From a virus, in IMG/VR virus record IMGVR_UViG_3300029605_000149, positions 7,564 to 71,563 of that record: a stretch of DNA of 64,000 nt; one strand, 5' to 3'. Of this stretch, positions 1-64,000 are shown one piece after another. A program made the translations under genes and the position numbers. The notes under the pieces are model-generated. The model did no database searches, was not told the origin of the DNA, and saw nothing but the letters and a program-made list of their open reading frames with translations. How positions within the stretch are numbered: the stretch's first letter is position 1; the number at the start of each line of letters is the position of its first letter.

Positions 1-6
1 GGTATA

Positions 7-621
7 TTGTTTCAATATTGTGCCGATAAAGCTAAGCAAGGATGTGGACAATCATATTTTGGTTACAATCCGTTTGGTAGATTTAATGATAATGTAAAAA
101 TTTTATTGGGAAAATTATTATCGGACAGAGTTTTGGTATCGGCAAAAAATACCATTATTGATGATTACATAAATATGTGCTATCAAACACAAACGAAAAT
201 CAGGCTTAAATACACATCAATAAAAAAGATTGAAGAAGCACATAACGCACTTGTTACCAAAATTTTAAAAAAAGGACAAAGGTCGGCAAAAAGTATAGTG
301 TCAGCAAACACAAGATACAACAATTTGCGAAAATTACTTCCTAAAAAGTTTGAGTGGTTAATGACGGAAGAAAGGTTAGCATTAGAAAGTGAAATGCAAG
401 GTAATTGCGTTGTTTCATACGCAAATAAAGTAAAAAAAGATAAATGTCAAATATATTCTTATGTGGATTCGCAGGGGTTAAGACACACAATAGAATTTAA
501 CATATCACGAAATAAATACCATTGTGTACAACTGCTTTCCAAATACAACGAAGATCCGTCAGAAGAAGCTTTGCAATTTGTAGCAAAACTTCTTGACAGC
601 CCTGAAAACACGATTAAATAG
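7..621 (+). CDS. hypothetical protein, 5' end possibly truncated by window edge
   Basis: ORF of 204 aa from the six-frame track; no recognisable motif. Confidence 0.4.
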   Translation: MFQYCADKAKQGCGQSYFGYNPFGRFNDNVKILLGKLLSDRVLVSAKNTIIDDYINMCYQTQTKIRLKYTSIKKIEEAHNALVTKILKKGQRSAKSIVSANTRYNNLRKLLPKKFEWLMTEERLALESEMQGNCVVSYANKVKKDKCQIYSYVDSQGLRHTIEFNISRNKYHCVQLLSKYNEDPSEEALQFVAKLLDSPENTIK

Positions 622-789
622 CCGATATTTACAAAGATAATAAGGAAAACTTAAAAACTATATTCATTGTAATAGTTTTTGAAAATTAGGAAGTTTAAAT
701 TCACTAAATAATGTGATAAACAAAAAACTATTTAGAACATAATAGCTTTTACAAAATACAAGTCATGAAGACACAAAGAAGGGCAATTT

Positions 790-1557
790 GTGAAAAATAA
801 TAAAGCTAATAAATCAAAATTGAAAAGTATAGCAACAATATCAATTGCATCACTACTCATTCTTGTCGGTATATCATTAGCTATTATTCCGATTCTCGGA
901 AGAATACTTAATCAGCAATCCGCTAATACGCAGATTGAGTCGTATCAGCAAAGCGTATCAGATATGACTAAAGATGATATTGCGTCCGCAAAAGAGGCGG
1001 CTGATGAATACAATTCTTCAGGGAATACAGGCAATTTTTATAATGCTGTAGTTAAAGACGGAATTGTTGGTTACATAAACATACCGGCAATTGATGTTAA
1101 TTTGCCTATATACGATAACACAAAAGATGAAACACTTGAACTCGGAGCAGGATTGCTTGAAAAATCATCTCTACCAACGGGCAAGAATGGTACGCATAGC
1201 GTTATAACAGGGCATAGCGGTCTGACAATGAGTAAGATGTTTTCTGATTTGCCTGAACTTACAACAGAAGATTGTTTTTATATCTATTTTCTTGACGAAA
1301 AAATTAAGTACCAGATATATAGCATTGAAACAGTAAAACCCTCAGAGGTAACAAATCATCTTAGCTATAATCGTTCAGAAGGTTATTGTACATTGATGAC
1401 TTGCACTCCTATTGGTGTTAATACACATAGATTACTTGTACATGGTAAGAGGGTAGAGGAAAGTGAGAACGAAAGCGTTAATGCTAAATCTACATCACAG
1501 AGTAATAGTTCATCAACGAAAACTACCTCAAATATTATTAAAAAAAAACGACTTTGA
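790..1557 (+). CDS. sortase (class C-like transpeptidase)
   Basis: N-terminal TM anchor; catalytic His in ITGHSG and Cys in TLMTCTP (TLxTC sortase signature). Confidence 0.85.
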   Translation: MKNNKANKSKLKSIATISIASLLILVGISLAIIPILGRILNQQSANTQIESYQQSVSDMTKDDIASAKEAADEYNSSGNTGNFYNAVVKDGIVGYINIPAIDVNLPIYDNTKDETLELGAGLLEKSSLPTGKNGTHSVITGHSGLTMSKMFSDLPELTTEDCFYIYFLDEKIKYQIYSIETVKPSEVTNHLSYNRSEGYCTLMTCTPIGVNTHRLLVHGKRVEESENESVNAKSTSQSNSSSTKTTSNIIKKKRL

Positions 1558-1850
1558 TTGATGGGCAAACAGATAACGCAATGAAAAAATATTTGCCGAT
1601 TGGGTTGTGTACGATCTTTGTGATAGGCATAACAACGAAAATAATACGGCACTTTTGCAAAAAGTCACAAAAATAGCGGTAATAAGCCCAAGATTAGCTT
1701 GCATGGCGTTTTTAACACTTAGAATATAAAATTCCTCATCTAAAGGATAAAATTGCAATACAGGCTAAAATAAAGAAAACAGAAAAATTATGCAGTCAGC
1801 AAAAAATGCTGATTTTTTCAAAAAATATTTAAAAAAGGAGATACCCAAAA

Positions 1851-2234
1851 ATGGAAGAAAAAAGAATCAATACAATAGTGACAGAAGAAAGCATTGTAGA
1901 ATCATTACACAAACAGCTCGATAACAACGAATTTTCAATGCTCGAAAAGGCACTTAAAGCATTTGGACAATCAAAAAGCGATGTGTCGGACATTGATATT
2001 CTGATTGATTGCACATCTGAAGAATTACAGAGTGTGAATTATTGCGAACTCACGGAAAAGTTTTCAAAGCTCACAATTCCGATTAAACAGGAAGTTGAGT
2101 CAGAAGGCGAGATATACGAGTGTGTATCAAGCTATTCGCTATTTGGTGTTGTGTACCATCTTGAAGGTACATACAGCCTTACAGCGGAACTCAATCCGGT
2201 TCCAAAGGAAATATTCATGAGTTTTTATAAGTAA
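1851..2234 (+). CDS. hypothetical protein
   Basis: 127-aa ORF with RBS-like AAGGAG upstream. Confidence 0.4.
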   Translation: MEEKRINTIVTEESIVESLHKQLDNNEFSMLEKALKAFGQSKSDVSDIDILIDCTSEELQSVNYCELTEKFSKLTIPIKQEVESEGEIYECVSSYSLFGVVYHLEGTYSLTAELNPVPKEIFMSFYK

Positions 2235-2302
2235 GATTGGTGTTCTAAACCGTACACCCTTAAATCTGAAAAGTCCCATGAACAGCGGACATTTTTATCC
2301 CC

Positions 2303-2341
2303 TAAACAAGATATATAAACAAGATATATAAACAAGTATAT
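2303..2341. repeat. three tandem 13-bp iterons (TAAACAAGATATA x2 plus imperfect TAAACAAGTATAT), candidate plasmid origin
   Basis: Direct tandem repeats read in sequence about 100 bp upstream of the Rep_3 gene. Confidence 0.6.
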
Positions 2342-2437
2342 TCTATCTTCTATCATATAATAGGTAGTTAGATATAGTATAGGGAAAATAGTAGCTGAAT
2401 AACGGATGGAAAAACCTTTTTTGAAAGGATAAATATT

Positions 2438-3634
2438 ATGTGTGAGAAAAATATAAAACCGGCTGATAAAAACGAATCTACATTGGAAGCCGCAAAGTTA
2501 TCAACTGAAAATATGATTTCAAGATCACAACCTCTTTATAACACAGTTGAAGGTGTTTTATCTGCAAAAGCTTATAAACTATTTGACATATACCTTTCGT
2601 GTATAAATCCGCAGAAAGATGATACCTGTGATGTGATTATTCGCAAAACAGACATTAGTGACATGCTCGGACTCAAAAGATTTAAGACTTCTGATTTGAT
2701 AATTACAGCAAACGAACTTGGCGATTTAAAGTTTTGTTGCAGAAATGTTAGTAAAGATTATTTGAGACTCAATTTGTTTAGTTTTGTACATGCTTTTCAT
2801 AACGATAACGGAGAGGTGTTCTTACATGTTAAGTGTTCGGAAGAAGCAAAAAGATTGTTTTTTAATCTTGAAACGGTTGGATATATCAAGTATCAACTAA
2901 AAAACACTTTAGCTTTATCGACTAAATATGAAATACGAATGTACTTGTATTTACAAAAACAGAAGCATTTAAAAAAGTGGAATACTAAGTTCAATGATTT
3001 AAAAAAAGTGTTATTCCTTGAAGAAGCAGAGAATATGAGTTCTTACGACAGTTATAAGGAATTTAATCGCAGGGTTTTATCTCCGTCAATTAAAAGCATA
3101 AACGAAAAAACTGATTTAAAGGTTGAGTATAGCTACAAGGCAGTTCGAGGCAAAGGTTCTGCATCGGGAGTTCTTACTTTTACGATACTGTCTATCGGAG
3201 GTATGGTATTACTTGAAAATATCAAAAGTAACGACAGTAAATACGAAGAATCTTCTGAACGAATCAAACAGCAAATTGGATACGATATGATAGTTGATAC
3301 GAATAATGTTGTTTATGTGGACCAGATAGTTCGCATAATGTGCGATATTGATATGGCAGATGATGTGAAAAGTGCAATTAAAATCAACAGCATAAGCGTA
3401 CCGATAAGTCAGTTGCAGGCAAAATTTAAAGCAATAACAGAAGAAGAAGTACTGTATGTTTGTGAAAAGTACAGGGCAGAAAGCAAAAAAGTCAAAAATG
3501 TAAGGTCATACATAACGAGTTGTTTATACAATGCAGCGGAAAATCTTAAACTTGATAAATTAAAACCAAAAGATGATTTTGATGATTTTGATGATTTTGT
3601 GAGCAATTTTCATTCACTTGATGATTATGAATAG
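2438..3634 (+). CDS. Rep_3 family plasmid replication initiator
   Basis: Matches Rep_3 pattern: YEIRMYLYL (ysiRlYelL), then LEEAENMSSYDSYKEFNRRVLSPSIKSINEKTDLKVEY...KGSASGVLTFTI winged-helix region; iterons upstream. Confidence 0.75.
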   Translation: MCEKNIKPADKNESTLEAAKLSTENMISRSQPLYNTVEGVLSAKAYKLFDIYLSCINPQKDDTCDVIIRKTDISDMLGLKRFKTSDLIITANELGDLKFCCRNVSKDYLRLNLFSFVHAFHNDNGEVFLHVKCSEEAKRLFFNLETVGYIKYQLKNTLALSTKYEIRMYLYLQKQKHLKKWNTKFNDLKKVLFLEEAENMSSYDSYKEFNRRVLSPSIKSINEKTDLKVEYSYKAVRGKGSASGVLTFTILSIGGMVLLENIKSNDSKYEESSERIKQQIGYDMIVDTNNVVYVDQIVRIMCDIDMADDVKSAIKINSISVPISQLQAKFKAITEEEVLYVCEKYRAESKKVKNVRSYITSCLYNAAENLKLDKLKPKDDFDDFDDFVSNFHSLDDYE

Positions 3635-3800
3635 CAAAACAAAAGCAATCTAAATTCATCACAAATCGTCAGAAATAGGGTAAATAGACGGTTTTATTGC
3701 TTGATAATATAAATTTACTACTAAACAATAAAACTTAATACAGCTAAAATCTAAGCAAAACAGAAACATGACTCACAATGTTTAACAAGGAGGAACTCAA

Positions 3801-4034
3801 ATGGAAAATATATATCTACCGAGGGAATTGTTTACCGAGGAATTCAAAGATTACTCGAATGAAGCTAAGCTTGCGTTTTCAATCCTACTTACTGATTCTG
3901 AGATGTTGTCAAATGCGATTTCCGTAACAGATTTAATGTCAGTCGCTCGACTCATTGACGCTTTAGGAAAAGATCGTTTGCAAAACTTGAAGAAAAAACT
4001 TTCAGAGGAAATTCGTATTAGGGGTGTATCGTAG
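3801..4034 (+). CDS. hypothetical small protein
   Basis: 77-aa ORF with GGAGGA RBS. Confidence 0.35.
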   Translation: MENIYLPRELFTEEFKDYSNEAKLAFSILLTDSEMLSNAISVTDLMSVARLIDALGKDRLQNLKKKLSEEIRIRGVS

Positions 4035-4669
4035 TGAGTGTTATTGTTTTTACACCAAGTTTAAGCAAAAGAAAAGAATTGTTAAAAATAATAACTCACG
4101 CTCATAAGCAATGGAAGTTTAGAATTGCATTAGCTGTGTTTCTGTTTGTTCTTTCGGCGGCAGTTATAGTAGGAACGGCAATTCTGTTGCTTATGAATCC
4201 AACAACAATAGAGGGAATTTTGGCTTTCAGTGGTGCCGGTATTTGTTTTTCTTCTATTCCGTTCTTTATTGCTCTTTCGGTAAAAAACACAGCAAAATAC
4301 AAGTGCGGTTTCCCGTACAGCAGTTATGCTAATGCATCACTTTTACTAAACGATGACTCTTTGGAATATGTGTTTTGGCGAGTAGGACCGCATGAACCCG
4401 CTGCTTATAGCAGTACAAGAGCTGTATACCGAGATGAGGACAAGTTTACATTTACAATAAACAAGTCTGATATTGCAAGTTTGTGCGTTCGGAATGAAAT
4501 TTGTTACATAAAAGGTGACGGCATTTTGCAGATGCCTGAATGGGCTGTAGCAAACAATATTACGACGGAAAATTGCAAAGAGTTTTCGTTCATACCTGCA
4601 TTTCCGGAAAATAATTTTTCAAAAAGAATTAAAGATTGGAGAAGTTACAATGTCAGAACAGAAGATTGA
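4034..4669 (+). CDS. hypothetical membrane protein
   Basis: Two to three hydrophobic helices at N-terminus; translationally coupled to neighbours. Confidence 0.45.
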   Translation: MSVIVFTPSLSKRKELLKIITHAHKQWKFRIALAVFLFVLSAAVIVGTAILLLMNPTTIEGILAFSGAGICFSSIPFFIALSVKNTAKYKCGFPYSSYANASLLLNDDSLEYVFWRVGPHEPAAYSSTRAVYRDEDKFTFTINKSDIASLCVRNEICYIKGDGILQMPEWAVANNITTENCKEFSFIPAFPENNFSKRIKDWRSYNVRTED

Positions 4670-5078
4670 CGGCAACACTATAAAGAGATGCTTATCGGAA
4701 CAAATCGGAGCATATGAAACTGATTGTCTTATATATGCGATTGCAAAAAAGAATCCCGAAGAAAGGGTGGTTGAACTACCCTTTGAATACGATGCCGAGG
4801 AACGACAGACAATTTCATACAGCGAACTTGTTAATATGCTTGCAAAAGCAATTATTCCTACCAATTTAAAAGTGAATTTTGATATGTCTAAGTCATTTCC
4901 TGATTTAGATGAAGCTACAACAATTAACTTTAATTGCGGATACAGCGTATTCGAAATGGTGTATGAAATTAACGGCGAGGTATATGGAGTACTGACTACT
5001 GCTGTTAATAATACGATTACCGAAATGATATATGACGGTCAGTTCAGCACGGATACGGAAGAGGTGTTGAACACTTGA
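4650..5078 (+). CDS. hypothetical protein
   Basis: 142-aa ORF overlapping neighbours in operon fashion. Confidence 0.45.
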   Translation: MSEQKIDGNTIKRCLSEQIGAYETDCLIYAIAKKNPEERVVELPFEYDAEERQTISYSELVNMLAKAIIPTNLKVNFDMSKSFPDLDEATTINFNCGYSVFEMVYEINGEVYGVLTTAVNNTITEMIYDGQFSTDTEEVLNT

Positions 5079-5839
5079 GTATATTGCAGTTAATAATAAC
5101 AGGCGGATTTGTGATTGTGGGTATATTAGTATCTTTTGCTCCGATTGTGAAAGTTGCAAAGCAAAAAGCAAATCAGATATCTACATCAGATGAATTAAGA
5201 ACTTTGCAAAGAAATAAAGAAAAGTTGGAAGCAGAATCGTCTGAAGGAGAGAAAACCAAATATGACGAATTGTATGATGCCATAAGCAGTTATAACGAAT
5301 TGATATACAAAAACGGACAGGATACTTTTACGGGAGAATTACCGTTACCGCAGAGTGAAAACTTACAGTTGTATCTCGAAGATGAAGAACTAAAGACAAT
5401 TGCACAAATTACAATACAAGGGCATTATTTTACTCGTATAAGATCGAAAGAGAAAGAAAAAAAGGAACAGAAATATGCAGTTAGTATGGAAGTGAATAGG
5501 GCTACACTTGCAAACTGTTTTATTCCGGTCAAAAATACTTCAATGCCTGTTGGCGGTGAAAACACTCTGAGTGTCTTATATGGCAGACCGAGAAAGGGAC
5601 TCGGTTTAGACAATAAATTTAATATATCAAAAGGTGATGTAATCACTCTTGAAACAATATGGGATACAATCTCATATGAAATAGATGATTTAGTGCTTAT
5701 TTCAGCTGATGACATAGAGTCGCTGAAAATAGTTCCGGGCAAGGACATAATAGTGCTGATGATTGCAGAACCACAAAATAAAACACGACATTGTATATTT
5801 GCATCACGAATCGAGGGCAATGATGATTCTGATGATTGA
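5075..5839 (+). CDS. hypothetical membrane-anchored protein
   Basis: N-terminal TM helix, coiled-coil rich. Confidence 0.45.
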   Translation: MSILQLIITGGFVIVGILVSFAPIVKVAKQKANQISTSDELRTLQRNKEKLEAESSEGEKTKYDELYDAISSYNELIYKNGQDTFTGELPLPQSENLQLYLEDEELKTIAQITIQGHYFTRIRSKEKEKKEQKYAVSMEVNRATLANCFIPVKNTSMPVGGENTLSVLYGRPRKGLGLDNKFNISKGDVITLETIWDTISYEIDDLVLISADDIESLKIVPGKDIIVLMIAEPQNKTRHCIFASRIEGNDDSDD

Positions 5840-6004
5840 ATATAAAAGCTGAAAGGGACGGCAAAAAATAATAAAAACACAAGTAACTGAGGACTTGTGC
5901 AGATACAGGATAACTGTATTTGCGTAGGTCCTCTTTTGTTATTTTGGAGGTGAACAAACATACAAAATTAACTTAGTTGGAAGTCTAATAGCAAAAAAAT
6001 TAAT

Positions 6005-6337
6005 TTGAAAGGATATGATTTTATGAATAATCTCAATGCTATTATCAGTTCACTAATTCCCGTTGCCGCTGCAAGCGGTGCAACAAGCTACTTTACATCG
6101 GTGCAGAATAAGGTTGTATCGTTCCTTAATTCCTGCTTGCCTTTTGTATGGATTATCGTTGCTCTTGCCTTAATTGGCGTTGGTCTCATGTGCATCATCG
6201 GTAGTGAAAGAAGTAAAGAGGCAGCTAAATCTAAGGCTGTATATGTTGTTATCGGTTGCGGTGTTGTACTCGGTGCAATGTATCTTGCCAAGGGTGTTGC
6301 AGATTTACTTACGATGGGCAACTTCACAGTCAGCTAA
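6005..6337 (+). CDS. small two-helix membrane protein, possible T4SS pilin-like (VirB2/TrbC-like) subunit
   Basis: 110 aa, two hydrophobic helices separated by a short charged loop; position at start of T4SS cluster. Confidence 0.4.
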   Translation: MKGYDFMNNLNAIISSLIPVAAASGATSYFTSVQNKVVSFLNSCLPFVWIIVALALIGVGLMCIIGSERSKEAAKSKAVYVVIGCGVVLGAMYLAKGVADLLTMGNFTVS

Positions 6338-6379
6338 ATCAAGAAAATACATACTGAAATTTGATGTGAGGTTATTATT

Positions 6380-7291
6380 ATGAAAAACAAAAAGTTGGTA
6401 TCGAAAATAGGAGCGATTGCTCTTTGTGCAGTAATGGCAGCTGGTTCAGTTGTTTCAATAAACGCTGCTGTTGTTGATGATTCAGAGGTAGGTTCACTCG
6501 GATACGGTAGAAAAGTTATATCGTTGGATTCAACAGGACAAACCGTACTTTGCAAAAAAGGATATAAGTTTCCAAACTCCAATATTACTGTGTCAAAAGA
6601 TTTTAAAATGGCACAGATTAAGCTCGGAAAAGGCGAAACATTTAAGTATACTCTTTACAGCAATGTAGGATGCGACAGAGACAAGGTAAGAGTAGAAGCC
6701 TGTGCCTATAAATCAATCATCAATTTGAAGAAGAAGGCTGAATGGTCTAATTTGGATACTGCCGGCAATCTAACTACGGATGTATCGACTCTTGGACGGG
6801 TAAATTCCAAAAAGTGGAAATCTACTGTACAGATTAAGGGTAATAAAAAGTGTACCTACAATTTGATCGCTTATGATTTATATTCTTTCAATGCCAATTA
6901 TCCATCTGACCGGCAGTCATCATTTAGGGGAAGAAGCTATAAAGATGCTTATGTTCTTAACATGAATTACCCTGTTGTTGCTGTAAGTGTGTATAACGCA
7001 CCGTCATCTGTTGCCTTAAAAAGAAACGACAATAAAAGTTCGATTTCAGGCAAAACTGTAACACTAAAAAAAGGACAGACATTTTCCGTGTATGAATCAA
7101 CACCGAAAGGATCATACGCCAATGCTAAAAATGTTATTTACAGTTCATCAAACAAAAAGGTGGCAACAGTTACCAAAAACAGCACATTCAGCGGTGCCGC
7201 AAAAATTAAAGCTGTTAAAAAAGGTACCTCGAAAATTACCGTAAAGCTGTACAACGGTAAAACCGCATGGGTTAAAGTTAATGTCAAGTAA
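6380..7291 (+). CDS. secreted protein with signal peptide and C-terminal Ig-like (Big_2-like) domain
   Basis: Signal peptide MKNKKLVSKIGAIALCAVMAAGSVVSINA; C-terminal KKGTSKITVKLYNGKTAWVKVNV resembles Big_2. Confidence 0.5.
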   Translation: MKNKKLVSKIGAIALCAVMAAGSVVSINAAVVDDSEVGSLGYGRKVISLDSTGQTVLCKKGYKFPNSNITVSKDFKMAQIKLGKGETFKYTLYSNVGCDRDKVRVEACAYKSIINLKKKAEWSNLDTAGNLTTDVSTLGRVNSKKWKSTVQIKGNKKCTYNLIAYDLYSFNANYPSDRQSSFRGRSYKDAYVLNMNYPVVAVSVYNAPSSVALKRNDNKSSISGKTVTLKKGQTFSVYESTPKGSYANAKNVIYSSSNKKVATVTKNSTFSGAAKIKAVKKGTSKITVKLYNGKTAWVKVNVK

Positions 7292-7333
7292 CTTAACCGA
7301 GATGAAATATTAAAAATATCCACTTGTTTCGAT

Positions 7334-9550
7334 ATGTTTTCGGGGCAAGTGGATGATGAAAAATCAGAAAGGAGGTTGATCTTATTGTCATTTATTGAAT
7401 GGATGGTTTCCAATATGGAATATTGTGACATGGGAGCTATGTTTGGACTTGGACGAACAATCCTTTGGTGGCTAACGAATATTCTTGTATGGGCGGCATC
7501 CGTAATTGAGAGTTTATACAATAACATTTTCAAAGTCTTTTCTGTCATATATTCAAGCGGTGTTTCGAGCTTTATAGGTCGTTGGATAGGCTTTTTGTGG
7601 ATTCCGATTGCCATTGCCATTATCATACTTGGTTACAACCTTATCATGGGCGAGGACAGCGACGGTTCATTAAGAATGAAAACCTTTATGCGAAATCTTT
7701 GCTTGCTGGTTATTGTTGTTGCAAGTATTCCGATTCTTTTCACCGGGGTAAGTGGTAACAGCGATTCAAGTTTTGCCGTAAAGCTATTTCAGGGAAGTGG
7801 TAACAACAACAGCATAACAAATGGTGTCAGTCAAATGGCTGGAAATATGGGCACAACATCGAACACAAGTAGAACGGTTGTTGAGAACATATATGATTTG
7901 CAGTTTATTTTTAATCAGGCTCGAAATAAAGGCAATTTTACAAAAAATTGGAGCAGTATGATAGATGACGGAACAATACGAAAAAATTCATTTTATGACA
8001 CATCCGGAAACATAGTAAACGGTGACGCTGTTATGAATATAACACCGTGGGATACCATTGTATCTGATGATGCTGATGATAATGATAAGTATGATAAAGA
8101 CCTCAAAATGGAAGATTGTTATGTTAATGGGTACGATTATTGTGTATTTTCATCAGATACCAACAACAAGACATCTTTTGCCTCTGTAGCAAGTACCCGA
8201 CGAGTTCCTTATTGGACTCCCGACAACATTATCAATATTATCAATCAACGAGGTAACCAACCGGTTTCCACAGTAAGTTTGTCCGATAAAATGGATCTTG
8301 AGGCGAGAATATTCTTTTTTCAAACAATACACAACAATGTATGGCAGATAGATTCTGACGATAACGGCACAACCAATTTTGTTTTTGTTGACAATAACGG
8401 AAAAACAAAGACAAGTATGTGGTTCGTTGATGTCGGAAGTACATATCCGTTCAGATATCATGTAGAATGGGGCAGAATGATAATTTCGCTCATTATGTCC
8501 ATTATAGTTTTATATCTAACAAGCTATAAAATCGTAAAACTTATCTATGAAGTTACCGTCAATCAACTTTTGGTATTGTTTTTTGGTGCGATTGATTTAT
8601 CAAACGGACAAAGAGCAAAGGAAGTCATGAAATCTACTTGTTCGTTACTTGCATCAATGTTTTTTGCAGTAATACTTGTACAGTTCTATTATTTGCTTAC
8701 ATCAGCAGTTAACGGTTTGACATTTGTAAGCAATAGTTCAACCAATGGATGGATTCAGACTCTAATCAATGTGTTTATCGGTATGGCTACAATCAAAGGA
8801 CCGTCTGTTCTTGAAAAAATTCTTGGAATTAACGGCGGTCTTGGTGATGAGTGGCGTGAAACAGGTATGCTTAACCGTACTGCTGTTAAACCCGTTGCAA
8901 GAGCAACAGGTAAAGTTGTTAAGGGTGCTGCGATACTCGCAGGTGCAGGAGCTGTTTACGGCATTACAAAAGCTAAGGGTAAGCATGATGAACGCAAGGA
9001 CAGAGAAAATGAGAGAAATAATGACAGAATTCATGGCAGTAGTACCGGCGAGGTCAACAGTTCCGGTGATTCTTCTCAGTTCAAAATGGCTCAGTCTAAA
9101 AAGTCTCAAAATTCAACCGCAAATGTAAATAACAATAAAGACGCATCAGGTAATTCAGCCGCTAATAATGATGTTGCAAGACAGGGCAGAGATATTAGTG
9201 AGGCTATTCAGAGAGACAATATTCAGCAGGACAAAGCTGAAAAATTTGCAACTGATAATGGTGTCGTTAAAAAGTCCACACCTGAACAGAGGACAACTCA
9301 GCAAGCTGATAAGTACAGAGGTGCTATCCACAATGCCGCACTTGCCGAACAGGTTAAAGGACAGGCTAAAGGTGGTATGAGCGATAAAGACGCTCTGACT
9401 AAAGCTTATGAAGGTTCAGGATTCAGCAAAGATGATGCGTTACGCTTAGCTAACAGAGATCTTGAAAATAATTCTTTTGCCGAAAAGAAAGAAAGCTTTG
9501 CAAACAGTATTTCAGCAGCGGCTAAAGAAAAATACAGGATTCACCGTTAA
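7334..9550 (+). CDS. polytopic membrane protein, VirB6/TrbL-like conjugal transfer protein with low-complexity hydrophilic tail
   Basis: Multiple TM segments at N-terminus and mid-protein, long S/N/K-rich C-terminal tail; located between pilin-like gene and VirB4. Confidence 0.5.
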   Translation: MFSGQVDDEKSERRLILLSFIEWMVSNMEYCDMGAMFGLGRTILWWLTNILVWAASVIESLYNNIFKVFSVIYSSGVSSFIGRWIGFLWIPIAIAIIILGYNLIMGEDSDGSLRMKTFMRNLCLLVIVVASIPILFTGVSGNSDSSFAVKLFQGSGNNNSITNGVSQMAGNMGTTSNTSRTVVENIYDLQFIFNQARNKGNFTKNWSSMIDDGTIRKNSFYDTSGNIVNGDAVMNITPWDTIVSDDADDNDKYDKDLKMEDCYVNGYDYCVFSSDTNNKTSFASVASTRRVPYWTPDNIINIINQRGNQPVSTVSLSDKMDLEARIFFFQTIHNNVWQIDSDDNGTTNFVFVDNNGKTKTSMWFVDVGSTYPFRYHVEWGRMIISLIMSIIVLYLTSYKIVKLIYEVTVNQLLVLFFGAIDLSNGQRAKEVMKSTCSLLASMFFAVILVQFYYLLTSAVNGLTFVSNSSTNGWIQTLINVFIGMATIKGPSVLEKILGINGGLGDEWRETGMLNRTAVKPVARATGKVVKGAAILAGAGAVYGITKAKGKHDERKDRENERNNDRIHGSSTGEVNSSGDSSQFKMAQSKKSQNSTANVNNNKDASGNSAANNDVARQGRDISEAIQRDNIQQDKAEKFATDNGVVKKSTPEQRTTQQADKYRGAIHNAALAEQVKGQAKGGMSDKDALTKAYEGSGFSKDDALRLANRDLENNSFAEKKESFANSISAAAKEKYRIHR

Positions 9551-9654
9551 GTTATGCGTCAAGTGCCGATGCATATGCAGATGCAGCCGAACAGCATTTA
9601 CAGGCTCTCGGATTCAGTGCAAGCGAAGCCTCTAAGATTAACGAATCTACAGGA

Positions 9655-10134
9655 TTGTCTAAGAATGTAATGCTTGAAGATAATCAGGAGTTAATCCGTA
9701 ATGAAGCAAATGCTTTGTACAGTTCAGGAGCTGTAGCTACTGATGAAGAGGCTGTACAACAGGCTATTGTAAATTACAGTTCTGACAGTTCGGGCAATTA
9801 TGACAATAGATACGGAAGTCTTGATAATGCTGCATCTACAATACTTGCAAACGGTAGTCTTGAAGAAGGTATTGTAAGAGGCAGAACAGCAAACAATATT
9901 GCAAGAGAACAGGCTCAAATCAATACTCGTTCAGACGGTCTCAGAAACGGCAGAGATAATTTTGAACTCAGTCCGGGACTTAAAACCGCTACATATGTAG
10001 GTCTTGGCTACATGAAGGGCAGAAGCTTAGAAACAATAGCTAAAGCCGGATACGAAAGCGGCAGAAAAAAGGCTCGCAAACAGGAAATCAAAAGGCAGAA
10101 AAAGTCACCTGATAAAACTAAAAAAATCAAGTGA
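9655..10134 (+). CDS. low-complexity ORF, likely frameshifted continuation of the VirB6-like tail (frame is open from 9526)
   Basis: Same S/A/N/G-rich composition as the upstream tail; frame open back to 9526, overlapping the upstream stop at 9548-9550. Confidence 0.35.
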   Translation: MSKNVMLEDNQELIRNEANALYSSGAVATDEEAVQQAIVNYSSDSSGNYDNRYGSLDNAASTILANGSLEEGIVRGRTANNIAREQAQINTRSDGLRNGRDNFELSPGLKTATYVGLGYMKGRSLETIAKAGYESGRKKARKQEIKRQKKSPDKTKKIK

Positions 10135-10198
10135 TAAAATGCCGTAGTCGGATATGTGCTGATTTACTGCACATATCCGACACATGTGATGAAAGAAG

Positions 10199-10576
10199 GT
10201 GAAAGTAGTGGACAACCAGTTTGTTATGATTTCAGAAATTAAGACAGAAACTCAAATTTTTAAATTCATAAATTTAAAAACATTATTTATTACAATAGGC
10301 TTTACATTATTTGGCTATCTCACAAGCGGAGCCGTACACGAGATGCTGTCTTTTGTGTATATAGTTTTTAATGGAGTTGTTGGATTTGTATTGTCAATGC
10401 AAAGCCCGTTCAATAAAGGAAAATTAGTGTATCAAAGTGTATTTTTATTTATACGAAATTTTTGTCACAAAAAAGTTGTTTATCATGCTTTGTCGGACTG
10501 CGAATATAACGAGGCTGACAAAGTGCTTGAGAGCAAATTTATGTACAACGATAAATTTATAAAGGAGGGATATTAG
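10199..10576 (+). CDS. small membrane protein (VirB3-like position)
   Basis: 125 aa with two TM helices, stop overlaps start of VirB4-like gene. Confidence 0.4.
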   Translation: MKVVDNQFVMISEIKTETQIFKFINLKTLFITIGFTLFGYLTSGAVHEMLSFVYIVFNGVVGFVLSMQSPFNKGKLVYQSVFLFIRNFCHKKVVYHALSDCEYNEADKVLESKFMYNDKFIKEGY

Positions 10577-12621
10577 TGGCAAGTAAGCATAAAGAAGCTG
10601 TTAAAAGGCAAAGAGAAGTTGCTTATGTACAAAAGAAAGAAGATAAAAAGACTGCCTTAGAAACAAAAAGTATAAATGATATCATACCGATTGTTGACAC
10701 ATTTAAAGGATGTTTTAAGCTCAAAGACGGTACCTTCATGGATATCGTACAAGTCAAATGTAAAGACCTTGTTAATGCATCCGAAAGTGATGTCAACTTT
10801 GATATGTACTCTCTTACAAAACTGTACAGAGCTTATACCGATGATTTAAAAATCATTTCTCTTAATTTCCCCACAAATACGAAATCACAACAGATTTATT
10901 TTCAGCACAAAATCAATCATACAGCTAACCCATTACTCAAAAACATACTCAATGAAAAATATGAAAAACTCGTTGATGATGAACTTCACAGCACAAATCG
11001 TGAGCATTACATTATGTACTTCGGTAAAACATATGAGAGGTTACTTAACAATCTCAATACTATTACCGCTTCATTGGGAACATCACTTGTTGAGTTATGT
11101 TCTATGTCTAAGAAAATACAGATGTTGTTCTCTGTCACTAATATGGCGTCGGTTGTATTTTATGACGACACCGCCGATAGAAGAATAAATCCGCCAAATA
11201 AAGAAGAACTTGTCGAAAAGTACGGATATAATCCGTATTTGTTGCAAGCTATACAGCCTATGGGCGGTATCAAGTTCTCAAATGATGATTATATCCGCAC
11301 CGGCGATGGATATGTGACCTGCTTGTATGTGTATGGCTATCCGAAAATTGTTGACAGACATTGGCTTAACACACTTTGCAACAACCGTGGTACTGTGACG
11401 ACCATTGATGTTACAACAGTTGATTCATACAATGTAAAAAAAGACCTAAGAAAGTCAATTGCGGAATATCGAGGAAGAGAGAGAACTGCAAAGAACACAC
11501 TTGACGCTATGGATGCCGCTGATAAAAGAGATGAACTCTCGACTCTTGTAAGAGATGTAAATTATGGTGAAGTAATCAAGAGAATGACTACACGAGTATT
11601 CCTTGCTGACACCAATTACGAAAATCTTATGAAAACCGTAAGATACTATAAGAAAAATGTATTCGAGGATAACGAGTATCAAGTAGCAATCAACCTCAAT
11701 GAAATGCAATATGAGTGGACATCAATGTTTAAATCATATTCTATGCAAAGTGCAGATTACTATTCAAGGCGAACAGGAAAAGCAATAGCTTCCTCGACGC
11801 TTGCCGGCGGTGATGCTTTTCATTTTACTTCTCTTAACGATGAATTTGGCTCCGATTTCGGACATACTCTCTCAAATGGTTATGACGGCAGAGTGTTGCT
11901 TGATATGTTTGAAGCAGGACAGTCAAGGTCATCATATAACTTTCTTTTGGTTGGCTTATCGGGTGTTGGTAAATCAACTCTTCTGAAAAAGATAATGGTT
12001 GACAGAGCAGCAAGAGGAGATTATCTGAGGGTAATTGATGTTGCAGGTGATTTCACTCAGGTGTGTCATTCTCTCGGCGGTAAGGTTGTATATCTTGACG
12101 GTAGTGACGGTGGCAGACTTAATCCTTTGCAGATTAATAAGGCAGATGATACTGATGCAGGTTCATATGATATGAATATCACCAAAATGGCTAATATATA
12201 CAGCTTTCTTGCTCCTGAAGCCTCTGATATTGAAAAGCGTATGTTCAAGAATATCTTGCACCAATTGTACAAACAGTTTGGAATTACTAAAGACACACCA
12301 AACCTTACAGAATTGCCGGCAAAGGCATATCCCCGTATGGAAGATATACTACCGATAATTGATTGGTACCTCAGTCAAATACAGCATGGCGAATTGCAGG
12401 AAGGTGCAATGTCTAAAGAGGAAATGCAGAATGAAGAAATGCGAACAATACTCTTGCACATCAAGCTTGTTATCGTAGATGTCATTCAGTCAAATGCAAA
12501 TATATTTAACAGCTATTCGGATATTGATAATCTTATTGACACGCAGGTTGTTGTTTATAATTTAAAAAAGCTTGATAAGAAAAATGATAACGAAGTGTTT
12601 GTCGCTTTTCGCACAAATTAA
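10576..12621 (+). CDS. VirB4/TrbE-family conjugative ATPase, N-terminal 675 codons; truncated by prophage insertion (last 6 codons plus stop are phage-end sequence)
   Basis: Walker A LLVGLSGVGKSTLLKK at about residue 455; Walker B and C-terminal motifs are found 32 kb downstream at 44612-45139 in the same codon phase. Confidence 0.75.
   Translation: MASKHKEAVKRQREVAYVQKKEDKKTALETKSINDIIPIVDTFKGCFKLKDGTFMDIVQVKCKDLVNASESDVNFDMYSLTKLYRAYTDDLKIISLNFPTNTKSQQIYFQHKINHTANPLLKNILNEKYEKLVDDELHSTNREHYIMYFGKTYERLLNNLNTITASLGTSLVELCSMSKKIQMLFSVTNMASVVFYDDTADRRINPPNKEELVEKYGYNPYLLQAIQPMGGIKFSNDDYIRTGDGYVTCLYVYGYPKIVDRHWLNTLCNNRGTVTTIDVTTVDSYNVKKDLRKSIAEYRGRERTAKNTLDAMDAADKRDELSTLVRDVNYGEVIKRMTTRVFLADTNYENLMKTVRYYKKNVFEDNEYQVAINLNEMQYEWTSMFKSYSMQSADYYSRRTGKAIASSTLAGGDAFHFTSLNDEFGSDFGHTLSNGYDGRVLLDMFEAGQSRSSYNFLLVGLSGVGKSTLLKKIMVDRAARGDYLRVIDVAGDFTQVCHSLGGKVVYLDGSDGGRLNPLQINKADDTDAGSYDMNITKMANIYSFLAPEASDIEKRMFKNILHQLYKQFGITKDTPNLTELPAKAYPRMEDILPIIDWYLSQIQHGELQEGAMSKEEMQNEEMRTILLHIKLVIVDVIQSNANIFNSYSDIDNLIDTQVVVYNLKKLDKKNDNEVFVAFRTN
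12595..12599. repeat. target-site duplication GTGTT (left copy)
   Basis: Identical 5 bp flank both ends of the inserted element; host codons gaa-gtg-ttt are shared. Confidence 0.6.
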
Positions 12622-12649
12622 AAAAACTTTTCGCACTAAATGAAAAAAA
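12600..12649 (+). repeat. phage right-end: terminal TGTCGC followed by two tandem 22-bp repeats TTTTCGCAC(A/T)AAT(T/G)AAAAAA(C/A), candidate transposase binding sites
   Basis: Read directly; other terminus (reverse complement of 44599-44611) is TGTAAGTTTTCGG, giving inverted repeat TGT-N3-TTTTCG. Confidence 0.5.
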
Positions 12650-12702
12650 TTGAATTAATCATTTTTGCATATTGTTGCAGAAATGTTTCCTACAAATAAA
12701 AA

Positions 12703-12737
12703 ACACCTTGCAGAGATTTCACTCATCTGCAAGGTGT
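12703..12737 (-). terminator. rho-independent terminator at end of phage late operon (overlaps last codons of XRE gene)
   Basis: ACACCTTGCAGA / TCTGCAAGGTGT 12-bp stem, followed on minus strand by T-run (12690-12702). Confidence 0.6.
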
Positions 12738-13000
12738 TTTGTGTTTTTATTATGCTTTTTTCTGTCCACGATAAGGTATTTACCGGTTTTCTTGATTTTA
12801 TTTGGTTGATATTCAAGAATATCGGATATATCACATTCAAGAACTTCACAAATTCTATCAAGGTGTTCTAAATTTATCCTGTCACACATTTCATTGTAGA
12901 TATCACAAATGGTAGAAGGACGAATACCAGTTTTTCTTGCAAGTTCCGCTTGCGACATACGATACTTACCTAATATTGTGGACAAATTGATCTTTACCAT
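12719..13000 (-). CDS. XRE-family HTH transcriptional regulator
   Basis: SQAELARKTGIRPSTICDI helix-turn-helix; 93 aa. Confidence 0.7.
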   Translation of the reverse strand: MVKINLSTILGKYRMSQAELARKTGIRPSTICDIYNEMCDRINLEHLDRICEVLECDISDILEYQPNKIKKTGKYLIVDRKKHNKNTKHLADE

Positions 13001-13054
13001 AATAACGCCCCGATGATTATTATATCAGTAAGCGTTAATTATTGCTCATACTTG

Positions 13055-13840
13055 TTAATTCATAACAAAGTTCGTTATGATAACTTCTTTGAACTCCACA
13101 CAATTATCGGGGGTTGCAGGGAGTAGATTTTGCCTACTTACGCACTTTATATTGTAACCTTTATACAAGTCACGAATGAAATCGCAATCGTTATAGGATA
13201 GGATAAAACGCCCTTTAATCCCCTTTAAAACGGCATTTAAACGGATATGGTCATCCTTATTAAACTTACTGTAATTGCGGTTATAGTAGCGTTCCGAGGC
13301 TACATATGGCGGATCTACATAGAACAAGGCAGATTCTCTGTCATATGTTTTTATGAGGTCTTCAAAGTCTCTATTTTCAACGATTACACTTTTTAATCGC
13401 TCCTTGTATTTCGGGAGTTCAGAAACAATGTTATCAATCGTTTTAGGCGCAGTTGCGAACGAATAGCGATTACTGCCGAAACTGCATTTGATTAAGTAAA
13501 GATACCTTGCCGCTCTTTGCAGGTCAGTAAGCTCAACCTGATTCTCAATCTCATAGCGATATTGCGAAAACAACTCACGAGATTGTAACCAGTCAACTTC
13601 TTTTTGAAGTGCTGAACAGTTGTTTTTTATTTGCTTATAAAGGTTAATCAGGTCACCGTCAATGTCGTTAAATACCTCAATTTGACCTTTGATTTTATCC
13701 TTACCGAATAAGACCCAGCCTGCACCGCCACACACCTCTATGTAGCGGTTACAGTCACCGGGAATAAGTGAAATAATCTGATTTTTAAGATGACTTTTGC
13801 CACCAATCCAGCCGATAAAGCTACGCATTTTTACCTCCAT
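13055..13840 (-). CDS. dam: DNA adenine methyltransferase (Dam/MethyltransfD12 family), orphan
   Basis: IGWIGGKS, EVCGGAGWV, NDIDGDLINLY and DPPY motifs; no adjacent restriction endonuclease. Confidence 0.9.
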   Translation of the reverse strand: MEVKMRSFIGWIGGKSHLKNQIISLIPGDCNRYIEVCGGAGWVLFGKDKIKGQIEVFNDIDGDLINLYKQIKNNCSALQKEVDWLQSRELFSQYRYEIENQVELTDLQRAARYLYLIKCSFGSNRYSFATAPKTIDNIVSELPKYKERLKSVIVENRDFEDLIKTYDRESALFYVDPPYVASERYYNRNYSKFNKDDHIRLNAVLKGIKGRFILSYNDCDFIRDLYKGYNIKCVSRQNLLPATPDNCVEFKEVIITNFVMN

Positions 13841-13878
13841 AATAACTTTTTTTAGGGGCGTTATTATGGATCAAAAAA

Positions 13879-14808
13879 TCACTTTAAAAACTTGCGGTCA
13901 ACAAATACAATGCTGTTGCTCTTTGGGTAGGCAATTTCTGCCATTCCTGCATTTTTACCCCTTTCTACAATGTAACGCACGGTTACTCTTGTACCTTTAG
14001 GGATTATGCCAAATTTAACTTTCTTGTCGGGGTGTGTATAAATATTAGCGGTTGCGTTTGCTGTCATTTTTGGGTATTTTGATAATGATGAATTATTATT
14101 GATTCTCGTATTCTGTACAAATCCCGTTTTGTTTTTGTACTTAATTTTACTCCAACCATAGCCATCATCATAAATATGTGTAATGCTTGAATTTTTAGGC
14201 ATTATACAAATATTTTTGCAATCACCATAGGCATACGCTTTTGATTTGAGTTTACTCTCCGTTGTAATCTTATTATGAGCGACAGATGCGTTTGCTTTAT
14301 ATGTAACGCCAAAAGCTGTGCATAAGCCTTTACAAATAGCTTCGCCGAGTTTTGTGGTATTGTTGATAATCCACTTTGCAAGATTTGAACTGTCATGAAA
14401 TTCACATTCACAATATACGCATTTGGCGTGTGTTGAATTAATCTCAGCAAGTTCATTTTTTGAAATGCCTCTACCTACACCTGTGAGCTTTACAAGTTCG
14501 TTGTAAACCGGCTGTGCGTACTTGAGATTTTCCGCAGAACGGTTATAAACAAATACATTTGTACCCTTGCCGCCACCAGCGTTTGTATGGATACAAACAT
14601 GGACATCAGCTCCAAAGTTATTACTTTCAGAAATTGATGTGTACATATTCTGACCTTTCGGAGCACGCTTTACAGTAAATCCGCAACGCTTCAAGGCGGT
14701 TTCTGCTGCAATTGCAATCTTATTGCATTGTTCCATTTCTGTGGTATTGCCGTATGCGTATGAATTTGCATACTGATTTGACGGGCTGAGATAGATTTTC
14801 TTTGCCAT
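13879..14808 (-). CDS. endolysin, N-acetylmuramoyl-L-alanine amidase with C-terminal cell-wall-binding domain
   Basis: Amidase_3-like motif VHVCIHTNAGGGKGTNVFVY; adjacent to holin. Confidence 0.8.
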   Translation of the reverse strand: MAKKIYLSPSNQYANSYAYGNTTEMEQCNKIAIAAETALKRCGFTVKRAPKGQNMYTSISESNNFGADVHVCIHTNAGGGKGTNVFVYNRSAENLKYAQPVYNELVKLTGVGRGISKNELAEINSTHAKCVYCECEFHDSSNLAKWIINNTTKLGEAICKGLCTAFGVTYKANASVAHNKITTESKLKSKAYAYGDCKNICIMPKNSSITHIYDDGYGWSKIKYKNKTGFVQNTRINNNSSLSKYPKMTANATANIYTHPDKKVKFGIIPKGTRVTVRYIVERGKNAGMAEIAYPKSNSIVFVDRKFLK

Positions 14809-14829
14809 TACTATTCCTCGCTTTCATTG

Positions 14830-15030
14830 TTATTCGTTTCTGTTGGCATCAACCATGCCTTCGCCGATGATATATGCAATCATCGTACCTGCGGACATAA
14901 TAATTGATGTAACCTGTGCAGTTTCGGTTTCTGTTACTCCAAATCCCATAAGGAGTGCTGTAACAAAACCGATTACCGCTGCCCAAAATTTCCTGCTTGT
15001 TAATTTCTGTTTCCAGTTGATTTTCTTCAT
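14830..15030 (-). CDS. holin
   Basis: 66 aa, two TM helices, charged C-terminus, immediately upstream of endolysin. Confidence 0.7.
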   Translation of the reverse strand: MKKINWKQKLTSRKFWAAVIGFVTALLMGFGVTETETAQVTSIIMSAGTMIAYIIGEGMVDANRNE

Positions 15031-15284
15031 TATGTTTCCTCGCTTTCTTCTATCATCGGATCATCTACAGTAGGGTTATCACCCCACACAGCGATGACCG
15101 CATTATAGTAATCGTCAGACTAAGACTCCTTAATGAGTGCTCTGCCTGACGGACTGTTTTCATATGCATTGCGGATATTGTTCGTGTAAAATTTCTCACC
15201 ATCAATATCAAAGTATTGTTTTTTATGATTGACACGCTGTCCTTTGTGAGCATATCAAGTGTGATTTTTTTCTTTAAGTTCCAT
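15030..15284 (-). pseudogene. protein-like reading frame with two in-frame stops (TGA, TAG) ending in TAATG overlap with holin start
   Basis: Frame reads MELKEKNHT*YAHKGQRVNHKKQYFDIDGEKFYTNNIRNAYENSPSGRALIKES*SDDYYNAVIAVWGDNPTVDDPMIEESEET; strong RBS AAAGGAGA before ATG at 15284. Confidence 0.3.
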
Positions 15285-15336
15285 TTTTAAATTCTCCTTT
15301 ATTTAATTTTGTACAAGCAAATCACATTTAAAAATT

Positions 15337-17355
15337 TTACTGTCCGGTGGTAAAGTCTTTAAAATAATCGTAATAATCAACTACGCAACGACAAAAAAGT
15401 CTTTCATTTGCTTTTGCCATACCAGCGTATAAAGGTGCTGTCGGGTGATTATAAGACTGCCCCGTCTTATAAATGCTGTCTTTTGCATAAAAAGCGTCAT
15501 CCTTAATGTTTATGAAAGGTATATTGTAATGATTTGCAATATTTTTTATGGCAGCAGTAAAACTATCCTCCGTAGCGTTATATAAATACGCCATAGACAT
15601 TAGCACAATTTTTGACTTTGGAGCGTGTTCTTTGATTTGTTCGATAATTTTTCCGTAATTGCCGTAAAAAGTGTCAGGATAATCGGAATAGGACTCATGA
15701 TTTGTGATGTCTTCGATTGTGCCTAAGTACGAAGCTCCGAGAGAAATTTCGTCATTAATACCTAAGACACACAGATATAACTCTTGTGGTTTCTCCGCAA
15801 GCATTTTGGCAAGTCCATGAGAATTGGTAAGCCATGTTCGGGTTGTAAGACCACCTACGGACAAATTTATGCAGGTGGCGCCGTACTTTCTCGCTAAAAT
15901 CTGACCCCACGATTTTTGGAAATAATCTGCTACAGTATATCCTTTACTCTGTGAAGGGTCAGCAACATAAATTTCACCGCTTGCATATGAATCACCTATA
16001 ACTGCAAATTTTTCAAAAAATCCAAAATCAATCGGAATTTTTTCCTCATGATTTTCAAAATCTGATTTCGATACGCTTTCAAAAATGTAGCAATTCTTTT
16101 TAATAAGGAATCCTGTTCCTGTGCCTTGTAGTCTTGTGCCGTCAGCAATCCCCGAAAAATCATAATCAAATCGCATAATAGCACCAGGCACGATTGCGGA
16201 TAAATCAACAGTTATAGTGCCAGCTTCTTCGGTAACTCTTACACCTTTGACAAGATTTGCTGTAGCACCTGTATCGTCTGTTGTGTAGATATATAATAAA
16301 TTTGTATCATCGCCCTTATAATGTCGATTAAAATTACTGATAAGTAAACGAGCATCGGTGTGATTCATGCCAACTATCTGTACATTGGAAACGATTTTGT
16401 CTGCTTTTCCAGTCAATTCAAAACTCGAAATCTTGTTTGCTATATTTGAATCCATTTCTTCTTTGGCTTTGTCAAGCAGATAATCGAGTCTTGTATTTCC
16501 ATAACACCATTCAGAGCAAAGTACATAACTTTTGTCAAACTGCACATCAGTATTATAAGGAATTTCATCCCAATTTACTGTCATCGTAATAGTCTTATCT
16601 AAATTTGAGTAAGTTGCATACCCCGTTATGTCAGAATCAACATTGGCATATAGTTTCGCAGTCGATAATGCACCGTTTTCAACTAAATAAAGTACGATAG
16701 TGTTTTTTGTGGATGTTCGCTTGACGTAACCTATAGCAATAGTGCTCCCATCTGTAACACGAATGTCTTTAATCGCATACATCCATTCATAGGGATATGA
16801 TTCAAAGACCTGTAAGCCCAGATTTGTTAAATGACACTTCAACTCGTTTATTAAGTTATTTATAATAGCTGTAAGAACTTTGTTCTGTACAGGATTAACG
16901 CTCTTAGCATCCAGTGCAGTATCGGTAAGCACAGCTCCACTCTCGGTCAGAGCAATGACACGGGACAATATGTCTAATAATTCGGGATAATAGTCAGAGG
17001 TAGTGATGTCACCGTCATAATCGCTGTGGGTGTTAATTACAAACGGTTGAGTAGAGTAGGTGTGAGTGCCGTCTGTAAGCACAATTTTAGCTATAGTCCT
17101 GCCGGCAGATGAAAGCATAGCTTTATCTGTAGTTACAGTAACAATATTTTTTGCTACTGTAGCATTTACAGCAAAATAGTTACTGCCGCTTTTACCTTTG
17201 CATACAGCTGTTGCACCAGTTGCATCGTAAGCCTCGCCATCAGCGGTAAGGTTAATTTTAATCTGTCTGCCAATGTCATATTGCCCTGCTGAGATTACTA
17301 TGGGAGTAGCCTGACAGTTTAAATCAAGCGTAATTTTAGCAACATATTCATTCAT
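15337..17355 (-). CDS. tail fibre / receptor-binding protein with C-terminal SGNH (GDSL) hydrolase domain
   Basis: GDSYASG (block I) and GINDE (block III) motifs in C-terminal third; position after Tal. Confidence 0.7.
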   Translation of the reverse strand: MNEYVAKITLDLNCQATPIVISAGQYDIGRQIKINLTADGEAYDATGATAVCKGKSGSNYFAVNATVAKNIVTVTTDKAMLSSAGRTIAKIVLTDGTHTYSTQPFVINTHSDYDGDITTSDYYPELLDILSRVIALTESGAVLTDTALDAKSVNPVQNKVLTAIINNLINELKCHLTNLGLQVFESYPYEWMYAIKDIRVTDGSTIAIGYVKRTSTKNTIVLYLVENGALSTAKLYANVDSDITGYATYSNLDKTITMTVNWDEIPYNTDVQFDKSYVLCSEWCYGNTRLDYLLDKAKEEMDSNIANKISSFELTGKADKIVSNVQIVGMNHTDARLLISNFNRHYKGDDTNLLYIYTTDDTGATANLVKGVRVTEEAGTITVDLSAIVPGAIMRFDYDFSGIADGTRLQGTGTGFLIKKNCYIFESVSKSDFENHEEKIPIDFGFFEKFAVIGDSYASGEIYVADPSQSKGYTVADYFQKSWGQILARKYGATCINLSVGGLTTRTWLTNSHGLAKMLAEKPQELYLCVLGINDEISLGASYLGTIEDITNHESYSDYPDTFYGNYGKIIEQIKEHAPKSKIVLMSMAYLYNATEDSFTAAIKNIANHYNIPFINIKDDAFYAKDSIYKTGQSYNHPTAPLYAGMAKANERLFCRCVVDYYDYFKDFTTGQ

Positions 17356-17620
17356 CGGCGTGCTCCTTTTCCGTTGTTGTAGCTTCGCCTGTGAGTTCTG
17401 CGATTACCTGTGATTTGATATCCACAAGCACTGATGACATTATGCCGTCAATAAGGCTTGCCGGGAAGCCGTATTTACTTACAATTGCATTAACGGCGGC
17501 AATAAGTTCAGACCGTGCTGATTGTAATGCTAATGGACTAAGTTTCGTCTGCATTTTTATCCTCCTTTGAGTGAATTTCTTCAGACCGTTCTGCCGGTCT
17601 TGATTTATCCGTTTCGGCAA
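17348..17620 (-). CDS. hypothetical tail-associated protein
   Basis: 90-aa ORF coupled between Tal and fibre. Confidence 0.4.
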   Translation of the reverse strand: MPKRINQDRQNGLKKFTQRRIKMQTKLSPLALQSARSELIAAVNAIVSKYGFPASLIDGIMSSVLVDIKSQVIAELTGEATTTEKEHADE

Positions 17621-17660
17621 TTTCCTTCGTATTGATTATGTAATCCATTTTAATTACCTC

Positions 17661-19463
17661 CTAAGCAGTTAACGATTGAAGAATGCCATTTTTGAAGGTC
17701 ATTTTAAACTCTTTCCAAGTTGCTGCTGTACCATTGCTGTTAAATGATGTTACATAATAACCCGAAAAAGTGTCTGTAATAGAGCCGCCTTTAAAGCCCC
17801 AATCATTCAAAATAGCGTTGTGTAAATAATGATTCCGCAAGTTAAGGTCACAACCTGTGTGTAACTGATTGGCTTCAAGCGAACCGATTTTTTGAGCGGC
17901 ATATGTAAAAATAAGAGTGTATGAAGAATCAGTTGATTTCATACGATAACACCAATCCATAAATGCCGAACCGTTTTCAAGGTTAAACGAAAGGTCACGC
18001 TTTGAAGTATCAGAAGCATAACAACCGGTACCTATGTAACCTACCTTAGTGCCTTTGTAGTAAAAATTTTGACCTACCGAATTTAACGACATTAGCTTTT
18101 TGCCGTTATTATCAAAAATATCATGTCCTGTTGATGACAAGCTCATCAGCTTTGTGTTCTGGAAATTGTACACATTTAGCTGTGAATTTTCAAATTTTAT
18201 GTAATTTGAAATTTTGTTCCAAGCAATTTTGATGTCATCGGCAGATTGTTGGAGAAGAGTACCCCACCTGTCCGAACCGACAACCTTGTTTACTTCAAAA
18301 AATAATCCCTCGGCGGTTTGTGTAATCACCGAACTGTTGAGCGAACTTGCCCACGAATCGGACACATGAAGAACGGTTGTGTCTAAGTCCTGTTTAATCT
18401 CATTTACCTTGTTATGGTCGTGCAAAGTTTGTGCATCAAGAGCAGTAACCTTGTTTTGCAAGGTCTGCAACTTCCCTGTTACTTTGGCGGGCACAGTTGA
18501 TAAAGTAACCGTGTTAAGTGTTGGATCTGCAGGGTACTCTTTAATCTCTACAATGCGGTGGTCAATCCTTGTCTTGCGTTTACGGTCAATCAGAGTAACC
18601 ACATCGTATAAATCAAAGGCAAGCACATCACCGTATGTGTCGGGCAATGTTTTTGCAAGGTCAATAACCTTAGCTGTGTAGGATTGCTCCGGCACAGCAA
18701 GCACGGCAAGTTTTGCTTTTGCATCGTCAAGCAAAGTTTGCTTGTTTGTATAGCGTTCGTCTCGCCATATAGCTGATATGACCTTGTCGGTATAGCTATG
18801 ATTTTCAATGTAATTTTTGCCATTGTTTAGGCTGGCTATACTTAAATTATCTTTACCGTATGGATAAAGTCTTGTAACCAAACTTGTGGTACTGCCTTTG
18901 TAAGTCATATCGCTCAAATTAAGCTCATCGGTAAAGTAAGTGCCTGTCGGCTCGGTGTTGTTGTACGGCTTGATGCAGTAAATAACCTTGTTAATTGTGT
19001 CAAAACGATAGCGAGTGTTATACGCCGTCGAGTTTTGGCAATAATCGAGGATGTCAAGCGTGGTTACATCAGTCAGCTCAAGCGTTCGGCGAGCTGACAC
19101 AAGGTCGGCATCAACTATAGTCCAACCTGTTCCTTTTAAAATCTCCGAACATACGCTTGCAAAGCTAACGGTGCTTTTGTTGTAAGTAGGGTAAACATTA
19201 TAATTAAGTCCCGTGAGGTCAAGCTCACAGGTTATCGTGCTTACTGTTTTACGCTCGTTAATGCCGTTGATAAGATAACGCTGTCCGTCATACTCGACCG
19301 TACCATACAAAACAAAGTATCTGTACAACTCATGGTCAGGCGATATATCAAACTGTAATGACATCAAACCGTCCTCTGAACGAGTACGAAAAAAGGTATT
19401 ATCAATGTCACGATACACCTTAATATCATCACCGTAAAATACCTTTAAAAACATCTTAAACAC
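17661..19463 (-). CDS. tail-associated lysin-like (Tal) / prophage tail endopeptidase family protein
   Basis: 600 aa immediately after Dit in canonical siphovirus order. Confidence 0.6.
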   Translation of the reverse strand: MFKMFLKVFYGDDIKVYRDIDNTFFRTRSEDGLMSLQFDISPDHELYRYFVLYGTVEYDGQRYLINGINERKTVSTITCELDLTGLNYNVYPTYNKSTVSFASVCSEILKGTGWTIVDADLVSARRTLELTDVTTLDILDYCQNSTAYNTRYRFDTINKVIYCIKPYNNTEPTGTYFTDELNLSDMTYKGSTTSLVTRLYPYGKDNLSIASLNNGKNYIENHSYTDKVISAIWRDERYTNKQTLLDDAKAKLAVLAVPEQSYTAKVIDLAKTLPDTYGDVLAFDLYDVVTLIDRKRKTRIDHRIVEIKEYPADPTLNTVTLSTVPAKVTGKLQTLQNKVTALDAQTLHDHNKVNEIKQDLDTTVLHVSDSWASSLNSSVITQTAEGLFFEVNKVVGSDRWGTLLQQSADDIKIAWNKISNYIKFENSQLNVYNFQNTKLMSLSSTGHDIFDNNGKKLMSLNSVGQNFYYKGTKVGYIGTGCYASDTSKRDLSFNLENGSAFMDWCYRMKSTDSSYTLIFTYAAQKIGSLEANQLHTGCDLNLRNHYLHNAILNDWGFKGGSITDTFSGYYVTSFNSNGTAATWKEFKMTFKNGILQSLTA

Positions 19464-19471
19464 CTCCTAAA

Positions 19472-20284
19472 CTAAATGTAAATCGGTGTATAGGACACAG
19501 AAATTTCAACATCTGACTCCGTTGAAGAAACAATATTTTTTCCCGGGTTCAACACGGGGAAGTCAATCAAGTCAGAATCATTAAACTTATTTTTACCGTC
19601 CGCCGTTATAAGCCCTGCTACGCTGTCAATTACAACCGTCATACCCGATGTGACAGATTTAATTGTTACATCTGCCAATTTAACTTTGTTTCGAGTGTTT
19701 GCTATGCTGTTGTATTTGGCGGTAACAACAGGCAAGGTAGGTGTATTAGATTCGCAGATAATGTATCCGTTTGGTTTTACGCTTTGAGTTATTACAGCTT
19801 TATGTCTTACAGTATTAAATGTATATGTAACATCATGCTCACCACTGCTATCAAAAGTTGCGGCGGCAATACTGTTGACAATTGCCGTGTATATAAATCC
19901 ATCAGGAAGAGCAATTTCAACTACTTTGCCAACAAGCAAGCCCTCAAATACAGTTATATTTTCGGTTGCTATTGCAAGGCGGTCGGAAACTGTCAAACCT
20001 TTTGCATAGTCACCAAGATAGTGAGGGTAAAAAGTCAAAGTTAAAGTCAAAGTTCTTGTGCCGGGAACGGAAGAAAACAGTAACGGAGCTGTTAAGATAC
20101 TGCGAGAGGCAGATAAATTGTTGGTAACGGTTGTACCGCTGACCGAATAGCTTTGTAAACGGGCATTGTATGCGGAAATATCAACGCCGTTTATTGTCAT
20201 TTCGTTAAGCATTTTATCTGTCCTCCCATGCAAGTTCTTCAGAAACATACGGCGTGAGTGCCACAGCTGTTTCTCGACCGTCAA
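19472..20284 (-). CDS. distal tail protein (Dit, siphovirus tail component)
   Basis: 270 aa directly downstream of tape measure. Confidence 0.55.
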   Translation of the reverse strand: MTVEKQLWHSRRMFLKNLHGRTDKMLNEMTINGVDISAYNARLQSYSVSGTTVTNNLSASRSILTAPLLFSSVPGTRTLTLTLTFYPHYLGDYAKGLTVSDRLAIATENITVFEGLLVGKVVEIALPDGFIYTAIVNSIAAATFDSSGEHDVTYTFNTVRHKAVITQSVKPNGYIICESNTPTLPVVTAKYNSIANTRNKVKLADVTIKSVTSGMTVVIDSVAGLITADGKNKFNDSDLIDFPVLNPGKNIVSSTESDVEISVSYTPIYI

Positions 20285-23200
20285 TATTAATTGAGGTGTG
20301 AATATCGCCTTTAAGGCTGTACTTACGCTCGTTATCCTCGCTCATCAGCTCGACATTGTGGTTGACATCAGCGGTAAATTTGGATCTAAGCATTGACTGT
20401 CCTGCAGACACAGCCGCCCTCATCTTGCTGACTAAACCGTCAGCTGAAACACCTGCCTGCATACGCTCGGTAAATGTGGATGCCACCGTGTCAGCCTGCT
20501 TATAAAGTTTGGGAGCTTCGGCATCAAGTCCGTTTTCACCGCCTTCGAGTGTGTAGCCGAAAATCTTTTTAAACACTTTTGAGGGGGAGTGTTCATCAAA
20601 CATTTTCCTGAAAATATTGATAACACTGCCTGAAATTTCTGAGGCCTTAGAATAAAGCGAATCCTGTTTTTCTGATAAACCAGTTTCCGCTCCTTCCATA
20701 GCATCTATAAAGCTTTGTTTAGTGTCTTCATCAAGGTTATCAAACGCTCCTAAAAATGCAGAATTTATTCCTTTAGCTTTTGTATCTGTTTCTCCGGTAT
20801 ATTGTTCATACAAACCCATTAAAGATAGAAATGCAACCAACTGATCTTGGTATTTTTCATCAGATAAAGCCTTACCTTGTTTGTTTCTTATTTCACCGAG
20901 TTCTTTGCTGTACCTTGCATTTTCTTCTTCTTCGGCTTTTTCTTTGATTCTAAGTGCAGTGCCTGCCATAAGAGATTTTTGAGTATCAGTTAAATTTTTG
21001 TTGCTTATTTTATAAAGCTCAGTATTATAATTACTTGCTATATCAATAAGTTTTTGTTTATGCGTTTGCTCGGCATCACTTTCATCTTGATTTAATCCTT
21101 TTAAATCTTCAGTTGTACTCTTCAACGCTTCTGCACGATTATAATAACCGTCTTTAATAATTTTAAGAGTATCCCCAGCCTCCTTATTGGCTGCACTAAC
21201 GGCTTGCTGATAGCTCGCTTCTGCGGCTTTAACATCAGCATCATGTTCCTTTTGTGAGTAATCACTATCTGTTTTCAACCTCAAATCAAGCAGAGCTACT
21301 TCTTCTGTATATTGCTCGTATGCTTTATCAATTACCGCTGTACGAGTTTCTTCGGCAGAGTTGGTGAGTTTTTGTGCTCTTTGCGTATATTCTTCAAGCG
21401 ACAAATCAGACGCCTCGTTGAGAGCCTTAGCCTGAGTTGTAACAACCCCTTGCTTTGCTTCTTCAATCGCAAGTTCTTGATCCGCAAGTTCGTGCATTTT
21501 GGCGAAAAGGTCTTCAAGTCTTTGAATTTCACCGCCGGTTAATTCTTTTCGATTTTCCGAGGCAGTTTTACAAATCTCTGTAATTTCGGATTGAACATTG
21601 TCCATATTTTCGGACAACTTTTGTTTTTCATCATCGGAAATAAGGATGCTTTCATTGAAGTTATCAAAGATACTGCCCGAGTTTTTAATATCGTTCATAA
21701 AATCGCCGAATTTTGAACCAATATCCTCATATGACGAACCAAGGTTATCATTTGCCGACTGTAAATTAGCCTCCGCACTTGCAAGATCGTCCGTTGATTG
21801 AGTTGCATCACCGTTAGCGGCAGAAAACGCAATAATGCCTGCTGTCAAGGCTGTAATACCTGTCAAGATAAGCACGGCAGGATTAAGTGACATTGCCATA
21901 TTCCACGCATATTGTGCAGCTGTTGCGAGCGTGATTTCACCTGTTAATGCACCGACTGCAATTTGTTTAAGCGTTATAGTGCCGAGTGATGCCGCCTCTG
22001 CAAGACTTTCAGCCGTGACTGATGCGGCGTGTTGAGTTACAAGAGCGGTTATTGACGAGATGATTTTCCAAGCCTTCCATGCCGTGATTGCTGTAGTAAC
22101 AATGGGCAACAGTATATTGAGGTTGTCGGCAATCAAGTCAATAGCTTTTGCAAGCGGTGGTATAACAACCTTTGCAATGTTAGTAATAGTTTTGCCGAGG
22201 TTAATCAATATGGTTTTAACTGTATTGATAGCTTTTTTAAGACCGCCATTTTCAAAGGATTTTTTGATAGTGTTAATTGCCTCTTTAACGGGGGCTTGCA
22301 GTTCTTTTGGCAAGAGCTTAACTAAGTTTTTAGTTAAAGCATCTACGATACTTTTTGCCGCAGACAGTAGATCGGGAGCACGGTCACTTATGCCTTTAAC
22401 CAATGTTTTTACGATGTTTATAGCAGCTTTAACAAGTTTTGATGAGTTATTTGCAATCCCGTTAACGAATGCCTGTAAAAAGGACATTGCGGCATCAATC
22501 ATTTTCGGAGCGGCTTCAACTGCTTTTGTTGCAAGCTCACCGAAAATAGAGCCAGCTTCTTCAATCATTCCCGACAAGCCACCTTCGGTAAATGCCGTGG
22601 TTAACCTATTGACATAGTTCTGAGCTTCCTTTGCGGCATCGGTCAGAGGTTCGGACATACTTTCGTATATTTCTATACCCAAGCCTTCAAGTCCTGATTT
22701 AAGAATCGTAATCTGTCCCTGCAGATTGTTCTGCATCGTTTCAGCCATTGCCTTAGCTGAGCCGTCTGCATTATCAATATTTTTTACAAGTGTATTAAAA
22801 TCCTTATCACTCGCATTGATGATAGCAAGCATACCCGACATAGCCTCTTTGCCGAAGAGAGTACTTGCGGCGGCTGTTTGTTCTGTTTCAGATAAACCGC
22901 TAAACTTTGTTCTAAGCTCTTTGATGACATCAATTAAAGGTAATGCTTCGCCGTTGGCATCGGTCATGCTTATTTTGTACTCATCCATTACCTTTTGCAT
23001 TTCTTTAGTCGGAGAAGCAAGGTTAGATAAGGCTGTTTTAAGGCTTGTGCCTGCCATACTGCCCTTAACACTTGCATTAGCCATAAGTCCGAGTGCAACA
23101 GACACATCTTCAACGCTATAATTCATCGCACCTGCCAAAGGTGCTACATATTTAAAACTTTCGCCGAGCATTGAAACATTGGTGTTTGCAGAACTTGAGG

Positions 23201-23696
23201 TTTTTGCAAGTACATCGGCAAAGTGCGTACTATCAGAAGCTTTAAGTCCAAATGCTGTAATTGCATCGGTGACAATATCTGAGGTTGTCGCAAGGTCAAG
23301 ACCGTCTGCAGCGGCAAGTGACATTATACCGTCAATACCGTTAAGCATTGATTTAGTATTCCAACCAGCCATTGCCATATATTGTAAAGCCTCGGCGGAT
23401 TCAGATGCAGAAAACTTAGTTTTAGCTCCCATTTCTTTGGCTTTGTCTGTAAGGCTTTGCAGGTCTTTTCCGCTTGCACCGCTGATAGCCGAAACCTTGG
23501 ACATAGCCGCCTCGAAAGATGAACCGACAGTTGCCGCTGCTGTTGCTCCTGCTCCAAGAGTTGTAGCTATACCAGCAAGCGTTGTTGTTATTGCAGACAC
23601 ACCTGTTTTGGCAAGTCCTTTTAATTTATCAATACCTATTCTAAAACCACCGGTATCAATTTTGGTGTCAATTTTAATAGAGCCATCGTATGCCAA
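20214..23696 (-). CDS. tail tape measure protein
   Basis: 1160 aa, Ala/Gly/Ser/Thr-rich N-terminus with TM-like segments, long coiled-coil region. Confidence 0.9.
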   Translation of the reverse strand: MAYDGSIKIDTKIDTGGFRIGIDKLKGLAKTGVSAITTTLAGIATTLGAGATAAATVGSSFEAAMSKVSAISGASGKDLQSLTDKAKEMGAKTKFSASESAEALQYMAMAGWNTKSMLNGIDGIMSLAAADGLDLATTSDIVTDAITAFGLKASDSTHFADVLAKTSSSANTNVSMLGESFKYVAPLAGAMNYSVEDVSVALGLMANASVKGSMAGTSLKTALSNLASPTKEMQKVMDEYKISMTDANGEALPLIDVIKELRTKFSGLSETEQTAAASTLFGKEAMSGMLAIINASDKDFNTLVKNIDNADGSAKAMAETMQNNLQGQITILKSGLEGLGIEIYESMSEPLTDAAKEAQNYVNRLTTAFTEGGLSGMIEEAGSIFGELATKAVEAAPKMIDAAMSFLQAFVNGIANNSSKLVKAAINIVKTLVKGISDRAPDLLSAAKSIVDALTKNLVKLLPKELQAPVKEAINTIKKSFENGGLKKAINTVKTILINLGKTITNIAKVVIPPLAKAIDLIADNLNILLPIVTTAITAWKAWKIISSITALVTQHAASVTAESLAEAASLGTITLKQIAVGALTGEITLATAAQYAWNMAMSLNPAVLILTGITALTAGIIAFSAANGDATQSTDDLASAEANLQSANDNLGSSYEDIGSKFGDFMNDIKNSGSIFDNFNESILISDDEKQKLSENMDNVQSEITEICKTASENRKELTGGEIQRLEDLFAKMHELADQELAIEEAKQGVVTTQAKALNEASDLSLEEYTQRAQKLTNSAEETRTAVIDKAYEQYTEEVALLDLRLKTDSDYSQKEHDADVKAAEASYQQAVSAANKEAGDTLKIIKDGYYNRAEALKSTTEDLKGLNQDESDAEQTHKQKLIDIASNYNTELYKISNKNLTDTQKSLMAGTALRIKEKAEEEENARYSKELGEIRNKQGKALSDEKYQDQLVAFLSLMGLYEQYTGETDTKAKGINSAFLGAFDNLDEDTKQSFIDAMEGAETGLSEKQDSLYSKASEISGSVINIFRKMFDEHSPSKVFKKIFGYTLEGGENGLDAEAPKLYKQADTVASTFTERMQAGVSADGLVSKMRAAVSAGQSMLRSKFTADVNHNVELMSEDNERKYSLKGDIHTSINIDGRETAVALTPYVSEELAWEDR

Positions 23697-23916
23697 TATC
23701 TCACATCCTTTACTGTGAGGTCATCGGCATCCAATGGCTCTACTTGACCTGATTATTTTTTATCGTTTAATACGATTTCAAATAGCTTTTTACAGTTACG
23801 CCCTTTACAGTATGTAAAAATGCCCTTACACCTTGACGATTTGTCAAAGTAATATAAGGGCATTTCGTAACCGCAAAAAGGGCATTTAATTTTTTGTTTG
23901 TTTTTCAATTTATCAC

Positions 23917-24261
23917 CTACGATAAATCATATTGATTTTTACTTGTTAATTTTGTTTTAACACTTAAATCTAATTCATTTTTCGGTACTTTAGAAGTGAA
24001 TTCAAACTCAGCGTAACCGCTGGTTTCGCCTTCAAATTTATATACATATGTATTTATATAATAATCATCAGTTTCGTCTTTTGATTCTGATATCTTAGTA
24101 CCTTTTCCGCCAACAATTTCTTCAACTTTAAATATAGTCATTCCCATATTTATTTGGTCAAACTCATCTTTGCTGATTCCTGACGGGTCGTTTTTAGCTC
24201 CACAGGCTGTGCAAGTCAATGCTAACAATGCAATAGTTATAAAGGATAGAATCTTTTTCAT
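23917..24261 (-). CDS. small secreted lipoprotein (moron; possible superinfection-exclusion type)
   Basis: Signal peptide MKKILSFITIALLALTCTAC with Cys; inserted between tail chaperones and tape measure. Confidence 0.55.
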   Translation of the reverse strand: MKKILSFITIALLALTCTACGAKNDPSGISKDEFDQINMGMTIFKVEEIVGGKGTKISESKDETDDYYINTYVYKFEGETSGYAEFEFTSKVPKNELDLSVKTKLTSKNQYDLS

Positions 24262-24305
24262 AGCTGTACCACCTCAATAAATTTTATATACACATTATAC
24301 AAAAT

Positions 24306-24896
24306 CTATATAAGTTCGTCAACTGATTTTCCTGATAACAAAGCCTCTTCAATCGCATTATACTTTTCCTGCACCGACAGCGGCAGAGGCAGGGCATAGA
24401 GTTTTTTCATTCGCTGATAAAAATTGCGGTCTGCCGTTGACATTTTAGGGGTAATCGGCATACTGCGATAACCTAAAATTTTTGTAAACATACAATCGGC
24501 ACGCAATGACATAAACAATGCTCTGAACTTCCACCAATGCAAATTTGCATCGTTGAGGTCAATGCCGTACTGCTCTAAAAATGCCGCATAGATATAGCCG
24601 TCATCAAAATCGTAATCAAATACAGCTTTATCATTGCCACCGCCTGAATGCTTTTCGGGTGGTTTTCCACAGCGATAAAAGTTTAAAATAGCCTCGACTG
24701 TTTCTTCGTTCATCGGGCAAGGTGTTCTGAATACAAGCTTCTGAATTTCTGCGAGTATTTCAGCCGATAGTGTATCATCAATTTGATTAGTAAGTATAAG
24801 CTCGAATTTAATCCACACTCTAAAGTCGGTGTTGATTTTATAATCTACACCCGACACGGTTATTGTATCGGGTGTTATGTCACAAAGCAGATTCAT
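24306..24896 (-). CDS. tail assembly chaperone-like protein (gpT-like position)
   Basis: Position between gpG-like ORF and tape measure; start overlaps upstream stop. Confidence 0.4.
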   Translation of the reverse strand: MNLLCDITPDTITVSGVDYKINTDFRVWIKFELILTNQIDDTLSAEILAEIQKLVFRTPCPMNEETVEAILNFYRCGKPPEKHSGGGNDKAVFDYDFDDGYIYAAFLEQYGIDLNDANLHWWKFRALFMSLRADCMFTKILGYRSMPITPKMSTADRNFYQRMKKLYALPLPLSVQEKYNAIEEALLSGKSVDELI

Positions 24897-25294
24897 TACT
24901 TTGTCGCCGGTTTAAGTGTCTTTTTGTAATGATTGTACTGCTTATGCTTTTTGCCTCTGTGATTGTTAATCGCATTTGCTTTGCCTTTATACATACTACC
25001 GAGCTTTGAGCCGAAAGCATTAACAGCCTTGATAACATCCTCGTAAGCATTAAGGCAGGTTGTAAGGTTTACGGTTTCGCCGAAAACCTTTTTAGCTGTA
25101 CCGTCACCAAAAACCTCATCAAAAAAGTTAAAAACAGCCGTACACTGAGCACGGATAAGCTCTGACTGGCGTTTGCCTTCGGGATGTAAATCGTCCATTG
25201 CTTTTGCGACATTATCGTGAGCGTGCTCGTAACGCTCCATTGCAAGTGCATCGGCAACATCAATATCGGGTAAATTTACTCCGTTAATAACCAT
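24896..25294 (-). CDS. tail assembly chaperone (gpG-like)
   Basis: 132 aa acidic protein following major tail protein. Confidence 0.45.
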   Translation of the reverse strand: MVINGVNLPDIDVADALAMERYEHAHDNVAKAMDDLHPEGKRQSELIRAQCTAVFNFFDEVFGDGTAKKVFGETVNLTTCLNAYEDVIKAVNAFGSKLGSMYKGKANAINNHRGKKHKQYNHYKKTLKPATK

Positions 25295-25296
25295 AC

Positions 25297-25806
25297 TTAT
25301 GCCACCTCCGTAGTTGCTGTAAATGTCTTTGTCGCTGTGTCAAAAGTACCCTCAACAGGATCTCCCTTAGCCAAAAAGTTACCGCTGCATCCCATTTCGC
25401 CGTCATCATTTGTAAAACTTGCAACCTCAACCGCAACACGGATTTTGCGTGCGTGATAAGTGGTTTTGTTACTCTCTCCACTCACCGGCTGGTCAAGGTC
25501 AACAATTACATAATCTGTTTCGGCGTCTGCTCCTACAAGCTGTTTTTCACCGATATTGATAATGTAATTGATTGCGTCCTGCTCACGGATCTGGTCAACC
25601 TCAAATGCCGTTGTCCAATCGTAACCGCTGATTGATTTTGTAGCAGACTTATCACAAACATATTTGCGACTCTTTGTCTGTGCGGCAGGTGACTCATCAA
25701 GAGTTTTTGCACCTACGCCCAAAAGCGAAAAATTCGGCGACTTGTTTGTGCCGCCGCAGTCAAGATAATTTGCCTGCATACGCCTCTGTCTAATTACTTC
25801 ATTCAT
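25297..25806 (-). CDS. major tail protein
   Basis: 169 aa, position and composition typical of siphovirus major tail proteins. Confidence 0.65.
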   Translation of the reverse strand: MNEVIRQRRMQANYLDCGGTNKSPNFSLLGVGAKTLDESPAAQTKSRKYVCDKSATKSISGYDWTTAFEVDQIREQDAINYIINIGEKQLVGADAETDYVIVDLDQPVSGESNKTTYHARKIRVAVEVASFTNDDGEMGCSGNFLAKGDPVEGTFDTATKTFTATTEVA

Positions 25807-26243
25807 TATTTGTTACCTCCAATTTTAGTATATTTAAGCTGGCACTGTATTTGATAGCGTGCCGATTTTGTGTCATTGTCGATTGCATAACCCGATGACA
25901 GCACCTTAACAGATAAGGGGGTTAAACCCTCGGGCAATTTCGGCAGTTTGCCGTTTAAGTCCTGTTCTGCAATCCACTCTTGTAATCTTTCATAAAATTC
26001 AAGATTTGCCATATTGATTGATTCATCAGGACTGTAATTTTCACGGCTTGCAAAGATAAAGAGGTACTGGCATTTAGCAGAGCCGTCAATGTACTGCTTT
26101 AGTACAGTTTTGCACGGCACAACCTCAATGCTGTACTGTTCGGGGTCTTCGCCGAGATAGTCAACATTAAGGTCATTATCAACCTCTAATACATCGCAAT
26201 CGGCAAACCACCTAAACAATGATTTAATGATTGATGTTTCCAT
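25806..26243 (-). CDS. tail completion / tail terminator-like protein
   Basis: Gene order within head-tail joining module. Confidence 0.4.
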   Translation of the reverse strand: METSIIKSLFRWFADCDVLEVDNDLNVDYLGEDPEQYSIEVVPCKTVLKQYIDGSAKCQYLFIFASRENYSPDESINMANLEFYERLQEWIAEQDLNGKLPKLPEGLTPLSVKVLSSGYAIDNDTKSARYQIQCQLKYTKIGGNK

Positions 26244-26599
26244 TATTTTCCTCCGCTTTTTTCTTTGGCGGTCTTGATGATGTCATCAAGATGGTCTGCT
26301 TTCATACGCTCGAACCAAAACTTTCCTCTTAAACCGTCGCTCGCTGTACCTTGCTTACCTCTGCCTGCATTAAGGTAGTAGTTGGTGTGGGCATATACAA
26401 TATCGTACATTACCTCACCACTACCTATCTTTGTGCCACGAATACCGCTCTTGATAAGATTGCCGGTTTTAAAAGGTACATATGGAGTAGAACGGCGAAG
26501 GACTTCGCTGTCCACAATTTTTTGAACCTTGCCACTCGGCTCAAGACCACGGTCTTTAAGCATAGTATCAGTAGTATTAAAAAGCAGTTTAATAATCAT
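26243..26599 (-). CDS. HK97 gp10-like head-tail joining protein
   Basis: 118 aa in connector module. Confidence 0.45.
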   Translation of the reverse strand: MIIKLLFNTTDTMLKDRGLEPSGKVQKIVDSEVLRRSTPYVPFKTGNLIKSGIRGTKIGSGEVMYDIVYAHTNYYLNAGRGKQGTASDGLRGKFWFERMKADHLDDIIKTAKEKSGGK

Positions 26600-27003
26600 T
26601 TAACCACCAATTTAATGTGTTTTGAAAAGGCACTTGCCGACAGATTTTCGGTGACCTGCGTAATCTGCTGACCGCCTGCGTCAAGGATATCCTTAACAGT
26701 AATTACATCAAGGTCAACCAAGCCTTTTACAACATAATCTCCCTTTTTTAGGGAGTAGCAATTGTCACTTTCATCAAGCGGTAAAGACTTGTATGTTGAC
26801 GGGTCAACATAGTGAGTAGTCTGCAAAACGCTGTTAGGGATACGGATTACATACTCATCAGATGCAGACACATTTTTGTCAGCAACAATAATCTGATCCC
26901 TACCGTGGTAATTAACTCCGTCCAAAACATTTGCAAACCAAAAGGTTTCACGACCCTGCTTTTTAGAGCAAAACACGGTAATGCGTGTGTTGTTTGTGAG
27001 CAT
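26596..27003 (-). CDS. head closure / head-tail adaptor protein
   Basis: Gene order. Confidence 0.4.
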   Translation of the reverse strand: MLTNNTRITVFCSKKQGRETFWFANVLDGVNYHGRDQIIVADKNVSASDEYVIRIPNSVLQTTHYVDPSTYKSLPLDESDNCYSLKKGDYVVKGLVDLDVITVKDILDAGGQQITQVTENLSASAFSKHIKLVVK

Positions 27004-27362
27004 TATCTCACCCCCTGATATAAAAGACCAGTACCGCTTAATTCCTGTTTGATAGCTTTGTACATTGCTCTTTTCTCACGGTCTGCAAGCTCATCGGCAT
27101 TGTAATCCTTGTATGTAACGCTGTAACCGTCCGTGGATTCGGACTTAATACCTTGAGGGATATTTGCCACATCTTCACGGATTTCGGCAACCGCCTCAGC
27201 AGCGGCACAGACTGCATTCTTTACCTGCTCCGTCACTTCGGGAATTTTTCCCATAATAACATAGTTTAAAAAGCGTTCCGCCTTGCGTGCATAGCGGTTA
27301 AATTCTTCGGCGGCTAAAGTACCGCCGAAAGAATCCTTGTAATAAGCATAATCCGCATACAT
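27003..27362 (-). CDS. head-tail connector protein (gp6-like)
   Basis: 119 aa immediately after capsid gene. Confidence 0.5.
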   Translation of the reverse strand: MYADYAYYKDSFGGTLAAEEFNRYARKAERFLNYVIMGKIPEVTEQVKNAVCAAAEAVAEIREDVANIPQGIKSESTDGYSVTYKDYNADELADREKRAMYKAIKQELSGTGLLYQGVR

Positions 27363-27364
27363 TT

Positions 27365-28351
27365 TTAAGATACCTTAATGTTACGGAAAACACCGCACTT
27401 TGTTGTGTTTTTGAGAGCAACAGCGGCAACCATTTCAACCTCAGCCTTTTTAACCGCACCGGGGGCAGTAAGGTCAGGCATATATGTTTTGACGATTGAC
27501 GAACCGCTGAGGGAAACACCGTGAAAAGCATCAAGACCAAGCTGTACCGCATAAAGGTCGGTAAGACCTGTCACCTTTGAGCTTGATGCACCTGTTTCGT
27601 AAATCGGCACGCAAGGCACAGTCTTTGAACCGTCAAAGTAGTTACCCATATCGTAAAAAATGATACCGTCATAACCCTGAGCAGTTTTACCGAAAGCGTC
27701 CTCGGCTCTTGTGAGGTATCCTGCACGCTGAGCAACGCTCTTGAGTTTTGCGATAATCTTGCTGTTGCCGAGCAGGAAAGTAGGCTTGCCGTCAATACCG
27801 CCGATAAACTCATTGAGCATATCAATCATAAGCTGATAGTTGCTTGTAACAAGTGCAGAGGTTGAGAGGTCAACTACTGTCTTATCAGAGCCAGCGTTGT
27901 ACTCTGTGCTTGTACCCTTGAGCAGAGTTGTAAGACCGTCAAAGTCAACCGATTTATTAGTCTTTGAGCCGTTGATGCAACAGTTCTGAAAATGGTTTCT
28001 TGTGGCAAGAGTTTTCTGTTCGAGCTGAAACGCAATTTCGTTTGTTGTTGCTTCCTGAATAACACGGTCAACCTCACTTGCACCGCCGAAGATTTTAAGA
28101 TCAACGGTTTTCTTAACTTTCTTTGCTTCATTGGCTGTGTATTCGCTGTTAATTTCTCTGCCTGCCGCTGTTGACGGTGTCTGGAGCTGTAAATAACCGT
28201 ATGTCATAGTAGAACCACCAACACCCGGTGAAACGCAATCATCAAATGTGAGTTCGTCCATAAACTGTGAGCCACGGCGAAGAGTATCAATAACCTCCTG
28301 TGTAACTTTGTCGGCTCTGCCAACGCTTGCTTCTGCTAATGTGATAGGCAT
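27365..28351 (-). CDS. major capsid protein
   Basis: 328 aa following scaffold gene. Confidence 0.7.
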   Translation of the reverse strand: MPITLAEASVGRADKVTQEVIDTLRRGSQFMDELTFDDCVSPGVGGSTMTYGYLQLQTPSTAAGREINSEYTANEAKKVKKTVDLKIFGGASEVDRVIQEATTNEIAFQLEQKTLATRNHFQNCCINGSKTNKSVDFDGLTTLLKGTSTEYNAGSDKTVVDLSTSALVTSNYQLMIDMLNEFIGGIDGKPTFLLGNSKIIAKLKSVAQRAGYLTRAEDAFGKTAQGYDGIIFYDMGNYFDGSKTVPCVPIYETGASSSKVTGLTDLYAVQLGLDAFHGVSLSGSSIVKTYMPDLTAPGAVKKAEVEMVAAVALKNTTKCGVFRNIKVS

Positions 28352-28363
28352 TTTGTTTCCTCC

Positions 28364-28903
28364 TTATTTCTTGTAAAAATCTTCAACGGCGGATTTGATG
28401 TTAGAGCCTGATTTTGCTTTTGCTCCGCCTGTGGGTCCGCCGAGGTCAAGTTTCTTTTTTGGTTTTTCCTCTGACTTAAAGAGGAAAGGCTTTGACTGTT
28501 TCAGCTCTGCAAGCTGTTCGTCAAGTCCCGCGATACTGCCGTCCTCAGCCTGAGATACCTTTGACATATCAATGTTAGCCTTTACCGACACGAGGTCAGC
28601 CGCACCTGCGTTATTGATGGCAGATTCAACCGCCTGCTCAAACTTGTAGTCATTGAGCTTTTTGTCGCCGTCAAGCTGTGCCTGCTTAACCTTGTTCTGC
28701 CAATCGGGGTCATAACCTTCAAGATTAGCGTTTGCAGTTTCGAGCTTTTTTGACACATCGTCATACTTGTCCTTTTCGACATACTGACCGCCTGCAAGGT
28801 TGCCGAGCTTAACATCTGCCGCATTGTTTACCTTTTCTGCAAACTGTTCAAAGGTTAATGCCTCGTCACCAAACAGGGCTTTTAAAATTTCCATTAAGTC
28901 CAT
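28364..28903 (-). CDS. capsid scaffolding protein
   Basis: 179 aa, highly charged coiled-coil, between MuF-like and capsid genes. Confidence 0.7.
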   Translation of the reverse strand: MDLMEILKALFGDEALTFEQFAEKVNNAADVKLGNLAGGQYVEKDKYDDVSKKLETANANLEGYDPDWQNKVKQAQLDGDKKLNDYKFEQAVESAINNAGAADLVSVKANIDMSKVSQAEDGSIAGLDEQLAELKQSKPFLFKSEEKPKKKLDLGGPTGGAKAKSGSNIKSAVEDFYKK

Positions 28904-29133
28904 TTCTTTGCTCCTTTCAAATTATTAGCAATTGTGTGTACTCAAAAATTTGAGCAATATTAAAAGCCCCCGAAATTCGGGAGCTTATAACCATAATCGG
29001 TAAATTTAAGGGTAAAAGTAAAAGGGATGTTTCAAACACCCCTTTAATACCCTTTTAAATTCGTTTAATTTTGTTTTTATTCAATCAACTATGTAACTTT
29101 ACCTTTTGGCAGTAAAAACCAATATAGTCAAAT

Positions 29134-29238
29134 TTAAGCTAACTTTTGTTTCCAAAGCGGTACATAAGTACCTTTATAAAAATCTTCAAGATGATCATTA
29201 AAATAATCTCTTTCAATTTCATACTCTTCTGGAGACAT
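29134..29238 (-). CDS. small 34-aa ORF between MuF-like gene and scaffold gene
   Basis: GGAGAGAGA RBS 4 nt before ATG; MSPEEYEIERDYFNDHLEDFYKGTYVPLWKQKLA; not in ORF track (<60 aa). Confidence 0.25.
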   Translation of the reverse strand: MSPEEYEIERDYFNDHLEDFYKGTYVPLWKQKLA

Positions 29239-29287
29239 ATTCTCTCTCCAATATGGAGCTTCTTTCAATGTACCTGTAGCCCAATTA

Positions 29288-31078
29288 TTACTCAATTTCA
29301 ATCAATCCCTTCGTAAACTTTTTAAGCAATCCATCAACAATAATTTCTTCTCGTTTTCTTGTTCGTTCACCTGCCGTTATTATACCATTCTTATATTGCA
29401 AATTCAACTCCGAAATTTCATCAGGAAATAGTCTGTCAAATAGAGCGTAATTGGGAGCAGCTTGTGTTTTTTCAGCAACATATATGATACCGTCAATACG
29501 AACCGCAACAAACATTTCTATATTATCTGTTGTCAAAAGTGTTCTCATGTCGGTTTCAGAAAAATACCCATCAGTATTATGATTATGTACAAAAGCAAAT
29601 TTCTGATTTGGATGTTCCTTGATAAATTTTCTAAATTCGTCAAATCCAACAGAAAAACTGTTTCCTTCCTCCGAATAAGCATATACTCCATTTGATAAAT
29701 CAACCAGTATCATATGCTCTAAACCATTTTTTGAACCTAATTCAGCAACTTTTTTACTCGCAGAAGATAATCCATCAATTATAGCTTGATCATATCCATC
29801 AATATTAATACGAAAACTTGCTTTGCTATTAAACTTCAAAACCCTGCCTGTATTTCTAATAGCACTATTTGCCGCCGCACTAATCTTTTGCTTTTTATTT
29901 CTCCACACCGCTTTTTGAGCCGTACTTCTGCCAAATCCGTAAGCCTGAGAGCGTGAATTATCTTTGAGTAATCCCGTCTTATTACAAAAGCTATTCAGTT
30001 CTGACTCCTGCCGTTTCAACTTGCTTGAATAGTGACTGAAATTTTTTTCTAACTTTTGTAATAGCTGTTCATCGGAAAGATTATTCAAAGCCTCATCACA
30101 AGCGGCAAGTGTTCTTTTTGTTGCCCTGATTTTGCGTTCGTAGGCTCTTTGCTGTTGTTCTGCCTCGTATAGCGTGTGCATTGAGCCGTCAGGGTATTCA
30201 ATTTTTTTAGCATTAAGTTCTTCAAGGTCTTTCTCCGAATACATTCGGGTACTGCCCTCAAAATACGGATACCAATCGTGGCGGCAGTTCCAGCCCTTAA
30301 AGCCGTCACCCGTGCCATAGCCGATATCAGACAAAGACAAGTAGCCTTTTTGACCGCTTAAACTCACAATTCGACCCTGCCAAGCGGCGTGGCTCGGTCT
30401 TGCTCCTGCGTGAGCGGTAATTTCCATAAGGTCACAGCCAAGCTCCTGTGCGTTTGCAAGGCATATCTGACCTGTGGTCTGTCCTATGCCTGTCATAACA
30501 TTGCGGCGAACCGCAACATCAAGCCTGTCACGGTGTCCCGAGGGGTAGATTACAAACGCTCCGTCTTGAGCAACCTGTCTGATTGCGTCGGCAATTGCCT
30601 GTTGCGGAGTAAACGCACCGCTTGACGCTTTTAATTCGGCAAGACTGCAAGCATTGATAAAGCTCGTTTGCGATGACACAGCTGTGGTCAGAGTAAGATT
30701 GCTAAGATTGCCCTGCGTTTTCTTAAAACCTGCCTCAAGTAATTGCATTTGTACATCAGACACCTTGAGTGACTTTGGATTCATACCGTTCTGACGGTAA
30801 ATTTCGTTATCATACTCCGTAGCGGTCACACCTGCATCTTCAAAAAGTTTTTTTAGTTCTGATTCTGTTTTGTCACTATACTTAGCGACACTTGACAGCA
30901 CTTCAGAGTGAAGAATGCCGAGCTCCTGCATATGCTGTGCCTGCCATATGCCCGTGTCGGTCATTGTACCCGTTTTGGCAATTCTTCGGGCAATGTCACG
31001 GACGATTTGTTCTTCAAGTTGCGAGTAAAGATTGATGATATTATCGGCACAATGGGCAAGCTGTTCGGGGGTGAGCAT
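29288..31078 (-). CDS. MuF-like (SPP1 gp7 family) head morphogenesis protein with 300-aa C-terminal extension
   Basis: KGWNCRHDWYPY motif typical of Mu F/gp7 family about residue 265. Confidence 0.8.
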   Translation of the reverse strand: MLTPEQLAHCADNIINLYSQLEEQIVRDIARRIAKTGTMTDTGIWQAQHMQELGILHSEVLSSVAKYSDKTESELKKLFEDAGVTATEYDNEIYRQNGMNPKSLKVSDVQMQLLEAGFKKTQGNLSNLTLTTAVSSQTSFINACSLAELKASSGAFTPQQAIADAIRQVAQDGAFVIYPSGHRDRLDVAVRRNVMTGIGQTTGQICLANAQELGCDLMEITAHAGARPSHAAWQGRIVSLSGQKGYLSLSDIGYGTGDGFKGWNCRHDWYPYFEGSTRMYSEKDLEELNAKKIEYPDGSMHTLYEAEQQQRAYERKIRATKRTLAACDEALNNLSDEQLLQKLEKNFSHYSSKLKRQESELNSFCNKTGLLKDNSRSQAYGFGRSTAQKAVWRNKKQKISAAANSAIRNTGRVLKFNSKASFRINIDGYDQAIIDGLSSASKKVAELGSKNGLEHMILVDLSNGVYAYSEEGNSFSVGFDEFRKFIKEHPNQKFAFVHNHNTDGYFSETDMRTLLTTDNIEMFVAVRIDGIIYVAEKTQAAPNYALFDRLFPDEISELNLQYKNGIITAGERTRKREEIIVDGLLKKFTKGLIEIE

Positions 31079-32496
31079 TAAGTGCCACCGCCTTCATCAA
31101 AAAAACTTTGTACACCGCTTTCGGGTAACATTTCTGCCGCCTGTTTATCATCAACTCCATACCGCCATTTGAGGTAGTCGGTCTTTTTGCGGATACCGCT
31201 GTTGACCTCATTGAGCTGTATAGCCTGCTCTTTGTCCTTATCTTCAAGCACGCCGTCGCCCCAATTAAAGCTAACTTCGTACTCTCCGCTTGGAGCAAGA
31301 TTACAGGCATCAGCCATAGCATTGCACGCATATATGTAGTCCTCAAGTACAGCCTCAAGCGAGTGCTGCATATCAGACACAGCTGTATAGCTACGCTGTT
31401 TTGATGCTTTGATTTCTTCCGCTGTCTTATCTACATTTTGTGGGTTTGACAATGTGCCGTAAGCAAGGGAGCAGTTAAACTCAATCTGTCTTTTTATTTC
31501 GTTTAGTCCATTTGAGTAGTTATCATCACGCAAAGTCGGGTTAAAAACTTCATAAAAAGACTTATCTTTGTTATCGTCTGCATCAATGTTAAATTTGCGA
31601 AACAATCTATCACGGGTTGACGGTGTTCCGAGCGTATCTTCGCCCGGTCGCTGTCGAAGAACTTCTTCGCCGGCATCAACTGCAAGCTCGCCGCCTTCAA
31701 ACTCCCACAAATATCTGTCCCACTGCAAGTCAGCCTCATTAAGCAGCTTAATTGCTCGGCTGTAAACAGACACACCTAAGGGACTGCCACTTTCGATGTT
31801 ATTAGCAAAAGGTACAGACCAAAAAGCAAATAAAGGACGGTCAACATCATTGATAACTATGTATGGGTCAATTCTCGACCACATATCGCTGTCAAGATTT
31901 TCAGGATTTATTTCCGCCCCGATGTTGTCGGGACTGGATGAAACAAAAAAGTGACTTTCGATTGTGTGTGATTTGTTTTCGTAGCTGTAAGTCTGCTTTT
32001 CAACTCTTGTGTAATAGTTCTTGCCTTTGACCTCTTGATTAAAAAACACGGCAGCGGTTATTATGCCGTTGCTGTAATTAAGAGGGATAAACTTGTCCTG
32101 CGTGATGCAATCGGGGAGGATTACACCATTACGAACATACGGTTTAAACATTATGCCGCCGACCGCACAACCTGCCTCAAGCCTTACTCTGAGCTGTTCA
32201 AGCAATCTTTCATACTGTTCTTGTAAATAATCCGCACGCTCTGAACCCGTTATTTCGCTCTCAAATTCAATCATAATTAACCGTGCAAATTCGGACGCTA
32301 TCGTTGCACCGAGGTTAAGTGTCTTGTTGTGGCAATCTTTGCTCCAAGACGGCTCATCGGCATATATTTCAAGCCATACTTCCATAGCCTCTTCCATATT
32401 ATCAAATTGATAATTGCTCGTAGCGTTTTCGGGGTCAAGTTTGTTTACAATACTCCTTAACCAACTTAAAAACACATATTTAGCACGCCTTTTCAA
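31078..32496 (-). CDS. portal protein
   Basis: 472 aa between TerL and MuF-like gene. Confidence 0.8.
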   Translation of the reverse strand: MKRRAKYVFLSWLRSIVNKLDPENATSNYQFDNMEEAMEVWLEIYADEPSWSKDCHNKTLNLGATIASEFARLIMIEFESEITGSERADYLQEQYERLLEQLRVRLEAGCAVGGIMFKPYVRNGVILPDCITQDKFIPLNYSNGIITAAVFFNQEVKGKNYYTRVEKQTYSYENKSHTIESHFFVSSSPDNIGAEINPENLDSDMWSRIDPYIVINDVDRPLFAFWSVPFANNIESGSPLGVSVYSRAIKLLNEADLQWDRYLWEFEGGELAVDAGEEVLRQRPGEDTLGTPSTRDRLFRKFNIDADDNKDKSFYEVFNPTLRDDNYSNGLNEIKRQIEFNCSLAYGTLSNPQNVDKTAEEIKASKQRSYTAVSDMQHSLEAVLEDYIYACNAMADACNLAPSGEYEVSFNWGDGVLEDKDKEQAIQLNEVNSGIRKKTDYLKWRYGVDDKQAAEMLPESGVQSFFDEGGGT

Positions 32497-32511
32497 CTGC
32501 TCACCTCCTTA

Positions 32512-33786
32512 TTATTTGTATTTAAACTCACGCTTTAGGACTGTATAAGCAAAATAGCGTATATCGTCCATTGCGTGGTCATTTTCTTTTACCACTTTAT
32601 CAACTTCGGCTTTTTCATCCCAGCGGTACATTCCGAACTCCTCTTGTGATGCCTTGCACTTAACGCCGATTTTAATTCTGCCGTCGGTCAGCATTTGGCT
32701 TGTAGTTCGGATACCGTTTATAACATCATTTTTCGCCGACTTAACAAAAAACTTGCCGTGTCTTTTGATCGTAGCTTTAAAGCTGGCGGCGGACGGGTCA
32801 ATTATCACACGCTCTATATAGCGGTCACCTGCGAGCTTATCAAGCTCTGCGTAATGCTCTTCATCGGTGCGTTGATAGCCTTCCTTGCGACTATTGTAGT
32901 AATATTCGTCAACTCTAATAGCTTCGTTGTCGGTCACACACCAAAGTCCCATTGAGCAAGGGTTAATAGTTCCATAGTCCATTGATATGTACCATGTGCC
33001 TACAAGCTCATCGGGATTGCCATCCCACAACTTATCCTTAATATGGTCATTGTAATCTTGGTAAACAAGACCCTCGGCAATAACCCACTCACCAAGGATA
33101 AAGCGGCGGTAAAATGTGCCTTGGTAAAGGCTGTAATACCGCTGTTTTACCTTGTCTGATAATGATAGGTTATCGTCCATTAAAAATTTAAGTCGCAAAG
33201 CGTGCTTTTCAGGAGCCTTTAAAACCCACTCACGATAAAACCAATGGTTAGGGTTATCGGGGTTGCAATTGAACCAAAACCTTGCACCCTCAACAGAGCA
33301 ACGGGCAAGAGCCTGCTCAACAAATGACCTCGGCATCAGAGCAACCTCATCGAAGAGGACGCCTGCAAGCGTAACGCCCTGAATTAAGTCCTGTGAGCTT
33401 TCGTCTTTACCGCCGAAAATGTAAAATGTGTTAGATTTGCCGTCTTTGCTGATTATCAGCAAGTTTTCCGACCGTTTATCCTTGATGTCATAGCGGTGTT
33501 TGAGCATATTGATGAGAGGCTTAATAACATTTCGCCTGCAAGAGCCTACGGTTTTGCCGCATATAGCAAAGTTACAGTCCGAGAACATCGCCATTGCCCA
33601 AAAGATAAAAGATATACTCATGCTTACAGTTTTTCCCGAACGAACAGATCCGTCTGCAATTATCGCATCATATTTATCCTTTATCCCGTCAACTTTCCAC
33701 CAGCTAAGTACTTTTAGCTGCTTTCTCGAAAAAGGCTTAAATTTCATCTTTAAAAGCCTCCTTGCCTGCACCTTCGAGTGCCTCAA
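32512..33786 (-). CDS. terminase large subunit
   Basis: Walker A ADGSVRSGKT near N-terminus, 424 aa. Confidence 0.85.
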   Translation of the reverse strand: MRHSKVQARRLLKMKFKPFSRKQLKVLSWWKVDGIKDKYDAIIADGSVRSGKTVSMSISFIFWAMAMFSDCNFAICGKTVGSCRRNVIKPLINMLKHRYDIKDKRSENLLIISKDGKSNTFYIFGGKDESSQDLIQGVTLAGVLFDEVALMPRSFVEQALARCSVEGARFWFNCNPDNPNHWFYREWVLKAPEKHALRLKFLMDDNLSLSDKVKQRYYSLYQGTFYRRFILGEWVIAEGLVYQDYNDHIKDKLWDGNPDELVGTWYISMDYGTINPCSMGLWCVTDNEAIRVDEYYYNSRKEGYQRTDEEHYAELDKLAGDRYIERVIIDPSAASFKATIKRHGKFFVKSAKNDVINGIRTTSQMLTDGRIKIGVKCKASQEEFGMYRWDEKAEVDKVVKENDHAMDDIRYFAYTVLKREFKYK

Positions 33787-34072
33787 TCAATCCGTCGTCA
33801 ACGGTTTCTACTGTTTCGGGCTTGAAGTAATCCGCATACAGCTTAACAGCCCGTGTGTCGCCGTTCTGACATTTTTTAATCAGTGCCTGCCGAATTGCCG
33901 TCAGCTCATCATTTTCATATTTTGCAATTAAAGCATTTAACTTTTTGCGAAATTCCCTTGATTTTACAACTCCATAGGACAGAGCAAGTGATTTTAAATC
34001 TTCAACAATGTTAAATTCCTGCTTTGTGTTTGTATCCTTGAGCAATTGTTCAAGTTGTGACAGCCTATTCAT
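33737..34072 (-). CDS. hypothetical protein
   Basis: 111-aa ORF. Confidence 0.4.
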   Translation of the reverse strand: MNRLSQLEQLLKDTNTKQEFNIVEDLKSLALSYGVVKSREFRKKLNALIAKYENDELTAIRQALIKKCQNGDTRAVKLYADYFKPETVETVDDGLIEALEGAGKEAFKDEI

Positions 34073-34320
34073 TTTGCACCTTCTTTCTTTTTTGCATAAA
34101 AATAAACACCCGTTAAAAGGTGTTTAAAAGCATTTTAATGTATATAAAAACAGCGGTTTGTGGTGTTAATTTTAATGTCAGCCATATGAACTAATTACTG
34201 GAGGGATTATCCATGAACGAACAAACCGCTGTTTTTAACTTGGGTATAGCTTCGCCATCCGCAACCTGAGGTTATCGGTGACTTCGCCGTATGTCAGCCG
34301 TTGCATCGGGCGGAGACGAA

Positions 34321-34830
34321 TCAATCCGCCGTCTGTTCGGGCATTTGTTCGGTAAACGATACTGTAAGCTCAGTCGGCTCACTTGCAAGGGTAATTTTGA
34401 CCGTTGCTTTCTTGTATCGTTTCTGTACTTTCACAATTTTATCTTTATTCTCAGCCAAAAATCCGCTGACTGTTTCGTAACCGTCATCAGTGAATTTAAG
34501 CACCGAGGGAGTTTTCAAAAGTTCGCTCAAAGTCAAAATAAACTCTGATTCTGTGTCCGTAAGAGGGATAGGGCTTGTGCCACCTCCGAGCAATCTAATA
34601 ATGTTCGGAATGCCCTTAAACACATAATATTTTGACCACTCGTAATCCATACGAACGAAAACATAGCCGTCAAAAAGTATATGCGGTTGGGTTATCCACT
34701 TGCCTTTTGAGCGTATCAGTTTGTTTTCAATCGGCACAATGGCATCATAACCACGATGTCGGAGCTGTTCCGCAACAGCATGTTCTTGTCCTGTGTTTAC
34801 ATACAAAACATACCACTTGATGTTCATCAT
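34321..34830 (-). CDS. NusG/RfaH-like transcription elongation factor paralog (NGN plus KOW-like)
   Basis: KWYVLYVNTGQEHAVAEQL...IVP...KGKWITQPHILFDGYVFVRMDY mirrors NusG/RfaH NGN motif; C-terminal VSGF...IVKV...KATVKITL resembles KOW. Confidence 0.75.
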   Translation of the reverse strand: MMNIKWYVLYVNTGQEHAVAEQLRHRGYDAIVPIENKLIRSKGKWITQPHILFDGYVFVRMDYEWSKYYVFKGIPNIIRLLGGGTSPIPLTDTESEFILTLSELLKTPSVLKFTDDGYETVSGFLAENKDKIVKVQKRYKKATVKITLASEPTELTVSFTEQMPEQTAD

Positions 34831-35381
34831 CCTTGCTCCTTTGCTTTGAGCTTGTTGATTTCATCCATAAGCTCGTTGTAGAGCCGTGGGTTACTTTTCT
34901 TGATAGTGTCATAAAGCAGGCTCTGATTTTCCTCGAGGGCAAGACGCTTGTCTGACTTGACATCCGTGTCGGTCTTACGCTTGTATGTTACTGCTCTCGC
35001 AAGGGCAGTAGCCTGTCTTAAAAGGTCTTCGGCAGACACTTTATCGAATTGTCCTTCGTCAAGTTTTGATATGGCATCAAAAACCTTTTGTGATGCCATT
35101 CTCAAAATAGCCTCTGCAGGGTCAATTTCAGGATAACGCTCGGTTTCGGTGAGTATCATTCTGAAATTTTCCTGTGCGATTCGTAACTGCTGAGCGTTCG
35201 CCAAAAACCTTGATGCGTAACGGCTAACTGCTGCCTGTGACAGCTGTTCGCCGTTATCAGCAAGGTATGACACAATTTCACGATAGGTCTGTCCGCTGAC
35301 AAGCATCTGATCTACGGTGTCCTTGAGGTCAGGAGGCAATTTGTCGATTTTTCCGCAAGCTCTGCGGTTGTTTCTGCCCAT
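34827..35381 (-). CDS. Mu gp27-like (DUF3486) putative terminase small subunit
   Basis: N-terminus MGRNNRRACGKIDKLPPDLKDTVDQMLVSGQTYREIVSYL matches the gp27 family opening. Confidence 0.6.
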   Translation of the reverse strand: MGRNNRRACGKIDKLPPDLKDTVDQMLVSGQTYREIVSYLADNGEQLSQAAVSRYASRFLANAQQLRIAQENFRMILTETERYPEIDPAEAILRMASQKVFDAISKLDEGQFDKVSAEDLLRQATALARAVTYKRKTDTDVKSDKRLALEENQSLLYDTIKKSNPRLYNELMDEINKLKAKEQG

Positions 35382-35383
35382 AG

Positions 35384-35716
35384 CTAAACCTCAATCGAGT
35401 TATCGGTAACAGAACCTTCGAGGAGCTTAATGCCCTTTGATGAGAGTTTTGCCTCAAGTTCTTCATACGGAACATCTGCGATGTCGGCAGGTTCTTTTGT
35501 TTTGATATGACGGAGCAAAATGTATTCCGACAAAAAGAGGTAATTAACCGATGACAAAAAGTCATGCTCCGAAACATTCCCGATTGCGTACTTAACATCG
35601 GACAGTTTTTCATAATTCACATGAAGTATGTTAATAGTTCTCAAAATCTGTCCGTTGTTCTGAACAAAGTTTCTTGCCTTGATTTTCTGCATATATGCCT
35701 CAGCATCGTTAGTCAT
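35384..35716 (-). CDS. hypothetical protein
   Basis: 110-aa ORF. Confidence 0.4.
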   Translation of the reverse strand: MTNDAEAYMQKIKARNFVQNNGQILRTINILHVNYEKLSDVKYAIGNVSEHDFLSSVNYLFLSEYILLRHIKTKEPADIADVPYEELEAKLSSKGIKLLEGSVTDNSIEV

Positions 35717-36050
35717 TATTATTACCTCCTCTTAAAAGCTCCAAAATGAGCTTGTTTTGTGTCTTTATTTCGTCCTTAACTTCGTTGATAGAGTTGTAGT
35801 AATCTTTTTTGGTCAAACAGTTTTCCTTTATTTGCTCAACATCAGTTTGCAACTTACCGATAGATTTGTTGACATCGGTTTTAATATCTTTTAATTCATC
35901 TTTCGTAACATATGACAGCTGAATTTCTTTGATTTCCTTGTCGTGTCTATCCGCTTCGTTAATTGTCCTTTTAAGAAAAAAACTGATAATAGCAATAGCT
36001 CCCGAAATGATAAGACCGAAGAGCCACCAAGTGTCTGACGCAAAGTTCAT
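35709..36050 (-). CDS. membrane-anchored coiled-coil protein (likely starts at internal Met, MNFASD)
   Basis: RBS GGAG 9 nt before ATG at 36050; the upstream ATG of the ORF-track call (36080) lies inside a hairpin. Confidence 0.4.
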   Translation of the reverse strand: MNFASDTWWLFGLIISGAIAIISFFLKRTINEADRHDKEIKEIQLSYVTKDELKDIKTDVNKSIGKLQTDVEQIKENCLTKKDYYNSINEVKDEIKTQNKLILELLRGGNNND

Positions 36051-36070
36051 AAAAACTACTCCAAAAAAAT

Positions 36071-36105
36071 AAGGTATCATTAAGTCTGTAACTTAATAAT
36101 ACCTT
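36071..36105 (-). promoter_or_regulatory. 15-bp dyad (AAGGTATCATTAAGT N5 ACTTAATAATACCTT), then T7 on minus strand: intrinsic terminator or Mor-type activator site
   Basis: Read in sequence directly downstream of Mor-like gene stop and upstream of the next RBS. Confidence 0.5.
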
Positions 36106-36154
36106 ATAAAACCGTACTCCCGTAGAGGAAGAATATCCTATTTTTTCTTCATTG

Positions 36155-36490
36155 TTATATATCATCAAAAATACTTAACTGACCGTCAAGATTACCGTTT
36201 GAGCATATGATTCTCACATACCTTTCAGACAAATCATACTCTCTTGCGAGCTGACTGCTGTTGTATCCATTGTACTTCGCCTTGATTTCAGCATTGCGTT
36301 CAAGTTTTTGTAACTCGCTGTATTTTTGGATATATATTGTATCTCCACCAAATGTTTGACAGAGTTTAATATAGCTTTCAATTCCTATTATCTCCGCTAT
36401 ATCCCTTTGAGTGCCTACCAAATCATCAAGATTTATTTTCACCAGCCTTCCTCCTTTGAGCACTGTCAATGTACTTTTTAAGTTTTTCAA
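36155..36490 (-). CDS. mor: Mor-family middle transcription activator
   Basis: CQTFGGDTIYIQK...RNAEIKAKYNGYNSSQLAREYDLSERYVRIIC matches Mor/C family C-terminal HTH. Confidence 0.75.
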   Translation of the reverse strand: MKNLKSTLTVLKGGRLVKINLDDLVGTQRDIAEIIGIESYIKLCQTFGGDTIYIQKYSELQKLERNAEIKAKYNGYNSSQLAREYDLSERYVRIICSNGNLDGQLSIFDDI

Positions 36491-36938
36491 TCAAGGTTAT
36501 GCCCTGATTATATGTCAGCCACCTAAAAGGCTGCTTTGATGTACAGTCAATTTTTAACTCTTTCTTTATAATACCGCAGAGTCTGTCGCCGAGTTTAGCT
36601 GTGGTAGGCTCGGTATCGTATTTTTCAAGCTGGTACATCAACTGCCACACTTTGCGTTTCTGACCGTCTGACATTTTTCCTCTGCCGCTGTCCTCGTATC
36701 TTTTCTTCTTATACGGTTTCGGCGGCTCTGTGAGGCTCTGCAATTTCAGCCTTTCGGCAAGTTCTGCGACAACTGTTCGGTATTCGTTTTCATCAAGAGT
36801 GCGTATGCTCTCCTTTTGAGTAAGGCGATAAACAATCGTGTGCAGCATATCGTTTTTGTTGCCCGATTCCAACACACCGAGCCGTGCAGCCATTGCGTAT
36901 ATTCTTTGTGTCTGCTGTGGCTTTAACAAATCAATCAC
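36426..36938 (-). CDS. possible GemA-like (Mu gp16) regulatory protein
   Basis: 170 aa; position before mor as in Mu; weak family resemblance only. Confidence 0.35.
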   Translation of the reverse strand: MIDLLKPQQTQRIYAMAARLGVLESGNKNDMLHTIVYRLTQKESIRTLDENEYRTVVAELAERLKLQSLTEPPKPYKKKRYEDSGRGKMSDGQKRKVWQLMYQLEKYDTEPTTAKLGDRLCGIIKKELKIDCTSKQPFRWLTYNQGITLIEKLKKYIDSAQRRKAGENKS

Positions 36939-36939
36939 C

Positions 36940-37641
36940 TCAGCTTAAAGATATCTTTGTGCTGTCCTCAACCACAAAACTGCTCTGTATCTTCATTAGG
37001 ATATCGTCAATATGGCTTTCATCCATTCCGTTAACGGTGAGCAGATTTTTAAAATCCTGCCATACTGCCGCCTCCGAAATAAGGTAAGCATACTCTCTGG
37101 CATCATCTTCCGAGATGTTTGTAAACTTCAAAATGTTGTTTACATCCTTATCGTAGTTAATGCCCTTGCATTTCTTAACAAGCTGTTTGCGTTCGTCATC
37201 AGACACGCCGTTCATCTGTTCAATAACCTCTTTGACGGTGCATCTTACAAAATTGCCTTTCCACAAACCGATGAGCATTCTTTTTGCCGGAGCAGAGAGG
37301 GAGTATTCTGTCTTTTCCGTGACTGCATCTTTGTACGCTTTGCCAAAAATTGAGAGCAAAAATGAGTTGTATGTAATTTTGAGAGATTCCGAAGTTACCG
37401 CTGTAAGCTCTGATTCTGTGCCTTCGTAATGGATGCTTTTGTACTTTGTGTTTTCAAGATCTGCCGAACACTGCATAACAATTTCTGCCTCAAGTTTATC
37501 CTTGCGTGCCTTGAGCTTGCTCATATCTGCTTTAATGCCTGCAAGCTCATCAATCTGCTTTTTTAAATCAGTCATCTGTTTTATCCACCTTTGCAAGTAA
37601 TTTTTCGGCACATTTGCGGCAGATGATAACATTATCTGCAA
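36940..37641 (-). CDS. hypothetical early protein with N-terminal coiled coil
   Basis: 233-aa ORF. Confidence 0.4.
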   Translation of the reverse strand: MQIMLSSAANVPKNYLQRWIKQMTDLKKQIDELAGIKADMSKLKARKDKLEAEIVMQCSADLENTKYKSIHYEGTESELTAVTSESLKITYNSFLLSIFGKAYKDAVTEKTEYSLSAPAKRMLIGLWKGNFVRCTVKEVIEQMNGVSDDERKQLVKKCKGINYDKDVNNILKFTNISEDDAREYAYLISEAAVWQDFKNLLTVNGMDESHIDDILMKIQSSFVVEDSTKISLS

Positions 37642-37945
37642 TGATTACATTTTCAACTGTACCGCAAAAGCGACAACAGGGAGCGGACGGTTTAATTGTA
37701 ACAGTGCCGTCTGTACTTGTTTCAATGTCAACAGCATTGCCCGGAAACAATCCTGCTTCGCCTCTTATCTGCTTTGGCAGAGTAATAGAGCCGTTTTTAC
37801 AAATTCTCTTTGATGTTTTCATAATTGACCTCCTGTTCAATATATATTGCTTAACATTGCCTATCCTCACTCTGCATTTACACGGACTTGTGACCGTTCC
37901 CGTTGGCGGAAGTTGCATTAAGGTGAGCGGATTATCTCCGCTCAT
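37568..37945 (-). CDS. AbrB/SpoVT-like DNA-binding domain fused to C-terminal zinc ribbon
   Basis: KNGSITLPKQIRGEAGLFPGNAVDIE AbrB-like looped-hinge motif; CCRFCG...CRKC Cys pairs. Confidence 0.45.
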   Translation of the reverse strand: MSGDNPLTLMQLPPTGTVTSPCKCRVRIGNVKQYILNRRSIMKTSKRICKNGSITLPKQIRGEAGLFPGNAVDIETSTDGTVTIKPSAPCCRFCGTVENVIIADNVIICRKCAEKLLAKVDKTDD

Positions 37946-38228
37946 TAACCTCTTTTATTGCACATATAAAGCCTTCTAAAGTTCTATCTGCAAAAGTTTT
38001 GCCCATATTTTTTTCGAGTTTTTTTATAACATCAATTGTTAATGTCCCTATTTTTCCAAGAATATCGATAGCATTTCCTGTTACAACAGAGTCGGTTGTT
38101 TTGTCAGAATTTTCAACCGAAATTATTACTACCTTTTTTTCACAAACAGCGGTTTTGGCTTTTTTAGCAAACGAATCTATTATCGCACCACTCAATTCAT
38201 TTCCGAATTCAACTGTGTAATCTTCCAT
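37932..38228 (-). CDS. hypothetical protein
   Basis: 98-aa ORF. Confidence 0.35.
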   Translation of the reverse strand: MEDYTVEFGNELSGAIIDSFAKKAKTAVCEKKVVIISVENSDKTTDSVVTGNAIDILGKIGTLTIDVIKKLEKNMGKTFADRTLEGFICAIKEVNERR

Positions 38229-38245
38229 TTTTATCCCTCCGAAAT

Positions 38246-38632
38246 TTAATATAGTTCAATACTTTTGTTATTAGCAATAAAATGTTTTTTCATTTTCTCA
38301 AAGTTTGTCCAATATGGTAAATACACATCATAGCCAAACTTCTCTTTGAGTTCCTGCTTAGCTTTCTTGCTACGAGCTCCGTAAAGTTTGCAATCTTTTT
38401 CGGTAACTACCGACTGTCTCTTACAGCAACAAAATCTCCTGCGTTCTTCGCAGTCCTCCATAAGCCACTTGCCACGAAATTCATCGTTGATATAAACTAC
38501 GATAGCATTTTGAAATCGTGATTTTTGAGTGAGGTTCAGAGATACTTTATATCCGTCAATTTTGAGATGTACATACGGACTCCATACAGAAGTAAGGGCT
38601 TCGTCAACCTTTTTCCACTCTTCTGCGGTCAT
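38246..38632 (-). CDS. hypothetical protein
   Basis: 128-aa ORF. Confidence 0.35.
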   Translation of the reverse strand: MTAEEWKKVDEALTSVWSPYVHLKIDGYKVSLNLTQKSRFQNAIVVYINDEFRGKWLMEDCEERRRFCCCKRQSVVTEKDCKLYGARSKKAKQELKEKFGYDVYLPYWTNFEKMKKHFIANNKSIELY

Positions 38633-38840
38633 TGTTACCCCTCCTTTTACTCTTTTTTACCTTTCGGCTTTCGCCACGGATCATCCAACCGACCCATACA
38701 AGCAGGAGCACCATAGGCACAAAGCAAATTTCTCCGCCTGCTGTAAAGCTCCTTGTACCCATTTGACCGAATGCGGCGGTCATTACTACTCCCGTGCTGA
38801 ACCCTGCGGCGAGCAGTAACACGATTTTTCTTAACGACAT
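38604..38840 (-). CDS. small membrane protein with basic C-terminus
   Basis: 78 aa, two TM helices. Confidence 0.35.
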   Translation of the reverse strand: MSLRKIVLLLAAGFSTGVVMTAAFGQMGTRSFTAGGEICFVPMVLLLVWVGWMIRGESRKVKKSKRRGNNDRRRVEKG

Positions 38841-38862
38841 TTAAAATCCCTCCGAATATTAT

Positions 38863-39774
38863 TTAAAACACCTTGATACGCATAGCTTTTGCCATTGCTA
38901 TTAAGCCCTCATAGGTGATGTTTCCGTTGTCAACGGCATTTCCAAAAACATTGCTTGCTCCTCTGATGCCCTGTTCAGACCTTGATACACCAAGCAAAAA
39001 GTTCACTGCTCGTTCGTCCGACTTAATCGCCGGGAACAGTAACTCAATGTCACTGCTCTTAATTGTCGAAGTGTGTCTTACTTCGGTAAGTTTTGTGCGA
39101 TTGCGAATCTGAGCAAAGGCTTCTTTGCTTTTACCCGTGTTTGTGACAGTTTCGATGTTGCCTACAAGGCAGATGCCGAGTAACGGGTTGCTGTCAAAAA
39201 ATGCTCTGATAGCCTCAATGGTCTTAATCGGCAGGTGCTGTGCCTCATCAATGATGAGCACCTTGCGTTCGCCTTCAAAGCTGTCTGCAAGCCTCAGCCA
39301 CATTTCATCCTTTCGCCCTGATGCCGTGATTTTCTGTGTTCTGCAAAGTAGTTTTAAAAATGCACTTAAAGTTACTAAACAGGGGTTTACGGACACATAA
39401 ATTGCTGTTGCAGGATAATCTTCGGCATACTTTTTGCACGCCATTGTTTTTCCTATGCCTGCATCGCCACACTCAATTGCAAGACCGCCCTTAAGATGAC
39501 ACAAGCGGATTGTATCATAAACCTCTGAGCTTATGCTTGTAGGCTTGTAGCTGTTAAGCACCTGAGCTGATTTGAGATTTTCTGCAGCGGCTTTGGTTTC
39601 AAATGTTTCAGTTAAAAACTTTTCAAAATCACTTAAATTACCGTTATAACGATTGTTCAAGTAGGTTGACAAAGTCGCTGCTGACTTTCCGAGAGCTTTT
39701 GCGGCTTTGGTTTGAGAGCCACATTCTTCAATAAAGTTCCTTAATTTCTCCTGTAATTCAGGGTTGGCTGACAT
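38863..39774 (-). CDS. MuB-like transposition ATPase (AAA+ with N-terminal HTH)
   Basis: HTH QTKAAKALGKSAATLSTYL; Walker A GDAGIGKT; Walker B LIIDEAQHL; directly downstream of transposase. Confidence 0.8.
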   Translation of the reverse strand: MSANPELQEKLRNFIEECGSQTKAAKALGKSAATLSTYLNNRYNGNLSDFEKFLTETFETKAAAENLKSAQVLNSYKPTSISSEVYDTIRLCHLKGGLAIECGDAGIGKTMACKKYAEDYPATAIYVSVNPCLVTLSAFLKLLCRTQKITASGRKDEMWLRLADSFEGERKVLIIDEAQHLPIKTIEAIRAFFDSNPLLGICLVGNIETVTNTGKSKEAFAQIRNRTKLTEVRHTSTIKSSDIELLFPAIKSDERAVNFLLGVSRSEQGIRGASNVFGNAVDNGNITYEGLIAMAKAMRIKVF

Positions 39775-39777
39775 TAT

Positions 39778-41736
39778 TTATTCCTCCTTCTGTCGTTGTT
39801 CAAGATTTCTTATCATTTTTGCCTTATCTATCGTTACGATATTCGACTGACCAACTGCCATAGGCAACTGCTCTGCCGTTTCATCGGCACGGTGTACTGA
39901 TATAACCTTCGGATTGATTTCTTCGGCATTTGCTTTGTTTTCCTCAGCGGTTGCAAGCACAAGATTGAGTGCTGTTTCTTTGCCAAATGCTGTAATCTGA
40001 CTTGCCTTGAGTTCCTGTTTGGTGAGCTTTTCAAGGCTCTTAACTTTACGGAGTGCCTGAGCAACTGCATCTTTAGATGCTCCGTAGGCAAGGACTGCTT
40101 CATTGTCTGTTGGAGCGGTCATTATGTAGTTATCATCAAGGTCATATATTCTTACGGTTGATATATCTTCCGGGTCATATCGACAGTAAACCGATTCTCC
40201 AAAATGATTTAAAATAAGGTCATCATTGTAGTAATCAATTTTCTCGCATGCAACAGTAAGATGTACTCCACGCCTGCCGACTTTCTGACTTCTTGTGCTT
40301 CTCATTAACATTAAGTTAAGGTCAAGTTCTGCGGCGACTCGTTTTTCTTTAAGTTGTTCTCTGTAAACCTGCATTCGGCTTTTACCGCTGTCTGAGCTTA
40401 CCGCTCCGCTATATGGTTTTTCATTCATATAGTAGGTTAAAATGTCCTCAACTGCCTGAGTGAATTCATAATCCGTGGGTATGTTGTCGGTGTCCTTGAT
40501 TACCTTTTTAAGTCGTTCCGGTCGTTCGACTACATTACCGCCTGTATAAGTCGGAAACAGTCTTGAAAGTCGGTCTTTAACATCTCGAAATCGTCTTTCA
40601 ATGATCTTTGCCTTCGCATTTCGTACGATAGCATTTGTCATTTTTATGCCGAGTCTTTCAAACACAGGAGGTGGAGCAAATTTATCTTTTGTACTCTTCT
40701 TTTGCCTGTGACCTAAACCACCTACGTCGAAGGTAAGAAACTCACGACCATTATCAACATAAATGTTCTGCGGTATGCCGTATTTTACAATACCTTTCCT
40801 CAAGGCAATCAGTGTAGCTTGCGATGACGGTGCGTCTGTTACATAACACCCGGTGAATATTCCGCTGCGAGCGTCAAAAAATGCTGTGAGATAAAGCCTG
40901 TGCAGGTTACCTTTTTCACCTTTTGTCTGTACGTCAAAAGTATGATTGTCGGCAATCCACCATTCATTACTTACCATATCTTCATAGGTACGTCTGATAT
41001 ACGGAGCACACCTGTCCCTAAAGGCTTTCATACCTTGCCGTCCCATAATTTCAACAGGCTTAGGTATTGCCGTTTGTACTTTCCTGTAAAACGATGCATA
41101 AGCAGGGAGAGGTAACAGCTGTGGAGCTTCTCGCTTAATCCACATTTCGGTGTATTCATAGCACGCCTGTATAGGGTGCTGTGCCTCATCAAGATAAAAA
41201 CTTAAAAAGCATTGCCACACTTCTTCAGGAATTGACGATGTACCTTTTTTCCAACTTCCACGATTGTCAAGCAGTCCTGCAAGATCATCGGCTTTTAAAG
41301 CCTTTTTTTTCCGGTACAAAATTCCCTTCGATATGTTAAGGTCGGGATTAGCGACCTTTTGCAGTTGTACAAATTTTTCGGTTGCAGGTACTTTCTGTAA
41401 CTTTGATGTTGCACAATACTCATCCCAAGCATTAAGTATCCTTATCCATTCGGCAATCTCTTCACGCTGTACCGCCGAAAATTCATCAAATTCCTTGTGG
41501 GGTCGCTCCGTCTTGCGTTCGGGGAGCAAATCCTCAGGAATTGCTATTGCGTGCGATTTGTAGTATTTAAGCTGTTCCGAGTGGGATAGTTCATTTAAAG
41601 GTATCAAATATTTTTTGCGGTTGTTTTGGTTTATTGTTTCATCACCCTGAAGACTTCCATTGTTTATGAGCATTTTTACATATCGTTCAGAGCAACCTTT
41701 TATCCCAGCAACTTCCTTTGCCGTTAGATAAATCAA
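39778..41736 (-). CDS. MuA-like DDE transposase (rve/Mu transposase family)
   Basis: N-terminal HTH; catalytic triad candidates in WWIADNHTFD, IYVDNGREF and KIIERRFRD; 652 aa. Confidence 0.85.
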   Translation of the reverse strand: MIYLTAKEVAGIKGCSERYVKMLINNGSLQGDETINQNNRKKYLIPLNELSHSEQLKYYKSHAIAIPEDLLPERKTERPHKEFDEFSAVQREEIAEWIRILNAWDEYCATSKLQKVPATEKFVQLQKVANPDLNISKGILYRKKKALKADDLAGLLDNRGSWKKGTSSIPEEVWQCFLSFYLDEAQHPIQACYEYTEMWIKREAPQLLPLPAYASFYRKVQTAIPKPVEIMGRQGMKAFRDRCAPYIRRTYEDMVSNEWWIADNHTFDVQTKGEKGNLHRLYLTAFFDARSGIFTGCYVTDAPSSQATLIALRKGIVKYGIPQNIYVDNGREFLTFDVGGLGHRQKKSTKDKFAPPPVFERLGIKMTNAIVRNAKAKIIERRFRDVKDRLSRLFPTYTGGNVVERPERLKKVIKDTDNIPTDYEFTQAVEDILTYYMNEKPYSGAVSSDSGKSRMQVYREQLKEKRVAAELDLNLMLMRSTRSQKVGRRGVHLTVACEKIDYYNDDLILNHFGESVYCRYDPEDISTVRIYDLDDNYIMTAPTDNEAVLAYGASKDAVAQALRKVKSLEKLTKQELKASQITAFGKETALNLVLATAEENKANAEEINPKVISVHRADETAEQLPMAVGQSNIVTIDKAKMIRNLEQRQKEE

Positions 41737-41814
41737 AAAATCACATCCTTTTGACCTGCCATCATCAGAGCAGGGAGGTCATTTCCTGCTGACCGCCTTG
41801 CGGCGGTTTCGGCT

Positions 41815-42060
41815 TTAACTGAGTTGAGCGGCCGGATTGTTAATACCATTTCTCACTAAAATAGTATTAAGTTCTGAAAACTCATCCCAAGTAATTGCTT
41901 TCAGCTTATAAGCCATTTCGGCTTTTCCATATGTTTGGTATGTTAAGTTAAGAGAATGACTGTTCAAAGCGTATCTCGCTTCTCTGTGTAGTTTTTCTAA
42001 AATGTCACTCATAATTATCCTCCTTGATTTTTTTGATAGAATTATTGAAGCTAAATTCAA
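41815..42060 (-). CDS. hypothetical early protein
   Basis: 81-aa ORF. Confidence 0.4.
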   Translation of the reverse strand: MNLASIILSKKSRRIIMSDILEKLHREARYALNSHSLNLTYQTYGKAEMAYKLKAITWDEFSELNTILVRNGINNPAAQLS

Positions 42061-42509
42061 CCTCTATATTCAGGACTATAAAAACGATGATATAACTCAA
42101 ACTCTTCTACAAGTGAATTATCAATATACACTTTTGCTTTATGTTTGTAGATAACCACACTTGCAATTTCTCCGATATGGTAAAGTGCCAAATCCGGAAG
42201 ATAATACTTTTTTCCGTTGATGTGCAAACCGTATCTTGATACCCTTTGTTTTAATACCGTAGGTTTTACTATACCTAATATTTTCGTCCGCTGATTTTTC
42301 ACTTTGATATCAGCGGATTTTTTTAGTTTTACAACTTCGTCAGGTGATAATCCTGTTTCCTCGTATTCGCAAAGTTTTTGCAGTACTTCTCGTGTCTGAC
42401 CTACCGACAATTCAGCCGGAATGAGATGTTTGCTTTCTTCTCCAACATAAACAGTAGTTTGACACAGCTTTTTTGTTAATCTGTCCATAAGTCCTCCTTG
42501 ATGTGACAT
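42057..42509 (-). CDS. hypothetical early protein
   Basis: 150-aa ORF. Confidence 0.4.
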   Translation of the reverse strand: MSHQGGLMDRLTKKLCQTTVYVGEESKHLIPAELSVGQTREVLQKLCEYEETGLSPDEVVKLKKSADIKVKNQRTKILGIVKPTVLKQRVSRYGLHINGKKYYLPDLALYHIGEIASVVIYKHKAKVYIDNSLVEEFELYHRFYSPEYRG

Positions 42510-42651
42510 TCCTTATTTGTGTAGTGCGTACATTCTTCAACTGTGCAATCTCGTGGCTGTCCCGTATCAAGAATGTAATAACAAATCGAATAGCCTTTGT
42601 TGTTACTATGGTTTAATGGTCTGCGGTGTCCGCACCCTTTACAGCGAGGGT

Positions 42652-42861
42652 TCACTTTATTACACAAAATGCTCTCTCCATAAATTCTTTGGCAGCGGCA
42701 TTTCTGCTTGCAAAGTAACTGCCGCTGTAAGGATCTCCGTCGCTGTCCAGCCACCACACAACCCACGGTTCAACTGCATTTGGATTGTGAGCCATTACAA
42801 CACGATTGTTTATGTTTCCGATTATTTCATACCTGTTAATTGTTTTGCCTATCATAATCAA
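42652..42861 (-). CDS. hypothetical small protein
   Basis: 69-aa ORF coupled to ner-like gene; overlaps an alternative Cys-rich ORF (42476-42766). Confidence 0.3.
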   Translation of the reverse strand: MIMIGKTINRYEIIGNINNRVVMAHNPNAVEPWVVWWLDSDGDPYSGSYFASRNAAAKEFMERAFCVIK

Positions 42862-43085
42862 TCTCCTTTTCTTGCAAAATTTATTTCCTTATCTACCAGT
42901 GTGTTTACTGATACCTTTAATGCTTTAGAAAGACCATATAAAATAGCGATGTTCATATTCTTTTGTCTTTGTCCCTGTTCAATAAGATTGTAGTAACTCT
43001 CAGATATTCCCATACTTTTAGATATATCTAATTGAGTTAGCCCCTTTTTATTTCTCAAATCAATGAGATAAACACGCTTTTTCAT
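42858..43085 (-). CDS. Ner/Cro-like XRE HTH regulator, first gene of early operon
   Basis: KGLTQLDISKSMGISESYYNLIEQG HTH; divergent from repressor. Confidence 0.7.
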   Translation of the reverse strand: MKKRVYLIDLRNKKGLTQLDISKSMGISESYYNLIEQGQRQKNMNIAILYGLSKALKVSVNTLVDKEINFARKGD

Positions 43086-43238
43086 TTAATCACCGTCCTT
43101 AACTTTGCATATTGTCAAGTTTCAAGTATATAATACGCCTTTATTTACTATTTGTCAAGTTTTTTCTTGACATTTTGCAAAGTTTAATTTACTTTACTAA
43201 TAGTAAAGTTTATAATAATAACAATAGGGGCTGAGCTT
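43086..43238. promoter_or_regulatory. divergent early/repressor control region with operator-like repeats
   Basis: TTGTCAAGTTT twice (43117, 43153), partial inverted copy CTTGACA, TTGACA -35, and 19-bp perfect palindrome ACTTTACTA-A-TAGTAAAGT at about 43188-43206. Confidence 0.5.
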
Positions 43239-44177
43239 ATGACTAAACTAAAAGAATTACGAAAAGAACACAAATTATCAATGAAAGAATTAGGAAAAAT
43301 TCTCGGTCTTTCTGAAAGTACCATTTCTCTTTATGAGGCAGGAAAAAGAGAACCGGATATAAAAACACTTATAAAAATGGCTGATTATTTTAAAGTGAGT
43401 GTTGATGTCCTAATTGGCAGAAATGAAACAAACGAAGATGACATACTTGATACCGAACACGGAGAAGGGACTCTTGACGGTCATAGTTTATGTATGTTTA
43501 ATTTTGAAAAGATGTGTAAAGAACTGGATGAACATAGCTTAGACATAATTCATTCTGTTTTATATGCTTTAAGAAGGATTCAATATAATGATGCCTTGTT
43601 TGCTAAAGATAAACAGTATGTATTTACTGCGGTAACTGAGCTTATAGGAAGAATTGAAAGATATGTTGATGATTTCCGCACAGCAATGGATTCCAAAATG
43701 ATATTTGATTATAGTTACCATAATAAGAGGTTTATTAACGGTGAAGTTGCCGTGTTAAAAAGAGTTGTGAGCCTTATTACACCTGAGCAAAAGCCGATTG
43801 TTGAAGGTACAATTGTAATTCCCTTTTATGAAACTCCGGTTTCAGCAGGCACTGGTTCATGGCTTGGTGATGATATTGTAGCCGAATGGCTTACTGTCCC
43901 ACGAAATGATCTGACCACTTCGGCTGATTTTGCGTTAAAAATATCAGGTGATAGTATGCAACCGAAGTTTTCAAACGGTGAAACTGTGCTTGTAAAACAA
44001 ACATCAAGTGTATTTGAAGGTGAAATCGGGGTTTTCGTACTTAACGGTGAATCGTATATTAAAAAATTAGGAAAAAAGGAGCTTGTTTCACTTAATCCAG
44101 CCTATAAGCCTATACCTTTACACGGATTTGATGATGTTCGTTGTGTAGGTAAGGTGCTTGGTGCACTTAATATGTAA
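43239..44177 (+). CDS. CI/LexA-like phage repressor (XRE HTH plus S24 peptidase)
   Basis: N-terminal LSMKELGKILGLSESTISLYEAG HTH; C-terminal GDSMQPKF Ser and downstream Lys of S24 self-cleavage dyad. Confidence 0.85.
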   Translation: MTKLKELRKEHKLSMKELGKILGLSESTISLYEAGKREPDIKTLIKMADYFKVSVDVLIGRNETNEDDILDTEHGEGTLDGHSLCMFNFEKMCKELDEHSLDIIHSVLYALRRIQYNDALFAKDKQYVFTAVTELIGRIERYVDDFRTAMDSKMIFDYSYHNKRFINGEVAVLKRVVSLITPEQKPIVEGTIVIPFYETPVSAGTGSWLGDDIVAEWLTVPRNDLTTSADFALKISGDSMQPKFSNGETVLVKQTSSVFEGEIGVFVLNGESYIKKLGKKELVSLNPAYKPIPLHGFDDVRCVGKVLGALNM

Positions 44178-44417
44178 AAATATTCATTTAATTGTATTTT
44201 TTTACATAACTCAACTTGTCTGATTTTTTCAACATTAAAAAGGTCAATATGTTAAAAGTATAGATTTCATCGGAATAGGAAGTCACTTCCCTTTAAAATT
44301 AAAATACTTCCTATTGTTTAAATGTTTTAATCGTATAGATAAAAGTATATTAAAATCCTATTTATGCCGATTTAAAGCCCTTTTAAACACTTTTAAAAGG
44401 TTATTTTTAAAAAATTA

Positions 44418-44462
44418 AAGCCGAGCAGATTCACAATTTTTTCGTGATTTGCTCGGCTTTTT
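44418..44462 (+). terminator. stem-loop AAGCCGAGCA...TGCTCGGCTT followed by T-run
   Basis: 10-bp perfect stem read in sequence, T5 after. Confidence 0.5.
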
Positions 44463-44464
44463 CG

Positions 44465-44486
44465 TTTTCGCACTAAATAAAAAAAC
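44465..44486 (+). repeat. third copy of the 22-bp end repeat (TTTTCGCACTAAATAAAAAAAC), inverted relative to this terminus
   Basis: Near-identical to copies at 12606-12649. Confidence 0.5.
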
Positions 44487-44611
44487 AAGCTGTTTTTTCA
44501 AAGTGTAATTTCTTTTTACACCTAAAAAACGGCTTGTTTTCTACATTTTCAGATTTTTAACTTTTTTTAACGGCTTTTTACGGTTTTTCCTATTCTCTCC
44601 GAAAACTTACA

Positions 44612-44616
44612 GTGTT
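44612..44616. repeat. target-site duplication GTGTT (right copy)
   Basis: Matches 12595-12599. Confidence 0.6.
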
Positions 44617-45139
44617 TAAAGCACAGGTATTCTCAGCGTTATCGCTCTGTTGGGCAAATGCCGTAAAGGTGGGTACTATAACAAATAAAATGGTTAACAG
44701 CGGTCAAATTGACCTTATAGATGCGAAACACTTTTTGCTATTGATTGATGAGTCGCACAGAACAATTAACCGTAAAAATCCTCAAGCTGTTGAACAGGTG
44801 CTTAACTATGTACGACAGGGCAGAAAATTTTACGCTGGGCTTGGATTTGCCTCTCAGGACATAAACGACTTTATTCCAGCAGGAGTTAATGCTGACTCTC
44901 AGCAAATGATAAATACACTCTTTGCACAGTGTCAGTATAAATTCCTTCTTAAACAAGATAGTAAAGCATTGCCGAGCATAGACAGTGCTTTCGGCGGAAG
45001 TCTCACACAATCTGAACTTGCTATGATTCCGACTCTAAATCGAGGCGAAGTTATACTGAATATTTCAGGTGATAAAAATGTTGCGTTTAAAGTTGAGGCA
45101 AGCGACGATGAACTGGCTGTGTTTGGCGGTGGTACATAA
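44612..45139 (+). CDS. VirB4/TrbE-family ATPase C-terminal fragment (separated from N-terminal part by prophage)
   Basis: Walker B HFLLLIDESH, GRKFYAGLGFASQ; in phase with 10576-12599 when 12600-44616 is removed. Confidence 0.75.
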   Translation: MFKAQVFSALSLCWANAVKVGTITNKMVNSGQIDLIDAKHFLLLIDESHRTINRKNPQAVEQVLNYVRQGRKFYAGLGFASQDINDFIPAGVNADSQQMINTLFAQCQYKFLLKQDSKALPSIDSAFGGSLTQSELAMIPTLNRGEVILNISGDKNVAFKVEASDDELAVFGGGT

Positions 45140-45151
45140 TAGGAGGATGTT

Positions 45152-46402
45152 ATGGATGACTATAATGATGCGGAACAATTAGCAGGTGTTGGTGGTTCTG
45201 CTTTAAGAGGTGCCGGGAAAATAGCAAATGCGGCAACAAGACGATTGCGGGAAAAGGCTATTAAAAAGGCGAAAAAGGAAAGTGCCGCTGCAATCAGAAA
45301 AGTTGCACATTTGGTTAAAATGGTTATAGCAGGTCTTATATCAATTTTAGGTCCTATCGGAATTATTGTGCTGAGTTTCGTAGTCATCATTTTTATGGCG
45401 TTTGGTGCGACAGCCGGAAGCAGTTCGAGTGCAAACGGAGTTTCTGTAGGCGGATCATCTCAATTTGTTCCACGATTAACCGCACCATCCACAAGCAGCA
45501 GATACTATTACAGTACAGATAATCCGTTTTATCCGGCATACGGTATGCCAAACTGTACGGCATATGCCTTCGGTAGAATTTACGAACTTAACGGTTCAAG
45601 ACCTAACCTATGCACAGGTAATGCAGAAATGTGGTATGACTATAACAAAAGCCATAACTATTACCCATACGGAAGCACGCCAAAACTTGGTGCTGTTGCA
45701 GTTTGGGTTCATCCGGGCGGAGGTCATGTTGCGGTTGTCGAAAAAATTGAAAACAATACAGTTACATATTCTAACTCAGCGTATAACGGTACTAATTTTT
45801 ATCTTAGTACTGCACCATTATCCGATCCGGGCAATGTTGGAGCAACTGATTGGACTTTACAGGGATATATATACGCATATACACCGCCTATCAGCAATAC
45901 AAGTTCCGGAATTGTTAATAATCTTTCTGCACCTCAGTTTGAAAGACAATTTGCCACATTTTTTGAAGCTAAGGGATTTAATAAGGCAATGATTTGTGGA
46001 ATGCTCGGTAATATTTTTAGGGAAACCAGCTATTTGCCTTCAAACTATTTTGCGGGCTATGTGCCTGATGCGTTTGGAGCAGTCGGAAATTCCGGTGGCA
46101 TATGCATGTGGTACGGAGATAACTGTACAAGATTTAAGCGAGACTGTCCGAATTGGGGAGTTGATGTAACTGCTCAGTTTGAGTATCTATATCAAACACT
46201 AATTAAAGACGGACAGGGAAGTTACAATGACAAATATTACTATTGGTGTACAGGATGTTTGTCAAGAATGCAAGCTGTTCCAAACACGAAAGACGGAGCT
46301 AGACAGGCGGCACGGATATTTCACGATTATTACGAACGGTCGGCAACCGGATCAGCAGACAGAATGGAATTTGCCGCAACGACTTGGGATAATTTAAGCT
46401 GA
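45152..46402 (+). CDS. CHAP-domain peptidoglycan hydrolase (VirB1-like lytic factor of T4SS)
   Basis: N-terminal TM; NCTAYAFGR (Cys) ... GGGHVAVV (His) CHAP signature; second C-terminal domain. Confidence 0.7.
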   Translation: MDDYNDAEQLAGVGGSALRGAGKIANAATRRLREKAIKKAKKESAAAIRKVAHLVKMVIAGLISILGPIGIIVLSFVVIIFMAFGATAGSSSSANGVSVGGSSQFVPRLTAPSTSSRYYYSTDNPFYPAYGMPNCTAYAFGRIYELNGSRPNLCTGNAEMWYDYNKSHNYYPYGSTPKLGAVAVWVHPGGGHVAVVEKIENNTVTYSNSAYNGTNFYLSTAPLSDPGNVGATDWTLQGYIYAYTPPISNTSSGIVNNLSAPQFERQFATFFEAKGFNKAMICGMLGNIFRETSYLPSNYFAGYVPDAFGAVGNSGGICMWYGDNCTRFKRDCPNWGVDVTAQFEYLYQTLIKDGQGSYNDKYYYWCTGCLSRMQAVPNTKDGARQAARIFHDYYERSATGSADRMEFAATTWDNLS

Positions 46403-46424
46403 GTTATTTTTTAAGGAGCCAAAA

Positions 46425-47048
46425 ATGAAAGAACGAATCAGAGAAAATATTACAAATCCGATTATAGTTATATTGCTGATAGCTTTTGCTGTCAGCGGTG
46501 TAATTATATATGGCATATCAAGTAATATGGCAGAGCAAAAATCTGAGATTGTCAATAGCCTTGATATATCAAGCGTATCAAGAGATAAAGACGGCAAACT
46601 TATTGTCAAACTGACCGATTATGAAGCAAGTCAGGATGAAGCCTATAAAAAGGCGGAAATGACTTTGCAAAAAGCGGCAAACGGCGAAACAGAGAATACA
46701 GATAAGATTAAGAACTATTTTGAATCAAGATATAACTATGAAGGTAAAGAAAAAGATAATCTTGATTCAATAGTGAAATCCATTGAAAAGGATTGTTCTT
46801 CTGATTTCCTTGATAACATTAGATCTGATATTGAAAAATCAAATAGCGATGGAAGTAAATGCGAAATAAAGCGTATTTATGTTACCGGAACGGATATTAA
46901 GGAGTTGAATGCTTACTCGACCAATATCTATTACATTTTTGATGTACAAATCAATGACACAGAAAGCTTGTATAAAATTACAATGGTAGTGTCAGGCGGT
47001 ACTTGGGTGATAGATAAAGCAGAGAAAATATCCGATTTGGAGGATTGA
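46425..47048 (+). CDS. membrane-anchored hypothetical protein
   Basis: N-terminal TM helix. Confidence 0.4.
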   Translation: MKERIRENITNPIIVILLIAFAVSGVIIYGISSNMAEQKSEIVNSLDISSVSRDKDGKLIVKLTDYEASQDEAYKKAEMTLQKAANGETENTDKIKNYFESRYNYEGKEKDNLDSIVKSIEKDCSSDFLDNIRSDIEKSNSDGSKCEIKRIYVTGTDIKELNAYSTNIYYIFDVQINDTESLYKITMVVSGGTWVIDKAEKISDLED

Positions 47049-47680
47049 TTATGAGAGAAAGATTTGAAAAATTGCACGATATTCTGTACGCACATTATAA
47101 CGGTGTTTTGATTACATTATTAGCTTGTGTTATGGTAATTGGCACGGCAATTGTAATCACTATACAGCCTATGCAAACATTAATATCCTGTCAAAACATC
47201 ATAAATGAAGTTGGAGAGGATAAAGTTGCCGGTTATCAAAAATCAACAGGTCCTTCTGATTTATTTGATAATCAAAAAGAAACGACCTATAAGGACACAA
47301 ATGAGTATAAAGAAAAACAGTCTGAAATTGATTGGATGAACAAAAGAATAAGTGAAATTGATAACCACCTTATGACAACACTTACTCGTGCAGTTTCTGA
47401 TTTTGCAGACGCATATACAAGCTATTCTCTTGTACAGAATCCGGCTAACAAGGAAGCACTAAGTCAATATACTACCGATGATTTTTATAAAGATTTATGC
47501 GACAGAAAAGTAAAAAAAGATAATTACTTAGCTTATAATTGTTGGTTTGCTGATTTTGACAAAGACACGGTACATATATTTTGCGAGACAAGAGACGGTT
47601 TGAGCTATACGGTATCTCTCGTCGAAACAGATACAACCGGTTGGAGAGTTAACGGGTTTGACATTTTAGACAAAGATTAA
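47045..47680 (+). CDS. membrane-anchored hypothetical protein
   Basis: N-terminal TM helix. Confidence 0.4.
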   Translation: MIMRERFEKLHDILYAHYNGVLITLLACVMVIGTAIVITIQPMQTLISCQNIINEVGEDKVAGYQKSTGPSDLFDNQKETTYKDTNEYKEKQSEIDWMNKRISEIDNHLMTTLTRAVSDFADAYTSYSLVQNPANKEALSQYTTDDFYKDLCDRKVKKDNYLAYNCWFADFDKDTVHIFCETRDGLSYTVSLVETDTTGWRVNGFDILDKD

Positions 47681-47691
47681 GGAGAAAAAAT

Positions 47692-48234
47692 ATGTTTAAA
47701 AACTTATTTAAGAATACGGTTGAAAATTCTTTCGTAAAAAATGAAAATCATACATTTGAGAGCGAAAATGACATCGAAAAATACAATAACAGAGGTCATT
47801 ATAACAACAATTACAAAAGCAATCGGCAAAATCAAAACCCCGAAAAAGATAATAAAAACTGTTATGACGGCGTTGATGAGAGTAACAACGGTGGAAAGAA
47901 GGTTAAAAAAGAGCCGTATTATCTCAAAATGTATATCAACAACATTAACTACAGCAAAGAAGCAAAAGCTGTTATGAATCCTGTGTTAGTTGAAGTTCTG
48001 TACAGGGTTGAGCCGACAACAGAGGACGGCAAAGGTCAGATTATTGACTTAAACGATAATGTAAAAAGCGAAATTGCCCAAAGCCTCAGAATCTCTGTAA
48101 GACAGGTCAAAGAACAGATTAGTAATTTAGTTGAAAGCGGTATTCTGCTATACAGTCAGAAGCAGATATATAAGCTTAATTATCGCTATTTTGCTAAGGG
48201 GTATTTTTATCGTTGGCGGAGGTATGATGAGTAA
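47692..48234 (+). CDS. hypothetical basic protein with C-terminal HTH-like segment
   Basis: 180 aa, Asn-rich, AQSLRISVRQVKEQISNL HTH-like. Confidence 0.35.
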   Translation: MFKNLFKNTVENSFVKNENHTFESENDIEKYNNRGHYNNNYKSNRQNQNPEKDNKNCYDGVDESNNGGKKVKKEPYYLKMYINNINYSKEAKAVMNPVLVEVLYRVEPTTEDGKGQIIDLNDNVKSEIAQSLRISVRQVKEQISNLVESGILLYSQKQIYKLNYRYFAKGYFYRWRRYDE

Positions 48235-48827
48235 TGCTTGTTGAGGTTACCGACGGCAGACGAACCACATATAGGTATCGTCATAAGCTTTCGTATTTCG
48301 GCTTGAAACCAAAAGGCAGAAAATGGACTCTTACTACATCCGATAATGATATAGTTGACTATATTAACTCGTTTTGCCACAGAAAGCACCTTACAGTTAA
48401 TATTATTGAAAACAAATATATACGCAGCAGTAAGTACAGAAGTGTATATTTTCACGCTTATCCAAGTGATACAGGAGTATATCGCTGTGTGTACTGCGGT
48501 AAAAGAATGAGTAAAGATAAAATAACTGTTGATCATGTTATTCCGATTCAAAAGGTCCAACAATCTGACTTTTATAAAAATCTTTTGGTCACTTGCGGAA
48601 TAGATAGCGTTAATGATCCAAAAAATCTTGCTCCAGCCTGCGAAAAATGCAATAAGAAAAAAGCGGGTTCATTTTCGCTTAAATACTATTTTCTTGCCAA
48701 ATCCGGAAAACAACCACACGGAATTGCTTTCAGAAGATTTATAAAATTTATATGTGTATTGTGCATCACATTTGATGTACTGTGGATAATTTTTTTAATA
48801 CTAATGAAAATACAAATACTTTCCTAA
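48234..48827 (+). CDS. HNH endonuclease domain protein
   Basis: CVYCGKR...DHVIPI...N...C..CN HNH motif. Confidence 0.65.
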   Translation: MLVEVTDGRRTTYRYRHKLSYFGLKPKGRKWTLTTSDNDIVDYINSFCHRKHLTVNIIENKYIRSSKYRSVYFHAYPSDTGVYRCVYCGKRMSKDKITVDHVIPIQKVQQSDFYKNLLVTCGIDSVNDPKNLAPACEKCNKKKAGSFSLKYYFLAKSGKQPHGIAFRRFIKFICVLCITFDVLWIIFLILMKIQILS

Positions 48828-49729
48828 AAGGGGGAATTGATTTGTCAGAAGCTAATACTATGAAAAAAGCTATAAAAGGAAATACAGCGATTATAGGAAT
48901 GCTTGCAGTAATTGTTTTTGGATATGCTTTTTTCTTTCTTTCACCTCGCATTTTTCTGCCGAGTGAAGATAGTTTGCTTTATACCAACCTAAGGACACCG
49001 GTAGTAATAAATTCAGATCATAGTGTAACAATCGAAAACTGGATTTATTCTCAAAAAGAGAAGCAAATGCAGATAATATTAAGCTTTGATAATACAGCAA
49101 TTGACGCATCGGAAGAATATATCTTTCAAGCTGTATCAAGAAATGTTGTAAAAGAAAGTAAAGAAGTTGAATATGAAGTTACATATCAATCAAGCAGTTT
49201 TGTTAATGTTATGCTGTACAATATTCCTGATGACTTTAATGAGCTTGCACTTAATGTAGGTTATGTTGCAGATGACGATATTCTTACCGATGAGTCTGCC
49301 AAAAAAGGTGAAAACAAAAATGCGGCTTATACTACAGTTTACACTAATAAATATAAGGTCGAAAATGCAGATAAAATTGAGCCGTTATCTGTTGTAGAAA
49401 TGTACATAAACAAGCTTAATGATGAAATAGACGGTTATGAAAGCGATATTGAAAATCTCACCCAAAAAATTTCAGATGCAGAAGAATCCCAAAAGGAAAT
49501 TCTAACAAAGGTTGATCAGCTTAATAAGGACAAAGAGTATATGACTGTCAACGAAGTAAAAAAGATTGACGAACAAATTTCTGCATACGAAACAAGCTAC
49601 AAAAGTTATACGGATAAAATATCCGGATATGAGGAGTCTATTGATGAAAAGAATGACGATATTTCTACAGCCAAGGCTAAAATCAAAGAACTCGAAAATA
49701 TTATCAAAGAGAAAGGAAGTAGCAAGTAA
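48782..49729 (+). CDS. membrane-anchored protein with C-terminal coiled coil
   Basis: TM helix IIGMLAVIVFGYAFFFL. Confidence 0.4.
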   Translation: MDNFFNTNENTNTFLKGGIDLSEANTMKKAIKGNTAIIGMLAVIVFGYAFFFLSPRIFLPSEDSLLYTNLRTPVVINSDHSVTIENWIYSQKEKQMQIILSFDNTAIDASEEYIFQAVSRNVVKESKEVEYEVTYQSSSFVNVMLYNIPDDFNELALNVGYVADDDILTDESAKKGENKNAAYTTVYTNKYKVENADKIEPLSVVEMYINKLNDEIDGYESDIENLTQKISDAEESQKEILTKVDQLNKDKEYMTVNEVKKIDEQISAYETSYKSYTDKISGYEESIDEKNDDISTAKAKIKELENIIKEKGSSK

Positions 49730-51384
49730 TGAAAATATGCTATATAGGAACACATGATGAGTCAAGCAGGGCACTTGAAGAGTTTTGTAAAAGATATGAT
49801 TGTACTTTTGAATATGATGAAAGTGCAGAATCTTCTGAAAGTCTTGTGTCGGCATTAAAGAGTGCGTTCAAATACAATCTTATAGTTGTTAATCTCGATT
49901 GTTTGCATAACAAAAAAATTGATGACGACTTTCTTTATGATTGCTTTGAGCAGTATAAAAAAGTTAAATCGGAACTAATACTATATAGAAATATACCACC
50001 AAAATTCAAAGACATAGGCTATCCAATAATTTCCGATGTGAATGCCGACAGAAAAAGTCTTGAAAAGTGGTTTGCGGCATACGGATTTAAACTTCTTCCT
50101 AAAAAAGCGGAAGAAAACCTATTTTCATCCTTAATAACAAGTGATACTCCTAATCAAAAGGTATCAAATAATTTTTTTGACGATATAAAAATCATAAAGG
50201 AAGAAGATGAAAACGCACAAACAGTAAAACAGAATAAACAAACTGATTCTTCAACAATAAATCGCAGTAAGCCTCAGACACTTGAATCTCTTGTCTTGCC
50301 TGATTTTAAAAAAGCAGAAACAAAATCAGATGATAAGGCAAATAAACCTCGTGTGATGAGCATTGAAGAAAAAGAGAAAAGTGTAGAGAAGATTGAACGG
50401 TTTAAAAAGTCCGATATATCAAAAGATTCTAAAAAAACTTCTGAAGAAAAAAGTGAGGAAAAAGTTAAAACTAAGCCTGTAACACTTTCAGACTCATTAG
50501 ATTCTATTGATCAGATATTTGGAAAAATGCCTGTTCAGCTAGAAAATATAAAGAAATTAAATGATGATACTACACAGGAAAAGCCAATATCTAACTCTCA
50601 GGATAAACAGCAGAGGGTTGAAAATATTCAACCTACTACGCTTACAATGAATACAGAACCTATTGAAAATACTTCTTTCCCTCAGAAACAGAACTCTGAA
50701 TTTGCTACATACACTCAAGTCAAACCAGAGTCTTTCGATAATAAAAAGGATTTTGATATTCCTATTCAAAAACGAACGATTGGTGTTATCGGTTCACTTG
50801 ATAGAATTGGAACCACAACGCAAGCAATACAGATTACAAGATTTTTAAGTAATATTGGACAAAGTGTATGTTATGTTCAAGATAACAACAGCAATTTTCT
50901 TGACATGTTGATAAAATATTATTATGATGTAAATGTAGATACAGGAAGTGAATGTATACTGTATGATGGCTTGTATCTTAATAGGAAGAAAAATCTTGTT
51001 TATGACAAAGAATATGAAGTAGAGGTGTATGATTATGGATGCCCTGTAAATATACCGTCGGATTTTTTTGAAAAGAATATCCGTATTGTTGTATGTGGGG
51101 GATCCCCTGATGAAATTGACAGGCTTACTGCAATGATTTCTCAATTATATTCAGATGATAAGATATACTATGTATTCTCATTTGTTGCCAATCATGACAA
51201 ACAAAATGTGCTTGATATAATGAGCGAAAGAAAATCTAAGTGCTATTTTGCTCCTTATTCACCTGATTGCTTTGCTCAAATATCTGATGAGAATGCCGAT
51301 ATGTATTATGATATACTCGGAATAGAGAAACCCAAGAAAAAGAAGGGCTTGTTTAGAAGGGGAAACAAAGATGCCAAAGTATAA
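49729..51384 (+). CDS. hypothetical protein, C-terminal degenerate ParA/MinD-like (TadZ/CpaE-like) fold
   Basis: RTIGVIGSLDRIGTTTQAIQITRFL resembles deviant Walker A with Lys lost; Lys/Glu-rich linker. Confidence 0.35.
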   Translation: MKICYIGTHDESSRALEEFCKRYDCTFEYDESAESSESLVSALKSAFKYNLIVVNLDCLHNKKIDDDFLYDCFEQYKKVKSELILYRNIPPKFKDIGYPIISDVNADRKSLEKWFAAYGFKLLPKKAEENLFSSLITSDTPNQKVSNNFFDDIKIIKEEDENAQTVKQNKQTDSSTINRSKPQTLESLVLPDFKKAETKSDDKANKPRVMSIEEKEKSVEKIERFKKSDISKDSKKTSEEKSEEKVKTKPVTLSDSLDSIDQIFGKMPVQLENIKKLNDDTTQEKPISNSQDKQQRVENIQPTTLTMNTEPIENTSFPQKQNSEFATYTQVKPESFDNKKDFDIPIQKRTIGVIGSLDRIGTTTQAIQITRFLSNIGQSVCYVQDNNSNFLDMLIKYYYDVNVDTGSECILYDGLYLNRKKNLVYDKEYEVEVYDYGCPVNIPSDFFEKNIRIVVCGGSPDEIDRLTAMISQLYSDDKIYYVFSFVANHDKQNVLDIMSERKSKCYFAPYSPDCFAQISDENADMYYDILGIEKPKKKKGLFRRGNKDAKV

Positions 51385-52465
51385 TAATAATGCCGGATTC
51401 AAAGGATACGATAATAAAGATAATTCTGATAAAAGAACTAAGGTGTCTCCAAAGATGATTTTAGTAATCGGTGTCGGTGCCTTTATTGTCGTGTTCATTG
51501 TAATAATTCTTATTATATCAATGAGTGGTAATCCTGACTATGATATTAAACAATCAACAACACAGACAACAACTGAAGAAAGCCTTAATTATGATGATGT
51601 TTTTGGGCATGATGAAGATGAGGATGACACATCGGAATCAGAACTTGATAATTTATATGTAGGAACAATGTCGCCTGTGCCGCAAATGACAAATTCGGAT
51701 TCAAACAAAAATTCTTCCAAAAGCAGTTCACCATCATCTTCCTCAGAAAAAGATGAGAAAAACAGCAATTCATCTAAGTCATCAAAATCTACGAAAAGCA
51801 GTTCTTCAAATGCAAGCTCGAATAATGCTCAGTCACATTATAATGACGGAAATAATTACAGCAATAACAGTAATAACAACAATTCGGGCAATAATGTCAC
51901 ATACTCAAGTAATATAAGCAACAAGAGTAGCAGTCAGAGTCATTATGAATACAAAGATAAAACCGTATCGGTCACAAGTGTAAGCATTTCCCGCAGCAGT
52001 ATATCGCTGACTGTGGGGGAGAGTGCTAATCTTAGTGCAAGTGCATACCCCGGTAATGCGACAGATAAAAGCATTACTTGGTCAAGCACTAACAACTCTA
52101 TAGCCTCTGTCAGTAATGGCAGAGTTAGTGCAAAGTCTGCCGGTACTTGCACAATTGCAGCAGGCACAAATAACGGTGTTAAAGCTTATTGTACGGTTAC
52201 AGTCAAGAATAAAGCTGTGACACCAACTCCTGTCGATAATTGCAGACTTAATGTAACTTCAACAACACTTTATAAAAAGCAACAAAGTACAATACGCTTG
52301 GAAGGAGCTAAAAAATGCAGTTGGGAGATTAGTAATCCTTATGTTGTAACGGTTGTGAAAGAATCAAGAAATTATATTATAGTTAAGGCAAAAAAGACAG
52401 GACTCACAAATGTTGTAGCAACATATAATGGAAAAACTTACAAATGTAAGGTAGAAGTAAAGTAA
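51371..52465 (+). CDS. membrane-anchored Ser/Asn-rich surface protein with Big_2 Ig-like domains
   Basis: TM helix, S/N low complexity, then VSVTSVSISRSSISLTVGESANLSASAYPGNATDKSITWSS Big_2 pattern. Confidence 0.55.
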   Translation: MPKYNNNAGFKGYDNKDNSDKRTKVSPKMILVIGVGAFIVVFIVIILIISMSGNPDYDIKQSTTQTTTEESLNYDDVFGHDEDEDDTSESELDNLYVGTMSPVPQMTNSDSNKNSSKSSSPSSSSEKDEKNSNSSKSSKSTKSSSSNASSNNAQSHYNDGNNYSNNSNNNNSGNNVTYSSNISNKSSSQSHYEYKDKTVSVTSVSISRSSISLTVGESANLSASAYPGNATDKSITWSSTNNSIASVSNGRVSAKSAGTCTIAAGTNNGVKAYCTVTVKNKAVTPTPVDNCRLNVTSTTLYKKQQSTIRLEGAKKCSWEISNPYVVTVVKESRNYIIVKAKKTGLTNVVATYNGKTYKCKVEVK

Positions 52466-52479
52466 AAAGGAGAATTTAT

Positions 52480-53505
52480 ATGTATGGTTTAATTATATTA
52501 TTGGCAATATTAGCATTGGTGATAGCTGTTGTATCAACTAATATCCGCATTGTTCCTCAAACTGAGGCATGGGTAATTGAAAGACTTGGAAGTTATCAGA
52601 CAACTTGGCAGGCAGGACTACACATTAAGATTCCTTTCATTGACAGGATTGTCATAAGGGCAAACCTTAAAGAAAAAGTTTTCGATTTTCCTCCTCAGCC
52701 GGTAATCACAAAAGATAATGTAACGATTATGATTGATACAGTAGTATATTCACAGGTTACAGACGCTAAGCTTTATGCTTATGGTACAGACAATCCTACA
52801 AGAGCAATCGAAAATCTTACAGCGACAACTTTGCGTAATATAATAGGTGATATGGAGCTTGACAGTACACTCACTTCAAGAGATGAAATTAACAAAAAGA
52901 TGTGTCTTATACTTGATGAGGCTACTGATCCTTGGGGAATTAAGGTAATTCGTGTTGAAGTCAAGTCTATTGATCCGCCAAAAGAAATCAAAGATGCTAT
53001 GGAAAGACAAATGAAAGCAGAGCGTGACCGCCGTGCAAAGATTATCGAAGCTGAGGGTAATAAGGAAAGTGCAATTAAGATAGCCGAAGGTAATAAGACG
53101 GCAAGAATACTTAATGCTCAAGCTGATAAAGAAGCTATAGTTCTTGCCGCCGAAGCGGAAAAAGAACGACTTATAAAAGAAGCCGAAGGTAAGGCTCAGG
53201 CTTTACTTAGAACTCAGGAAGCCGAAGGTAAGGCTCTTGAAATATTAACGAACGCAAATCCATCTGATAAGATACTTACTTTGAAGGGCTATGAAGCACT
53301 CGTTCGTGTAGCTGACGGAAATGCAACCAAGTTAATAATTCCTACGGAACTTTCTAATGTTACAAGTCTTGTTTCTGCTATTACTGAGAGTGCAGAAACT
53401 GCAAAAAAGAAAGCCACTAAAAAGCCTATTATCAAGGAAAATCCTCAGAAATCATTGTTTGATGATGTAGAGGCAGATGTAAAGGCGATTAGTTCAGAGA
53501 AATAA
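52480..53505 (+). CDS. SPFH/band-7 (stomatin/prohibitin-like) membrane protein
   Basis: N-terminal TM then IVPQTEAWVIERLG...DNVTIMIDTVVYSQV SPFH core, C-terminal coiled coil. Confidence 0.85.
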   Translation: MYGLIILLAILALVIAVVSTNIRIVPQTEAWVIERLGSYQTTWQAGLHIKIPFIDRIVIRANLKEKVFDFPPQPVITKDNVTIMIDTVVYSQVTDAKLYAYGTDNPTRAIENLTATTLRNIIGDMELDSTLTSRDEINKKMCLILDEATDPWGIKVIRVEVKSIDPPKEIKDAMERQMKAERDRRAKIIEAEGNKESAIKIAEGNKTARILNAQADKEAIVLAAEAEKERLIKEAEGKAQALLRTQEAEGKALEILTNANPSDKILTLKGYEALVRVADGNATKLIIPTELSNVTSLVSAITESAETAKKKATKKPIIKENPQKSLFDDVEADVKAISSEK

Positions 53506-53527
53506 TTTCCGAAAGGGGAAAAGCACA

Positions 53528-54163
53528 ATGAAAAAAACACTCACAATTTTAATCGCACTTACTATGCTCTTATCTGTTTCTGCCTGTGGCAACAGCGAGT
53601 CACAACAGCCGACTGATTCGACAATCAGTTCATCACAAGTGTCGCAGACAGAAGGCAGTTCGGAAACTGTTGCACAATCATCAAACACAAAGTTATCGGG
53701 CACTTATAAAGTTCCACTTAGAAATATATATGTGGATATACCGAACTACAAGGAACTTGAAAAAGCATACACAGAATTGTTTATTGTTCATGATTCAAGA
53801 TATGTTACATTTACATCTGCAAGACTAAGTAAGGCGGATTCTGCAAAAGATGCGCACAATGTTGCTTTTAAAGAAATGATTCCAAATATGCAGAATTATG
53901 CAGGCGGAATTAACGATATAACAATTACCAAAGACGAAGAGACCACAATCAACGGAATAGATATGTATTTGTTCGAGGGTACTATTAACTACGGAACAGA
54001 TACAAAGTTTGACGGATATGCAAAAGGCTGCGCATTCGTTCTTGATGGGATTCCGTGCGAGATTGTCGGTTCGGTAATTGATAAGTCACAAAGTCAGGAA
54101 CTTATTGCTGAAATCAGTGAGATTGTAGATGAAATGACACAAACAGTTCGTTCAGAAGAGTAA
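53528..54163 (+). CDS. lipoprotein
   Basis: Signal peptide with lipobox LSVSAC. Confidence 0.6.
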   Translation: MKKTLTILIALTMLLSVSACGNSESQQPTDSTISSSQVSQTEGSSETVAQSSNTKLSGTYKVPLRNIYVDIPNYKELEKAYTELFIVHDSRYVTFTSARLSKADSAKDAHNVAFKEMIPNMQNYAGGINDITITKDEETTINGIDMYLFEGTINYGTDTKFDGYAKGCAFVLDGIPCEIVGSVIDKSQSQELIAEISEIVDEMTQTVRSEE

Positions 54164-54175
54164 GGAAGTTTTCGT

Positions 54176-54367
54176 ATGAGAAATATTGACAATCAAAATA
54201 AATTAGATCGAGATGTCAACGAGTGTAACGAATATAACGAGAAATACGGCAAACATCTAAGTTACGGATACTATACAGCTTATAAGGCAAATCGTTGGTT
54301 AGAACAGGAATGGCTTGATATTCTTTCGCAACGAAGAAGAAAACAAATTAAAGAAAGCATGAAATAA
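54176..54367 (+). CDS. hypothetical small protein
   Basis: 63-aa ORF. Confidence 0.3.
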   Translation: MRNIDNQNKLDRDVNECNEYNEKYGKHLSYGYYTAYKANRWLEQEWLDILSQRRRKQIKESMK

Positions 54368-54539
54368 TATGCAGGGCTATCATTTCGCAATTGAGATTGT
54401 GAGATGATAGCCTTTTTGTATTTGAGAGCAACAAAATCAATAATTACAATTCTGCAAAATTGATATAATATAATTGTGAATAGTAATATTTACAAGAAGT
54501 GCTTGTTTAAATTATGTAATTGAAAGGAAAAAGAAAAAT

Positions 54540-54788
54540 ATGAAAATGCATAAACTAAAAACTGAAAGGCAATACTGCGATAATATCCTGTATGAAGTAA
54601 AAAGTTTTGAAATTCGGAAAAACGATGAAAATTTTGAGGTGGGGGATAAGATTATATATATCCCCGTTGTTAACGGTATTGAAGTAGAACATAAAATCAG
54701 CAACGCTATTTTTGAAATCACATATTTACTTAAAGAGATTGAAGGTCTGAAAGACGGATATGTGGCATTTACCGTTAGAAGATATTAA
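54540..54788 (+). CDS. DUF3850/ASCH-like small protein
   Basis: KSFEIRKNDENFEVGDKIIY resembles the conserved ASCH-like DUF3850 core. Confidence 0.5.
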   Translation: MKMHKLKTERQYCDNILYEVKSFEIRKNDENFEVGDKIIYIPVVNGIEVEHKISNAIFEITYLLKEIEGLKDGYVAFTVRRY

Positions 54789-54814
54789 TAGAAGATATTA
54801 AACTAGGAGCCAAA

Positions 54815-55639
54815 ATGCATAAAAAGAAGAAATCTGTCGGTGATAATAAGAAAAGCATAATTGCAGTATTATTTATTGGTGCAGGATGTGCATTAGCAGC
54901 GGCAATTGCTTGTTCGTTTTTTTTGTCCAATTTATCCAATAATAATGGAGAGTCGGAATTTGAAAAAGCCAGAAGTATTACTGCAACAACATCATCAGTT
55001 CCGAGTAGTTCCGATGATAATTCCGATAATGTAAAATCTTCATCAGATAATCAAAAATCAAAGAGTACTGATAATTATGTTAATGACAATGATAGCAGTA
55101 AAATGACCGTTGATTCTCAAAAGCTGTATGAAGATAGTGTTGCATACAACCGAAAATTGAAATCAAATCAGAGCAACTTACTGACAAATGAGGAGTCATA
55201 CACATATTCAGCGTTAAAGTTAACTGATTATGGTATTACAAACGGCGTGTATGCTTACATAACTGCTGATTCAATTGGTCTTAATGTTCCTGTATACCTT
55301 GGTGCAAACAATAGTAATATGGCATATGGTGCGGCTCATCTATGCTATACTTCGTTGCCAACCGGCGGAAAGGATTCTAATGTGGTTTTGTCGGGACATA
55401 CAGGATATATCGGCAGATGGATTTTTGACAGCATTCCTTCGCTTAAAACAGGAGATACGGTAACTGTAAAAAACTACTGGGGCGATGTAAAATACAAAGT
55501 TGTCAGTAAAGTCACAAGATCTCCAAATGATGGACAAGATATGTACATAGATAAAGGAAAAGATAAATTAACATTAATAACCTGCGTATCGGATGGTAAA
55601 GGTGGATTTAATCGGTGCGTAGTAATTTGTGAAAGGTAA
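54815..55639 (+). CDS. sortase
   Basis: N-terminal TM; His in VLSGHTG; catalytic Cys in LTLITCVS (TLxTC). Confidence 0.85.
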   Translation: MHKKKKSVGDNKKSIIAVLFIGAGCALAAAIACSFFLSNLSNNNGESEFEKARSITATTSSVPSSSDDNSDNVKSSSDNQKSKSTDNYVNDNDSSKMTVDSQKLYEDSVAYNRKLKSNQSNLLTNEESYTYSALKLTDYGITNGVYAYITADSIGLNVPVYLGANNSNMAYGAAHLCYTSLPTGGKDSNVVLSGHTGYIGRWIFDSIPSLKTGDTVTVKNYWGDVKYKVVSKVTRSPNDGQDMYIDKGKDKLTLITCVSDGKGGFNRCVVICER

Positions 55640-55654
55640 AAAACGAGGTTAAAT

Positions 55655-56353
55655 ATGAATAATAATGATTATACAGTAGTACCGCTAAAAAAAGCGGTAG
55701 TAAATAAATATATTAATTTTGCAAAAAAACAATATGACGAAGATAATATCAAAAATCAGAAATTCATTAAGAATTTTAAATGGAAACTACTGGCGGTTCT
55801 GCTTTCAATTTTTCCTATGTCCTGCCTATCGGCAGCGGTAATTATGATGTTAATATGGAGTAATGACCTTGCATCACTTATTGCATTATCAGTACTTGCA
55901 ATAACTATAGTAAGTGTTGGAATATATTTGATTTCAAATGAGTTGTTATCATTACTGAAACGAAAAAAAGAAATTATAGCTAATAACAATAGTTTCTCAG
56001 ATTATTATGAGAATGAAGAGTGGATTAGTGATGAAGTGGGTATTGACGAGTATGTTAACATTCACCGAATAATCCAGTTGAGTCTGATGACAGACAACAG
56101 AGTTAAAAACAGAAACTTTGAACAGTTGATATTTGAAAAAATGGTAGGAAATCAAGCTGTTTTTAGATTGTATTACAGTTCTGAGGACCAACATAAATAT
56201 AACTATCTTTATATGTTAGAATCAGAAGTTCGGGATGATGTAGAAAAGGTAGAAATAGATCTCAATCGTAACAGAATAAGAATTCCTTGCAGAAATGACA
56301 GTTATTTAAAGGGAATCAATATAACAAAGAAAGAAATTTTTCAAACTGCATAG
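55655..56353 (+). CDS. hypothetical membrane protein
   Basis: Two TM helices. Confidence 0.4.
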   Translation: MNNNDYTVVPLKKAVVNKYINFAKKQYDEDNIKNQKFIKNFKWKLLAVLLSIFPMSCLSAAVIMMLIWSNDLASLIALSVLAITIVSVGIYLISNELLSLLKRKKEIIANNNSFSDYYENEEWISDEVGIDEYVNIHRIIQLSLMTDNRVKNRNFEQLIFEKMVGNQAVFRLYYSSEDQHKYNYLYMLESEVRDDVEKVEIDLNRNRIRIPCRNDSYLKGINITKKEIFQTA

Positions 56354-56367
56354 AAACACAAAAGCGG

Positions 56368-56400
56368 GTATGTGATTAAGACACATACCCGCTTTTAGTG
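56368..56400 (+). terminator. rho-independent terminator
   Basis: AAGCGGGTATGTG / CACATACCCGCTT 13-bp stem then TTTT. Confidence 0.65.
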
Positions 56401-57145
56401 AGAAAAGTATTAAGAAAAAAGTTTATTAAATTGTCAGTATTAAAGAAGCATGCATCATAATACGAGCAACTCGTATTAATTTAGATTTGAACTCGTTTAT
56501 TTCTAAATGAGCTACCCGTATATATGTGCATTGCTAAGTTAAATGCTTTATTATATTATATCACTAATATGTTGTAATGTCAATTAGAATATGAATAAAT
56601 TGAATAATTGAAGAATTGTCAGGTAGGAGAGAGTGCTATTTATTCAGTATTTGTATATGCACATAATCCTAATTTCACGCAGGGGGGAATATACACATAT
56701 GGGTATAAGCCTAAAAGTCGCTATAAATTGTCAGTTTTTGATTTTATGGTTGTTCGTCAGACTATTCCTCGCTTTTTCATTCAGAAGATTTTGCTTATCC
56801 TTGTTCAAATAAACTGCATATCGCTAAGACTCTTAATGTCGTATAACTTAAATAGTCACAATTTAAAAGGTATATACCTTTTTGTGGCGATGTTATCTTT
56901 ACTTATTCAATACTTATTCAATAAACACTCAAAATGTAAAATTGCAAATTCCTGTATCAATAAATGATTTTAAACATTTGAATATTTAATTCAATATTTA
57001 TTCGGACATTCTTCAATAATTAAACTCCTATATTTGTTTGGATGGTACCATACGGTACCGTCTAACGAATTATAAATATAAATGTTTGATTATAACAAAT
57101 TGACCTTCATTATTCATTTGAATGTTCATAATATTCAAATGTGCC

Positions 57146-57174
57146 TTGACATTATAAAAAACTACTGATATAAT
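57146..57174 (+). promoter_or_regulatory. consensus sigma-A-type promoter TTGACA-17-TATAAT
   Basis: Exact hexamers and 17-bp spacer read in sequence. Confidence 0.5.
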
Positions 57175-57399
57175 GTAATTACTGAAATGTGATATTTGAT
57201 GATACCAAATTTCATTGACTTTTTAAAAGTAGTTAGGTCAGAAAGTTCAAATCTTCTGAAGTATAAAAATTGACAGGATAAATTCTCATATACTTCTTCC
57301 CTCTCGGAGGAGTGCAGAGACTATTATTAACACCTGCGTGAAATCTATGTTTTGTGAAGTAATAAACCCAAAAACATCTATTTGAGAAAGGAAAATAAT

Positions 57400-57447
57400 T
57401 ATGACTACAAAAGATGAGATTATTAAACATGATATTAAAAAGGAGTA
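57400..57447 (+). CDS. 15-codon upstream ORF (MTTKDEIIKHDIKKE), candidate leader peptide
   Basis: Own RBS AAAGGA; its stop overlaps the RBS (GGAG) of the downstream gene. Confidence 0.35.
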
Positions 57448-57454
57448 AGGAATT

Positions 57455-58144
57455 ATGGCAAATTTCACACTGCGACCAATGACTGTTTCCGAACGCAAGT
57501 ACAGTTATGTACAAAGCCCTCAAATTCAAGGGCAGACCGGCAATATCGGTTATTTACGTGGTGATTTCGGCTCTAACGGCAACTGGTTTTACACCACTTG
57601 GTTTGATACCCGTTCACAATGGAAAAGTGATGAGTTTAAGCAAGACTTGGACGATGTAATCAACGCCTTGCGTTCACATAATTACGGATTACTCCGAGAC
57701 CGTGCCACTATGTACTCGGTTTGTCGGGAAAATAAGGACAGCGAAATGAAAGGTAACTACACAACTGAGTTCGGCTTTCGAGCAGATTCTGAGAAGTATG
57801 CATTCCTGCTTCGTTGTATACCTGTTCAAGGTGACTATAACTTCTACTGCTTTTGTTATGTGAGAAAATGGCTGGATAAGCATATAGAGGAAGCTAATCG
57901 GGACATTCGCTTTATTGACAGTCACTATAAAGAACTGTTCCGTATTCCGGACGGTGAGTACATCATTGTAACCGATCGTTACGGTAAGATGAAAAGCTAT
58001 CCATGCCGCTATATTGACGACTATCATTTGGAGGTCGGACGCAATCTCTTTCATATTTGCGAGTTTGCTGAGCGTATGGAGCAAGACTGCTGTACCTACC
58101 GCCCCGAAAGTGCCGCTGGATCCAAAAACTATGACGAAAGGTGA
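57455..58144 (+). CDS. hypothetical Cys/His-rich cytoplasmic protein, compositionally distinct (GC-richer) from surroundings
   Basis: 229 aa; visibly higher GC than flanks; stop overlaps next start (GGTGAATGTATATG). Confidence 0.5.
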   Translation: MANFTLRPMTVSERKYSYVQSPQIQGQTGNIGYLRGDFGSNGNWFYTTWFDTRSQWKSDEFKQDLDDVINALRSHNYGLLRDRATMYSVCRENKDSEMKGNYTTEFGFRADSEKYAFLLRCIPVQGDYNFYCFCYVRKWLDKHIEEANRDIRFIDSHYKELFRIPDGEYIIVTDRYGKMKSYPCRYIDDYHLEVGRNLFHICEFAERMEQDCCTYRPESAAGSKNYDER

Positions 58145-58768
58145 ATGTATATGAAAAAAGAAGATTTTTATAATACAAATAAAGATATGAATAACTTAAC
58201 CACTATGCTGATAGATTTACTTCTTAAAAGATTGCTTGAAGAGAGATACTCAGAGTTTTATACAGAAAGTCTTTCTGAAAGCAAACGGTATTACCATAAT
58301 CCGTTATTGGTCACTAAATATCTTAGATTTGAGTCAGTAATTAAGAGAGGAACCGCTTTATTGATTTTTATTGATTTATTGTTAGAAGTATTTGCTTTAT
58401 TAACCGGGGTTCTCTCTCCCACTTTTGCTTTAATCAGTTGTTGTGTGTTAATTATTTTGCTGTATCTTTGCCTTATTGCTACGATTGATTATGATAAGAA
58501 GAACCGTAAAATTGAATCGTTTATCATTTCCAAAAACTCAGACGGTTCGTTTGTCATAGCCGTTTTATATCGGCATAGGGAACAATTTGCAATTTACAGA
58601 ATAGAAAGTATTACCAATCTGAAAATTGAAAACAAGACAATAATCATTAAATTAAAAGGTTATTTCTTGTATAGTGATGATGAGAAATTTAATGATAACG
58701 GCAAAATAACATTGCCGGCTGTCTATGATGATGAATTAATTGATGATATAAATAAACTAAAGGGATGA
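58145..58768 (+). CDS. hypothetical membrane protein
   Basis: Two to three TM helices mid-protein; translationally coupled to upstream gene. Confidence 0.45.
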   Translation: MYMKKEDFYNTNKDMNNLTTMLIDLLLKRLLEERYSEFYTESLSESKRYYHNPLLVTKYLRFESVIKRGTALLIFIDLLLEVFALLTGVLSPTFALISCCVLIILLYLCLIATIDYDKKNRKIESFIISKNSDGSFVIAVLYRHREQFAIYRIESITNLKIENKTIIIKLKGYFLYSDDEKFNDNGKITLPAVYDDELIDDINKLKG

Positions 58769-58775
58769 TTATAAC

Positions 58776-59861
58776 ATGAAAAGTGAAACCGGATATGACG
58801 CCTATTTTGCAGGACAGCTCGACCTTGCCCCTATCGTTTTGAGGAAATACATAATTAACATGATTGCTATTGAAGGCAAGTCTATGGATACGGTTGTGAG
58901 TTATTTTGGCGATATTTTTTGGCTGTTTAGATATTTAGTTGCTTTAAAAGGTATTGAGATTACATATAAAGGTGATATTCTTTTACCGCATACACACGGA
59001 AATAATGACTACAACGAGATAATTAAGGCTGTATCTGATGTTATAGACACTGATTTCATTAGGAGTATCAGCCGTGATGATATTAAACAGTTTGTTATGT
59101 ATATGGCAAGGCGAAAAGTTAAAGCCAGCACACGAAACAGAAGATTATCAGCAATAAGAAGCTTTTTTGAATTTTGTTGCAATGATGTTCAAATTATTGA
59201 CTCCTCCCCTTGTCAAACTATTACCAATTCAAAAAAGGAAAAAAAGTTACCAAAGTACCTTACTCTTGAAGAATCAGAGAAACTCCTTGCAAGCGTTAAA
59301 GAAGGAAAAAATTATGACCGTAACTACTGCATGCTTACTCTGTTTCTTAATTGTGGTCTGCGTCTTACTGAACTTGTCGATATTGATATTTCGGACATCC
59401 AGAACAATACTCTTCGTATTATGGGTAAGGGTGCCAAGGAGCGTATCCTGCATTTGAATGAATCTTGCATGGTAGCACTTGAAAATTGGTTACAGGTAAG
59501 ATTATCAAATAAGTATTTTGTAAAAGATAAAAATGCTCTTTTTATTTCGGCGAACGAAGGTACTAGATTATCTCGCCGTGCTGTACAGCTTGTAGTATCC
59601 GAAACGCTCAAAGCAGCCGGACTTGACGGCAAAGGGTATTCGACTCATAAGCTTAGACATACAGCTGCAACTCTGATGTATCAATACGGTGATGTGGATG
59701 TCTTAACACTCAAGGAAGTGTTAGGACACGAAGAATTAAGCACAACGCAAATCTATACGCATATTGATAACAAACAAGTGCGTGAAGCACTTGAAAAAAA
59801 TCCCCTTGCACATAAAAATGTAGATTATATAGATGTTAACAATGATAAAAAAGGAGAATAA
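58776..59861 (+). CDS. tyrosine site-specific recombinase (XerC/D-like)
   Basis: C-terminal R...HKLRHTAAT...LGHEELSTTQIYTHI catalytic signature. Confidence 0.85.
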   Translation: MKSETGYDAYFAGQLDLAPIVLRKYIINMIAIEGKSMDTVVSYFGDIFWLFRYLVALKGIEITYKGDILLPHTHGNNDYNEIIKAVSDVIDTDFIRSISRDDIKQFVMYMARRKVKASTRNRRLSAIRSFFEFCCNDVQIIDSSPCQTITNSKKEKKLPKYLTLEESEKLLASVKEGKNYDRNYCMLTLFLNCGLRLTELVDIDISDIQNNTLRIMGKGAKERILHLNESCMVALENWLQVRLSNKYFVKDKNALFISANEGTRLSRRAVQLVVSETLKAAGLDGKGYSTHKLRHTAATLMYQYGDVDVLTLKEVLGHEELSTTQIYTHIDNKQVREALEKNPLAHKNVDYIDVNNDKKGE

Positions 59862-60618
59862 TATGAAAACTATATCTTTTTACAACATTAAAGGTGGAGT
59901 TGCAAAAACGACAAGTACTCTTGCGTTTGCACAAATACTTCACAACGATTACGGTAAGCGTGTGCTTGTATTTGATATTGACAAGCAGGCAAACTCAACC
60001 AAAACACTCGGCTGTTATGATGCAGACGGTCTTTCCTCTGCTGATTTACTTGTATCTAAGAAGAATATTGTCCGTGATGTTATCAAGCACAGCGAGTATG
60101 GTATTGATGTAATACCGGCAAATTACAACCTCATCAAGGCAAATAAGGATGTACTGTACGATGCTCTCCGTCCTCAGCAAACACGATTCAAGGCTCAGCT
60201 TGAGGAAGTTCAGAATGATTATGATTATTGTATTATTGATCATTCTATTGAAGATAATATGGCAGTTGTCAACGGTCTTGTTATTACTGACGATGTGCTT
60301 GTACCAATAAAGTTTGATAGATATGGTCTTGACGGTATGGAGTACGCTCTTGAAACGATTGAAAGTGTAAAGGTATTTAATCCTAATATTCAGCTCAAGG
60401 GTTGTTTTTTGACGATGTATGTTCGTTCCAATCTTTACAAGCAGGGCGAAATCAGCCTGAAAGATGCACTCGGACTAAAATTTCTTAAAACTACAATTTC
60501 TCAAACAGTTAAAGTCGGCGAAAGTACCTTTGATAAGCCTCTTTTGTCGTATGCACCTAAATGTAAAGCGGCTGATGATTATAAAAAACTCGTAGCAGAA
60601 TATCTTTCACTTGATTAA
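59833..60618 (+). CDS. parA: ParA/Soj-family partition ATPase
   Basis: Deviant Walker A IKGGVAKTTST. Confidence 0.85.
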   Translation: MLTMIKKENNMKTISFYNIKGGVAKTTSTLAFAQILHNDYGKRVLVFDIDKQANSTKTLGCYDADGLSSADLLVSKKNIVRDVIKHSEYGIDVIPANYNLIKANKDVLYDALRPQQTRFKAQLEEVQNDYDYCIIDHSIEDNMAVVNGLVITDDVLVPIKFDRYGLDGMEYALETIESVKVFNPNIQLKGCFLTMYVRSNLYKQGEISLKDALGLKFLKTTISQTVKVGESTFDKPLLSYAPKCKAADDYKKLVAEYLSLD

Positions 60619-60638
60619 ATAGCAGGAGGTAATTATTT

Positions 60639-61685
60639 ATGGCTTTTAAACTTGATTCTATTTTTAATTCTAAAACTCTTTCTCAGGCAAATGATTCATA
60701 TAAAGTACAATACATAGAAAGAAGCAAGATTATTCCGAATGAACACAATAAGGAAATTTATTCAACTGACAAAACTCTTTTACTATCCTATGGTATTGAA
60801 GATAAAGGCTTACTCGAACCTTTAATCGTCAAAAAAGATGACGAAGGTACATATACATTGTTGAGTGGTCACCGTAGATTAGCTGCTATTGAAATAATTT
60901 GCAAGCGAAATCCTGATAAGGCATCAGATTTTGAAGTTTTACCATGTATTATAAGAAATGACGACGATGACGAGGAAATTCTCATTGATGCCAATTTTTA
61001 TAATCGTGAAAAAACTGATGCTGAAAAAGCCAAAGAACTTGCAAAGAAAAAGGAAAAACTTGAACAAAGAAAAGCTAACGGTGAAAAAATTAACGGACAG
61101 TTAATTAAACTCATAGCTGAAGATATGAATATAAGTGTTCATCAAGCCAAAAAACTTAATTCAATCAACTTGAATGCTACAGATTCTGTTAAAGATGCGT
61201 TTGATGCAGGAGAGATTACAGTAGAAACCGCTTATCATTTGTCAAAAGCTGATGAGAAAACACAAGATGATTTTATCCAAAATGCAAGAGATAACGATAA
61301 GCCGATTGCTACACATGAGGTAAAAGAAGCAGTCGCAGCGGCAAAGCCTAAAATGTCTGTAATGCCAAAGACTCCAATATCAGATAACGAAAATGCCTCA
61401 AAGCCTACTGTTGGCACTATGTCTGACAATGACGAATATCTTTCATCAGAAGATGACAAACTGAAAAATGTACTTGATGAATGTCAAAAAAAGTTTGTTT
61501 CAGATACAGTTATTCCCGAAGCATCAATTTCAGAGGTAGACGATCTTTGCAAAGAAATTGCAAAAATAATGAGATTGTTTGCATCTGAAAAAGAAATTAC
61601 CTTAAATAAAAACGAGGTTTCGGAAATCAGAAATATATTTGAAAAGGTGCTTTCAAGGCTAACAAATCAGTCAGACACCGTTTGA
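60639..61685 (+). CDS. parB: ParB-like partition protein
   Basis: ParB N-terminal box LLSGHRRLAA; follows parA. Confidence 0.8.
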   Translation: MAFKLDSIFNSKTLSQANDSYKVQYIERSKIIPNEHNKEIYSTDKTLLLSYGIEDKGLLEPLIVKKDDEGTYTLLSGHRRLAAIEIICKRNPDKASDFEVLPCIIRNDDDDEEILIDANFYNREKTDAEKAKELAKKKEKLEQRKANGEKINGQLIKLIAEDMNISVHQAKKLNSINLNATDSVKDAFDAGEITVETAYHLSKADEKTQDDFIQNARDNDKPIATHEVKEAVAAAKPKMSVMPKTPISDNENASKPTVGTMSDNDEYLSSEDDKLKNVLDECQKKFVSDTVIPEASISEVDDLCKEIAKIMRLFASEKEITLNKNEVSEIRNIFEKVLSRLTNQSDTV

Positions 61686-61814
61686 CAAAAAATTAAGAAC
61701 ACTATATAATGTAAAATAGTGATAATAATGCATTTACACTATCCTTTTACACAGCGGTACTACTTTTCATTGTTGTACCGCTGAATGTGTTCTTGTTGGA
61801 CGGAGAGATTGAAT

Positions 61815-62828
61815 ATGAAAAATGAGAAAAAAATCAAGGTGTCCGAAGCTGTAAGATTATTTGCCCATGTTACCGGTAAAGATCCTAATGCTTTTTACAA
61901 ACAAATTGAGCGTAACAGATATACTACACTCGAAACTATAGACGGTGTACAATATTTAAGTTTAGATGAATTATATGCAAATCTTCCTATTAATGAGGAT
62001 GGGGAACATCTCTTGCCGGTTAATACTGTGGCAAAAAATAAAAATATCAATGTTTATGAACTTAAAATGCATATTAACAAAGGGACAATTCCTGCTAAAA
62101 TAATTGGATATCGCACTTACATCAATCCAAAAGATGTTGACTTTTTAATACACTTGCATGATGTCGCTAATTCGCCCGACTATATATCTGTCAAAAAATT
62201 TGCTATTGAAAACAACTTGAATCCATATACTATAATTGCATATGCTACCAAGGGTAAGTTTAAAACTGCTGTAAAAGCTAAAAATCAATGGTTTGTGTCA
62301 AAAGATGATCCTTTTATTAAAGAAATATTAGATATGTCATTACCTGAGGGATATGTATCTATAGAAGAGTACGCTAATCTTCATAATATAGACAGGATGA
62401 AAGTAGTTAATGATGTACGCAGAGGATTATATAAAACAAGTATACTAATCAATCTTCCGGCTAGAAAAGAAAAATGGTTTCTTCATAAAGATGATGTGAG
62501 TGTAATAGATTCATTAACTGAAGTATCAGATGAAAATTTTCTTACCGTTGATGAACTCTCAGAAAAGTTTAATATGAAGAAATCAACGATATTACACAAG
62601 ATTCATAATGGACAGTATCCATCTGCAAAAAAGATTGGTAGCAAGTGGTATGTTAATAGCGAAGAAGTAAAGCCGTTGTATTATGGGCTTGTACGAATTA
62701 AAACATATTCTGATAACCATAATGTATCAGTTGGTATTATCAGGAAAAGAATACATGACGGACTTGTCGAATCTGCCATAAGAGTTGATGGTGTGTGGTA
62801 CCTTGATGACAATGAAATACTTACATAA
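61815..62828 (+). CDS. protein with four to five tandem excisionase/MerR-type HTH (HTH_17-like) repeats
   Basis: Repeated pattern (L)SVDEL...nm...TI...I..G.lp..KIG..WYV..dev; likely start MKNEKK with GGAGAG RBS. Confidence 0.5.
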   Translation: MKNEKKIKVSEAVRLFAHVTGKDPNAFYKQIERNRYTTLETIDGVQYLSLDELYANLPINEDGEHLLPVNTVAKNKNINVYELKMHINKGTIPAKIIGYRTYINPKDVDFLIHLHDVANSPDYISVKKFAIENNLNPYTIIAYATKGKFKTAVKAKNQWFVSKDDPFIKEILDMSLPEGYVSIEEYANLHNIDRMKVVNDVRRGLYKTSILINLPARKEKWFLHKDDVSVIDSLTEVSDENFLTVDELSEKFNMKKSTILHKIHNGQYPSAKKIGSKWYVNSEEVKPLYYGLVRIKTYSDNHNVSVGIIRKRIHDGLVESAIRVDGVWYLDDNEILT

Positions 62829-62901
62829 TTTAACATAGCCTAAGCTATGTAAATACCTAAAAAAAGCTTTCACAAAATTTTGATGAAAGCTTTTTTAAGT
62901 A

Positions 62902-62930
62902 TTGACAAAATAAGTAATAATGGCTATAAT
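62902..62930 (+). promoter_or_regulatory. consensus promoter TTGACA-17-TATAAT
   Basis: Exact hexamers; downstream GTAATTA shared with the promoter at 57146. Confidence 0.5.
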
Positions 62931-63175
62931 GTAATTATAGAAATAGATTGCTATATATGTCGGAATTATTTAGATACTGACTACGGCTCATAACCGGATT
63001 CCGACTTTCTCTTTTTTAAAACATACACAAAACAAACCGTGCAAACACATGGGGATTGCTTAAGACCATTACAACGAAAGTGAAGATCGCTTTGGAATTA
63101 AGAAACTCTGTGTCATCGTGTATGTTTCTTCTGACACAGAGTATGTTTGAGTTTTTAAGAAATTATAATGAATAA

Positions 63176-63787
63176 ATGGTATTAAAGTATAAAGATGGTG
63201 ATTTGATGAATGAGAAAAAAATCGTTCTTAACGAAGCTCAAAAAATGTTAGTAGAAAAAAATCTATCTATTGTTCAGATAGTTATCAATAAGTTTATGCG
63301 TAACATTCAAGGAGATAATATCACTCCTGATTATAGCAAAGAAGATGCAATTCAGGATGGTTATTTGGCACTTTGCAAGGCAGCATTTACTTTTGATTAT
63401 GGAAAAAATATTCCGTTTGAAGGATATGCAACTACTGTTGTACATAATTATGTTTATTCTCAGATGCAGAAGTATTTCAAAAAGAAAGAAAGTTCTTTAG
63501 ATGATATTTTAAATGCTTTTGTTAGAGAAGAATGTGATGAATTATTCTGCTGTGAAACTAAAGAATTTCTTGCAACTGTTAATCGCCTAATCAACGAAAG
63601 AGAACATACTTACAATGCTAAAGTTCCTCATGCATATGATGTATTTAAAATGAGAACTGTACATGGATTAAAAAATAAAGATATTGCTCAAATACTGAAC
63701 ATAAGCGTATCTGATGTGTCATATAAATATACTCTTGCTAAATCAGACATCAGACGCTATGCTTCGATAGCAAATATTGCTTGCTAA
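63176..63787 (+). CDS. sigma-70 family RNA polymerase sigma factor (regions 2 and 4)
   Basis: Region 2-like DAIQDGYLALCKAAFTFD...FEGYATTVVHNYV; region 4 HTH NKDIAQILNISVSDVS. Confidence 0.75.
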   Translation: MVLKYKDGDLMNEKKIVLNEAQKMLVEKNLSIVQIVINKFMRNIQGDNITPDYSKEDAIQDGYLALCKAAFTFDYGKNIPFEGYATTVVHNYVYSQMQKYFKKKESSLDDILNAFVREECDELFCCETKEFLATVNRLINEREHTYNAKVPHAYDVFKMRTVHGLKNKDIAQILNISVSDVSYKYTLAKSDIRRYASIANIAC

Positions 63788-63796
63788 TATTTTACA

Positions 63797-63830
63797 GGGT
63801 ACCAAATGGTACCATGTTTTTTTTTATATA
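63797..63830 (+). terminator. rho-independent terminator
   Basis: GGTACCA / TGGTACC stem followed by T9. Confidence 0.55.
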
Positions 63831-64000
63831 TAAATCGAAAAAACACTTGAAAACGAAGAGGTAATATGATAATATATAGGTGTTGACAATGTACAGTCGT
63901 TTCCTTTGGATAGGTTAGAATTCGTCAATCTGTAAAACGATTAGATTGCAGAAAAGGATAATACTCAAAGGTAGTATGTACCGCTGCAATATTGCCGGTC

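What the first reader, a model, noticed from the sequence alone, without database searches (positions are those of the whole stretch)
12595..44616. Mu-like transposable prophage precisely delimited inside a VirB4 conjugation ATPase gene
Left junction reads gaa-GTGTT|TGTCGCTTTTCGCAC and right junction reads CCGAAAACTTACA|GTGTT-taaagcacag. The element begins 5'-TG and ends CA-3' and is flanked by a 5-bp direct duplication, the hallmark of Mu-type replicative/conservative transposition. Removing 12600-44616 joins ...DNEVF to KAQVFSALS... in one frame. The Walker A motif (GLSGVGKST) lies upstream of the junction and Walker B (LLLIDESH) downstream, as in an intact VirB4. The element encodes a MuA-like DDE transposase plus a MuB-like AAA+ protein, Mor, a gp27-like TerS and a MuF-like protein. 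Its tail module is siphovirus-type with Gram-positive style lysis genes. This is a transposable phage caught knocking out the mating channel ATPase of a conjugative replicon.
Basis: partly seen in the sequence, partly recalled or inferred. Interest (0 to 1): 0.9.

Follow-up and report, generated by a model that had tools for sequence, protein, structure and literature searches.

The report
Mu-like prophage splitting a VirB4 gene
A 32-kb transposable (Mu-type) prophage of the gut bacterium Ruminococcus bromii has jumped precisely into, and broken, the VirB4 motor gene of a conjugative element; this is a clean but essentially ordinary example of a known kind of event.

Summary
A 32,012-bp element (12600-44611) begins TG, ends CA and is flanked by GTGTT on both sides. 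Removing it restores an 848-aa ORF that is 100% identical to an intact VirB4-family protein found in other assemblies. An uninterrupted copy of the locus (L001) aligns at 99.7-99.8% up to both junctions.

The element encodes a MuA-type DDE transposase with the catalytic triad conserved, an adjacent MuB-like AAA+ protein, GemA, Mor and Gp27. It also carries a complete siphovirus head/tail module, a holin and an amidase. Its ends carry 22-bp repeats at nt 6-27 and 28-49, the geometry of Mu R1/R2.

At least 30 other insertion sites of the same phage share the exact termini, and three show their own 5-bp duplications. The target 5-mers fit N-Y-N-R-N.

Refinements:
- The host is R. bromii.
- The conjugative element is chromosomal (an ICE), not necessarily a plasmid.
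- The direct repeat is formally 7 nt, through microhomology.
- The "MuF-like" protein matches Phage_min_cap2, not Phage_Mu_F.
- The repressor is LexA/S24-type.

This is a new member of a known kind. Seen in passing: a hammerhead ribozyme just 5' of MuA in 85 of 86 related loci, a twister candidate, and a conserved LoaP-like gene plus RAGATH-28 pair.

The parts
12595..12599 (.). Left copy of the 5-bp target-site duplication (GTGTT)
   Evidence: Present once in the empty site L001.
12600..44611 (-). Mu-like transposable prophage, 32,012 bp, TG...CA termini. Almost all genes are on the minus strand. The repressor-proximal (Mu L-like) end is at 44611.
   Evidence: GC is 40% against 35-36% in the flanks.
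44612..44616 (.). Right copy of the 5-bp target-site duplication (GTGTT)
10576..12599 (+). N-terminal 674 codons of the VirB4-family ATPase gene, with Walker A. The ORF runs on into the phage end and stops at 12621 (681 aa).
44617..45139 (+). C-terminal 174 codons of the VirB4-family gene, with Walker B (LLLIDESH)
12605..12648 (+). Two adjacent 22-bp repeats (CTTTTCGCACAAATTAAAAAAA and CTTTTCGCACTAAATGAAAAAA) at element nt 6-27 and 28-49. Putative transposase-binding sites with Mu R1/R2 geometry.
   Evidence: The two repeats share 19 of 22 positions. Exact TTTTCGCAC occurs only 3 times in 64 kb, all at the element ends.
44585..44606 (-). Terminal 22-bp site at nt 6-27 of the repressor-proximal end (GTTTTCGGAGAGAATAGGAAAA). 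Putative L1-like site.
   Evidence: It shares 15 of 22 positions with the first site at the other end.
44464..44485 (+). Internal 22-bp site (GTTTTCGCACTAAATAAAAAAA), 127-148 nt from the end and inverted relative to the terminal site
   Evidence: It shares 19-20 of 22 positions with the sites at the other end.
43239..44177 (+). Repressor: N-terminal HTH_3 plus C-terminal Peptidase_S24 (LexA-like autocleavage domain), transcribed divergently from the early operon
42858..43085 (-). Small HTH regulator in the Ner/Cro position; first gene of the early operon
41750..41814 (-). Type II hammerhead ribozyme. It starts directly after the stop codon of ORF 41815-42060 and ends 13 nt before the transposase start codon.
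39778..41736 (-). MuA-type DDE transposase (652 aa); catalytic residues D263, D328, E380
38863..39774 (-). MuB-like AAA+ transposition protein (303 aa), with Walker A GDAGIGKT and Walker B LIIDEAQH
37864..37924 (-). Candidate twister-P1 ribozyme, below the Rfam gathering score, in the gap before the AbrB-like gene
37568..37822 (-). AbrB/MazE-like small protein. The probable true start is the ATG at 37822, preceded by AGGAGG.
36426..36938 (-). GemA homologue
   Evidence: PF06252, 6.7e-16.
36155..36490 (-). Mor-family transcription activator
   Evidence: PF08765, 2.6e-13.
34827..35381 (-). Mu Gp27 homologue (DUF3486)
   Evidence: PF11985, 8.6e-21.
34321..34830 (-). NusG paralogue, LoaP-like antiterminator
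   Evidence: NF033641, 1.5e-27, below the curated cut-off.
34249..34330 (-). RAGATH-28 RNA motif, overlapping the end of the LoaP-like gene and upstream of the terminase genes
28364..34072 (-). Packaging and head module: TerS-like (33737-34072), TerL (32512-33786), SPP1-type portal (31078-32496), minor capsid protein 2 with an unassigned 230-aa C-terminal extension (29288-31078), and scaffold (28364-28903)
24306..28351 (-). Major head protein (27365-28351), head-tail adaptor, connector and tail-completion proteins, a putative tail tube protein, and two further small genes of unknown function in the position usual for tail-assembly chaperones
15337..23696 (-). Siphovirus tail tip: tape measure (20214-23696), Dit (19472-20284), Tal/tail spike (17661-19463), and a BppU_N plus GDSL-esterase receptor-binding protein (15337-17355)
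12719..15030 (-). Lysis and end-proximal genes: holin (14830-15030), Amidase_3/SH3 endolysin (13879-14808), D12-class N6-adenine DNA methyltransferase (13055-13840), and an HTH_26 regulator (12719-13000)

Best explanation
This is an apparently complete Mu-type transposable siphophage of Ruminococcus bromii. It inserted by MuA/MuB-mediated DDE transposition into codon 675 of the VirB4-family ATPase gene of a chromosomally integrated conjugative element.

Shown by the sequence:
- exact TG...CA termini and a 5-bp duplication;
- an intact empty site in other assemblies;
- a MuA homologue with the DDE triad, followed by a MuB homologue;
- 22-bp terminal repeats at nt 6-27 and 28-49, as in Mu R1/R2;
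- many different insertion sites of the same phage elsewhere, with an N-Y-N-R-N target bias.

Inferred from what is established for Mu:
- The transposase assembles on the terminal repeats and nicks 3' of the terminal CA.
- It joins the 3'-OH ends to target phosphates staggered by 5 bp. The target is captured by the DNA-bound MuB ATPase. Repair then yields the duplication.
- In the lysogen, the divergently transcribed HTH-S24 repressor keeps the early operon silent (Ner-like regulator, small ORFs, hammerhead, A, B). Because its C-terminal domain is LexA-like, induction is probably by RecA-stimulated self-cleavage, unlike the Mu c repressor.
- Mor, and perhaps the LoaP-like antiterminator, then turn on the late operon.

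Consequence, also inferred: VirB4 is cut between Walker A and Walker B. The conjugative element can therefore no longer power its own mating channel.
For: - Junctions and restored ORF.
- Intact protein, 100% identical over 100% of its length.
- Empty-site DNA, 99.7-99.8% identical up to both junctions.
- The same junction on 4 contigs.
- MuA domains, DDE triad and MuB.
- GemA, Mor, Gp27.
- Virion and lysis genes.
- Terminal repeats with Mu R1/R2 geometry, and the motif restricted to the element ends.
- Identical termini next to 30 and 15 distinct flanks in IMG/VR and genome contigs.
- Independent 5-bp duplications GCAAT, TCAGA and ATAGG.
- Target bias, position 2 Y in 30/42, position 4 R in 37/42, N-Y-N-R-N in 27/42 against 25% expected (p 9e-8).
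- Host names given by NCBI for cluster members, all Ruminococcus bromii.
- VirB4 family assignment.
- Conjugation context (TrbC-like, DUF8208, DUF5592, CHAP hydrolase, sortases and pilins; MobC and relaxase further along in L179).
Against: - There is no experimental evidence that this copy can be induced or can transpose.
- Two of the five relatives where both ends lie on one contig do not show matching 5-mers: L028/L149, with flanks of only 39 and 70 nt, and L041/L161. The likely causes are cross-strain assembly or rearrangement, but this was not resolved.
- The window's own target, GTGTT, fits N-Y-N-R-N at only one of the two biased positions.
- The 42 target sites may include a few counted twice from opposite ends.
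- This copy is about 1-1.9 kb longer than three relatives measured end to end (about 30.1-31.0 kb, my arithmetic). The difference was not located.
- The internal site at the repressor-proximal end is inverted relative to the terminal one. From memory, this differs from Mu L2/L3.
- The relaxase and coupling protein of the conjugative element are not in the window. The element also has a frameshifted DUF8208 gene, so it may already have been non-transmissible.
Confidence: 0.9

Rival explanations
1. The element is a Mu-like prophage that inserted by transposition, but this copy is now defective or domesticated: a fixed remnant that can no longer be induced or transpose.
For: The identical junction occurs on 4 contigs, so the insertion is inherited in a lineage. 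This copy differs in length from its relatives (my arithmetic).
Against: Every expected gene is an uninterrupted ORF, from the repressor through to the end-proximal regulator. Both ends and all end repeats are intact and identical to those of copies at many other sites. Identical MuA and capsid proteins occur on other contigs.
Confidence: 0.12
2. The insertion is targeted rather than quasi-random. On this reading the phage, or selection acting on it, prefers conjugation genes or this conjugative element, for example as phage-ICE antagonism or hitch-hiking.
For: The element is AT-rich (35% GC), and Mu B is known, from the literature as I recall it, to favour AT-rich DNA. The insertion hits an essential conjugation gene.
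Against: None of 64 flanks next to the ends of related phage copies matches this conjugative element. Their flanks are unrelated to each other, with GC from 26% to 52%. Intact VirB4 is by far the commoner state: 848-aa members dominate a cluster of 1149 sequences.
Confidence: 0.04
3. The junctions are an assembly artefact: a phage contig wrongly joined into a conjugative element.
For: Two relatives have non-matching flanks, which shows that metagenome assemblies of this repeated phage can be chimeric.
Against: A chimera would not give exact TG/CA ends, a perfect 5-bp duplication of a sequence present once in the empty site, and an in-frame restoration of an 848-aa protein. The same junction is found on 4 contigs.
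Confidence: 0.01
4. It is a Tn7/Tn552-type transposon (DDE transposase plus AAA+ regulator, which also makes 5-bp duplications) that merely carries phage-like cargo.
For: The MuB-like protein gives weak matches to TniB and AAA_22. A 5-bp duplication is not unique to Mu.
Against: The transposase has the Mu-specific I-gamma DNA-binding and C-terminal domains. GemA, Mor and Gp27 are Mu-lineage genes. A complete packaging, head, tail and lysis set fills the element. The gene order is c / ner-like / A / B, as in Mu. The closest named relative is Bacillus phage BalMu-1.
Confidence: 0.02

Closest known systems
Escherichia phage Mu (Muvirus)
   Same: Gene order is repressor / Ner-like / A / B ... GemA, Mor ... 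Gp27, late genes. The MuA domain set and DDE triad are conserved and a MuB homologue follows. Termini are TG...CA with a 5-bp duplication. Two adjacent 22-bp repeats lie at nt 6-27 and 28-49 of the end distal to the repressor, exactly as for R1/R2 in the Mu sequence. There is a DNA-modification gene at that end (Dam-type here, mom in Mu). The target bias is N-Y-N-R-N.
   Different: Identity is only 24% for A and 26% for B, and there is no DNA similarity. The tail is siphovirus-type, not contractile. Packaging and head genes are SPP1/PBSX-like. The repressor is an HTH-S24 (LexA-like) protein. Lysis genes are Gram-positive style. The central target position is A/T-rich rather than G/C. The early and late control regions carry hammerhead, twister-like and RAGATH-28 RNAs and a LoaP-like gene. 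No hammerhead was found in the first 4.8 kb of Mu.
Bacillus phage BalMu-1 (NC_030945) and unnamed human-faecal phage contigs (MT835795, MT835475, MT839372)
   Same: These are the best matches to the transposase in the phage collection: 39.5% identity over 96% for BalMu-1, and 40-53% for the faecal contigs. All are Gram-positive Mu-like phages.
   Different: They are still distant, and there is no nucleotide match. I did not compare their ends or gene content.
Mu-like prophages of gut Clostridia, e.g. Clostridium clostridioforme LM41 phi13-delta / Clostridium phage Villandry (PMC11318856) and Faecalibacterium phage Mushu (PMC5883640)
   Same: The LM41 paper describes a prophage in a gut Clostridium with a repressor, Ner-like regulator, Mu transposase (phrog_310), DNA transposition protein (phrog_296), Mor and a phrog_4681 antitoxin. 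The same PHROG families are hit here. For Mushu I saw only its listing in the literature search and did not read the paper.
   Different: The host species and sequence differ. Those phages are reported with Mu-like head genes (gpT, Mu F, protein I), whereas this one has SPP1-type head genes. I found no paper that mentions a Mu-like phage of R. bromii.
IMG/VR and MAG prophages of the same lineage (L002-L062, L071-L117)
   Same: MuA is 79-99% identical in about 50 IMG/VR contigs and 73-85% identical in Ruminococcus/Clostridiales MAGs. They share the same termini and the same hammerhead position.
   Different: Each sits at a different chromosomal site, and none is in this conjugative element. All are unannotated database sequences, not described phages.

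Membership tests
Mu-like transposable phages | DDE transposase of the MuA type, with Mu-specific DNA-binding and C-terminal domains and a conserved D-D-E triad | tested here: met
   Pfam Mu-transpos_C 8.6e-15, HTH_Tnp_Mu_2 6e-12, rve, DDE_2. phrog_310 at 1.5e-116. D263/D328/E380 align with MuA D269/D336/E392 and are invariant in 7 relatives.
Mu-like transposable phages | MuB-like AAA+ ATPase gene immediately downstream of the transposase gene | tested here: met
   phrog_296 'DNA transposition protein' at 2.4e-53. 26% identity to Mu B, E 5e-20, with Walker A and B aligned. The gene starts 4 nt after the transposase gene ends.
Mu-like transposable phages | Termini 5'-TG...CA-3' flanked by a 5-bp target duplication | tested here: met
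   In the window. Termini are invariant next to 45 distinct flanks. Three further insertions have 5-bp duplications: GCAAT, TCAGA, ATAGG. Two other pairs did not match.
Mu-like transposable phages | Several transposase-binding repeats at each end, of about 22 bp, the first starting about 5 nt from the terminus | tested here: met
   Repeats lie at nt 6-27 and 28-49 of one end, and at nt 6-27 and 127-148 of the other. The geometry matches Mu R1/R2 read from NC_000929. Protein binding itself was not tested.
Mu-like transposable phages | Insertion at many unrelated sites rather than at one att site | tested here: met
   30 distinct flanks at the repressor-proximal end and 15 at the other, in related copies.
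Mu-like transposable phages | Replication by replicative transposition, and headful packaging with host DNA attached to both ends | not testable with these tools
   This needs virion DNA or induced-culture reads. Short, non-matching flanks on some IMG/VR contigs (L028/L149) are compatible with it but are not evidence.
Mu-like transposable phages | Mu-lineage regulatory and accessory genes (Ner-like, GemA, Mor, Gp27) in Mu order | tested here: met
Genus Muvirus / close relatives of phage Mu | Contractile tail and Mu-type head genes; substantial sequence similarity to Mu | tested here: not met
   No sheath protein was detected. The tail has a tape measure, Dit and Tal, and the portal is SPP1-type. 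Identity to Mu A and B is 24-26%. megablast finds nothing.
VirB4 family of type IV secretion ATPases | Full-length colinear similarity to VirB4/TraC profiles, with Walker A and Walker B motifs | tested here: met
   NF045975 aligns to residues 20-844 at 7.7e-90. The score of 301.8 bits is below that model's equivalog cut-off of 590, so the protein belongs to the family but not to that exact subfamily. Also matched: TIGR02746 TraC, PF19044, and precomputed PF26593 TraC-like. Identity to annotated VirB4 genes is 35-37% over 95-99%. The motifs were read directly.
VirB4 family of type IV secretion ATPases | Located in a conjugation gene cluster | tested here: met
   Neighbours in the window and in L001/L184 are TrbC-like, DUF8208, DUF5592, a CHAP/lysozyme hydrolase, and sortases with SpaA-type pilins. 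MobC, relaxase and SSB lie beyond the window end in L179. No coupling protein was identified.
Hammerhead ribozyme, type II (RF02276) | Conserved catalytic core (CUGAUGA, GAAA, GUC) with three helices and a loop-tail pseudoknot supported by covariation | tested here: met
   43.9 bits against a gathering score of 37. On 18 phage copies, 97.7% of cells are paired and 15 of 19 pairs show compensatory changes, including 4 of 5 pseudoknot pairs. 0 of 500 shuffles reach these values, and slid controls give 29-47% paired. Self-cleavage was not tested.

The most novel reading that the evidence does not exclude
In the whole Gram-positive Mu-like lineage to which this prophage belongs, self-cleaving RNAs may be built into the control of transposition and late expression.

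A type II hammerhead ends 12-146 nt upstream of the MuA start codon in 85 of 86 loci, and within 13-30 nt in 74 of them. Cleavage there would release an A-B mRNA with a 5'-OH and a structured 5' end next to its Shine-Dalgarno sequence. That could set transposase mRNA stability or translation independently of the upstream Ner-like genes.

A LoaP-like NusG paralogue is always followed directly by the RAGATH-28 RNA, just ahead of the terminase genes. RAGATH-28 may therefore be the cis-acting element of a phage antitermination switch for the late operon.

If so, this phage family would be a tractable natural system for the unresolved question of what bacterial hammerhead and twister ribozymes are for.
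Probability: 0.35. Interest if true: 0.6.

Novelty: new member of a known kind. Interest (0 to 1): 0.35.

Why it matters
As a biological event it is ordinary. Mu-type phages insert nearly anywhere, and here one happened to land in a conjugation ATPase gene.

It still has three uses. First, it defines to the base the ends, end repeats, target duplication and target bias of a transposable phage of Ruminococcus bromii. R. bromii is a keystone resistant-starch degrader for which, to my knowledge, few genetic tools exist. A MuA-plus-ends system native to Clostridia could be the basis of a transposon mutagenesis tool.

Second, it is a natural example of one mobile element disabling another. The empty and occupied alleles both circulate in public metagenomes, so the fitness effect on ICE spread could be followed.

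Third, the lineage shows a nearly invariant hammerhead ribozyme just 5' of the transposase gene and a LoaP-like/RAGATH-28 pair. This gives a concrete genetic context to ribozymes whose function in bacteria is called 'largely elusive' (PMC6765202). Their link to prophage 'integrase' genes was noted in 2011 (PMC3088659) without their being recognised as Mu-type transposases.

Tried and rejected
- Nucleotide searches found nothing: the restored VirB4 region against PLSDB plasmids (blastn) and 24 kb of the phage against GenBank phages (megablast).
- An exact or degenerate 40-mer of the repressor-proximal end found no match in the GTDB representative genomes. A profile search with MuA then found only relatives at 85% identity or less.
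- The pattern of two TTTTCGCAC cores 22 bp apart retrieved few extra relatives. End-pairing was therefore done through the Dam methylase gene instead.
- I looked for other insertions of this phage in the same conjugative element and found none among 64 flanks.
- I suspected a JAB/MPN-like motif (HNHNTDGYFSETD) in the 230-aa C-terminal extension of the minor capsid protein. Neither Pfam at E up to 1 nor NCBIfam supports it, so I dropped the idea.
- Several ORFs have no family assignment: 36940-37641, 42057-42509, 42476-42766, 41815-42060 and 17348-17620.
- Three literature searches for an R. bromii Mu-like phage found nothing. The 2015 ribozyme-discovery paper that I tried to open is not held.
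- There are no tRNA genes in the window.
- I considered and rejected a plasmid as the necessary host replicon. The same Rep3-VirB4 cluster lies at 531-552 kb of a 2.05-Mb contig.

Full report
**1. The observation**

GTGTT lies at 12595-12599. The element starts TGTCGCTTTTCGCAC at 12600 and ends CCGAAAACTTACA at 44611. GTGTT recurs at 44612-44616. Removing 12600-44616 joins ...DNEVF to KAQVF... in one 848-aa ORF that starts at 10576. GLSGVGKST lies before the join and LLLIDESH after it.

That reconstructed protein is not hypothetical. It is 100% identical over its whole length to P0001, an intact protein that represents a cluster of 1149 sequences. The contig encoding P0001 (L001) aligns with the window at 99.8% identity up to 12600 and at 99.7% from 44611 onward.

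The two alignments overlap by 7 nt (AGTGTTT). The host bases next to the duplication happen to match the terminal A and T of the element, so the window alone allows a duplication of 5 to 7 bp. Section 3 resolves this.

The identical truncated product (681 aa, ending in phage-encoded residues) is called on 4 contigs of the public collection. One of them is 100% identical to the window over 8 kb. The junction is therefore reproducible.

**2. What the element encodes**

Almost everything is on the minus strand, so the Mu 'left' end is at 44611. Reading from that end:

- Regulation: a divergent HTH plus Peptidase_S24 repressor (43239-44177), then a small HTH regulator in the Ner position (42858-43085), then three small ORFs.
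- Transposition: a 652-aa transposase and a 303-aa AAA+ protein.
  - The transposase matches Mu-transpos_C, HTH_Tnp_Mu_2, rve and DDE_2, and phrog_310 at 1.5e-116.
  - The AAA+ protein matches phrog_296 'DNA transposition protein' at 2.4e-53.
- Middle region: small ORFs including an AbrB-like protein, then GemA, Mor, two small ORFs (35709-36080 and 35384-35716) and Gp27.
- Late control: a LoaP-like NusG paralogue.
- Packaging and head: a TerS-like protein, a PBSX-type TerL, an SPP1-type portal, a 596-aa 'minor capsid protein 2', a scaffold protein and the major head protein.
- Tail: connectors, a putative tail tube, tape measure, Dit, Tal, and a BppU_N plus GDSL receptor-binding protein.
- Lysis and end-proximal genes: holin, Amidase_3/SH3 endolysin, a D12-class adenine methyltransferase and a last HTH protein.

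Aligned with Mu A, the transposase places D263, D328 and E380 on D269, D336 and E392. These residues are invariant in seven relatives down to 54% identity. The AAA+ protein aligns with Mu B through both Walker motifs.

The profile matched is PF06152, not Phage_Mu_F.

**3. The ends, and proof that this phage transposes**

The end distal to the repressor carries two adjacent 22-bp repeats at element nt 6-27 and 28-49. They share 19 of 22 positions. The other end has one at nt 6-27 and an inverted one at nt 127-148.

The core TTTTCGCAC occurs exactly three times in the 64-kb window, always in these sites. Read from NC_000929, the right end of Mu has R1 and R2 at the same coordinates, nt 6-27 and 28-49.

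IMG/VR holds about 50 contigs with MuA 79-99% identical (61 loci in all, the others about 53-54%), and genome collections hold more distant relatives. In these, both termini are conserved to the base (TGTCGC... and TGT[A/G]AG...). They abut 15 and 30 different flanking sequences respectively. This fixes the ends at TG and CA, and hence the duplication at 5 bp.

Where both ends lie on one contig, three insertions show their own perfect 5-bp duplications: GCAAT, TCAGA and ATAGG. Two do not. One of those has flanks of only 39 and 70 nt. The other probably reflects cross-strain assembly or rearrangement.

Across 42 target 5-mers, position 2 is a pyrimidine in 30 and position 4 a purine in 37. N-Y-N-R-N occurs in 27 of 42 against 25% expected (p about 9e-8). 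As I recall, Mu's target consensus is N-Y-G/C-R-N. Here the centre is A/T-rich. A few sites may be counted twice from opposite ends.

**4. The interrupted gene and its replicon**

The restored protein aligns colinearly with several VirB4-type models and genes:

- NCBIfam VirB4_plasma, residues 20-844 at 7.7e-90, below that model's equivalog cut-off;
- F-type TraC;
- Pfam P-loop_TraG, across the junction;
- annotated VirB4 genes of Gram-positive plasmids, at 35-37% identity over 95-99%.

Its neighbours are a TrbC-like protein, a 933-aa DUF8208 membrane protein, DUF5592, a CHAP/lysozyme hydrolase, sortases, Rep3, a tyrosine recombinase and ParAB. In other assemblies the cluster continues with a serine recombinase, MobC, a relaxase and SSB, and is preceded by SpaA-type pilins.

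NCBI names members of the VirB4, Rep and MuA clusters as Ruminococcus bromii proteins. The same Rep3-to-VirB4 block lies at 531-552 kb of a 2.05-Mb contig. The 'conjugative replicon' is therefore an integrated conjugative element with plasmid-like replication and partition genes, at least in those strains.

The insertion separates Walker A from Walker B. Loss of ATPase function, and of self-transfer, is a safe inference but remains untested.

**5. Mechanism**

The steps shown are those in sections 1-3. The rest is inferred from the Mu paradigm:

- a transpososome assembles on the end repeats;
- the 3' ends are nicked after the terminal CA;
- MuB-assisted strand transfer goes to phosphates 5 bp apart;
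- repair produces the duplication.

The S24 domain of the repressor predicts SOS/RecA-type induction, which differs from Mu.

**6. Comparison and novelty**

Known Gram-positive Mu-like phages include Bacillus phage BalMu-1, whose transposase is 39.5% identical. Prophages of gut Clostridia such as C. clostridioforme LM41 phi13-delta / Villandry carry the same PHROG families. Faecalibacterium phage Mushu turned up in the literature search, but I did not read that paper.

A 2026 preprint surveys gut MuA/B phages, mainly in Bacteroidales and Enterobacteriaceae. I found no paper on an R. bromii Mu-like phage.

The phage is abundant in public metagenomes but unnamed. This is a new member of a known kind. 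The insertion into VirB4 is best read as one chance hit among many: none of 64 other flanks belongs to this conjugative element.

**7. Seen in passing**

- Rfam finds a type II hammerhead at 41750-41814. It lies between the stop codon of the preceding ORF and the transposase Shine-Dalgarno sequence and start codon.
- A covariance model built from 18 copies finds a hammerhead ending 12-146 nt upstream of MuA in 85 of 86 related loci; in 74 of the 85 the distance is 13-30 nt. All lie on the MuA strand. 30 of the 86 loci carry 2-4 copies in the early operon. The searched region of Mu has none.
  - On those 18 copies, 97.7% of cells are paired and 15 of 19 pairs show compensatory change, the pseudoknot included.
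- Perreault et al. 2011 already reported bacterial hammerheads near prophage 'integrase' genes. The refinement here is that these are MuA transposases and that the position is nearly fixed.
- A twister-P1 candidate lies before the AbrB-like gene. It is below the gathering score but has E 1.8e-10.
- RAGATH-28 overlaps the last codons of the LoaP-like gene in the window. In 8 of 8 relatives checked it adjoins that gene: it overlaps the last codons in 7 and starts 34 nt beyond the aligned end in L082.
- The window also has a 1-nt deletion in an A-run that frameshifts the DUF8208 gene. L001 lacks 1346 bp that remove most of rep.

**8. Verdict**

The feature is real but ordinary in kind, and interest is modest. 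The ribozyme architecture is the part most worth a separate look.

Noticed in passing
window 41750-41814 (-); related loci L002-L117: A type II hammerhead ribozyme lies directly after the stop codon of ORF 41815-42060 and ends 13 nt before the MuA start codon. A hammerhead ends 12-146 nt upstream of MuA in 85 of 86 related loci (51-99% MuA identity; Ruminococcus, Lachnospiraceae, Oscillospiraceae, Collinsella). 30 loci have 2-4 copies in the early operon. Covariation is strong, including in the pseudoknot. The searched 4.8 kb of phage Mu has none.
   Followed up: yes
window 34249-34330 (-) with 34321-34830 (-); L033, L038, L052, L062, L071, L072, L075, L082: A RAGATH-28 RNA (63.7 bits) overlaps the last codons of a LoaP-like NusG paralogue and precedes the terminase genes. 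The same gene-RNA juxtaposition is present in 8 of 8 relatives checked. It may be the cis element of a phage late-operon antitermination switch.
   Followed up: partly
window 37864-37924 (-): A candidate twister-P1 ribozyme (55.5 bits, below the gathering score of 67.2, E 1.8e-10) lies in the gap between ORF 37932-38228 and the AbrB-like gene. That gene's real start is probably the ATG at 37822, after AGGAGG.
   Followed up: partly
window about 9527 (ORFs 7334-9550 and 9655-10134): A 1-nt deletion in an A-run, relative to L001, frameshifts the 933-aa DUF8208 conjugation membrane protein into 738-aa and about 155-aa pieces. The same lesion is in the 100%-identical contig L183. This would be a second inactivating lesion in the conjugative element, unless it is a shared homopolymer sequencing error.
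   Followed up: partly
window 2618-3963 versus L001 3387/3388: The empty-site contig L001 lacks 1346 bp that are present in the window. The deletion removes most of the Rep3 initiator gene (2438-3634), so the replication module of this element is polymorphic between assemblies.
   Followed up: partly
L184 (ERZ28759214 contig_6651, 2.05 Mb), L185, L186, L179: The Rep3-ParAB-VirB4 conjugative element is embedded in chromosome-sized R. bromii contigs and is extremely common: its Rep protein is indexed in 3090 blocks of the collection. It carries SpaA-type sortase-dependent pilins upstream, and a serine recombinase, MobC, relaxase and SSB downstream.
   Followed up: partly
window 29288-31078 (-), residues 367-596: The minor capsid protein 2 (in the MuF position) has a 230-aa C-terminal extension with no Pfam or NCBIfam match. 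It contains HNHNTDGYFSETD, which resembles a JAB/MPN metalloprotease motif shortened by one residue. Profile searches do not support this.
   Followed up: partly
L147, L148, L154, L161-L163, L165-L167, L169-L172, L175 (IMG/VR): Fourteen contigs share the same flank (...AGATACCGCACCATC|TG) at the repressor-distal end of the phage, so one lysogen or insertion site is widespread. Contig 3300030444_000250 (L041/L161) combines this flank with a non-matching flank at the other end. The repressor-proximal flank of L041 (...ATGACTAA) also resembles the repressor-distal flank of L068.
   Followed up: no
L067 positions 1-16: The IMG/VR contig 3300045988_021744 begins with TGTGTATAAGAGACAG. From memory this is the Nextera mosaic-end adapter, so it is probably adapter contamination at the contig end.
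   Followed up: no
window 12600-44611 versus contigs 3300014947_000169, 3300023496_000201, 3300008547_000295: This copy (32.0 kb) is about 1-1.9 kb longer than three relatives measured between the same termini (about 30.1, 31.0 and 30.7 kb). The extra DNA was not located.
   Followed up: no

What the first reader, a model, noticed from the sequence alone, without database searches (positions are those of the whole stretch)
12600..12660. Phage terminal architecture: TGT-N3-TTTTCG terminal inverted repeats and multi-copy 22-bp end repeats
Reading inward, the two termini are TGTCGCTTTTCGCAC (low end, + strand) and TGTAAGTTTTCGGAG (high end, reverse complement of 44597-44611). That is an imperfect inverted repeat TGT-N3-TTTTCG. 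At the low end there are two head-to-tail copies of a 22-bp unit TTTTCGCAC(A/T)AAT(T/G)AAAAAA(C/A) at 12606-12627 and 12628-12649. A third copy sits at 44465-44486, about 125 bp inside the other end, on the + strand and so pointing outward. Two AACGGCTT(G)TTTT elements lie at 44528 and 44569. Tandem sites at one end plus an inverted site at the other resembles the L1-3/R1-3 arrangement of Mu, although the sequence motif is different. These are candidate transposase binding sites.
Basis: seen in the sequence. Interest (0 to 1): 0.6.

Follow-up and report, generated by a model that had tools for sequence, protein, structure and literature searches.

The report
Mu-like prophage ends with transposase sites
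The repeats mark the exact ends of a 32-kb Mu-like transposable prophage from a gut Clostridia bacterium and are almost certainly its transposase docking sites, which makes this a well-defined but ordinary new member of a known kind of phage.

Summary
Window 12600-44611 is a 32,012-bp prophage with 5'-TGT...ACA-3' termini and a 5-bp target duplication (GTGTT). It interrupts a TraG/VirB4-like ATPase gene. Uninterrupted copies of that site occur in 17 gut metagenome contigs.

The element encodes a MuA-family transposase, a MuB-like ATPase and a repressor at the transposase-proximal end.

The 22-bp unit has four copies. R1 and R2 lie head-to-tail at positions 7-50 of the transposase-distal end. 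A degenerate L1 lies at positions 7-28 of the other end, and an inverted copy at 126-147. No other strong copy exists in 64 kb.

In about 60 relatives, homology stops exactly at TGT and the flanks differ, with 57 distinct flanks. A clade whose transposase is only 53-54% identical keeps the same 2+2 layout, offsets and 5-bp duplication, but its unit sequence differs. Its transposase has diverged most in the DNA-binding region.

This matches Mu-type end sites (R1-R2 tandem, L1 plus a distal L site). It differs from Mu and BalMu-1 in having four sites rather than six or five, and an inverted distal L site next to a conserved palindrome.

Binding is inferred, not shown. Verdict: new member of a known kind, modest interest.

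The parts
12600..44611 (-). Whole Mu-like transposable prophage, 32,012 bp. The early genes are on the - strand, so the high end is the Mu attL equivalent and the low end the attR equivalent.
   Evidence: Termini TGT...ACA and the 5-bp duplication. Empty sites in 17 metagenome contigs, with 600 bp of joined flanks 98.3-99.8% identical without gaps. Phage and transposition genes.
12595..12599 (.). Left copy of the 5-bp target-site duplication, GTGTT.
44612..44616 (.). Right copy of the 5-bp target-site duplication, GTGTT.
12600..12605 (+). Terminal hexamer TGTCGC of the transposase-distal (attR-like) end. The cleavage site is inferred.
   Evidence: Homology with 35 relatives begins exactly here. 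Compare Mu R TGAAGC and BalMu-1 R TGTAGC.
12606..12627 (+). R1, a 22-bp candidate transposase site, TTTTCGCACAAATTAAAAAAAC (positions 7-28 from the end).
12628..12649 (+). R2, a 22-bp candidate transposase site, TTTTCGCACTAAATGAAAAAAA (positions 29-50), head-to-tail with R1.
12691..12749 (.). Hairpin with 24-nt arms and T-runs on both sides. Inferred to be a bidirectional terminator that shields the end from transcription.
   Evidence: I1, 88% complementary. Not called by the simple terminator scan.
44584..44605 (-). L1, the degenerate terminal site, TTTTCGGAGAGAATAGGAAAAA (positions 7-28 from the transposase-proximal end).
   Evidence: 15/22 to the other units. Rank 9 of 127,958 under an independent matrix. 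In the distant clade, L1 is 21/22 identical to R1.
44606..44611 (-). Terminal hexamer TGTAAG (read inward) of the attL-like end.
   Evidence: Homology with 36 relatives begins exactly here and every flank differs.
44465..44486 (+). Distal L site (L2), TTTTCGCACTAAATAAAAAAAC, at positions 126-147 from the end and inverted relative to L1.
   Evidence: Conserved in all clades, and conservation of the end stops at its inner edge. The distant clade has an inverted copy of its own unit at 136-157.
44482..44540 (.). Conserved imperfect palindrome in the L1-L2 spacer. Role unknown: terminator for incoming transcription, or a protein or bending site.
   Evidence: I3. Conserved across clades including the distant one. 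17 predicted pairs with one-sided G-U changes only and no compensatory pairs. The pattern hits only this family in IMG/VR, 32 of 32.
44561..44583 (-). Conserved CCGTAAAAAGCCGTTAAAAAAAG block next to L1. It is not a unit copy.
   Evidence: Matrix scans give no hit here.
44417..44460 (+). GC-rich hairpin followed by a T-run, inferred to be the repressor-gene terminator. It abuts L2.
   Evidence: I7. The hairpin is kept with different arm sequences in other clades.
39778..41736 (-). MuA-family DDE transposase, 652 aa.
   Evidence: Pfam Mu-transpos_C, HTH_Tnp_Mu_2 and rve. PDB 4FCY E=5e-17 and TnsB about 2e-15.
38863..39774 (-). MuB-like AAA+ ATPase, 303 aa.
   Evidence: Pfam AAA_22 E=3e-16 and weak TniB.
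43239..44177 (+). Repressor (HTH_3 plus Peptidase_S24), transcribed towards the attL-like end like Mu c.

Best explanation
Window 12600-44611 is an intact Mu-type transposable prophage of a gut Clostridia/Ruminococcus-like host. The 22-bp units are the end-recognition sites of its MuA-family transposase.

**Inferred mechanism, by analogy with Mu:**
1. Transposase monomers bind R1 and R2, which are contiguous at positions 7-50 of the transposase-distal end.
2. Others bind L1 at positions 7-28 of the proximal end, and an accessory inverted site about 100 bp further in.
3. The four bound subunits pair the two ends into a tetrameric transpososome.
4. The transposase nicks at the terminal ...CA-3' and joins the ends to target DNA with a 5-bp stagger, giving the GTGTT duplication.
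5. The adjacent AAA+ protein delivers the target.

Hairpins just inside both site clusters probably stop transcription from crossing the ends.

**Shown:** exact ends, the 5-bp duplication, the empty site, many independent insertion sites, four and only four strong sites, conservation, and co-variation of site sequence with transposase lineage.

**Inferred:** physical binding, stoichiometry, and the roles of L2 and the palindrome.
For: **Ends and insertion**
- The unit occurs 3 times against 0.03 expected.
- A matrix scan of all 64 kb on both strands finds only R1, R2, L2 and L1 above background.
- There is a 5-bp duplication, and removing the element rejoins an 848-aa ORF.
- The empty junction is present in 17 metagenome contigs at 98.3-99.8% identity.

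**Proteins**
- MuA domains and a MuB-like ATPase are present, with homology to PDB 4FCY.

**Relatives**
- In 36 L-end and 35 R-end relatives, homology breaks exactly at TGT.
- There are 39 + 18 distinct flanks. The target pentamer is N-Y-W-R-N.
- Matching 5-bp duplications occur in four other elements: CCTAT, ATTGC, TCTGA, CTGTC.
- Conservation of the L end runs from TGT to the inner edge of L2 and then collapses.

**Co-variation in the distant clade**
- Its transposase is 53-54% identical.
- It has R 7-28 and 29-50, L 7-28, and L 136-157 inverted, with a different unit, TTTGCAAATGAAATCCAAAAAA.
- Its sites are 19-21/22 alike once the inverted site is read one base out of register (plus hand alignment). 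They are only 11-16/22 to the window's sites.
- Between the clades the transposase is 26.5% and 46% identical in the regions aligned to the Mu I-beta and I-gamma DNA-binding subdomains, against 71.6% in the catalytic core.

**Known systems**
- Mu and BalMu-1 show the same R1-R2 tandem at 22-bp spacing, and a terminal L1 plus distal L sites at about 110-170.
- In Mu, L1, R1 and R2 suffice for a stable complex (PMC3145075).
Against: - No binding or transposition experiment exists.
- L1 in the window's clade is a weak match (15/22). By sequence alone it is no better than a few random positions.
- Co-variation with the transposase cannot be separated from co-variation with other early proteins, because the whole early region differs between the clades.
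- The R ends of the intermediate clades (78-85% transposase identity) could not be retrieved.
- The inverted orientation of the distal L site has no counterpart at the L end of Mu or BalMu-1.
- L2's A/T runs also serve as the T-tracts of two flanking hairpins, so part of its conservation could come from termination signals.
Confidence: 0.87

Rival explanations
1. The 22-bp units are recognised by another phage protein, not mainly by the transposase. Candidates are a packaging (pac) factor acting at the left end, or a repressor or regulator that silences the ends.
For: - In Mu the pac signal lies within the left end (own knowledge).
- The units co-vary with the whole early region, not provably with the transposase alone.
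- An HTH gene (12719-13000) and a repressor gene lie next to the two ends.
Against: - The sites sit at a fixed 6-bp offset from both cleavage termini.
- They are 22 bp long and head-to-tail, as in Mu and BalMu-1 R1-R2.
- They occur at both ends, whereas a pac signal is needed at only one.
- No copy lies in the operator region between the repressor and the early genes.
Confidence: 0.06
2. Only the terminal sites (R1, R2, L1) are transposase sites. The inverted copy at 44465-44486 is conserved mainly as the shared T/A-tract of two flanking terminator hairpins and is not bound.
For: - L2 is bracketed by the repressor-gene hairpin (44417-44460) and the spacer palindrome (44482-44540).
- In Mu, the accessory sites R3 and L3 are partly dispensable (PMC3145075).
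Against: - L2 is the best match to the unit in the whole window, 20/22 to both R1 and R2.
- In the distant clade the inverted copy changed together with that clade's R1, R2 and L1. A T-tract requirement does not predict that.
Confidence: 0.06
3. The repeats are a chance similarity in AT-rich intergenic DNA, and the element is a decayed prophage with no functional ends.
For: - The region is AT-rich and the units are A/T-run rich.
- Weak look-alikes occur elsewhere, with 60 22-mers at 15/22 or better.
Against: - 0.03 matches are expected against 3 observed.
- Ends are exact, with a duplication and an empty site.
- 57 distinct insertion flanks occur in relatives.
- All ORFs checked are intact.
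Confidence: 0.01

Closest known systems
Escherichia phage Mu ends (attL L1-L3, attR R1-R3) and MuA/MuB
   Same: - DDE transposase homologous to MuA, followed by an AAA+ partner.
- A repressor gene next to the left end.
- TG...CA termini, a 5-bp duplication and near-random insertion with a Y..R-symmetric pentamer.
- 22-bp sites starting 5-6 bp from the terminus.
- R1-R2 contiguous and direct.
- L1 separated from a distal L site by about 100 bp. Mu L2 is at 111-132 and the window's is at 126-147.
   Different: - The transposase is only about 24% identical.
- There are four sites instead of six.
- The distal L site is inverted. In Mu, L2 and L3 are direct and only R3 is inverted.
- The central target base is A/T rather than Mu's G/C (the Mu preference is own knowledge).
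- The repressor is HTH_3 plus S24 peptidase.
- The transposase N-terminus shows no similarity to the repressor.
- No internal enhancer was identified.
Bacillus phage BalMu-1 (KP063902), the closest named phage
   Same: - Transposase 39.5% identical over 96% of its length.
- R end TGTAGC... followed by two tandem 22-bp units, CTCGCAAAATGAGAAAAAATGA and CTTGCAAAATGAGAAAAATCAT.
- These share a TCGCA..AAAT.A..AAAAA pattern with the window's units in the same orientation.
- Firmicutes host.
   Different: - BalMu-1 has two distal L copies, both direct.
- Its tail is PBSX-like and it carries a retron-type RT.
- There is no nucleotide similarity.
Gut Firmicutes Mu-like phages such as Faecalibacterium phage Mushu ('Saltoviridae'; Toussaint 2013; Hulo 2015)
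   Same: A Mu transposase, a 5-bp direct repeat at the insertion site, and a gut Clostridia host (PMC5883640).
   Different: Not compared at sequence level here. The passages of that paper that were searched do not mention end-site architecture.
Tn7 / CAST ends (TnsB sites)
   Same: - The transposase also matches TnsB structures at E about 2e-15.
- Tn7 likewise has TGT...ACA ends, several 22-bp TnsB sites arranged asymmetrically, and a 5-bp duplication (own knowledge).
   Different: - The element is a phage, with terminase, tail, lysin and repressor genes.
- It inserts at many sites rather than at one attachment site.
- No TnsA or TniQ was seen among the proteins scanned.

Membership tests
Mu-like transposable phages | DDE transposase homologous to MuA | tested here: met
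   Pfam Mu-transpos_C 8.6e-15, HTH_Tnp_Mu_2 6e-12 and rve. PDB 4FCY 4.6e-17 over residues 82-580.
Mu-like transposable phages | Adjacent, co-oriented MuB-type AAA+ ATPase | tested here: met
   38863-39774 (-) lies directly downstream. AAA_22 3e-16, with weak TniB.
Mu-like transposable phages | 5'-TG...CA-3' termini with a 5-bp target duplication | tested here: met
   TGT...ACA termini. GTGTT duplicated. Single copy in empty sites. Four further matching duplications in relatives.
Mu-like transposable phages | Insertion at many, essentially random sites | tested here: met
   39 distinct L flanks and 18 distinct R flanks among relatives, with only a weak N-Y-W-R-N preference.
Mu-like transposable phages | Multiple roughly 22-bp transposase sites, arranged differently at the two ends | tested here: met
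   R 7-28 and 29-50. L 7-28 and 126-147 inverted. The same layout holds in a distant clade. This is sequence evidence only.
Mu-like transposable phages | Transposase physically binds those sites and forms a transpososome | not testable with these tools
   Needs EMSA, footprinting or in vitro transposition.
Mu-like transposable phages | Complete tailed-phage gene set with a repressor next to the left end | tested here: met
   Terminase, BppU-type tail protein, amidase lysin, and an HTH_3+S24 repressor. ORF map. Not every structural gene was annotated.
Mu-like transposable phages | Internal transposition enhancer bound by the transposase N-terminal domain | tested here: inconclusive
   The first 144 aa give only a weak HTH_17 hit. 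There is no similarity to the repressor. No unit copies lie in the operator region.
Mu-like transposable phages | Virions carry variable host DNA at both ends (headful packaging from integrated copies) | tested here: inconclusive
   Several IMG/VR contigs stop 2-40 nt beyond the ends or carry non-matching flanks. This is suggestive, but no read-level data are available.
Tn7-like transposons | TnsB homologue together with TnsA and a TniQ/TnsD target selector, and site-specific insertion | tested here: not met
   A TnsB-like match exists, but the element is a phage that inserts at many sites. No TnsA or TniQ domain was found among the proteins scanned.

The most novel reading that the evidence does not exclude
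This lineage may use a minimal four-site Mu-type end set, R1-R2 plus L1 and one inverted distal L site. In this reading the conserved palindrome in the L1-L2 spacer folds the left end back on itself, by cruciform extrusion, a host bending protein or a phage factor. The inverted L2 would then lie beside L1 and mimic the R1-R2 pair. That would be a different structural solution for left-end assembly from Mu's HU-bent spacer with direct L2 and L3.
Probability: 0.2. Interest if true: 0.45.

Novelty: new member of a known kind. Interest (0 to 1): 0.3.

Why it matters
- **Defined ends for an uncharacterised lineage.** The work gives base-exact ends, the target duplication and the likely transposase sites for a common gut Clostridia Mu-like phage lineage. 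It appears in dozens of human-gut viral contigs and has no close relative in GenBank phages.
- **A possible genetic tool.** A 50-bp R1-R2 end plus the 652-aa transposase is the kind of component from which mini-Mu-style transposition tools are built. Such tools are scarce for low-GC anaerobes.
- **A natural specificity swap.** The two clades have different units and different DNA-binding domains but the same layout. They could be used to map MuA-type site recognition.
- **Limits.** Biologically the finding conforms to the Mu paradigm. It does not open a new question.

Tried and rejected
1. **Reverse-complement reading of the unit.** I first read ...GTGCGAAAA as matching the CGAAA(A/G) half of Mu sites. 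I rejected this after reading the real Mu and BalMu-1 ends. The same-orientation alignment gives the consistent architecture, and the other match is a by-product of the TTTTCG/CGAAAA symmetry.
2. **A third R site.** 12685-12706 scores 12.7 and matches R1 at 17/22. It varies among close relatives and is absent in the distant clade, so I rejected it.
3. **A third L site.** 44439-44460 scores below threshold and is not conserved.
4. **AACGGCTT motifs as unit copies.** Rejected. One is an arm of the palindrome, and the other lies in a separate conserved block.
5. **Palindrome as a proven RNA or DNA structure.** Inconclusive. There are 17 pairs, no double compensatory change and only one-sided G-U changes. 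The simple terminator scan found nothing at either end.
6. **Mu-style kinship between the transposase N-terminus and the repressor.** None found.
7. **Near-identical DNA in GenBank phages.** No match.
8. **Tandem-unit pattern scan of IMG/VR.** Meant to reach R ends of intermediate clades. It returned only close relatives plus about 24 unrelated iteron-like repeats.
9. **Scans with the L1-terminus and palindrome patterns.** They found only contigs of the two known clades, apart from one new contig with the L1 pattern.
10. **Apparent homology of a relative's flank with the window's flank.** This was a BLAST extension artefact.
Full report
**1. Observation**

The sequence is as described.
- The low end reads TGTCGC TTTTCGCACAAATTAAAAAAAC TTTTCGCACTAAATGAAAAAAA from 12600.
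- The high end, read inward, is TGTAAG TTTTCGGAGAGAATAGGAAAAA.
- The 22-bp unit matches at 12606, 12628 and 44465, all on the + strand. That is 3 matches at up to 3 mismatches against 0.03 expected.
- The 9-mer TTTTCGCAC with one mismatch allowed is not enriched (18 observed, 23.7 expected). The signal therefore lies in the full unit.

**2. Exact boundaries**

- GTGTT occurs immediately outside both termini, at 12595-12599 and 44612-44616.
- Deleting 12600-44616 joins ORF 10576-12599 to 44617-45139, giving one open 848-aa frame.
- That protein is a TraG/VirB4-like P-loop ATPase (PF19044). The next gene is a CHAP/lysozyme protein, so the target is a conjugative element.
- The predicted empty junction, GATAACGAAGTGTTTAAAGCACAGG, occurs in 17 human-gut metagenome contigs.
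- In eight of them, 600 bp of joined flanks with a single GTGTT align without gaps at 98.3-99.8% identity.
- The element is therefore 12600-44611, 32,012 bp, TGT...ACA, with a 5-bp target duplication.

**3. What the element is**

- ORF 39778-41736 (-) carries Mu-transpos_C, the Mu I-gamma DNA-binding subdomain and an rve core.
- ORF 38863-39774 (-) is an AAA_22/TniB-like ATPase.
- ORF 43239-44177 (+) is an HTH_3 plus Peptidase_S24 repressor pointing at the high end.
- Terminase, a BppU-type tail protein, an amidase lysin and a Dam methylase complete a phage.
- The transposase aligns to MuA in the solved transpososome 4FCY (E=4.6e-17, residues 82-580) and to TnsB.
- The closest named phage is Bacillus phage BalMu-1, at 39.5% identity. 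Mu is about 24% identical. No nucleotide-level relative exists in GenBank phages.
- By gene order the high end corresponds to Mu attL and the low end to attR.

**4. How many sites**

- A matrix from the four candidate sites, scanned over both strands of all 64 kb, gives four scores of 25.7-31.7. The next best score is 16.8.
- With a matrix built only from R1, R2 and the inverted copy, the terminal high-end 22-mer (L1) scores 12.2, rank 9 of 127,958. It is a degenerate member, but it sits at the same 6-bp offset from TGT as R1.
- A look-alike at 12685-12706 scores 12.7. It varies among close relatives and has no counterpart in the distant clade.
- The layout is R1 at 7-28, R2 at 29-50, L1 at 7-28 and L2 at 126-147 inverted.

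**5. Relatives**

- The transposase retrieved 61 IMG/VR loci (99-53% identity) and 6 MAG loci labelled Clostridia or Ruminococcus.
- In 36 loci, similarity to the high end starts exactly at TGT and the outside sequences differ.
- A scan with the Dam methylase gave 35 low ends with the same property.
- Stringent patterns count 39 distinct L flanks and 18 distinct R flanks.
- The adjacent pentamer is N-Y(86%)-W(81%)-R(70%)-N. This resembles Mu's Y..R symmetry with an A/T centre.
- Where both ends lie on one contig with long flanks, the 5 bp match: CCTAT, ATTGC and TCTGA.
- Two contigs do not match. One of the two has only about 40 nt of flank at its L end.
- In an alignment of 13 L ends, conservation runs from TGT to the inner edge of L2 and then collapses.

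**6. Co-variation**

- A clade with 53-54% identical transposase has the L end TGTAAG TTTGTAAATGAAATCCAAAAAA. The same palindrome follows, and then an inverted copy of that clade's own unit.
- I walked along its 46-kb contig in two steps. Its R end is TGTAGC TTTGCAAATGAAATCCAAAAAA TTTGCAAATAAAATGCAAAAAA, and CTGTC is duplicated at both flanks.
- A matrix scan finds exactly four sites: R 7-28 and 29-50, L 7-28, and L 136-157 inverted.
- Three of its sites are 19-21/22 alike. The inverted site reaches 19/22 when read one base out of register (hand alignment). All are only 11-16/22 to the window's sites.
- Between the clades the transposase is 26.5% identical over residues 61-143 and 46% over 144-243, the region that aligns to the Mu I-beta and I-gamma DNA-binding subdomains. 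It is 71.6% identical in the catalytic core.
- Sub-clades that keep the window's unit keep 75-85% identity in that region.
- Same architecture, different site, and a diverged DNA-binding region: this is what transposase recognition sites should look like.

**7. Comparison with known ends**

All positions were read from the actual records.
- Mu: L sites at 6-27, 111-132 and 151-172, all direct. R sites at 6-27 and 28-49 direct, and 56-77 inverted.
- BalMu-1: two tandem R units 22 bp apart, and three direct L copies.
- The window shares the R1-R2 tandem, the terminal L1 and a distal L site at a similar distance. It has only one distal L site, and that site is inverted.
- R-end hexamers are alike: Mu TGAAGC, BalMu-1 TGTAGC, the distant clade TGTAGC or TGTTGC, and the window TGTCGC.
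- In Mu, L1, R1 and R2 suffice for a stable complex, and R3 and L3 are largely dispensable (PMC3145075).
- Mu-like phages of gut Firmicutes with 5-bp repeats are already known (PMC5883640).

**8. Other features at the ends**

- The L1-L2 spacer holds a conserved imperfect palindrome at 44482-44540.
- The palindrome is conserved even in the distant clade. A 21-base pattern for it hits only this family in IMG/VR (32 of 32).
- RNAalifold predicts 17 pairs but no compensatory double changes. A structural role is unproven.
- On the inward strand the palindrome is followed by L2's T-run. On the outward strand the repressor-gene hairpin (44417-44460) is followed by L2's TTTTCG.
- The R end has a 24-nt-arm hairpin at 12691-12749.
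- I infer that these shield the ends from transcription. Readthrough is reported to interfere with Mu transpososome assembly (PMC3145075).
- Some sub-clades carry an 8-10-bp insertion between L1 and the CCGTAAAAA block, about one helical turn.

**9. Verdict**

- Binding, stoichiometry and the roles of L2 and the palindrome remain inferences.
- This is a new, well-delimited member of the Mu-like transposable phages, with a modest architectural variation.

Noticed in passing
window 10576-12599 + 44617-45139; also 45152-46402: The prophage interrupts an 848-aa TraG/VirB4-like P-loop ATPase gene. A CHAP plus lysozyme gene lies next to it, so the host locus looks like a conjugative element that the insertion has probably disabled. 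Intact versions of the gene exist in 17 gut metagenome contigs.
   Followed up: partly
window 44482-44540; alignment A1 columns about 85-140: A conserved imperfect palindrome fills the spacer between L1 and the inverted L2. It stays conserved in the clade whose 22-bp units have changed. The covariation test found no compensatory pairs, so its role is open: terminator, cruciform or protein site.
   Followed up: partly
alignment A1 columns 30-39 (loci L037, L062, L063, L066): Some sub-clades carry an 8-10-bp insertion between L1 and the CCGTAAAAA block. That is about one helical turn, which would preserve the rotational phasing of L1 and L2.
   Followed up: no
L081, L082, L086, L088, L095-L106 (R-end loci); L081:7725-9602: More than 15 IMG/VR contigs share one R-end flank (...ACCGCACCATC|TGTCGC) in a host LicD/epimerase gene. 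Several of them stop about 2.34 kb beyond the end. Where checked (L081, L104), they share only the Dam, HTH and R1-R2 module with the window, and L081 has a different holin and amidase. Most were not found by the transposase, L1 or palindrome scans, so their transposase and L end remain unknown.
   Followed up: partly
L040 / L095 (contig IMGVR_UViG_3300030444_000250) and L027 / L083: The 5 bp flanking the two ends do not match on these contigs, unlike four other elements. Possible causes are chimeric assembly of virion-borne flanks or a rearrangement next to one end.
   Followed up: no
L263 position 1-16: The contig begins with TGTGTATAAGAGACAG, which I recognise from memory as the Nextera/Tn5 mosaic-end adapter. 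If so, it is library adapter left untrimmed in a public viral contig.
   Followed up: no
window 13055-13840 and 12719-13000: A Dam-type N6-adenine methylase and a small HTH_26 regulator are the last genes before the R end. This recalls the com/mom DNA-modification module at the right end of Mu. The module is exchanged between otherwise different relatives.
   Followed up: no
L226, L234/L245, L238, L249, L268, L275: Unrelated viral contigs carry arrays of TTTTC(A/G)CAC-containing repeats, in several with a period of 22 bp. These look like iterons and have nothing to do with this family.
   Followed up: no

What the first reader, a model, noticed from the sequence alone, without database searches (positions are those of the whole stretch)
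34321..34830. Phage-encoded NusG/RfaH-like paralog within the late region
The 169-aa product has a clear NGN-domain pattern (KWYVLYVNTGQEHAVAEQL...IVP...KGKWITQPHILFDGYVFVRMDY...IIRLLGGG) and a KOW-like C-terminus. It sits between the gp27-like TerS gene and TerL, at the head of a roughly 21-kb unidirectional late operon. That operon contains internal hairpins, including nested palindromes before the tape-measure gene and a lipoprotein moron. Specialised NusG paralogs such as RfaH, LoaP and UpxY act as processive antiterminators of long operons. Here it may replace the Mu C activator, which is absent, to push transcription through the structural genes.
Basis: partly seen in the sequence, partly recalled or inferred. 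Interest (0 to 1): 0.7.

Follow-up and report, generated by a model that had tools for sequence, protein, structure and literature searches.

The report
Phage LoaP-like antiterminator with RAGATH-28 site
A gut-Clostridia prophage carries a divergent LoaP-type copy of the transcription factor NusG, followed directly by a conserved structured element (the orphan RNA motif RAGATH-28) and two terminators, which looks like a switch that lets RNA polymerase read on into 21 kb of virion and lysis genes.

Summary
ORF 34321-34830(-) encodes a 169-aa NusG-family protein: Pfam NGN scores 70.6 bits against a cutoff of 22.2, and the AlphaFold model shows NGN plus a five-stranded C-terminal barrel. It belongs to the LoaP branch, not RfaH. 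LoaP is its best NCBIfam model (96.8 bits, below the 125 cutoff) and the LoaP-like "NusG-RNA complex" 8f5g is its best structural match. Its KOW sequence motif is degenerate.

The main new result is what lies downstream. The gene's stop codon sits inside the first hairpin of a full-length RAGATH-28 match (34249-34330, 63.7 bits against 45.3). Two intrinsic terminators follow, then the packaging genes. A gene-plus-element pair is found in 36 of 41 related loci, down to 27% protein identity. Most distant partners are bona fide LoaPs (139-184 bits), and the downstream terminase is often non-homologous.

The layout (UNCG-capped hairpin, hairpin plus invariant AUGGCGAAGC, then terminators) parallels the LoaP-controlled dfn leader of Bacillus velezensis. 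The most likely function is a lambda-Q-like late-gene antitermination switch, fed by a single Mor-dependent promoter. Function is inferred, not tested.

No paper in the searched library links RAGATH-28 or phages to LoaP.

The parts
34321..34830 (-). Gene for the 169-aa LoaP-like NusG paralog (NGN domain plus a degenerate KOW barrel). It is translationally coupled to the upstream gp27-like gene.
   Evidence: (PHROG 6386 'transcription antiterminator', E=2.6e-25).
34249..34330 (-). RAGATH-28 element (RF03052), full length, proposed loading site for the paralog.
   Evidence: 63.7 bits against gathering 45.3. (alignment). (own CM, 87.7 bits, the only hit in the 64-kb window). (covariation).
34309..34330 (-). 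Hairpin 1: GGCGGA-UU-GA-UUCG-UC-UCCGCC. The gene's UGA stop codon (34323-34321) lies inside it. Architecture is stem, bulged U(U), 2 bp, then a stable tetraloop.
   Evidence: In relatives the tetraloop is UUCG, CUCG or GUAA. The hairpin lies 16-60 nt beyond the stop in L088, L071, L086 and L091.
34259..34278 (-). Hairpin 2 (CCGAUAACC-UCA-GGUUGCGG). Its sequence varies and covaries across relatives. It ends directly against the 3' motif.
   Evidence: (all 8 pairs show changes on both sides).
34249..34260 (-). Near-invariant 3' motif GGAUGGCGAAGC. Its core GCGAAGC fits the GCGNAGC mini-hairpin class and resembles the ops core GCGGTAGC. It is a candidate pause or non-template-strand signal.
   Evidence: (the exact 10-mer occurs once in the window).
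34146..34236 (-). Terminator T1: a long-range hairpin (AAAAACAGCGGUUUGU ... ACAAACCGCUGUUUUU) with CCCUCC in its large loop.
   Evidence: Conserved with sequence changes in L054, L058, L060, L078, L079 and L080.
34098..34126 (-). Terminator T2: a 9-bp hairpin followed by UUUUU, about 25 nt before the next start codon.
33737..34072 (-). First gene after the terminators, a small TerS-like HTH protein. TerL follows at 32512-33786.
13055..34072 (-). Co-directional late array of about 21 kb: TerS-like, TerL, SPP1-type portal, minor capsid protein 2, scaffold, capsid, tail, tape measure, BppU/GDSL protein, amidase and Dam methylase.
28962..29045 (-). Two internal terminator-like hairpins in the 384-nt gap after the minor-capsid-protein gene.
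   Evidence: Conserved with compensatory changes in L041, L054, L060 and L078.
23786..23882 (-). Nested hairpins before the tape-measure gene. The inner hairpin (23816-23865) ends in UUUUU and is terminator-like.
   Evidence: (z=-7.7).
34827..35381 (-). Mu gp27-like gene directly upstream, in the same operon.
36155..36490 (-). Mor/C-family transcription activator gene, located after GemA.
   Evidence: A Mor-like gene also lies about 1.6 kb upstream of the LoaP gene in most distant loci.
36102..36139 (-). Candidate Mor-dependent promoter: dyad AGGATATTCTTCCT (36126-36139), a 17-nt spacer, then TATAAG(G) (36102-36108) overlapping the 5' arm of the early terminator.
   Evidence: The dyad is unique in the window and differs in the relatives whose Mor has diverged (L054, L058).
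36063..36107 (-). Conserved early-operon terminator (18-bp hairpin plus U7) immediately before the SD and ATG of the first gene of the operon that ends with the LoaP-like gene.

Best explanation
The gene encodes a divergent LoaP-type NusG paralog that acts as the phage's late-gene antiterminator.

Proposed sequence of events:
1. The Mor-like activator fires a single promoter embedded in the early terminator (about 36100-36140).
2. That promoter transcribes a short 'middle' operon whose last gene is the paralog: membrane protein, phrog_25462, gp27-like, LoaP-like.
3. Directly after the stop codon, RNA polymerase transcribes the RAGATH-28 element and then meets two intrinsic terminators (T1, T2) before the packaging genes.
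4. Without the protein, transcription ends there.
5. Once the protein accumulates, it binds the nascent UNCG-capped hairpin 1, as LoaP binds the dfn hairpin.
6. It then docks through its NGN domain on polymerase held at a pause. [quoted passage not shown]
7. The modified elongation complex reads through T1 and T2 and the internal terminators at about 29.0 kb and 23.8 kb, expressing the 21-kb virion and lysis array.

Shown here: family membership of the protein, the presence and structure of the element, its strict co-location with LoaP-type genes, and the terminators. Inferred: binding, pausing, antitermination and the timing logic.
For: Protein. NGN scores 70.6 bits. LoaP is the best of the NusG-family models over the full length. 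The best PDB sequence and fold match is 8f5g 'NusG-RNA complex', full length, TM 0.60-0.64. PHROG 6386 is annotated 'transcription antiterminator'.

Element. RAGATH-28 scores 63.7 bits and starts at the stop codon.

Coupling:
- All 8 Rfam gathering-level hits in 341 kb (both strands) lie at the 3' end of the gene, on its strand.
- With my own CM, 32 of 33 hits in 525 kb do so. The one exception is the weakest hit (E=0.64).
- In a reciprocal motif scan of viral contigs, all 4 CM-supported elements have a LoaP-like ORF ending 0-53 nt upstream.
- Partners are as little as 27-37% identical to the window protein, and the distant ones tested pass the curated LoaP cutoff at 137-184 bits.
- Their downstream terminase genes are not homologous to the window's.

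Structure. 91.8% of cells are paired, against 29-60% for slid controls. 15 of 16 pairs show changes on both sides.

Architecture. Terminators lie between the element and the next gene in most lineages. Internal terminators are conserved. The order hairpin, pause, terminator matches the experimentally dissected dfn leader, where LoaP needs the UNCG hairpin, is helped by a downstream pause and reads through several intrinsic terminators (PMC12691694).

Links to known LoaP leaders. L070 and L076 combine a dfn-like hairpin core (YUGUUUCGGC) with the RAGATH-28 3' motif.

Promoters. The candidate Mor-site dyad is unique in the window, and no repeated promoter-like motif occurs in the late gaps. T2 lies about 25 nt from the next ATG, leaving no room for a downstream promoter.
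Against: - There are no experimental data for this protein or for RAGATH-28.
- The window protein falls below the curated LoaP cutoff (96.8 against 125) and has lost the KOW glycines. The position aligned to the 'ER' of canonical LoaPs reads 'IR'.
- Hairpin 1 differs in detail from the dfn hairpin. Its tetraloop can be CUCG or GUAA, so 'UNCG recognition' cannot be assumed.
- The L063/L083 clade and L070 have the element but no leader terminator.
- Five LoaP loci, including the phage loci L065 and L074, lack a detectable element.
- Several distant clades carry tandem CGTTATAACG palindromes between the terminator and the first packaging gene. If these are a separate promoter, read-through would not be needed there.
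- Clostridial phage promoters cannot be recognised reliably, so independent late promoters in the 29-kb and 23.8-kb gaps are not excluded.
- Co-location in related phages partly reflects shared ancestry.
Confidence: 0.65

Rival explanations
1. Mu-style multiple late promoters. The terminators at 34.1, 29.0 and 23.8 kb are genuine operon ends, each followed by its own late promoter, activated by Mor or an unknown factor. The LoaP-like protein would affect at most the short step into the packaging genes, or only improve processivity.
For: Mu itself uses four C-dependent late promoters (own knowledge). The gaps of 384 nt and 220 nt could hold promoters. Weak sigma-70-like matches exist near 29268-29239 and 23781-23752. 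Distant clades have palindromes before the first packaging gene.
Against: The candidate Mor dyad occurs once in 64 kb, and no shared motif is found in the gaps. Promoter-like matches are no more frequent than in shuffled sequence. Only about 25 nt separate T2 from the next start codon. This model does not explain why the LoaP gene and element are so strictly retained.
Confidence: 0.15
2. RAGATH-28 works independently of the protein, for example as a small RNA, an RNA-processing or stability element, or a DNA site for packaging. It sits next to the gene only because the block is inherited together.
For: Rfam files it as an sRNA of unknown role. RAGATH motifs were defined by proximity to ribozyme-associated genes (own knowledge), and a hammerhead lies in this prophage. 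The element lies just upstream of the terminase genes, where pac sites often are (own knowledge).
Against: Co-location persists to 27-37% protein identity while the downstream packaging genes are replaced by non-homologous ones. Covariation indicates a folded single strand, not a duplex protein site. The phage has MuA and MuB, and such phages package from their ends (own knowledge). LoaP is the one bacterial NusG-like protein known to bind a leader RNA hairpin (PMC12691694).
Confidence: 0.1
3. Autoregulation. The protein binds hairpin 1, which contains its own stop codon, to control termination of its own translation or the stability of its mRNA's 3' end. This could act alone or in addition to antitermination.
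For: The UGA stop lies in the hairpin-1 loop in the window clade and in many distant loci.
Against: In L088, L071, L086, L091, L097 and L101 the hairpin lies 9-60 nt beyond the stop. This model explains neither hairpin 2, nor the invariant 3' motif, nor the terminators.
Confidence: 0.07
4. General host take-over factor. The paralog replaces host NusG on all elongation complexes, altering pausing or Rho/NusA-dependent termination genome-wide, with no dedicated loading site.
For: NGN domains bind RNAP generically (own knowledge). The degenerate KOW could have lost host-partner contacts.
Against: The conserved single-copy cis element is unexplained. Characterised specialised paralogs are operon-specific (PMC7819879).
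Confidence: 0.03

Closest known systems
LoaP and the dfn/mln leaders of Bacillus velezensis (NusG specialised paralog; PMC12691694)
   Same: It is a two-domain NusG paralog encoded adjacent to its target. The leader has a tetraloop-capped irregular RNA hairpin, then a pause region, then intrinsic terminator(s). The long operon has further internal intrinsic terminators. LoaP is the best-scoring family, and the LoaP-like 8f5g is the best structural match. Distant partners of the same element are bona fide LoaPs. L070 and L076 share a 9-10-nt hairpin core with dfn.
   Different: The setting is a phage late region, not a polyketide or polysaccharide cluster. The gene lies inside the transcription unit, with the site at its own 3' end. 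The element is compact (82 nt against a 417-nt leader). Hairpin 1 has a different sequence (UGA-YUCG-UC). There is an extra covarying hairpin 2 and an invariant AUGGCGAAGC tract, which is not described for LoaP. The window protein scores below the LoaP cutoff and has a degenerate KOW.
RAGATH-28 RNA motif (Rfam RF03052)
   Same: The window sequence is a full-length member (63.7 bits against 45.3) with both hairpins and both conserved single-stranded tracts.
   Different: Rfam lists it as an sRNA with no function, and no paper in the searched library mentions it. Here it is tied to a protein partner and a terminator context.
RfaH and the ops element
   Same: It is a specialised NusG paralog loaded at a single short site downstream of the promoter. 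The 3' motif core GCGAAGC (GCGNAGC) resembles the ops core GCGGTAGC (GCGNNAGC), which forms a non-template-strand hairpin at a pause.
   Different: The RfaH models score only 33 and 28 bits. The C-terminal domain is predicted as a beta-barrel, not an autoinhibitory alpha-hairpin. No ops sequence is present. The hosts are Clostridia, where intrinsic rather than Rho termination dominates.
Lambda Q with qut and tR' (late-gene antitermination)
   Same: The logic is the same. The regulator gene is the last gene before a loading site and a strong terminator, which together gate one very long late transcription unit.
   Different: There is no sequence or fold relationship. Q loads at a promoter-proximal sigma-dependent pause. 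Here loading is presumably during elongation, through an RNA hairpin and the NGN domain.
Phage Mu Mor to C late-gene cascade
   Same: It has Mu-type early genes (MuA, MuB, GemA, Mor, gp27-like), with a Mor-family activator after GemA and a candidate dyad-containing activator-dependent promoter.
   Different: No second Mor/C paralog is present, and no repeated activator site precedes the late genes. A NusG paralog with terminators occupies the regulatory step that C performs in Mu. The structural genes are SPP1-like.

Membership tests
NusG/Spt5 superfamily | N-terminal NGN domain (Pfam PF02357 at or above 22.2 bits) | tested here: met
   70.6 bits, E=1.6e-19, residues 5-96. The AF2 model has an alpha/beta NGN fold matching NusG and RfaH NGN structures.
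NusG/Spt5 superfamily | C-terminal KOW sequence motif (Pfam PF00467) | tested here: not met
   No hit at E<=1. Relatives L088, L085 and L091 score 23-28 bits against a cutoff of 22.3. GPLxGxEG is replaced by GFLAENKD.
NusG/Spt5 superfamily | C-terminal five-stranded beta-barrel (KOW fold) | tested here: met
   Prediction only. Strands at 110-114, 117-122, 132-136, 141-148 and 151-158, with pLDDT 84-91. Full-length alignment to 8f5g over 172-176 columns.
LoaP (NCBIfam NF033641) | Score at or above the curated cutoff of 125 bits | tested here: not met
   Window 96.8 bits, covering 161 of 166 model positions. It is still the top family by more than 50 bits. Clade mates score 102-103 bits (L041, L063). 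All 16 more distant relatives tested pass at 127-184 bits.
LoaP (NCBIfam NF033641) | Encoded next to a target operon whose leader holds a tetraloop-capped hairpin followed by intrinsic terminator(s) | tested here: met
   Hairpin 1 with a UUCG loop at 34309-34330, T1 and T2 at 34098-34236, then the late genes.
LoaP (NCBIfam NF033641) | Specific high-affinity binding of the leader RNA hairpin by both domains | not testable with these tools
   Only indirect support: strict co-location, and the best structural match is the RNA-bound 8f5g.
LoaP (NCBIfam NF033641) | Read-through of intrinsic terminators by antagonising NusA | not testable with these tools
   Terminators are present, but activity is unknown.
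RfaH | Sequence membership (TIGR01955 at or above 144.5 bits; NF006534 at or above 124 bits) | tested here: not met
   33.1 and 27.9 bits, NGN region only.
RfaH | Alpha-helical hairpin C-terminal domain that masks the NGN domain | tested here: not met
   AF2 predicts an all-beta C-terminal domain. This is a prediction only, and fold-switching cannot be excluded.
RfaH | ops element GGCGGTAGnnTG in the target leader | tested here: not met
   No exact match. The three 1-mismatch matches are antisense or inside coding sequence, near the chance level. The related GCGNAGC motif at 34249-34255 is a resemblance only.
UpxY | NF033644 at or above 100 bits | tested here: not met
   39.5 bits.
RAGATH-28 (Rfam RF03052) | Covariance-model score at or above the gathering threshold of 45.3 bits, with both hairpins | tested here: met
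   63.7 bits, model positions 1-85 of 85. Both helices are supported by covariation among relatives.
Mu Mor/C activators (Pfam PF08765), for the neighbouring gene 36155-36490 | Score at or above 24.9 bits | tested here: met
   50.4 bits. PHROG 'late transcriptional activator'. No second copy among the ORFs scanned.

The most novel reading that the evidence does not exclude
RAGATH-28 is a compact, bipartite loading site for LoaP-type antiterminators. Hairpin 1 would be the RNA bound by the protein. Hairpin 2 plus the invariant AUGGC-GNA-GC tract would be a hairpin-stabilised pause whose non-template strand folds into a GCGNAGC mini-hairpin read by the NGN domain, as ops is read by RfaH. If so, LoaP-type factors would combine RNA recognition with an RfaH-like DNA read-out, a DNA or pause signal that the LoaP literature has looked for and not found. 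The AUGGC core is shared with the mapped dfn pause site, and another LoaP locus (L093) shares 12 nt with that site. It would also mean a whole group of gut Clostridia transposable phages times late genes by NusG-paralog antitermination instead of a C-type activator.
Probability: 0.3. Interest if true: 0.8.

Novelty: new variant of a known kind. Interest (0 to 1): 0.68.

Why it matters
- It would give a function and a protein partner to an orphan structured-RNA family (RAGATH-28).
- It would extend LoaP-type antitermination from antibiotic and polysaccharide clusters to phage late-gene control.
- It would show a Mu-like regulatory cascade in which an elongation factor takes the place of the C-type initiation activator.
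- The 82-nt element plus its terminators is a natural minimal cassette for dissecting how LoaP-type proteins are recruited. This includes a conserved candidate pause or non-template-strand signal that is not evident in the 417-nt dfn leader.
- The same cassette could serve as a portable read-through switch for Gram-positive synthetic biology.
- The phages concerned are common in human-gut metagenomes: 77 IMG/VR loci were returned in one scan.

Tried and rejected
- MAFFT alignment of 21 elements followed by RNAalifold failed. Hairpin 2 was misaligned and only a spurious-looking loop-to-3'-motif pairing was returned. I replaced it with a hand-annotated seed and a covariance model.
- The RfaH assignment was rejected.
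The CM and the exact-motif searches find a single site, at 34249-34333.
- A second reciprocal motif scan (CTGATTCGTC type) returned only chance co-occurrences. None had hairpins, CM support or a LoaP ORF. Three hits of the first scan were also chance.
- A search for repeated promoter or activator motifs in the late-region gaps found only chance-level repeats.
- Nearest-neighbour DNA folding of the 3' motif was uninformative, because the mini-hairpin bonus is not in the parameters.
- The phage-genome collection held no cultured phage with a close homolog, only unannotated faecal metagenomic records at 30-35% identity.
- The LoaP structure and discovery papers (PMC11648650, PMC5913657) and the supplement of the RAGATH paper are not held. 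I therefore could not compare RNA-contact residues or the authors' notes on RAGATH-28.
- I considered a pac-site reading of the element and rejected it as the main explanation. Covariation points to a folded single strand, and the phage carries Mu-type transposition genes.
Full report
**1. The observation**

Its ATG overlaps the stop codon of the upstream Mu gp27-like gene and follows an AAGGAG Shine-Dalgarno sequence. It is therefore the last cistron of a small operon.

Profile searches confirm an NGN domain (Pfam PF02357, 70.6 bits against a cutoff of 22.2). PHROGs places it in family 6386, annotated 'transcription antiterminator'.

No Pfam KOW hit is obtained. Even so, the LoaP and NusG profiles and PDB 8f5g align through the C-terminus. 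An AlphaFold2 model (pLDDT 83.3, pTM 0.72) shows the NGN domain plus a five-stranded barrel. Canonical relatives carry GPLxGxEG and do hit Pfam KOW; the window clade has GFLAENKD instead. The domain is thus a KOW fold with a degenerate motif.

**2. Which NusG paralog**

Among the NCBIfam models, LoaP scores best by a wide margin. The scores are LoaP 96.8 bits over 161 of 166 positions, NusG 43.4, UpxY 39.5 and RfaH 33.1. The LoaP score is nevertheless below the curated cutoff of 125.

The best solved structure, by both sequence and fold, is 8f5g 'NusG-RNA complex' (full length, TM 0.60-0.64). I take this to be the LoaP-hairpin crystal structure cited in PMC12691694, but that identification is my inference. 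RfaH structures match only the NGN domain.

The predicted C-terminal domain is all-beta, not RfaH's alpha-hairpin. The protein is a divergent offshoot of the LoaP branch. It is not an RfaH, and by the curated score it is not a formal LoaP member.

**3. The unexpected part: RAGATH-28**

An Rfam scan of the whole window gave two hits. One is a type II hammerhead at 41750-41814. The other is a full-length RAGATH-28 RNA at 34249-34330 on the gene's strand (63.7 bits against a gathering score of 45.3).

The element begins 7 nt before the stop codon, so the UGA lies inside the conserved loop of its first hairpin. It has four parts:

- Hairpin 1 (34309-34330): GGCGGA-UU-GA-UUCG-UC-UCCGCC.
- A linker containing CAUA.
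- Hairpin 2 (34259-34278).
- The tract GGAUGGCGAAGC (34249-34260).

No paper in the searched library mentions RAGATH-28. None links LoaP to phages.

**4. Is the pairing of gene and element more than chance or synteny?**

I collected 94 loci encoding relatives from IMG/VR and GTDB. The hosts are Ruminococcus, Oscillospiraceae, Christensenellaceae and other Clostridia.

*Independent Rfam model.* Scans of 26 diverse loci (277 kb, both strands) gave 7 more gathering-level RAGATH-28 hits. Every one lies at the 3' end of the homolog, on its strand, and none lies elsewhere.

*My own covariance model*. It found 33 hits in 525 kb. Of these, 32 are at that position, and the one exception is the weakest hit (E=0.64). 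The window has a single hit.

*Overall count.* Four further loci (L067, L069, L072, L087) carry a variant by eye, in which the UUCG tetraloop is replaced by GUAA. Including them, 36 of 41 loci with an intact gene end have the element.

*Reciprocal test.* A motif scan of viral contigs gave 7 matches. The 4 supported by the CM each have a LoaP-like ORF ending 0-53 nt upstream (E about 1e-28 to 1e-30). The other 3, and all 8 matches of a second scan, lack hairpins, CM support and the ORF, so they are chance matches.

*Independence from the coding sequence.* In several lineages hairpin 1 lies 9-60 nt beyond the stop codon, so it is not a by-product of the coding end.

*Diversity of partners.* Partner proteins are as little as 27-37% identical to the window protein, and the distant ones tested pass the LoaP cutoff (137-184 bits). 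In those loci a Mor-like gene usually lies about 1.6 kb upstream, but the terminase downstream is not homologous to the window's. The cassette is kept while the structural module is exchanged.

*Exceptions.* Five LoaP loci (L065, L074, L092, L093, L094) lack a detectable element. RAGATH-28 therefore marks a phage subset of LoaPs, not all of them.

**5. Structure of the element**

On the model-guided alignment of 33 sequences, 91.8% of cells form standard pairs, against 29-60% when partners are slid by 1-3 columns. Of the 16 pairs, 15 show changes on both sides, and none of 500 shuffles reaches the observed covariation score. One caveat applies: the alignment was fitted to the model.

Hairpin 1 has a constant architecture across clades. 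It consists of a stem, a bulged U, a 2-bp step (GA:UC or GU:GC) and a stable tetraloop (UUCG, CUCG or GUAA).

L070 and L076 carry YUGUUUCGGC. This shares 9-10 nt with the core of the dfn hairpin (CUGUUUCGGGC; sequence from the supplement of PMC12691694). In both loci it is followed by the RAGATH-28 3' motif, which bridges the two element types.

The 3' tract is nearly invariant. Its variants are GCGAAGC, GCGGAGC (L012, L058, L083) and GCGTAGC (L076). All fit GCGNAGC, the 'mini-hairpin DNA' class defined together with GCGNNAGC in PMC13037366. Only L063 departs, with GCAAAGC.

The RfaH ops core GCGGTAGC fits GCGNNAGC. It forms a non-template-strand hairpin with stem C3:G8 and loop G4-A7 at a pause (PMC5995543). 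This is a resemblance, not a test.

The tract always starts 0-2 nt after hairpin 2, so its end lies 10-12 nt from the hairpin base. That is the geometry of hairpin-stabilised pauses (own knowledge).

**6. What lies downstream**

Two intrinsic terminators follow the element in the window:

- T1 (34146-34236) is a long-range hairpin followed by a U-run.
- T2 (34098-34126) is a 9-bp hairpin plus U5. It ends about 25 nt before the SD and ATG of the next gene (34072), which leaves no room for a promoter.

One or two terminators occupy this position in most lineages, with different sequences. They are absent in the L063/L083 clade and in L070.

Further terminator-like hairpins lie inside the co-directional 21-kb array:

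- Two lie after the minor-capsid-protein gene (28962-29045). They are conserved with compensatory changes in four diverged relatives.
- A nested hairpin before the tape-measure gene (23786-23882, z=-7.7) has an inner stem ending in U5.

The array runs from a TerS-like gene and TerL through an SPP1-type portal, minor capsid protein 2, scaffold, capsid, Gp15 and tape measure to a BppU/GDSL protein, an amidase and a Dam-type methylase.

**7. What lies upstream**

The early region is Mu-like: MuA, MuB-like ATPase, GemA and Mor. A Mor/C-family gene is thus present, contrary to a literal reading of the finding. There is only one copy, however, and it sits in Mor's position after GemA.

Directly after it comes a conserved 18-bp terminator (36063-36107), abutting the SD of the first gene of the LoaP-containing operon. 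Just 5' of that terminator is a dyad, AGGATATTCTTCCT (36126-36139). Seventeen nucleotides further on is TATAAG, which overlaps the terminator's 5' arm.

The dyad is a perfect palindrome in L078. It changes to TTGAAATATTTCAA in L054, where Mor is only 47% identical. It occurs once in the 64-kb window.

My reading, which is inference, is an activator-dependent 'middle' promoter nested in the early terminator. Early transcripts would stop there, while Mor-initiated transcripts would start inside the hairpin and escape it. No similar site or shared motif precedes the late gaps.

**8. Mechanism proposed**

The cascade would run as follows:

1. The early operon produces Mor.
2. Mor activates the middle operon (membrane protein, phrog_25462, gp27-like, LoaP-like).
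3. The accumulated LoaP-like protein binds nascent hairpin 1.
4. It loads onto polymerase paused at hairpin 2 plus AUGGCGAAGC.
5. The modified polymerase reads through T1, T2 and the internal terminators.

This mirrors the dissected dfn system. There, LoaP needs the UNCG hairpin and is aided by a pause located between the hairpin and the terminator. It antagonises NusA and suppresses several intrinsic terminators in the operon (PMC12691694).

In regulatory logic the arrangement resembles lambda Q with qut and tR'. It occupies the step that C performs in Mu. The steps shown and the steps inferred are separated in the Best explanation section.

**9. Rivals and weaknesses**

- The main rival is Mu-style separate late promoters in the gaps. 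The protein would then matter only for the first step, or only for processivity. I cannot recognise Clostridial phage promoters reliably.
- Some distant clades have tandem CGTTATAACG palindromes between the terminator and the first packaging gene. These could be a promoter or operator, or a pac site.
- The element could also act independently of the protein, or serve autoregulation through the stop-codon overlap. Neither reading explains the whole architecture.
- The window protein's sub-threshold LoaP score, its lost KOW glycines and its 'IR' in place of the canonical 'ER' caution against assuming identical RNA recognition.
- Nothing here is experimental.

**10. Novelty and verdict**

Phage NusG-like 'antiterminators' already exist as an annotation (PHROG 6386), and LoaP biology is established. 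The bare finding is therefore a new member of a known kind. What appears new, with no mention in the searched library, is threefold:

- LoaP-type genes in gut Clostridia transposable phages are tied to the orphan motif RAGATH-28.
- They form a compact hairpin, pause-like motif and terminator cassette at the head of the late genes.
- The cassette contains an invariant mini-hairpin-type tract reminiscent of ops.

I rate this a new variant of a known kind, with interest 0.68.

Noticed in passing
window 41750-41814 (-): Type II hammerhead ribozyme (RF02276, 43.9 bits against 37). It lies 14 nt upstream of the start of the MuA-like transposase gene (39778-41736). RAGATH motifs were originally defined by association with ribozyme-linked genes.
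   Followed up: no
L067 2367-2441 (+): Twister-sister ribozyme (RF02681, 49.2 bits against 34), about 3.6 kb upstream of the LoaP gene in a related phage contig.
   Followed up: no
window 36063-36139 (-): Candidate Mor-dependent promoter nested in the early terminator: dyad AGGATATTCTTCCT, a 17-nt spacer, then TATAAG overlapping the 5' arm of a conserved 18-bp terminator. The dyad is unique in the window and differs where Mor has diverged (L054, L058).
   Followed up: partly
L093 about 1330-1400 (+), downstream of its LoaP gene: A canonical LoaP locus (170 bits) without RAGATH-28 has a UUUCG-containing hairpin followed by AAAATGGCTGTTTTC. This is a 12-nt identity with the experimentally mapped dfn pause site (ccgtcATGGCTGTTTTCggg), and it shares the AUGGC core with RAGATH-28's AUGGCGAAGC.
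   Followed up: partly
window 34309-34318 and 34249-34258 (-): The 3' half of the hairpin-1 loop (UUCGUC) is complementary to GGCGAA of the 3' motif (5-6 bp). The GUAA-variant clade keeps the complementarity (UCGCC with GGCGA). Both sides are invariant, so covariation cannot tell whether this is a pseudoknot, an alternative pairing or coincidence.
   Followed up: partly
window 34198-34208 (-), and the equivalent in L054, L058, L060, L078, L079, L080: The large loop of terminator T1 always contains an anti-Shine-Dalgarno-like CCCUCC or CCUCC.
   Followed up: no
L067, L069, L071, L073, L076, L085, L086, L090: 100-280 nt after the element: Tandem palindromes of the type CGTTATAACG lie between the leader terminator and the first packaging gene in distant clades. 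They could be a pac site or an operator or promoter.
   Followed up: no
L070, L073, L076, L085, L088, L090, immediately after the element: In canonical-LoaP clades the 3' motif can form GGCG-AAGCN-YGCC, directly followed by a U-run. This is a small hairpin plus U-tract that could itself be a pause or weak terminator. The window clade lacks the U-run but can form AUGGC-GAA-GCUAU.
   Followed up: partly
L065 about 1975-2070 and L074 (+): Two phage loci syntenic with the window (gp27-like, LoaP at 132-133 bits, TerL, portal) have no detectable RAGATH-28. L065 has UAGUUUCGGAACC, and 50 nt later CAGAUGGCUCAGC (9 of 11 positions match the 3' motif), possibly a diverged element.
   Followed up: partly
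window 13055-44177: The prophage is a hybrid. Its early region is Mu-type for transposition and regulation (MuA, MuB-like, GemA, Mor, gp27-like). Its structural module is SPP1-like siphovirus (SPP1 portal, minor capsid protein 2, Gp15, tape measure). It ends with an amidase and a Dam-type methylase. A LexA-like S24 repressor gene (43239-44177, +) lies just beyond the transposase end.
   Followed up: partly
window 33737-34072 and 34827-35381 (-): Two different small-terminase-like genes flank the LoaP-like gene: a Mu gp27-type upstream and an HTH type (phrog_24579) downstream.
   Followed up: no
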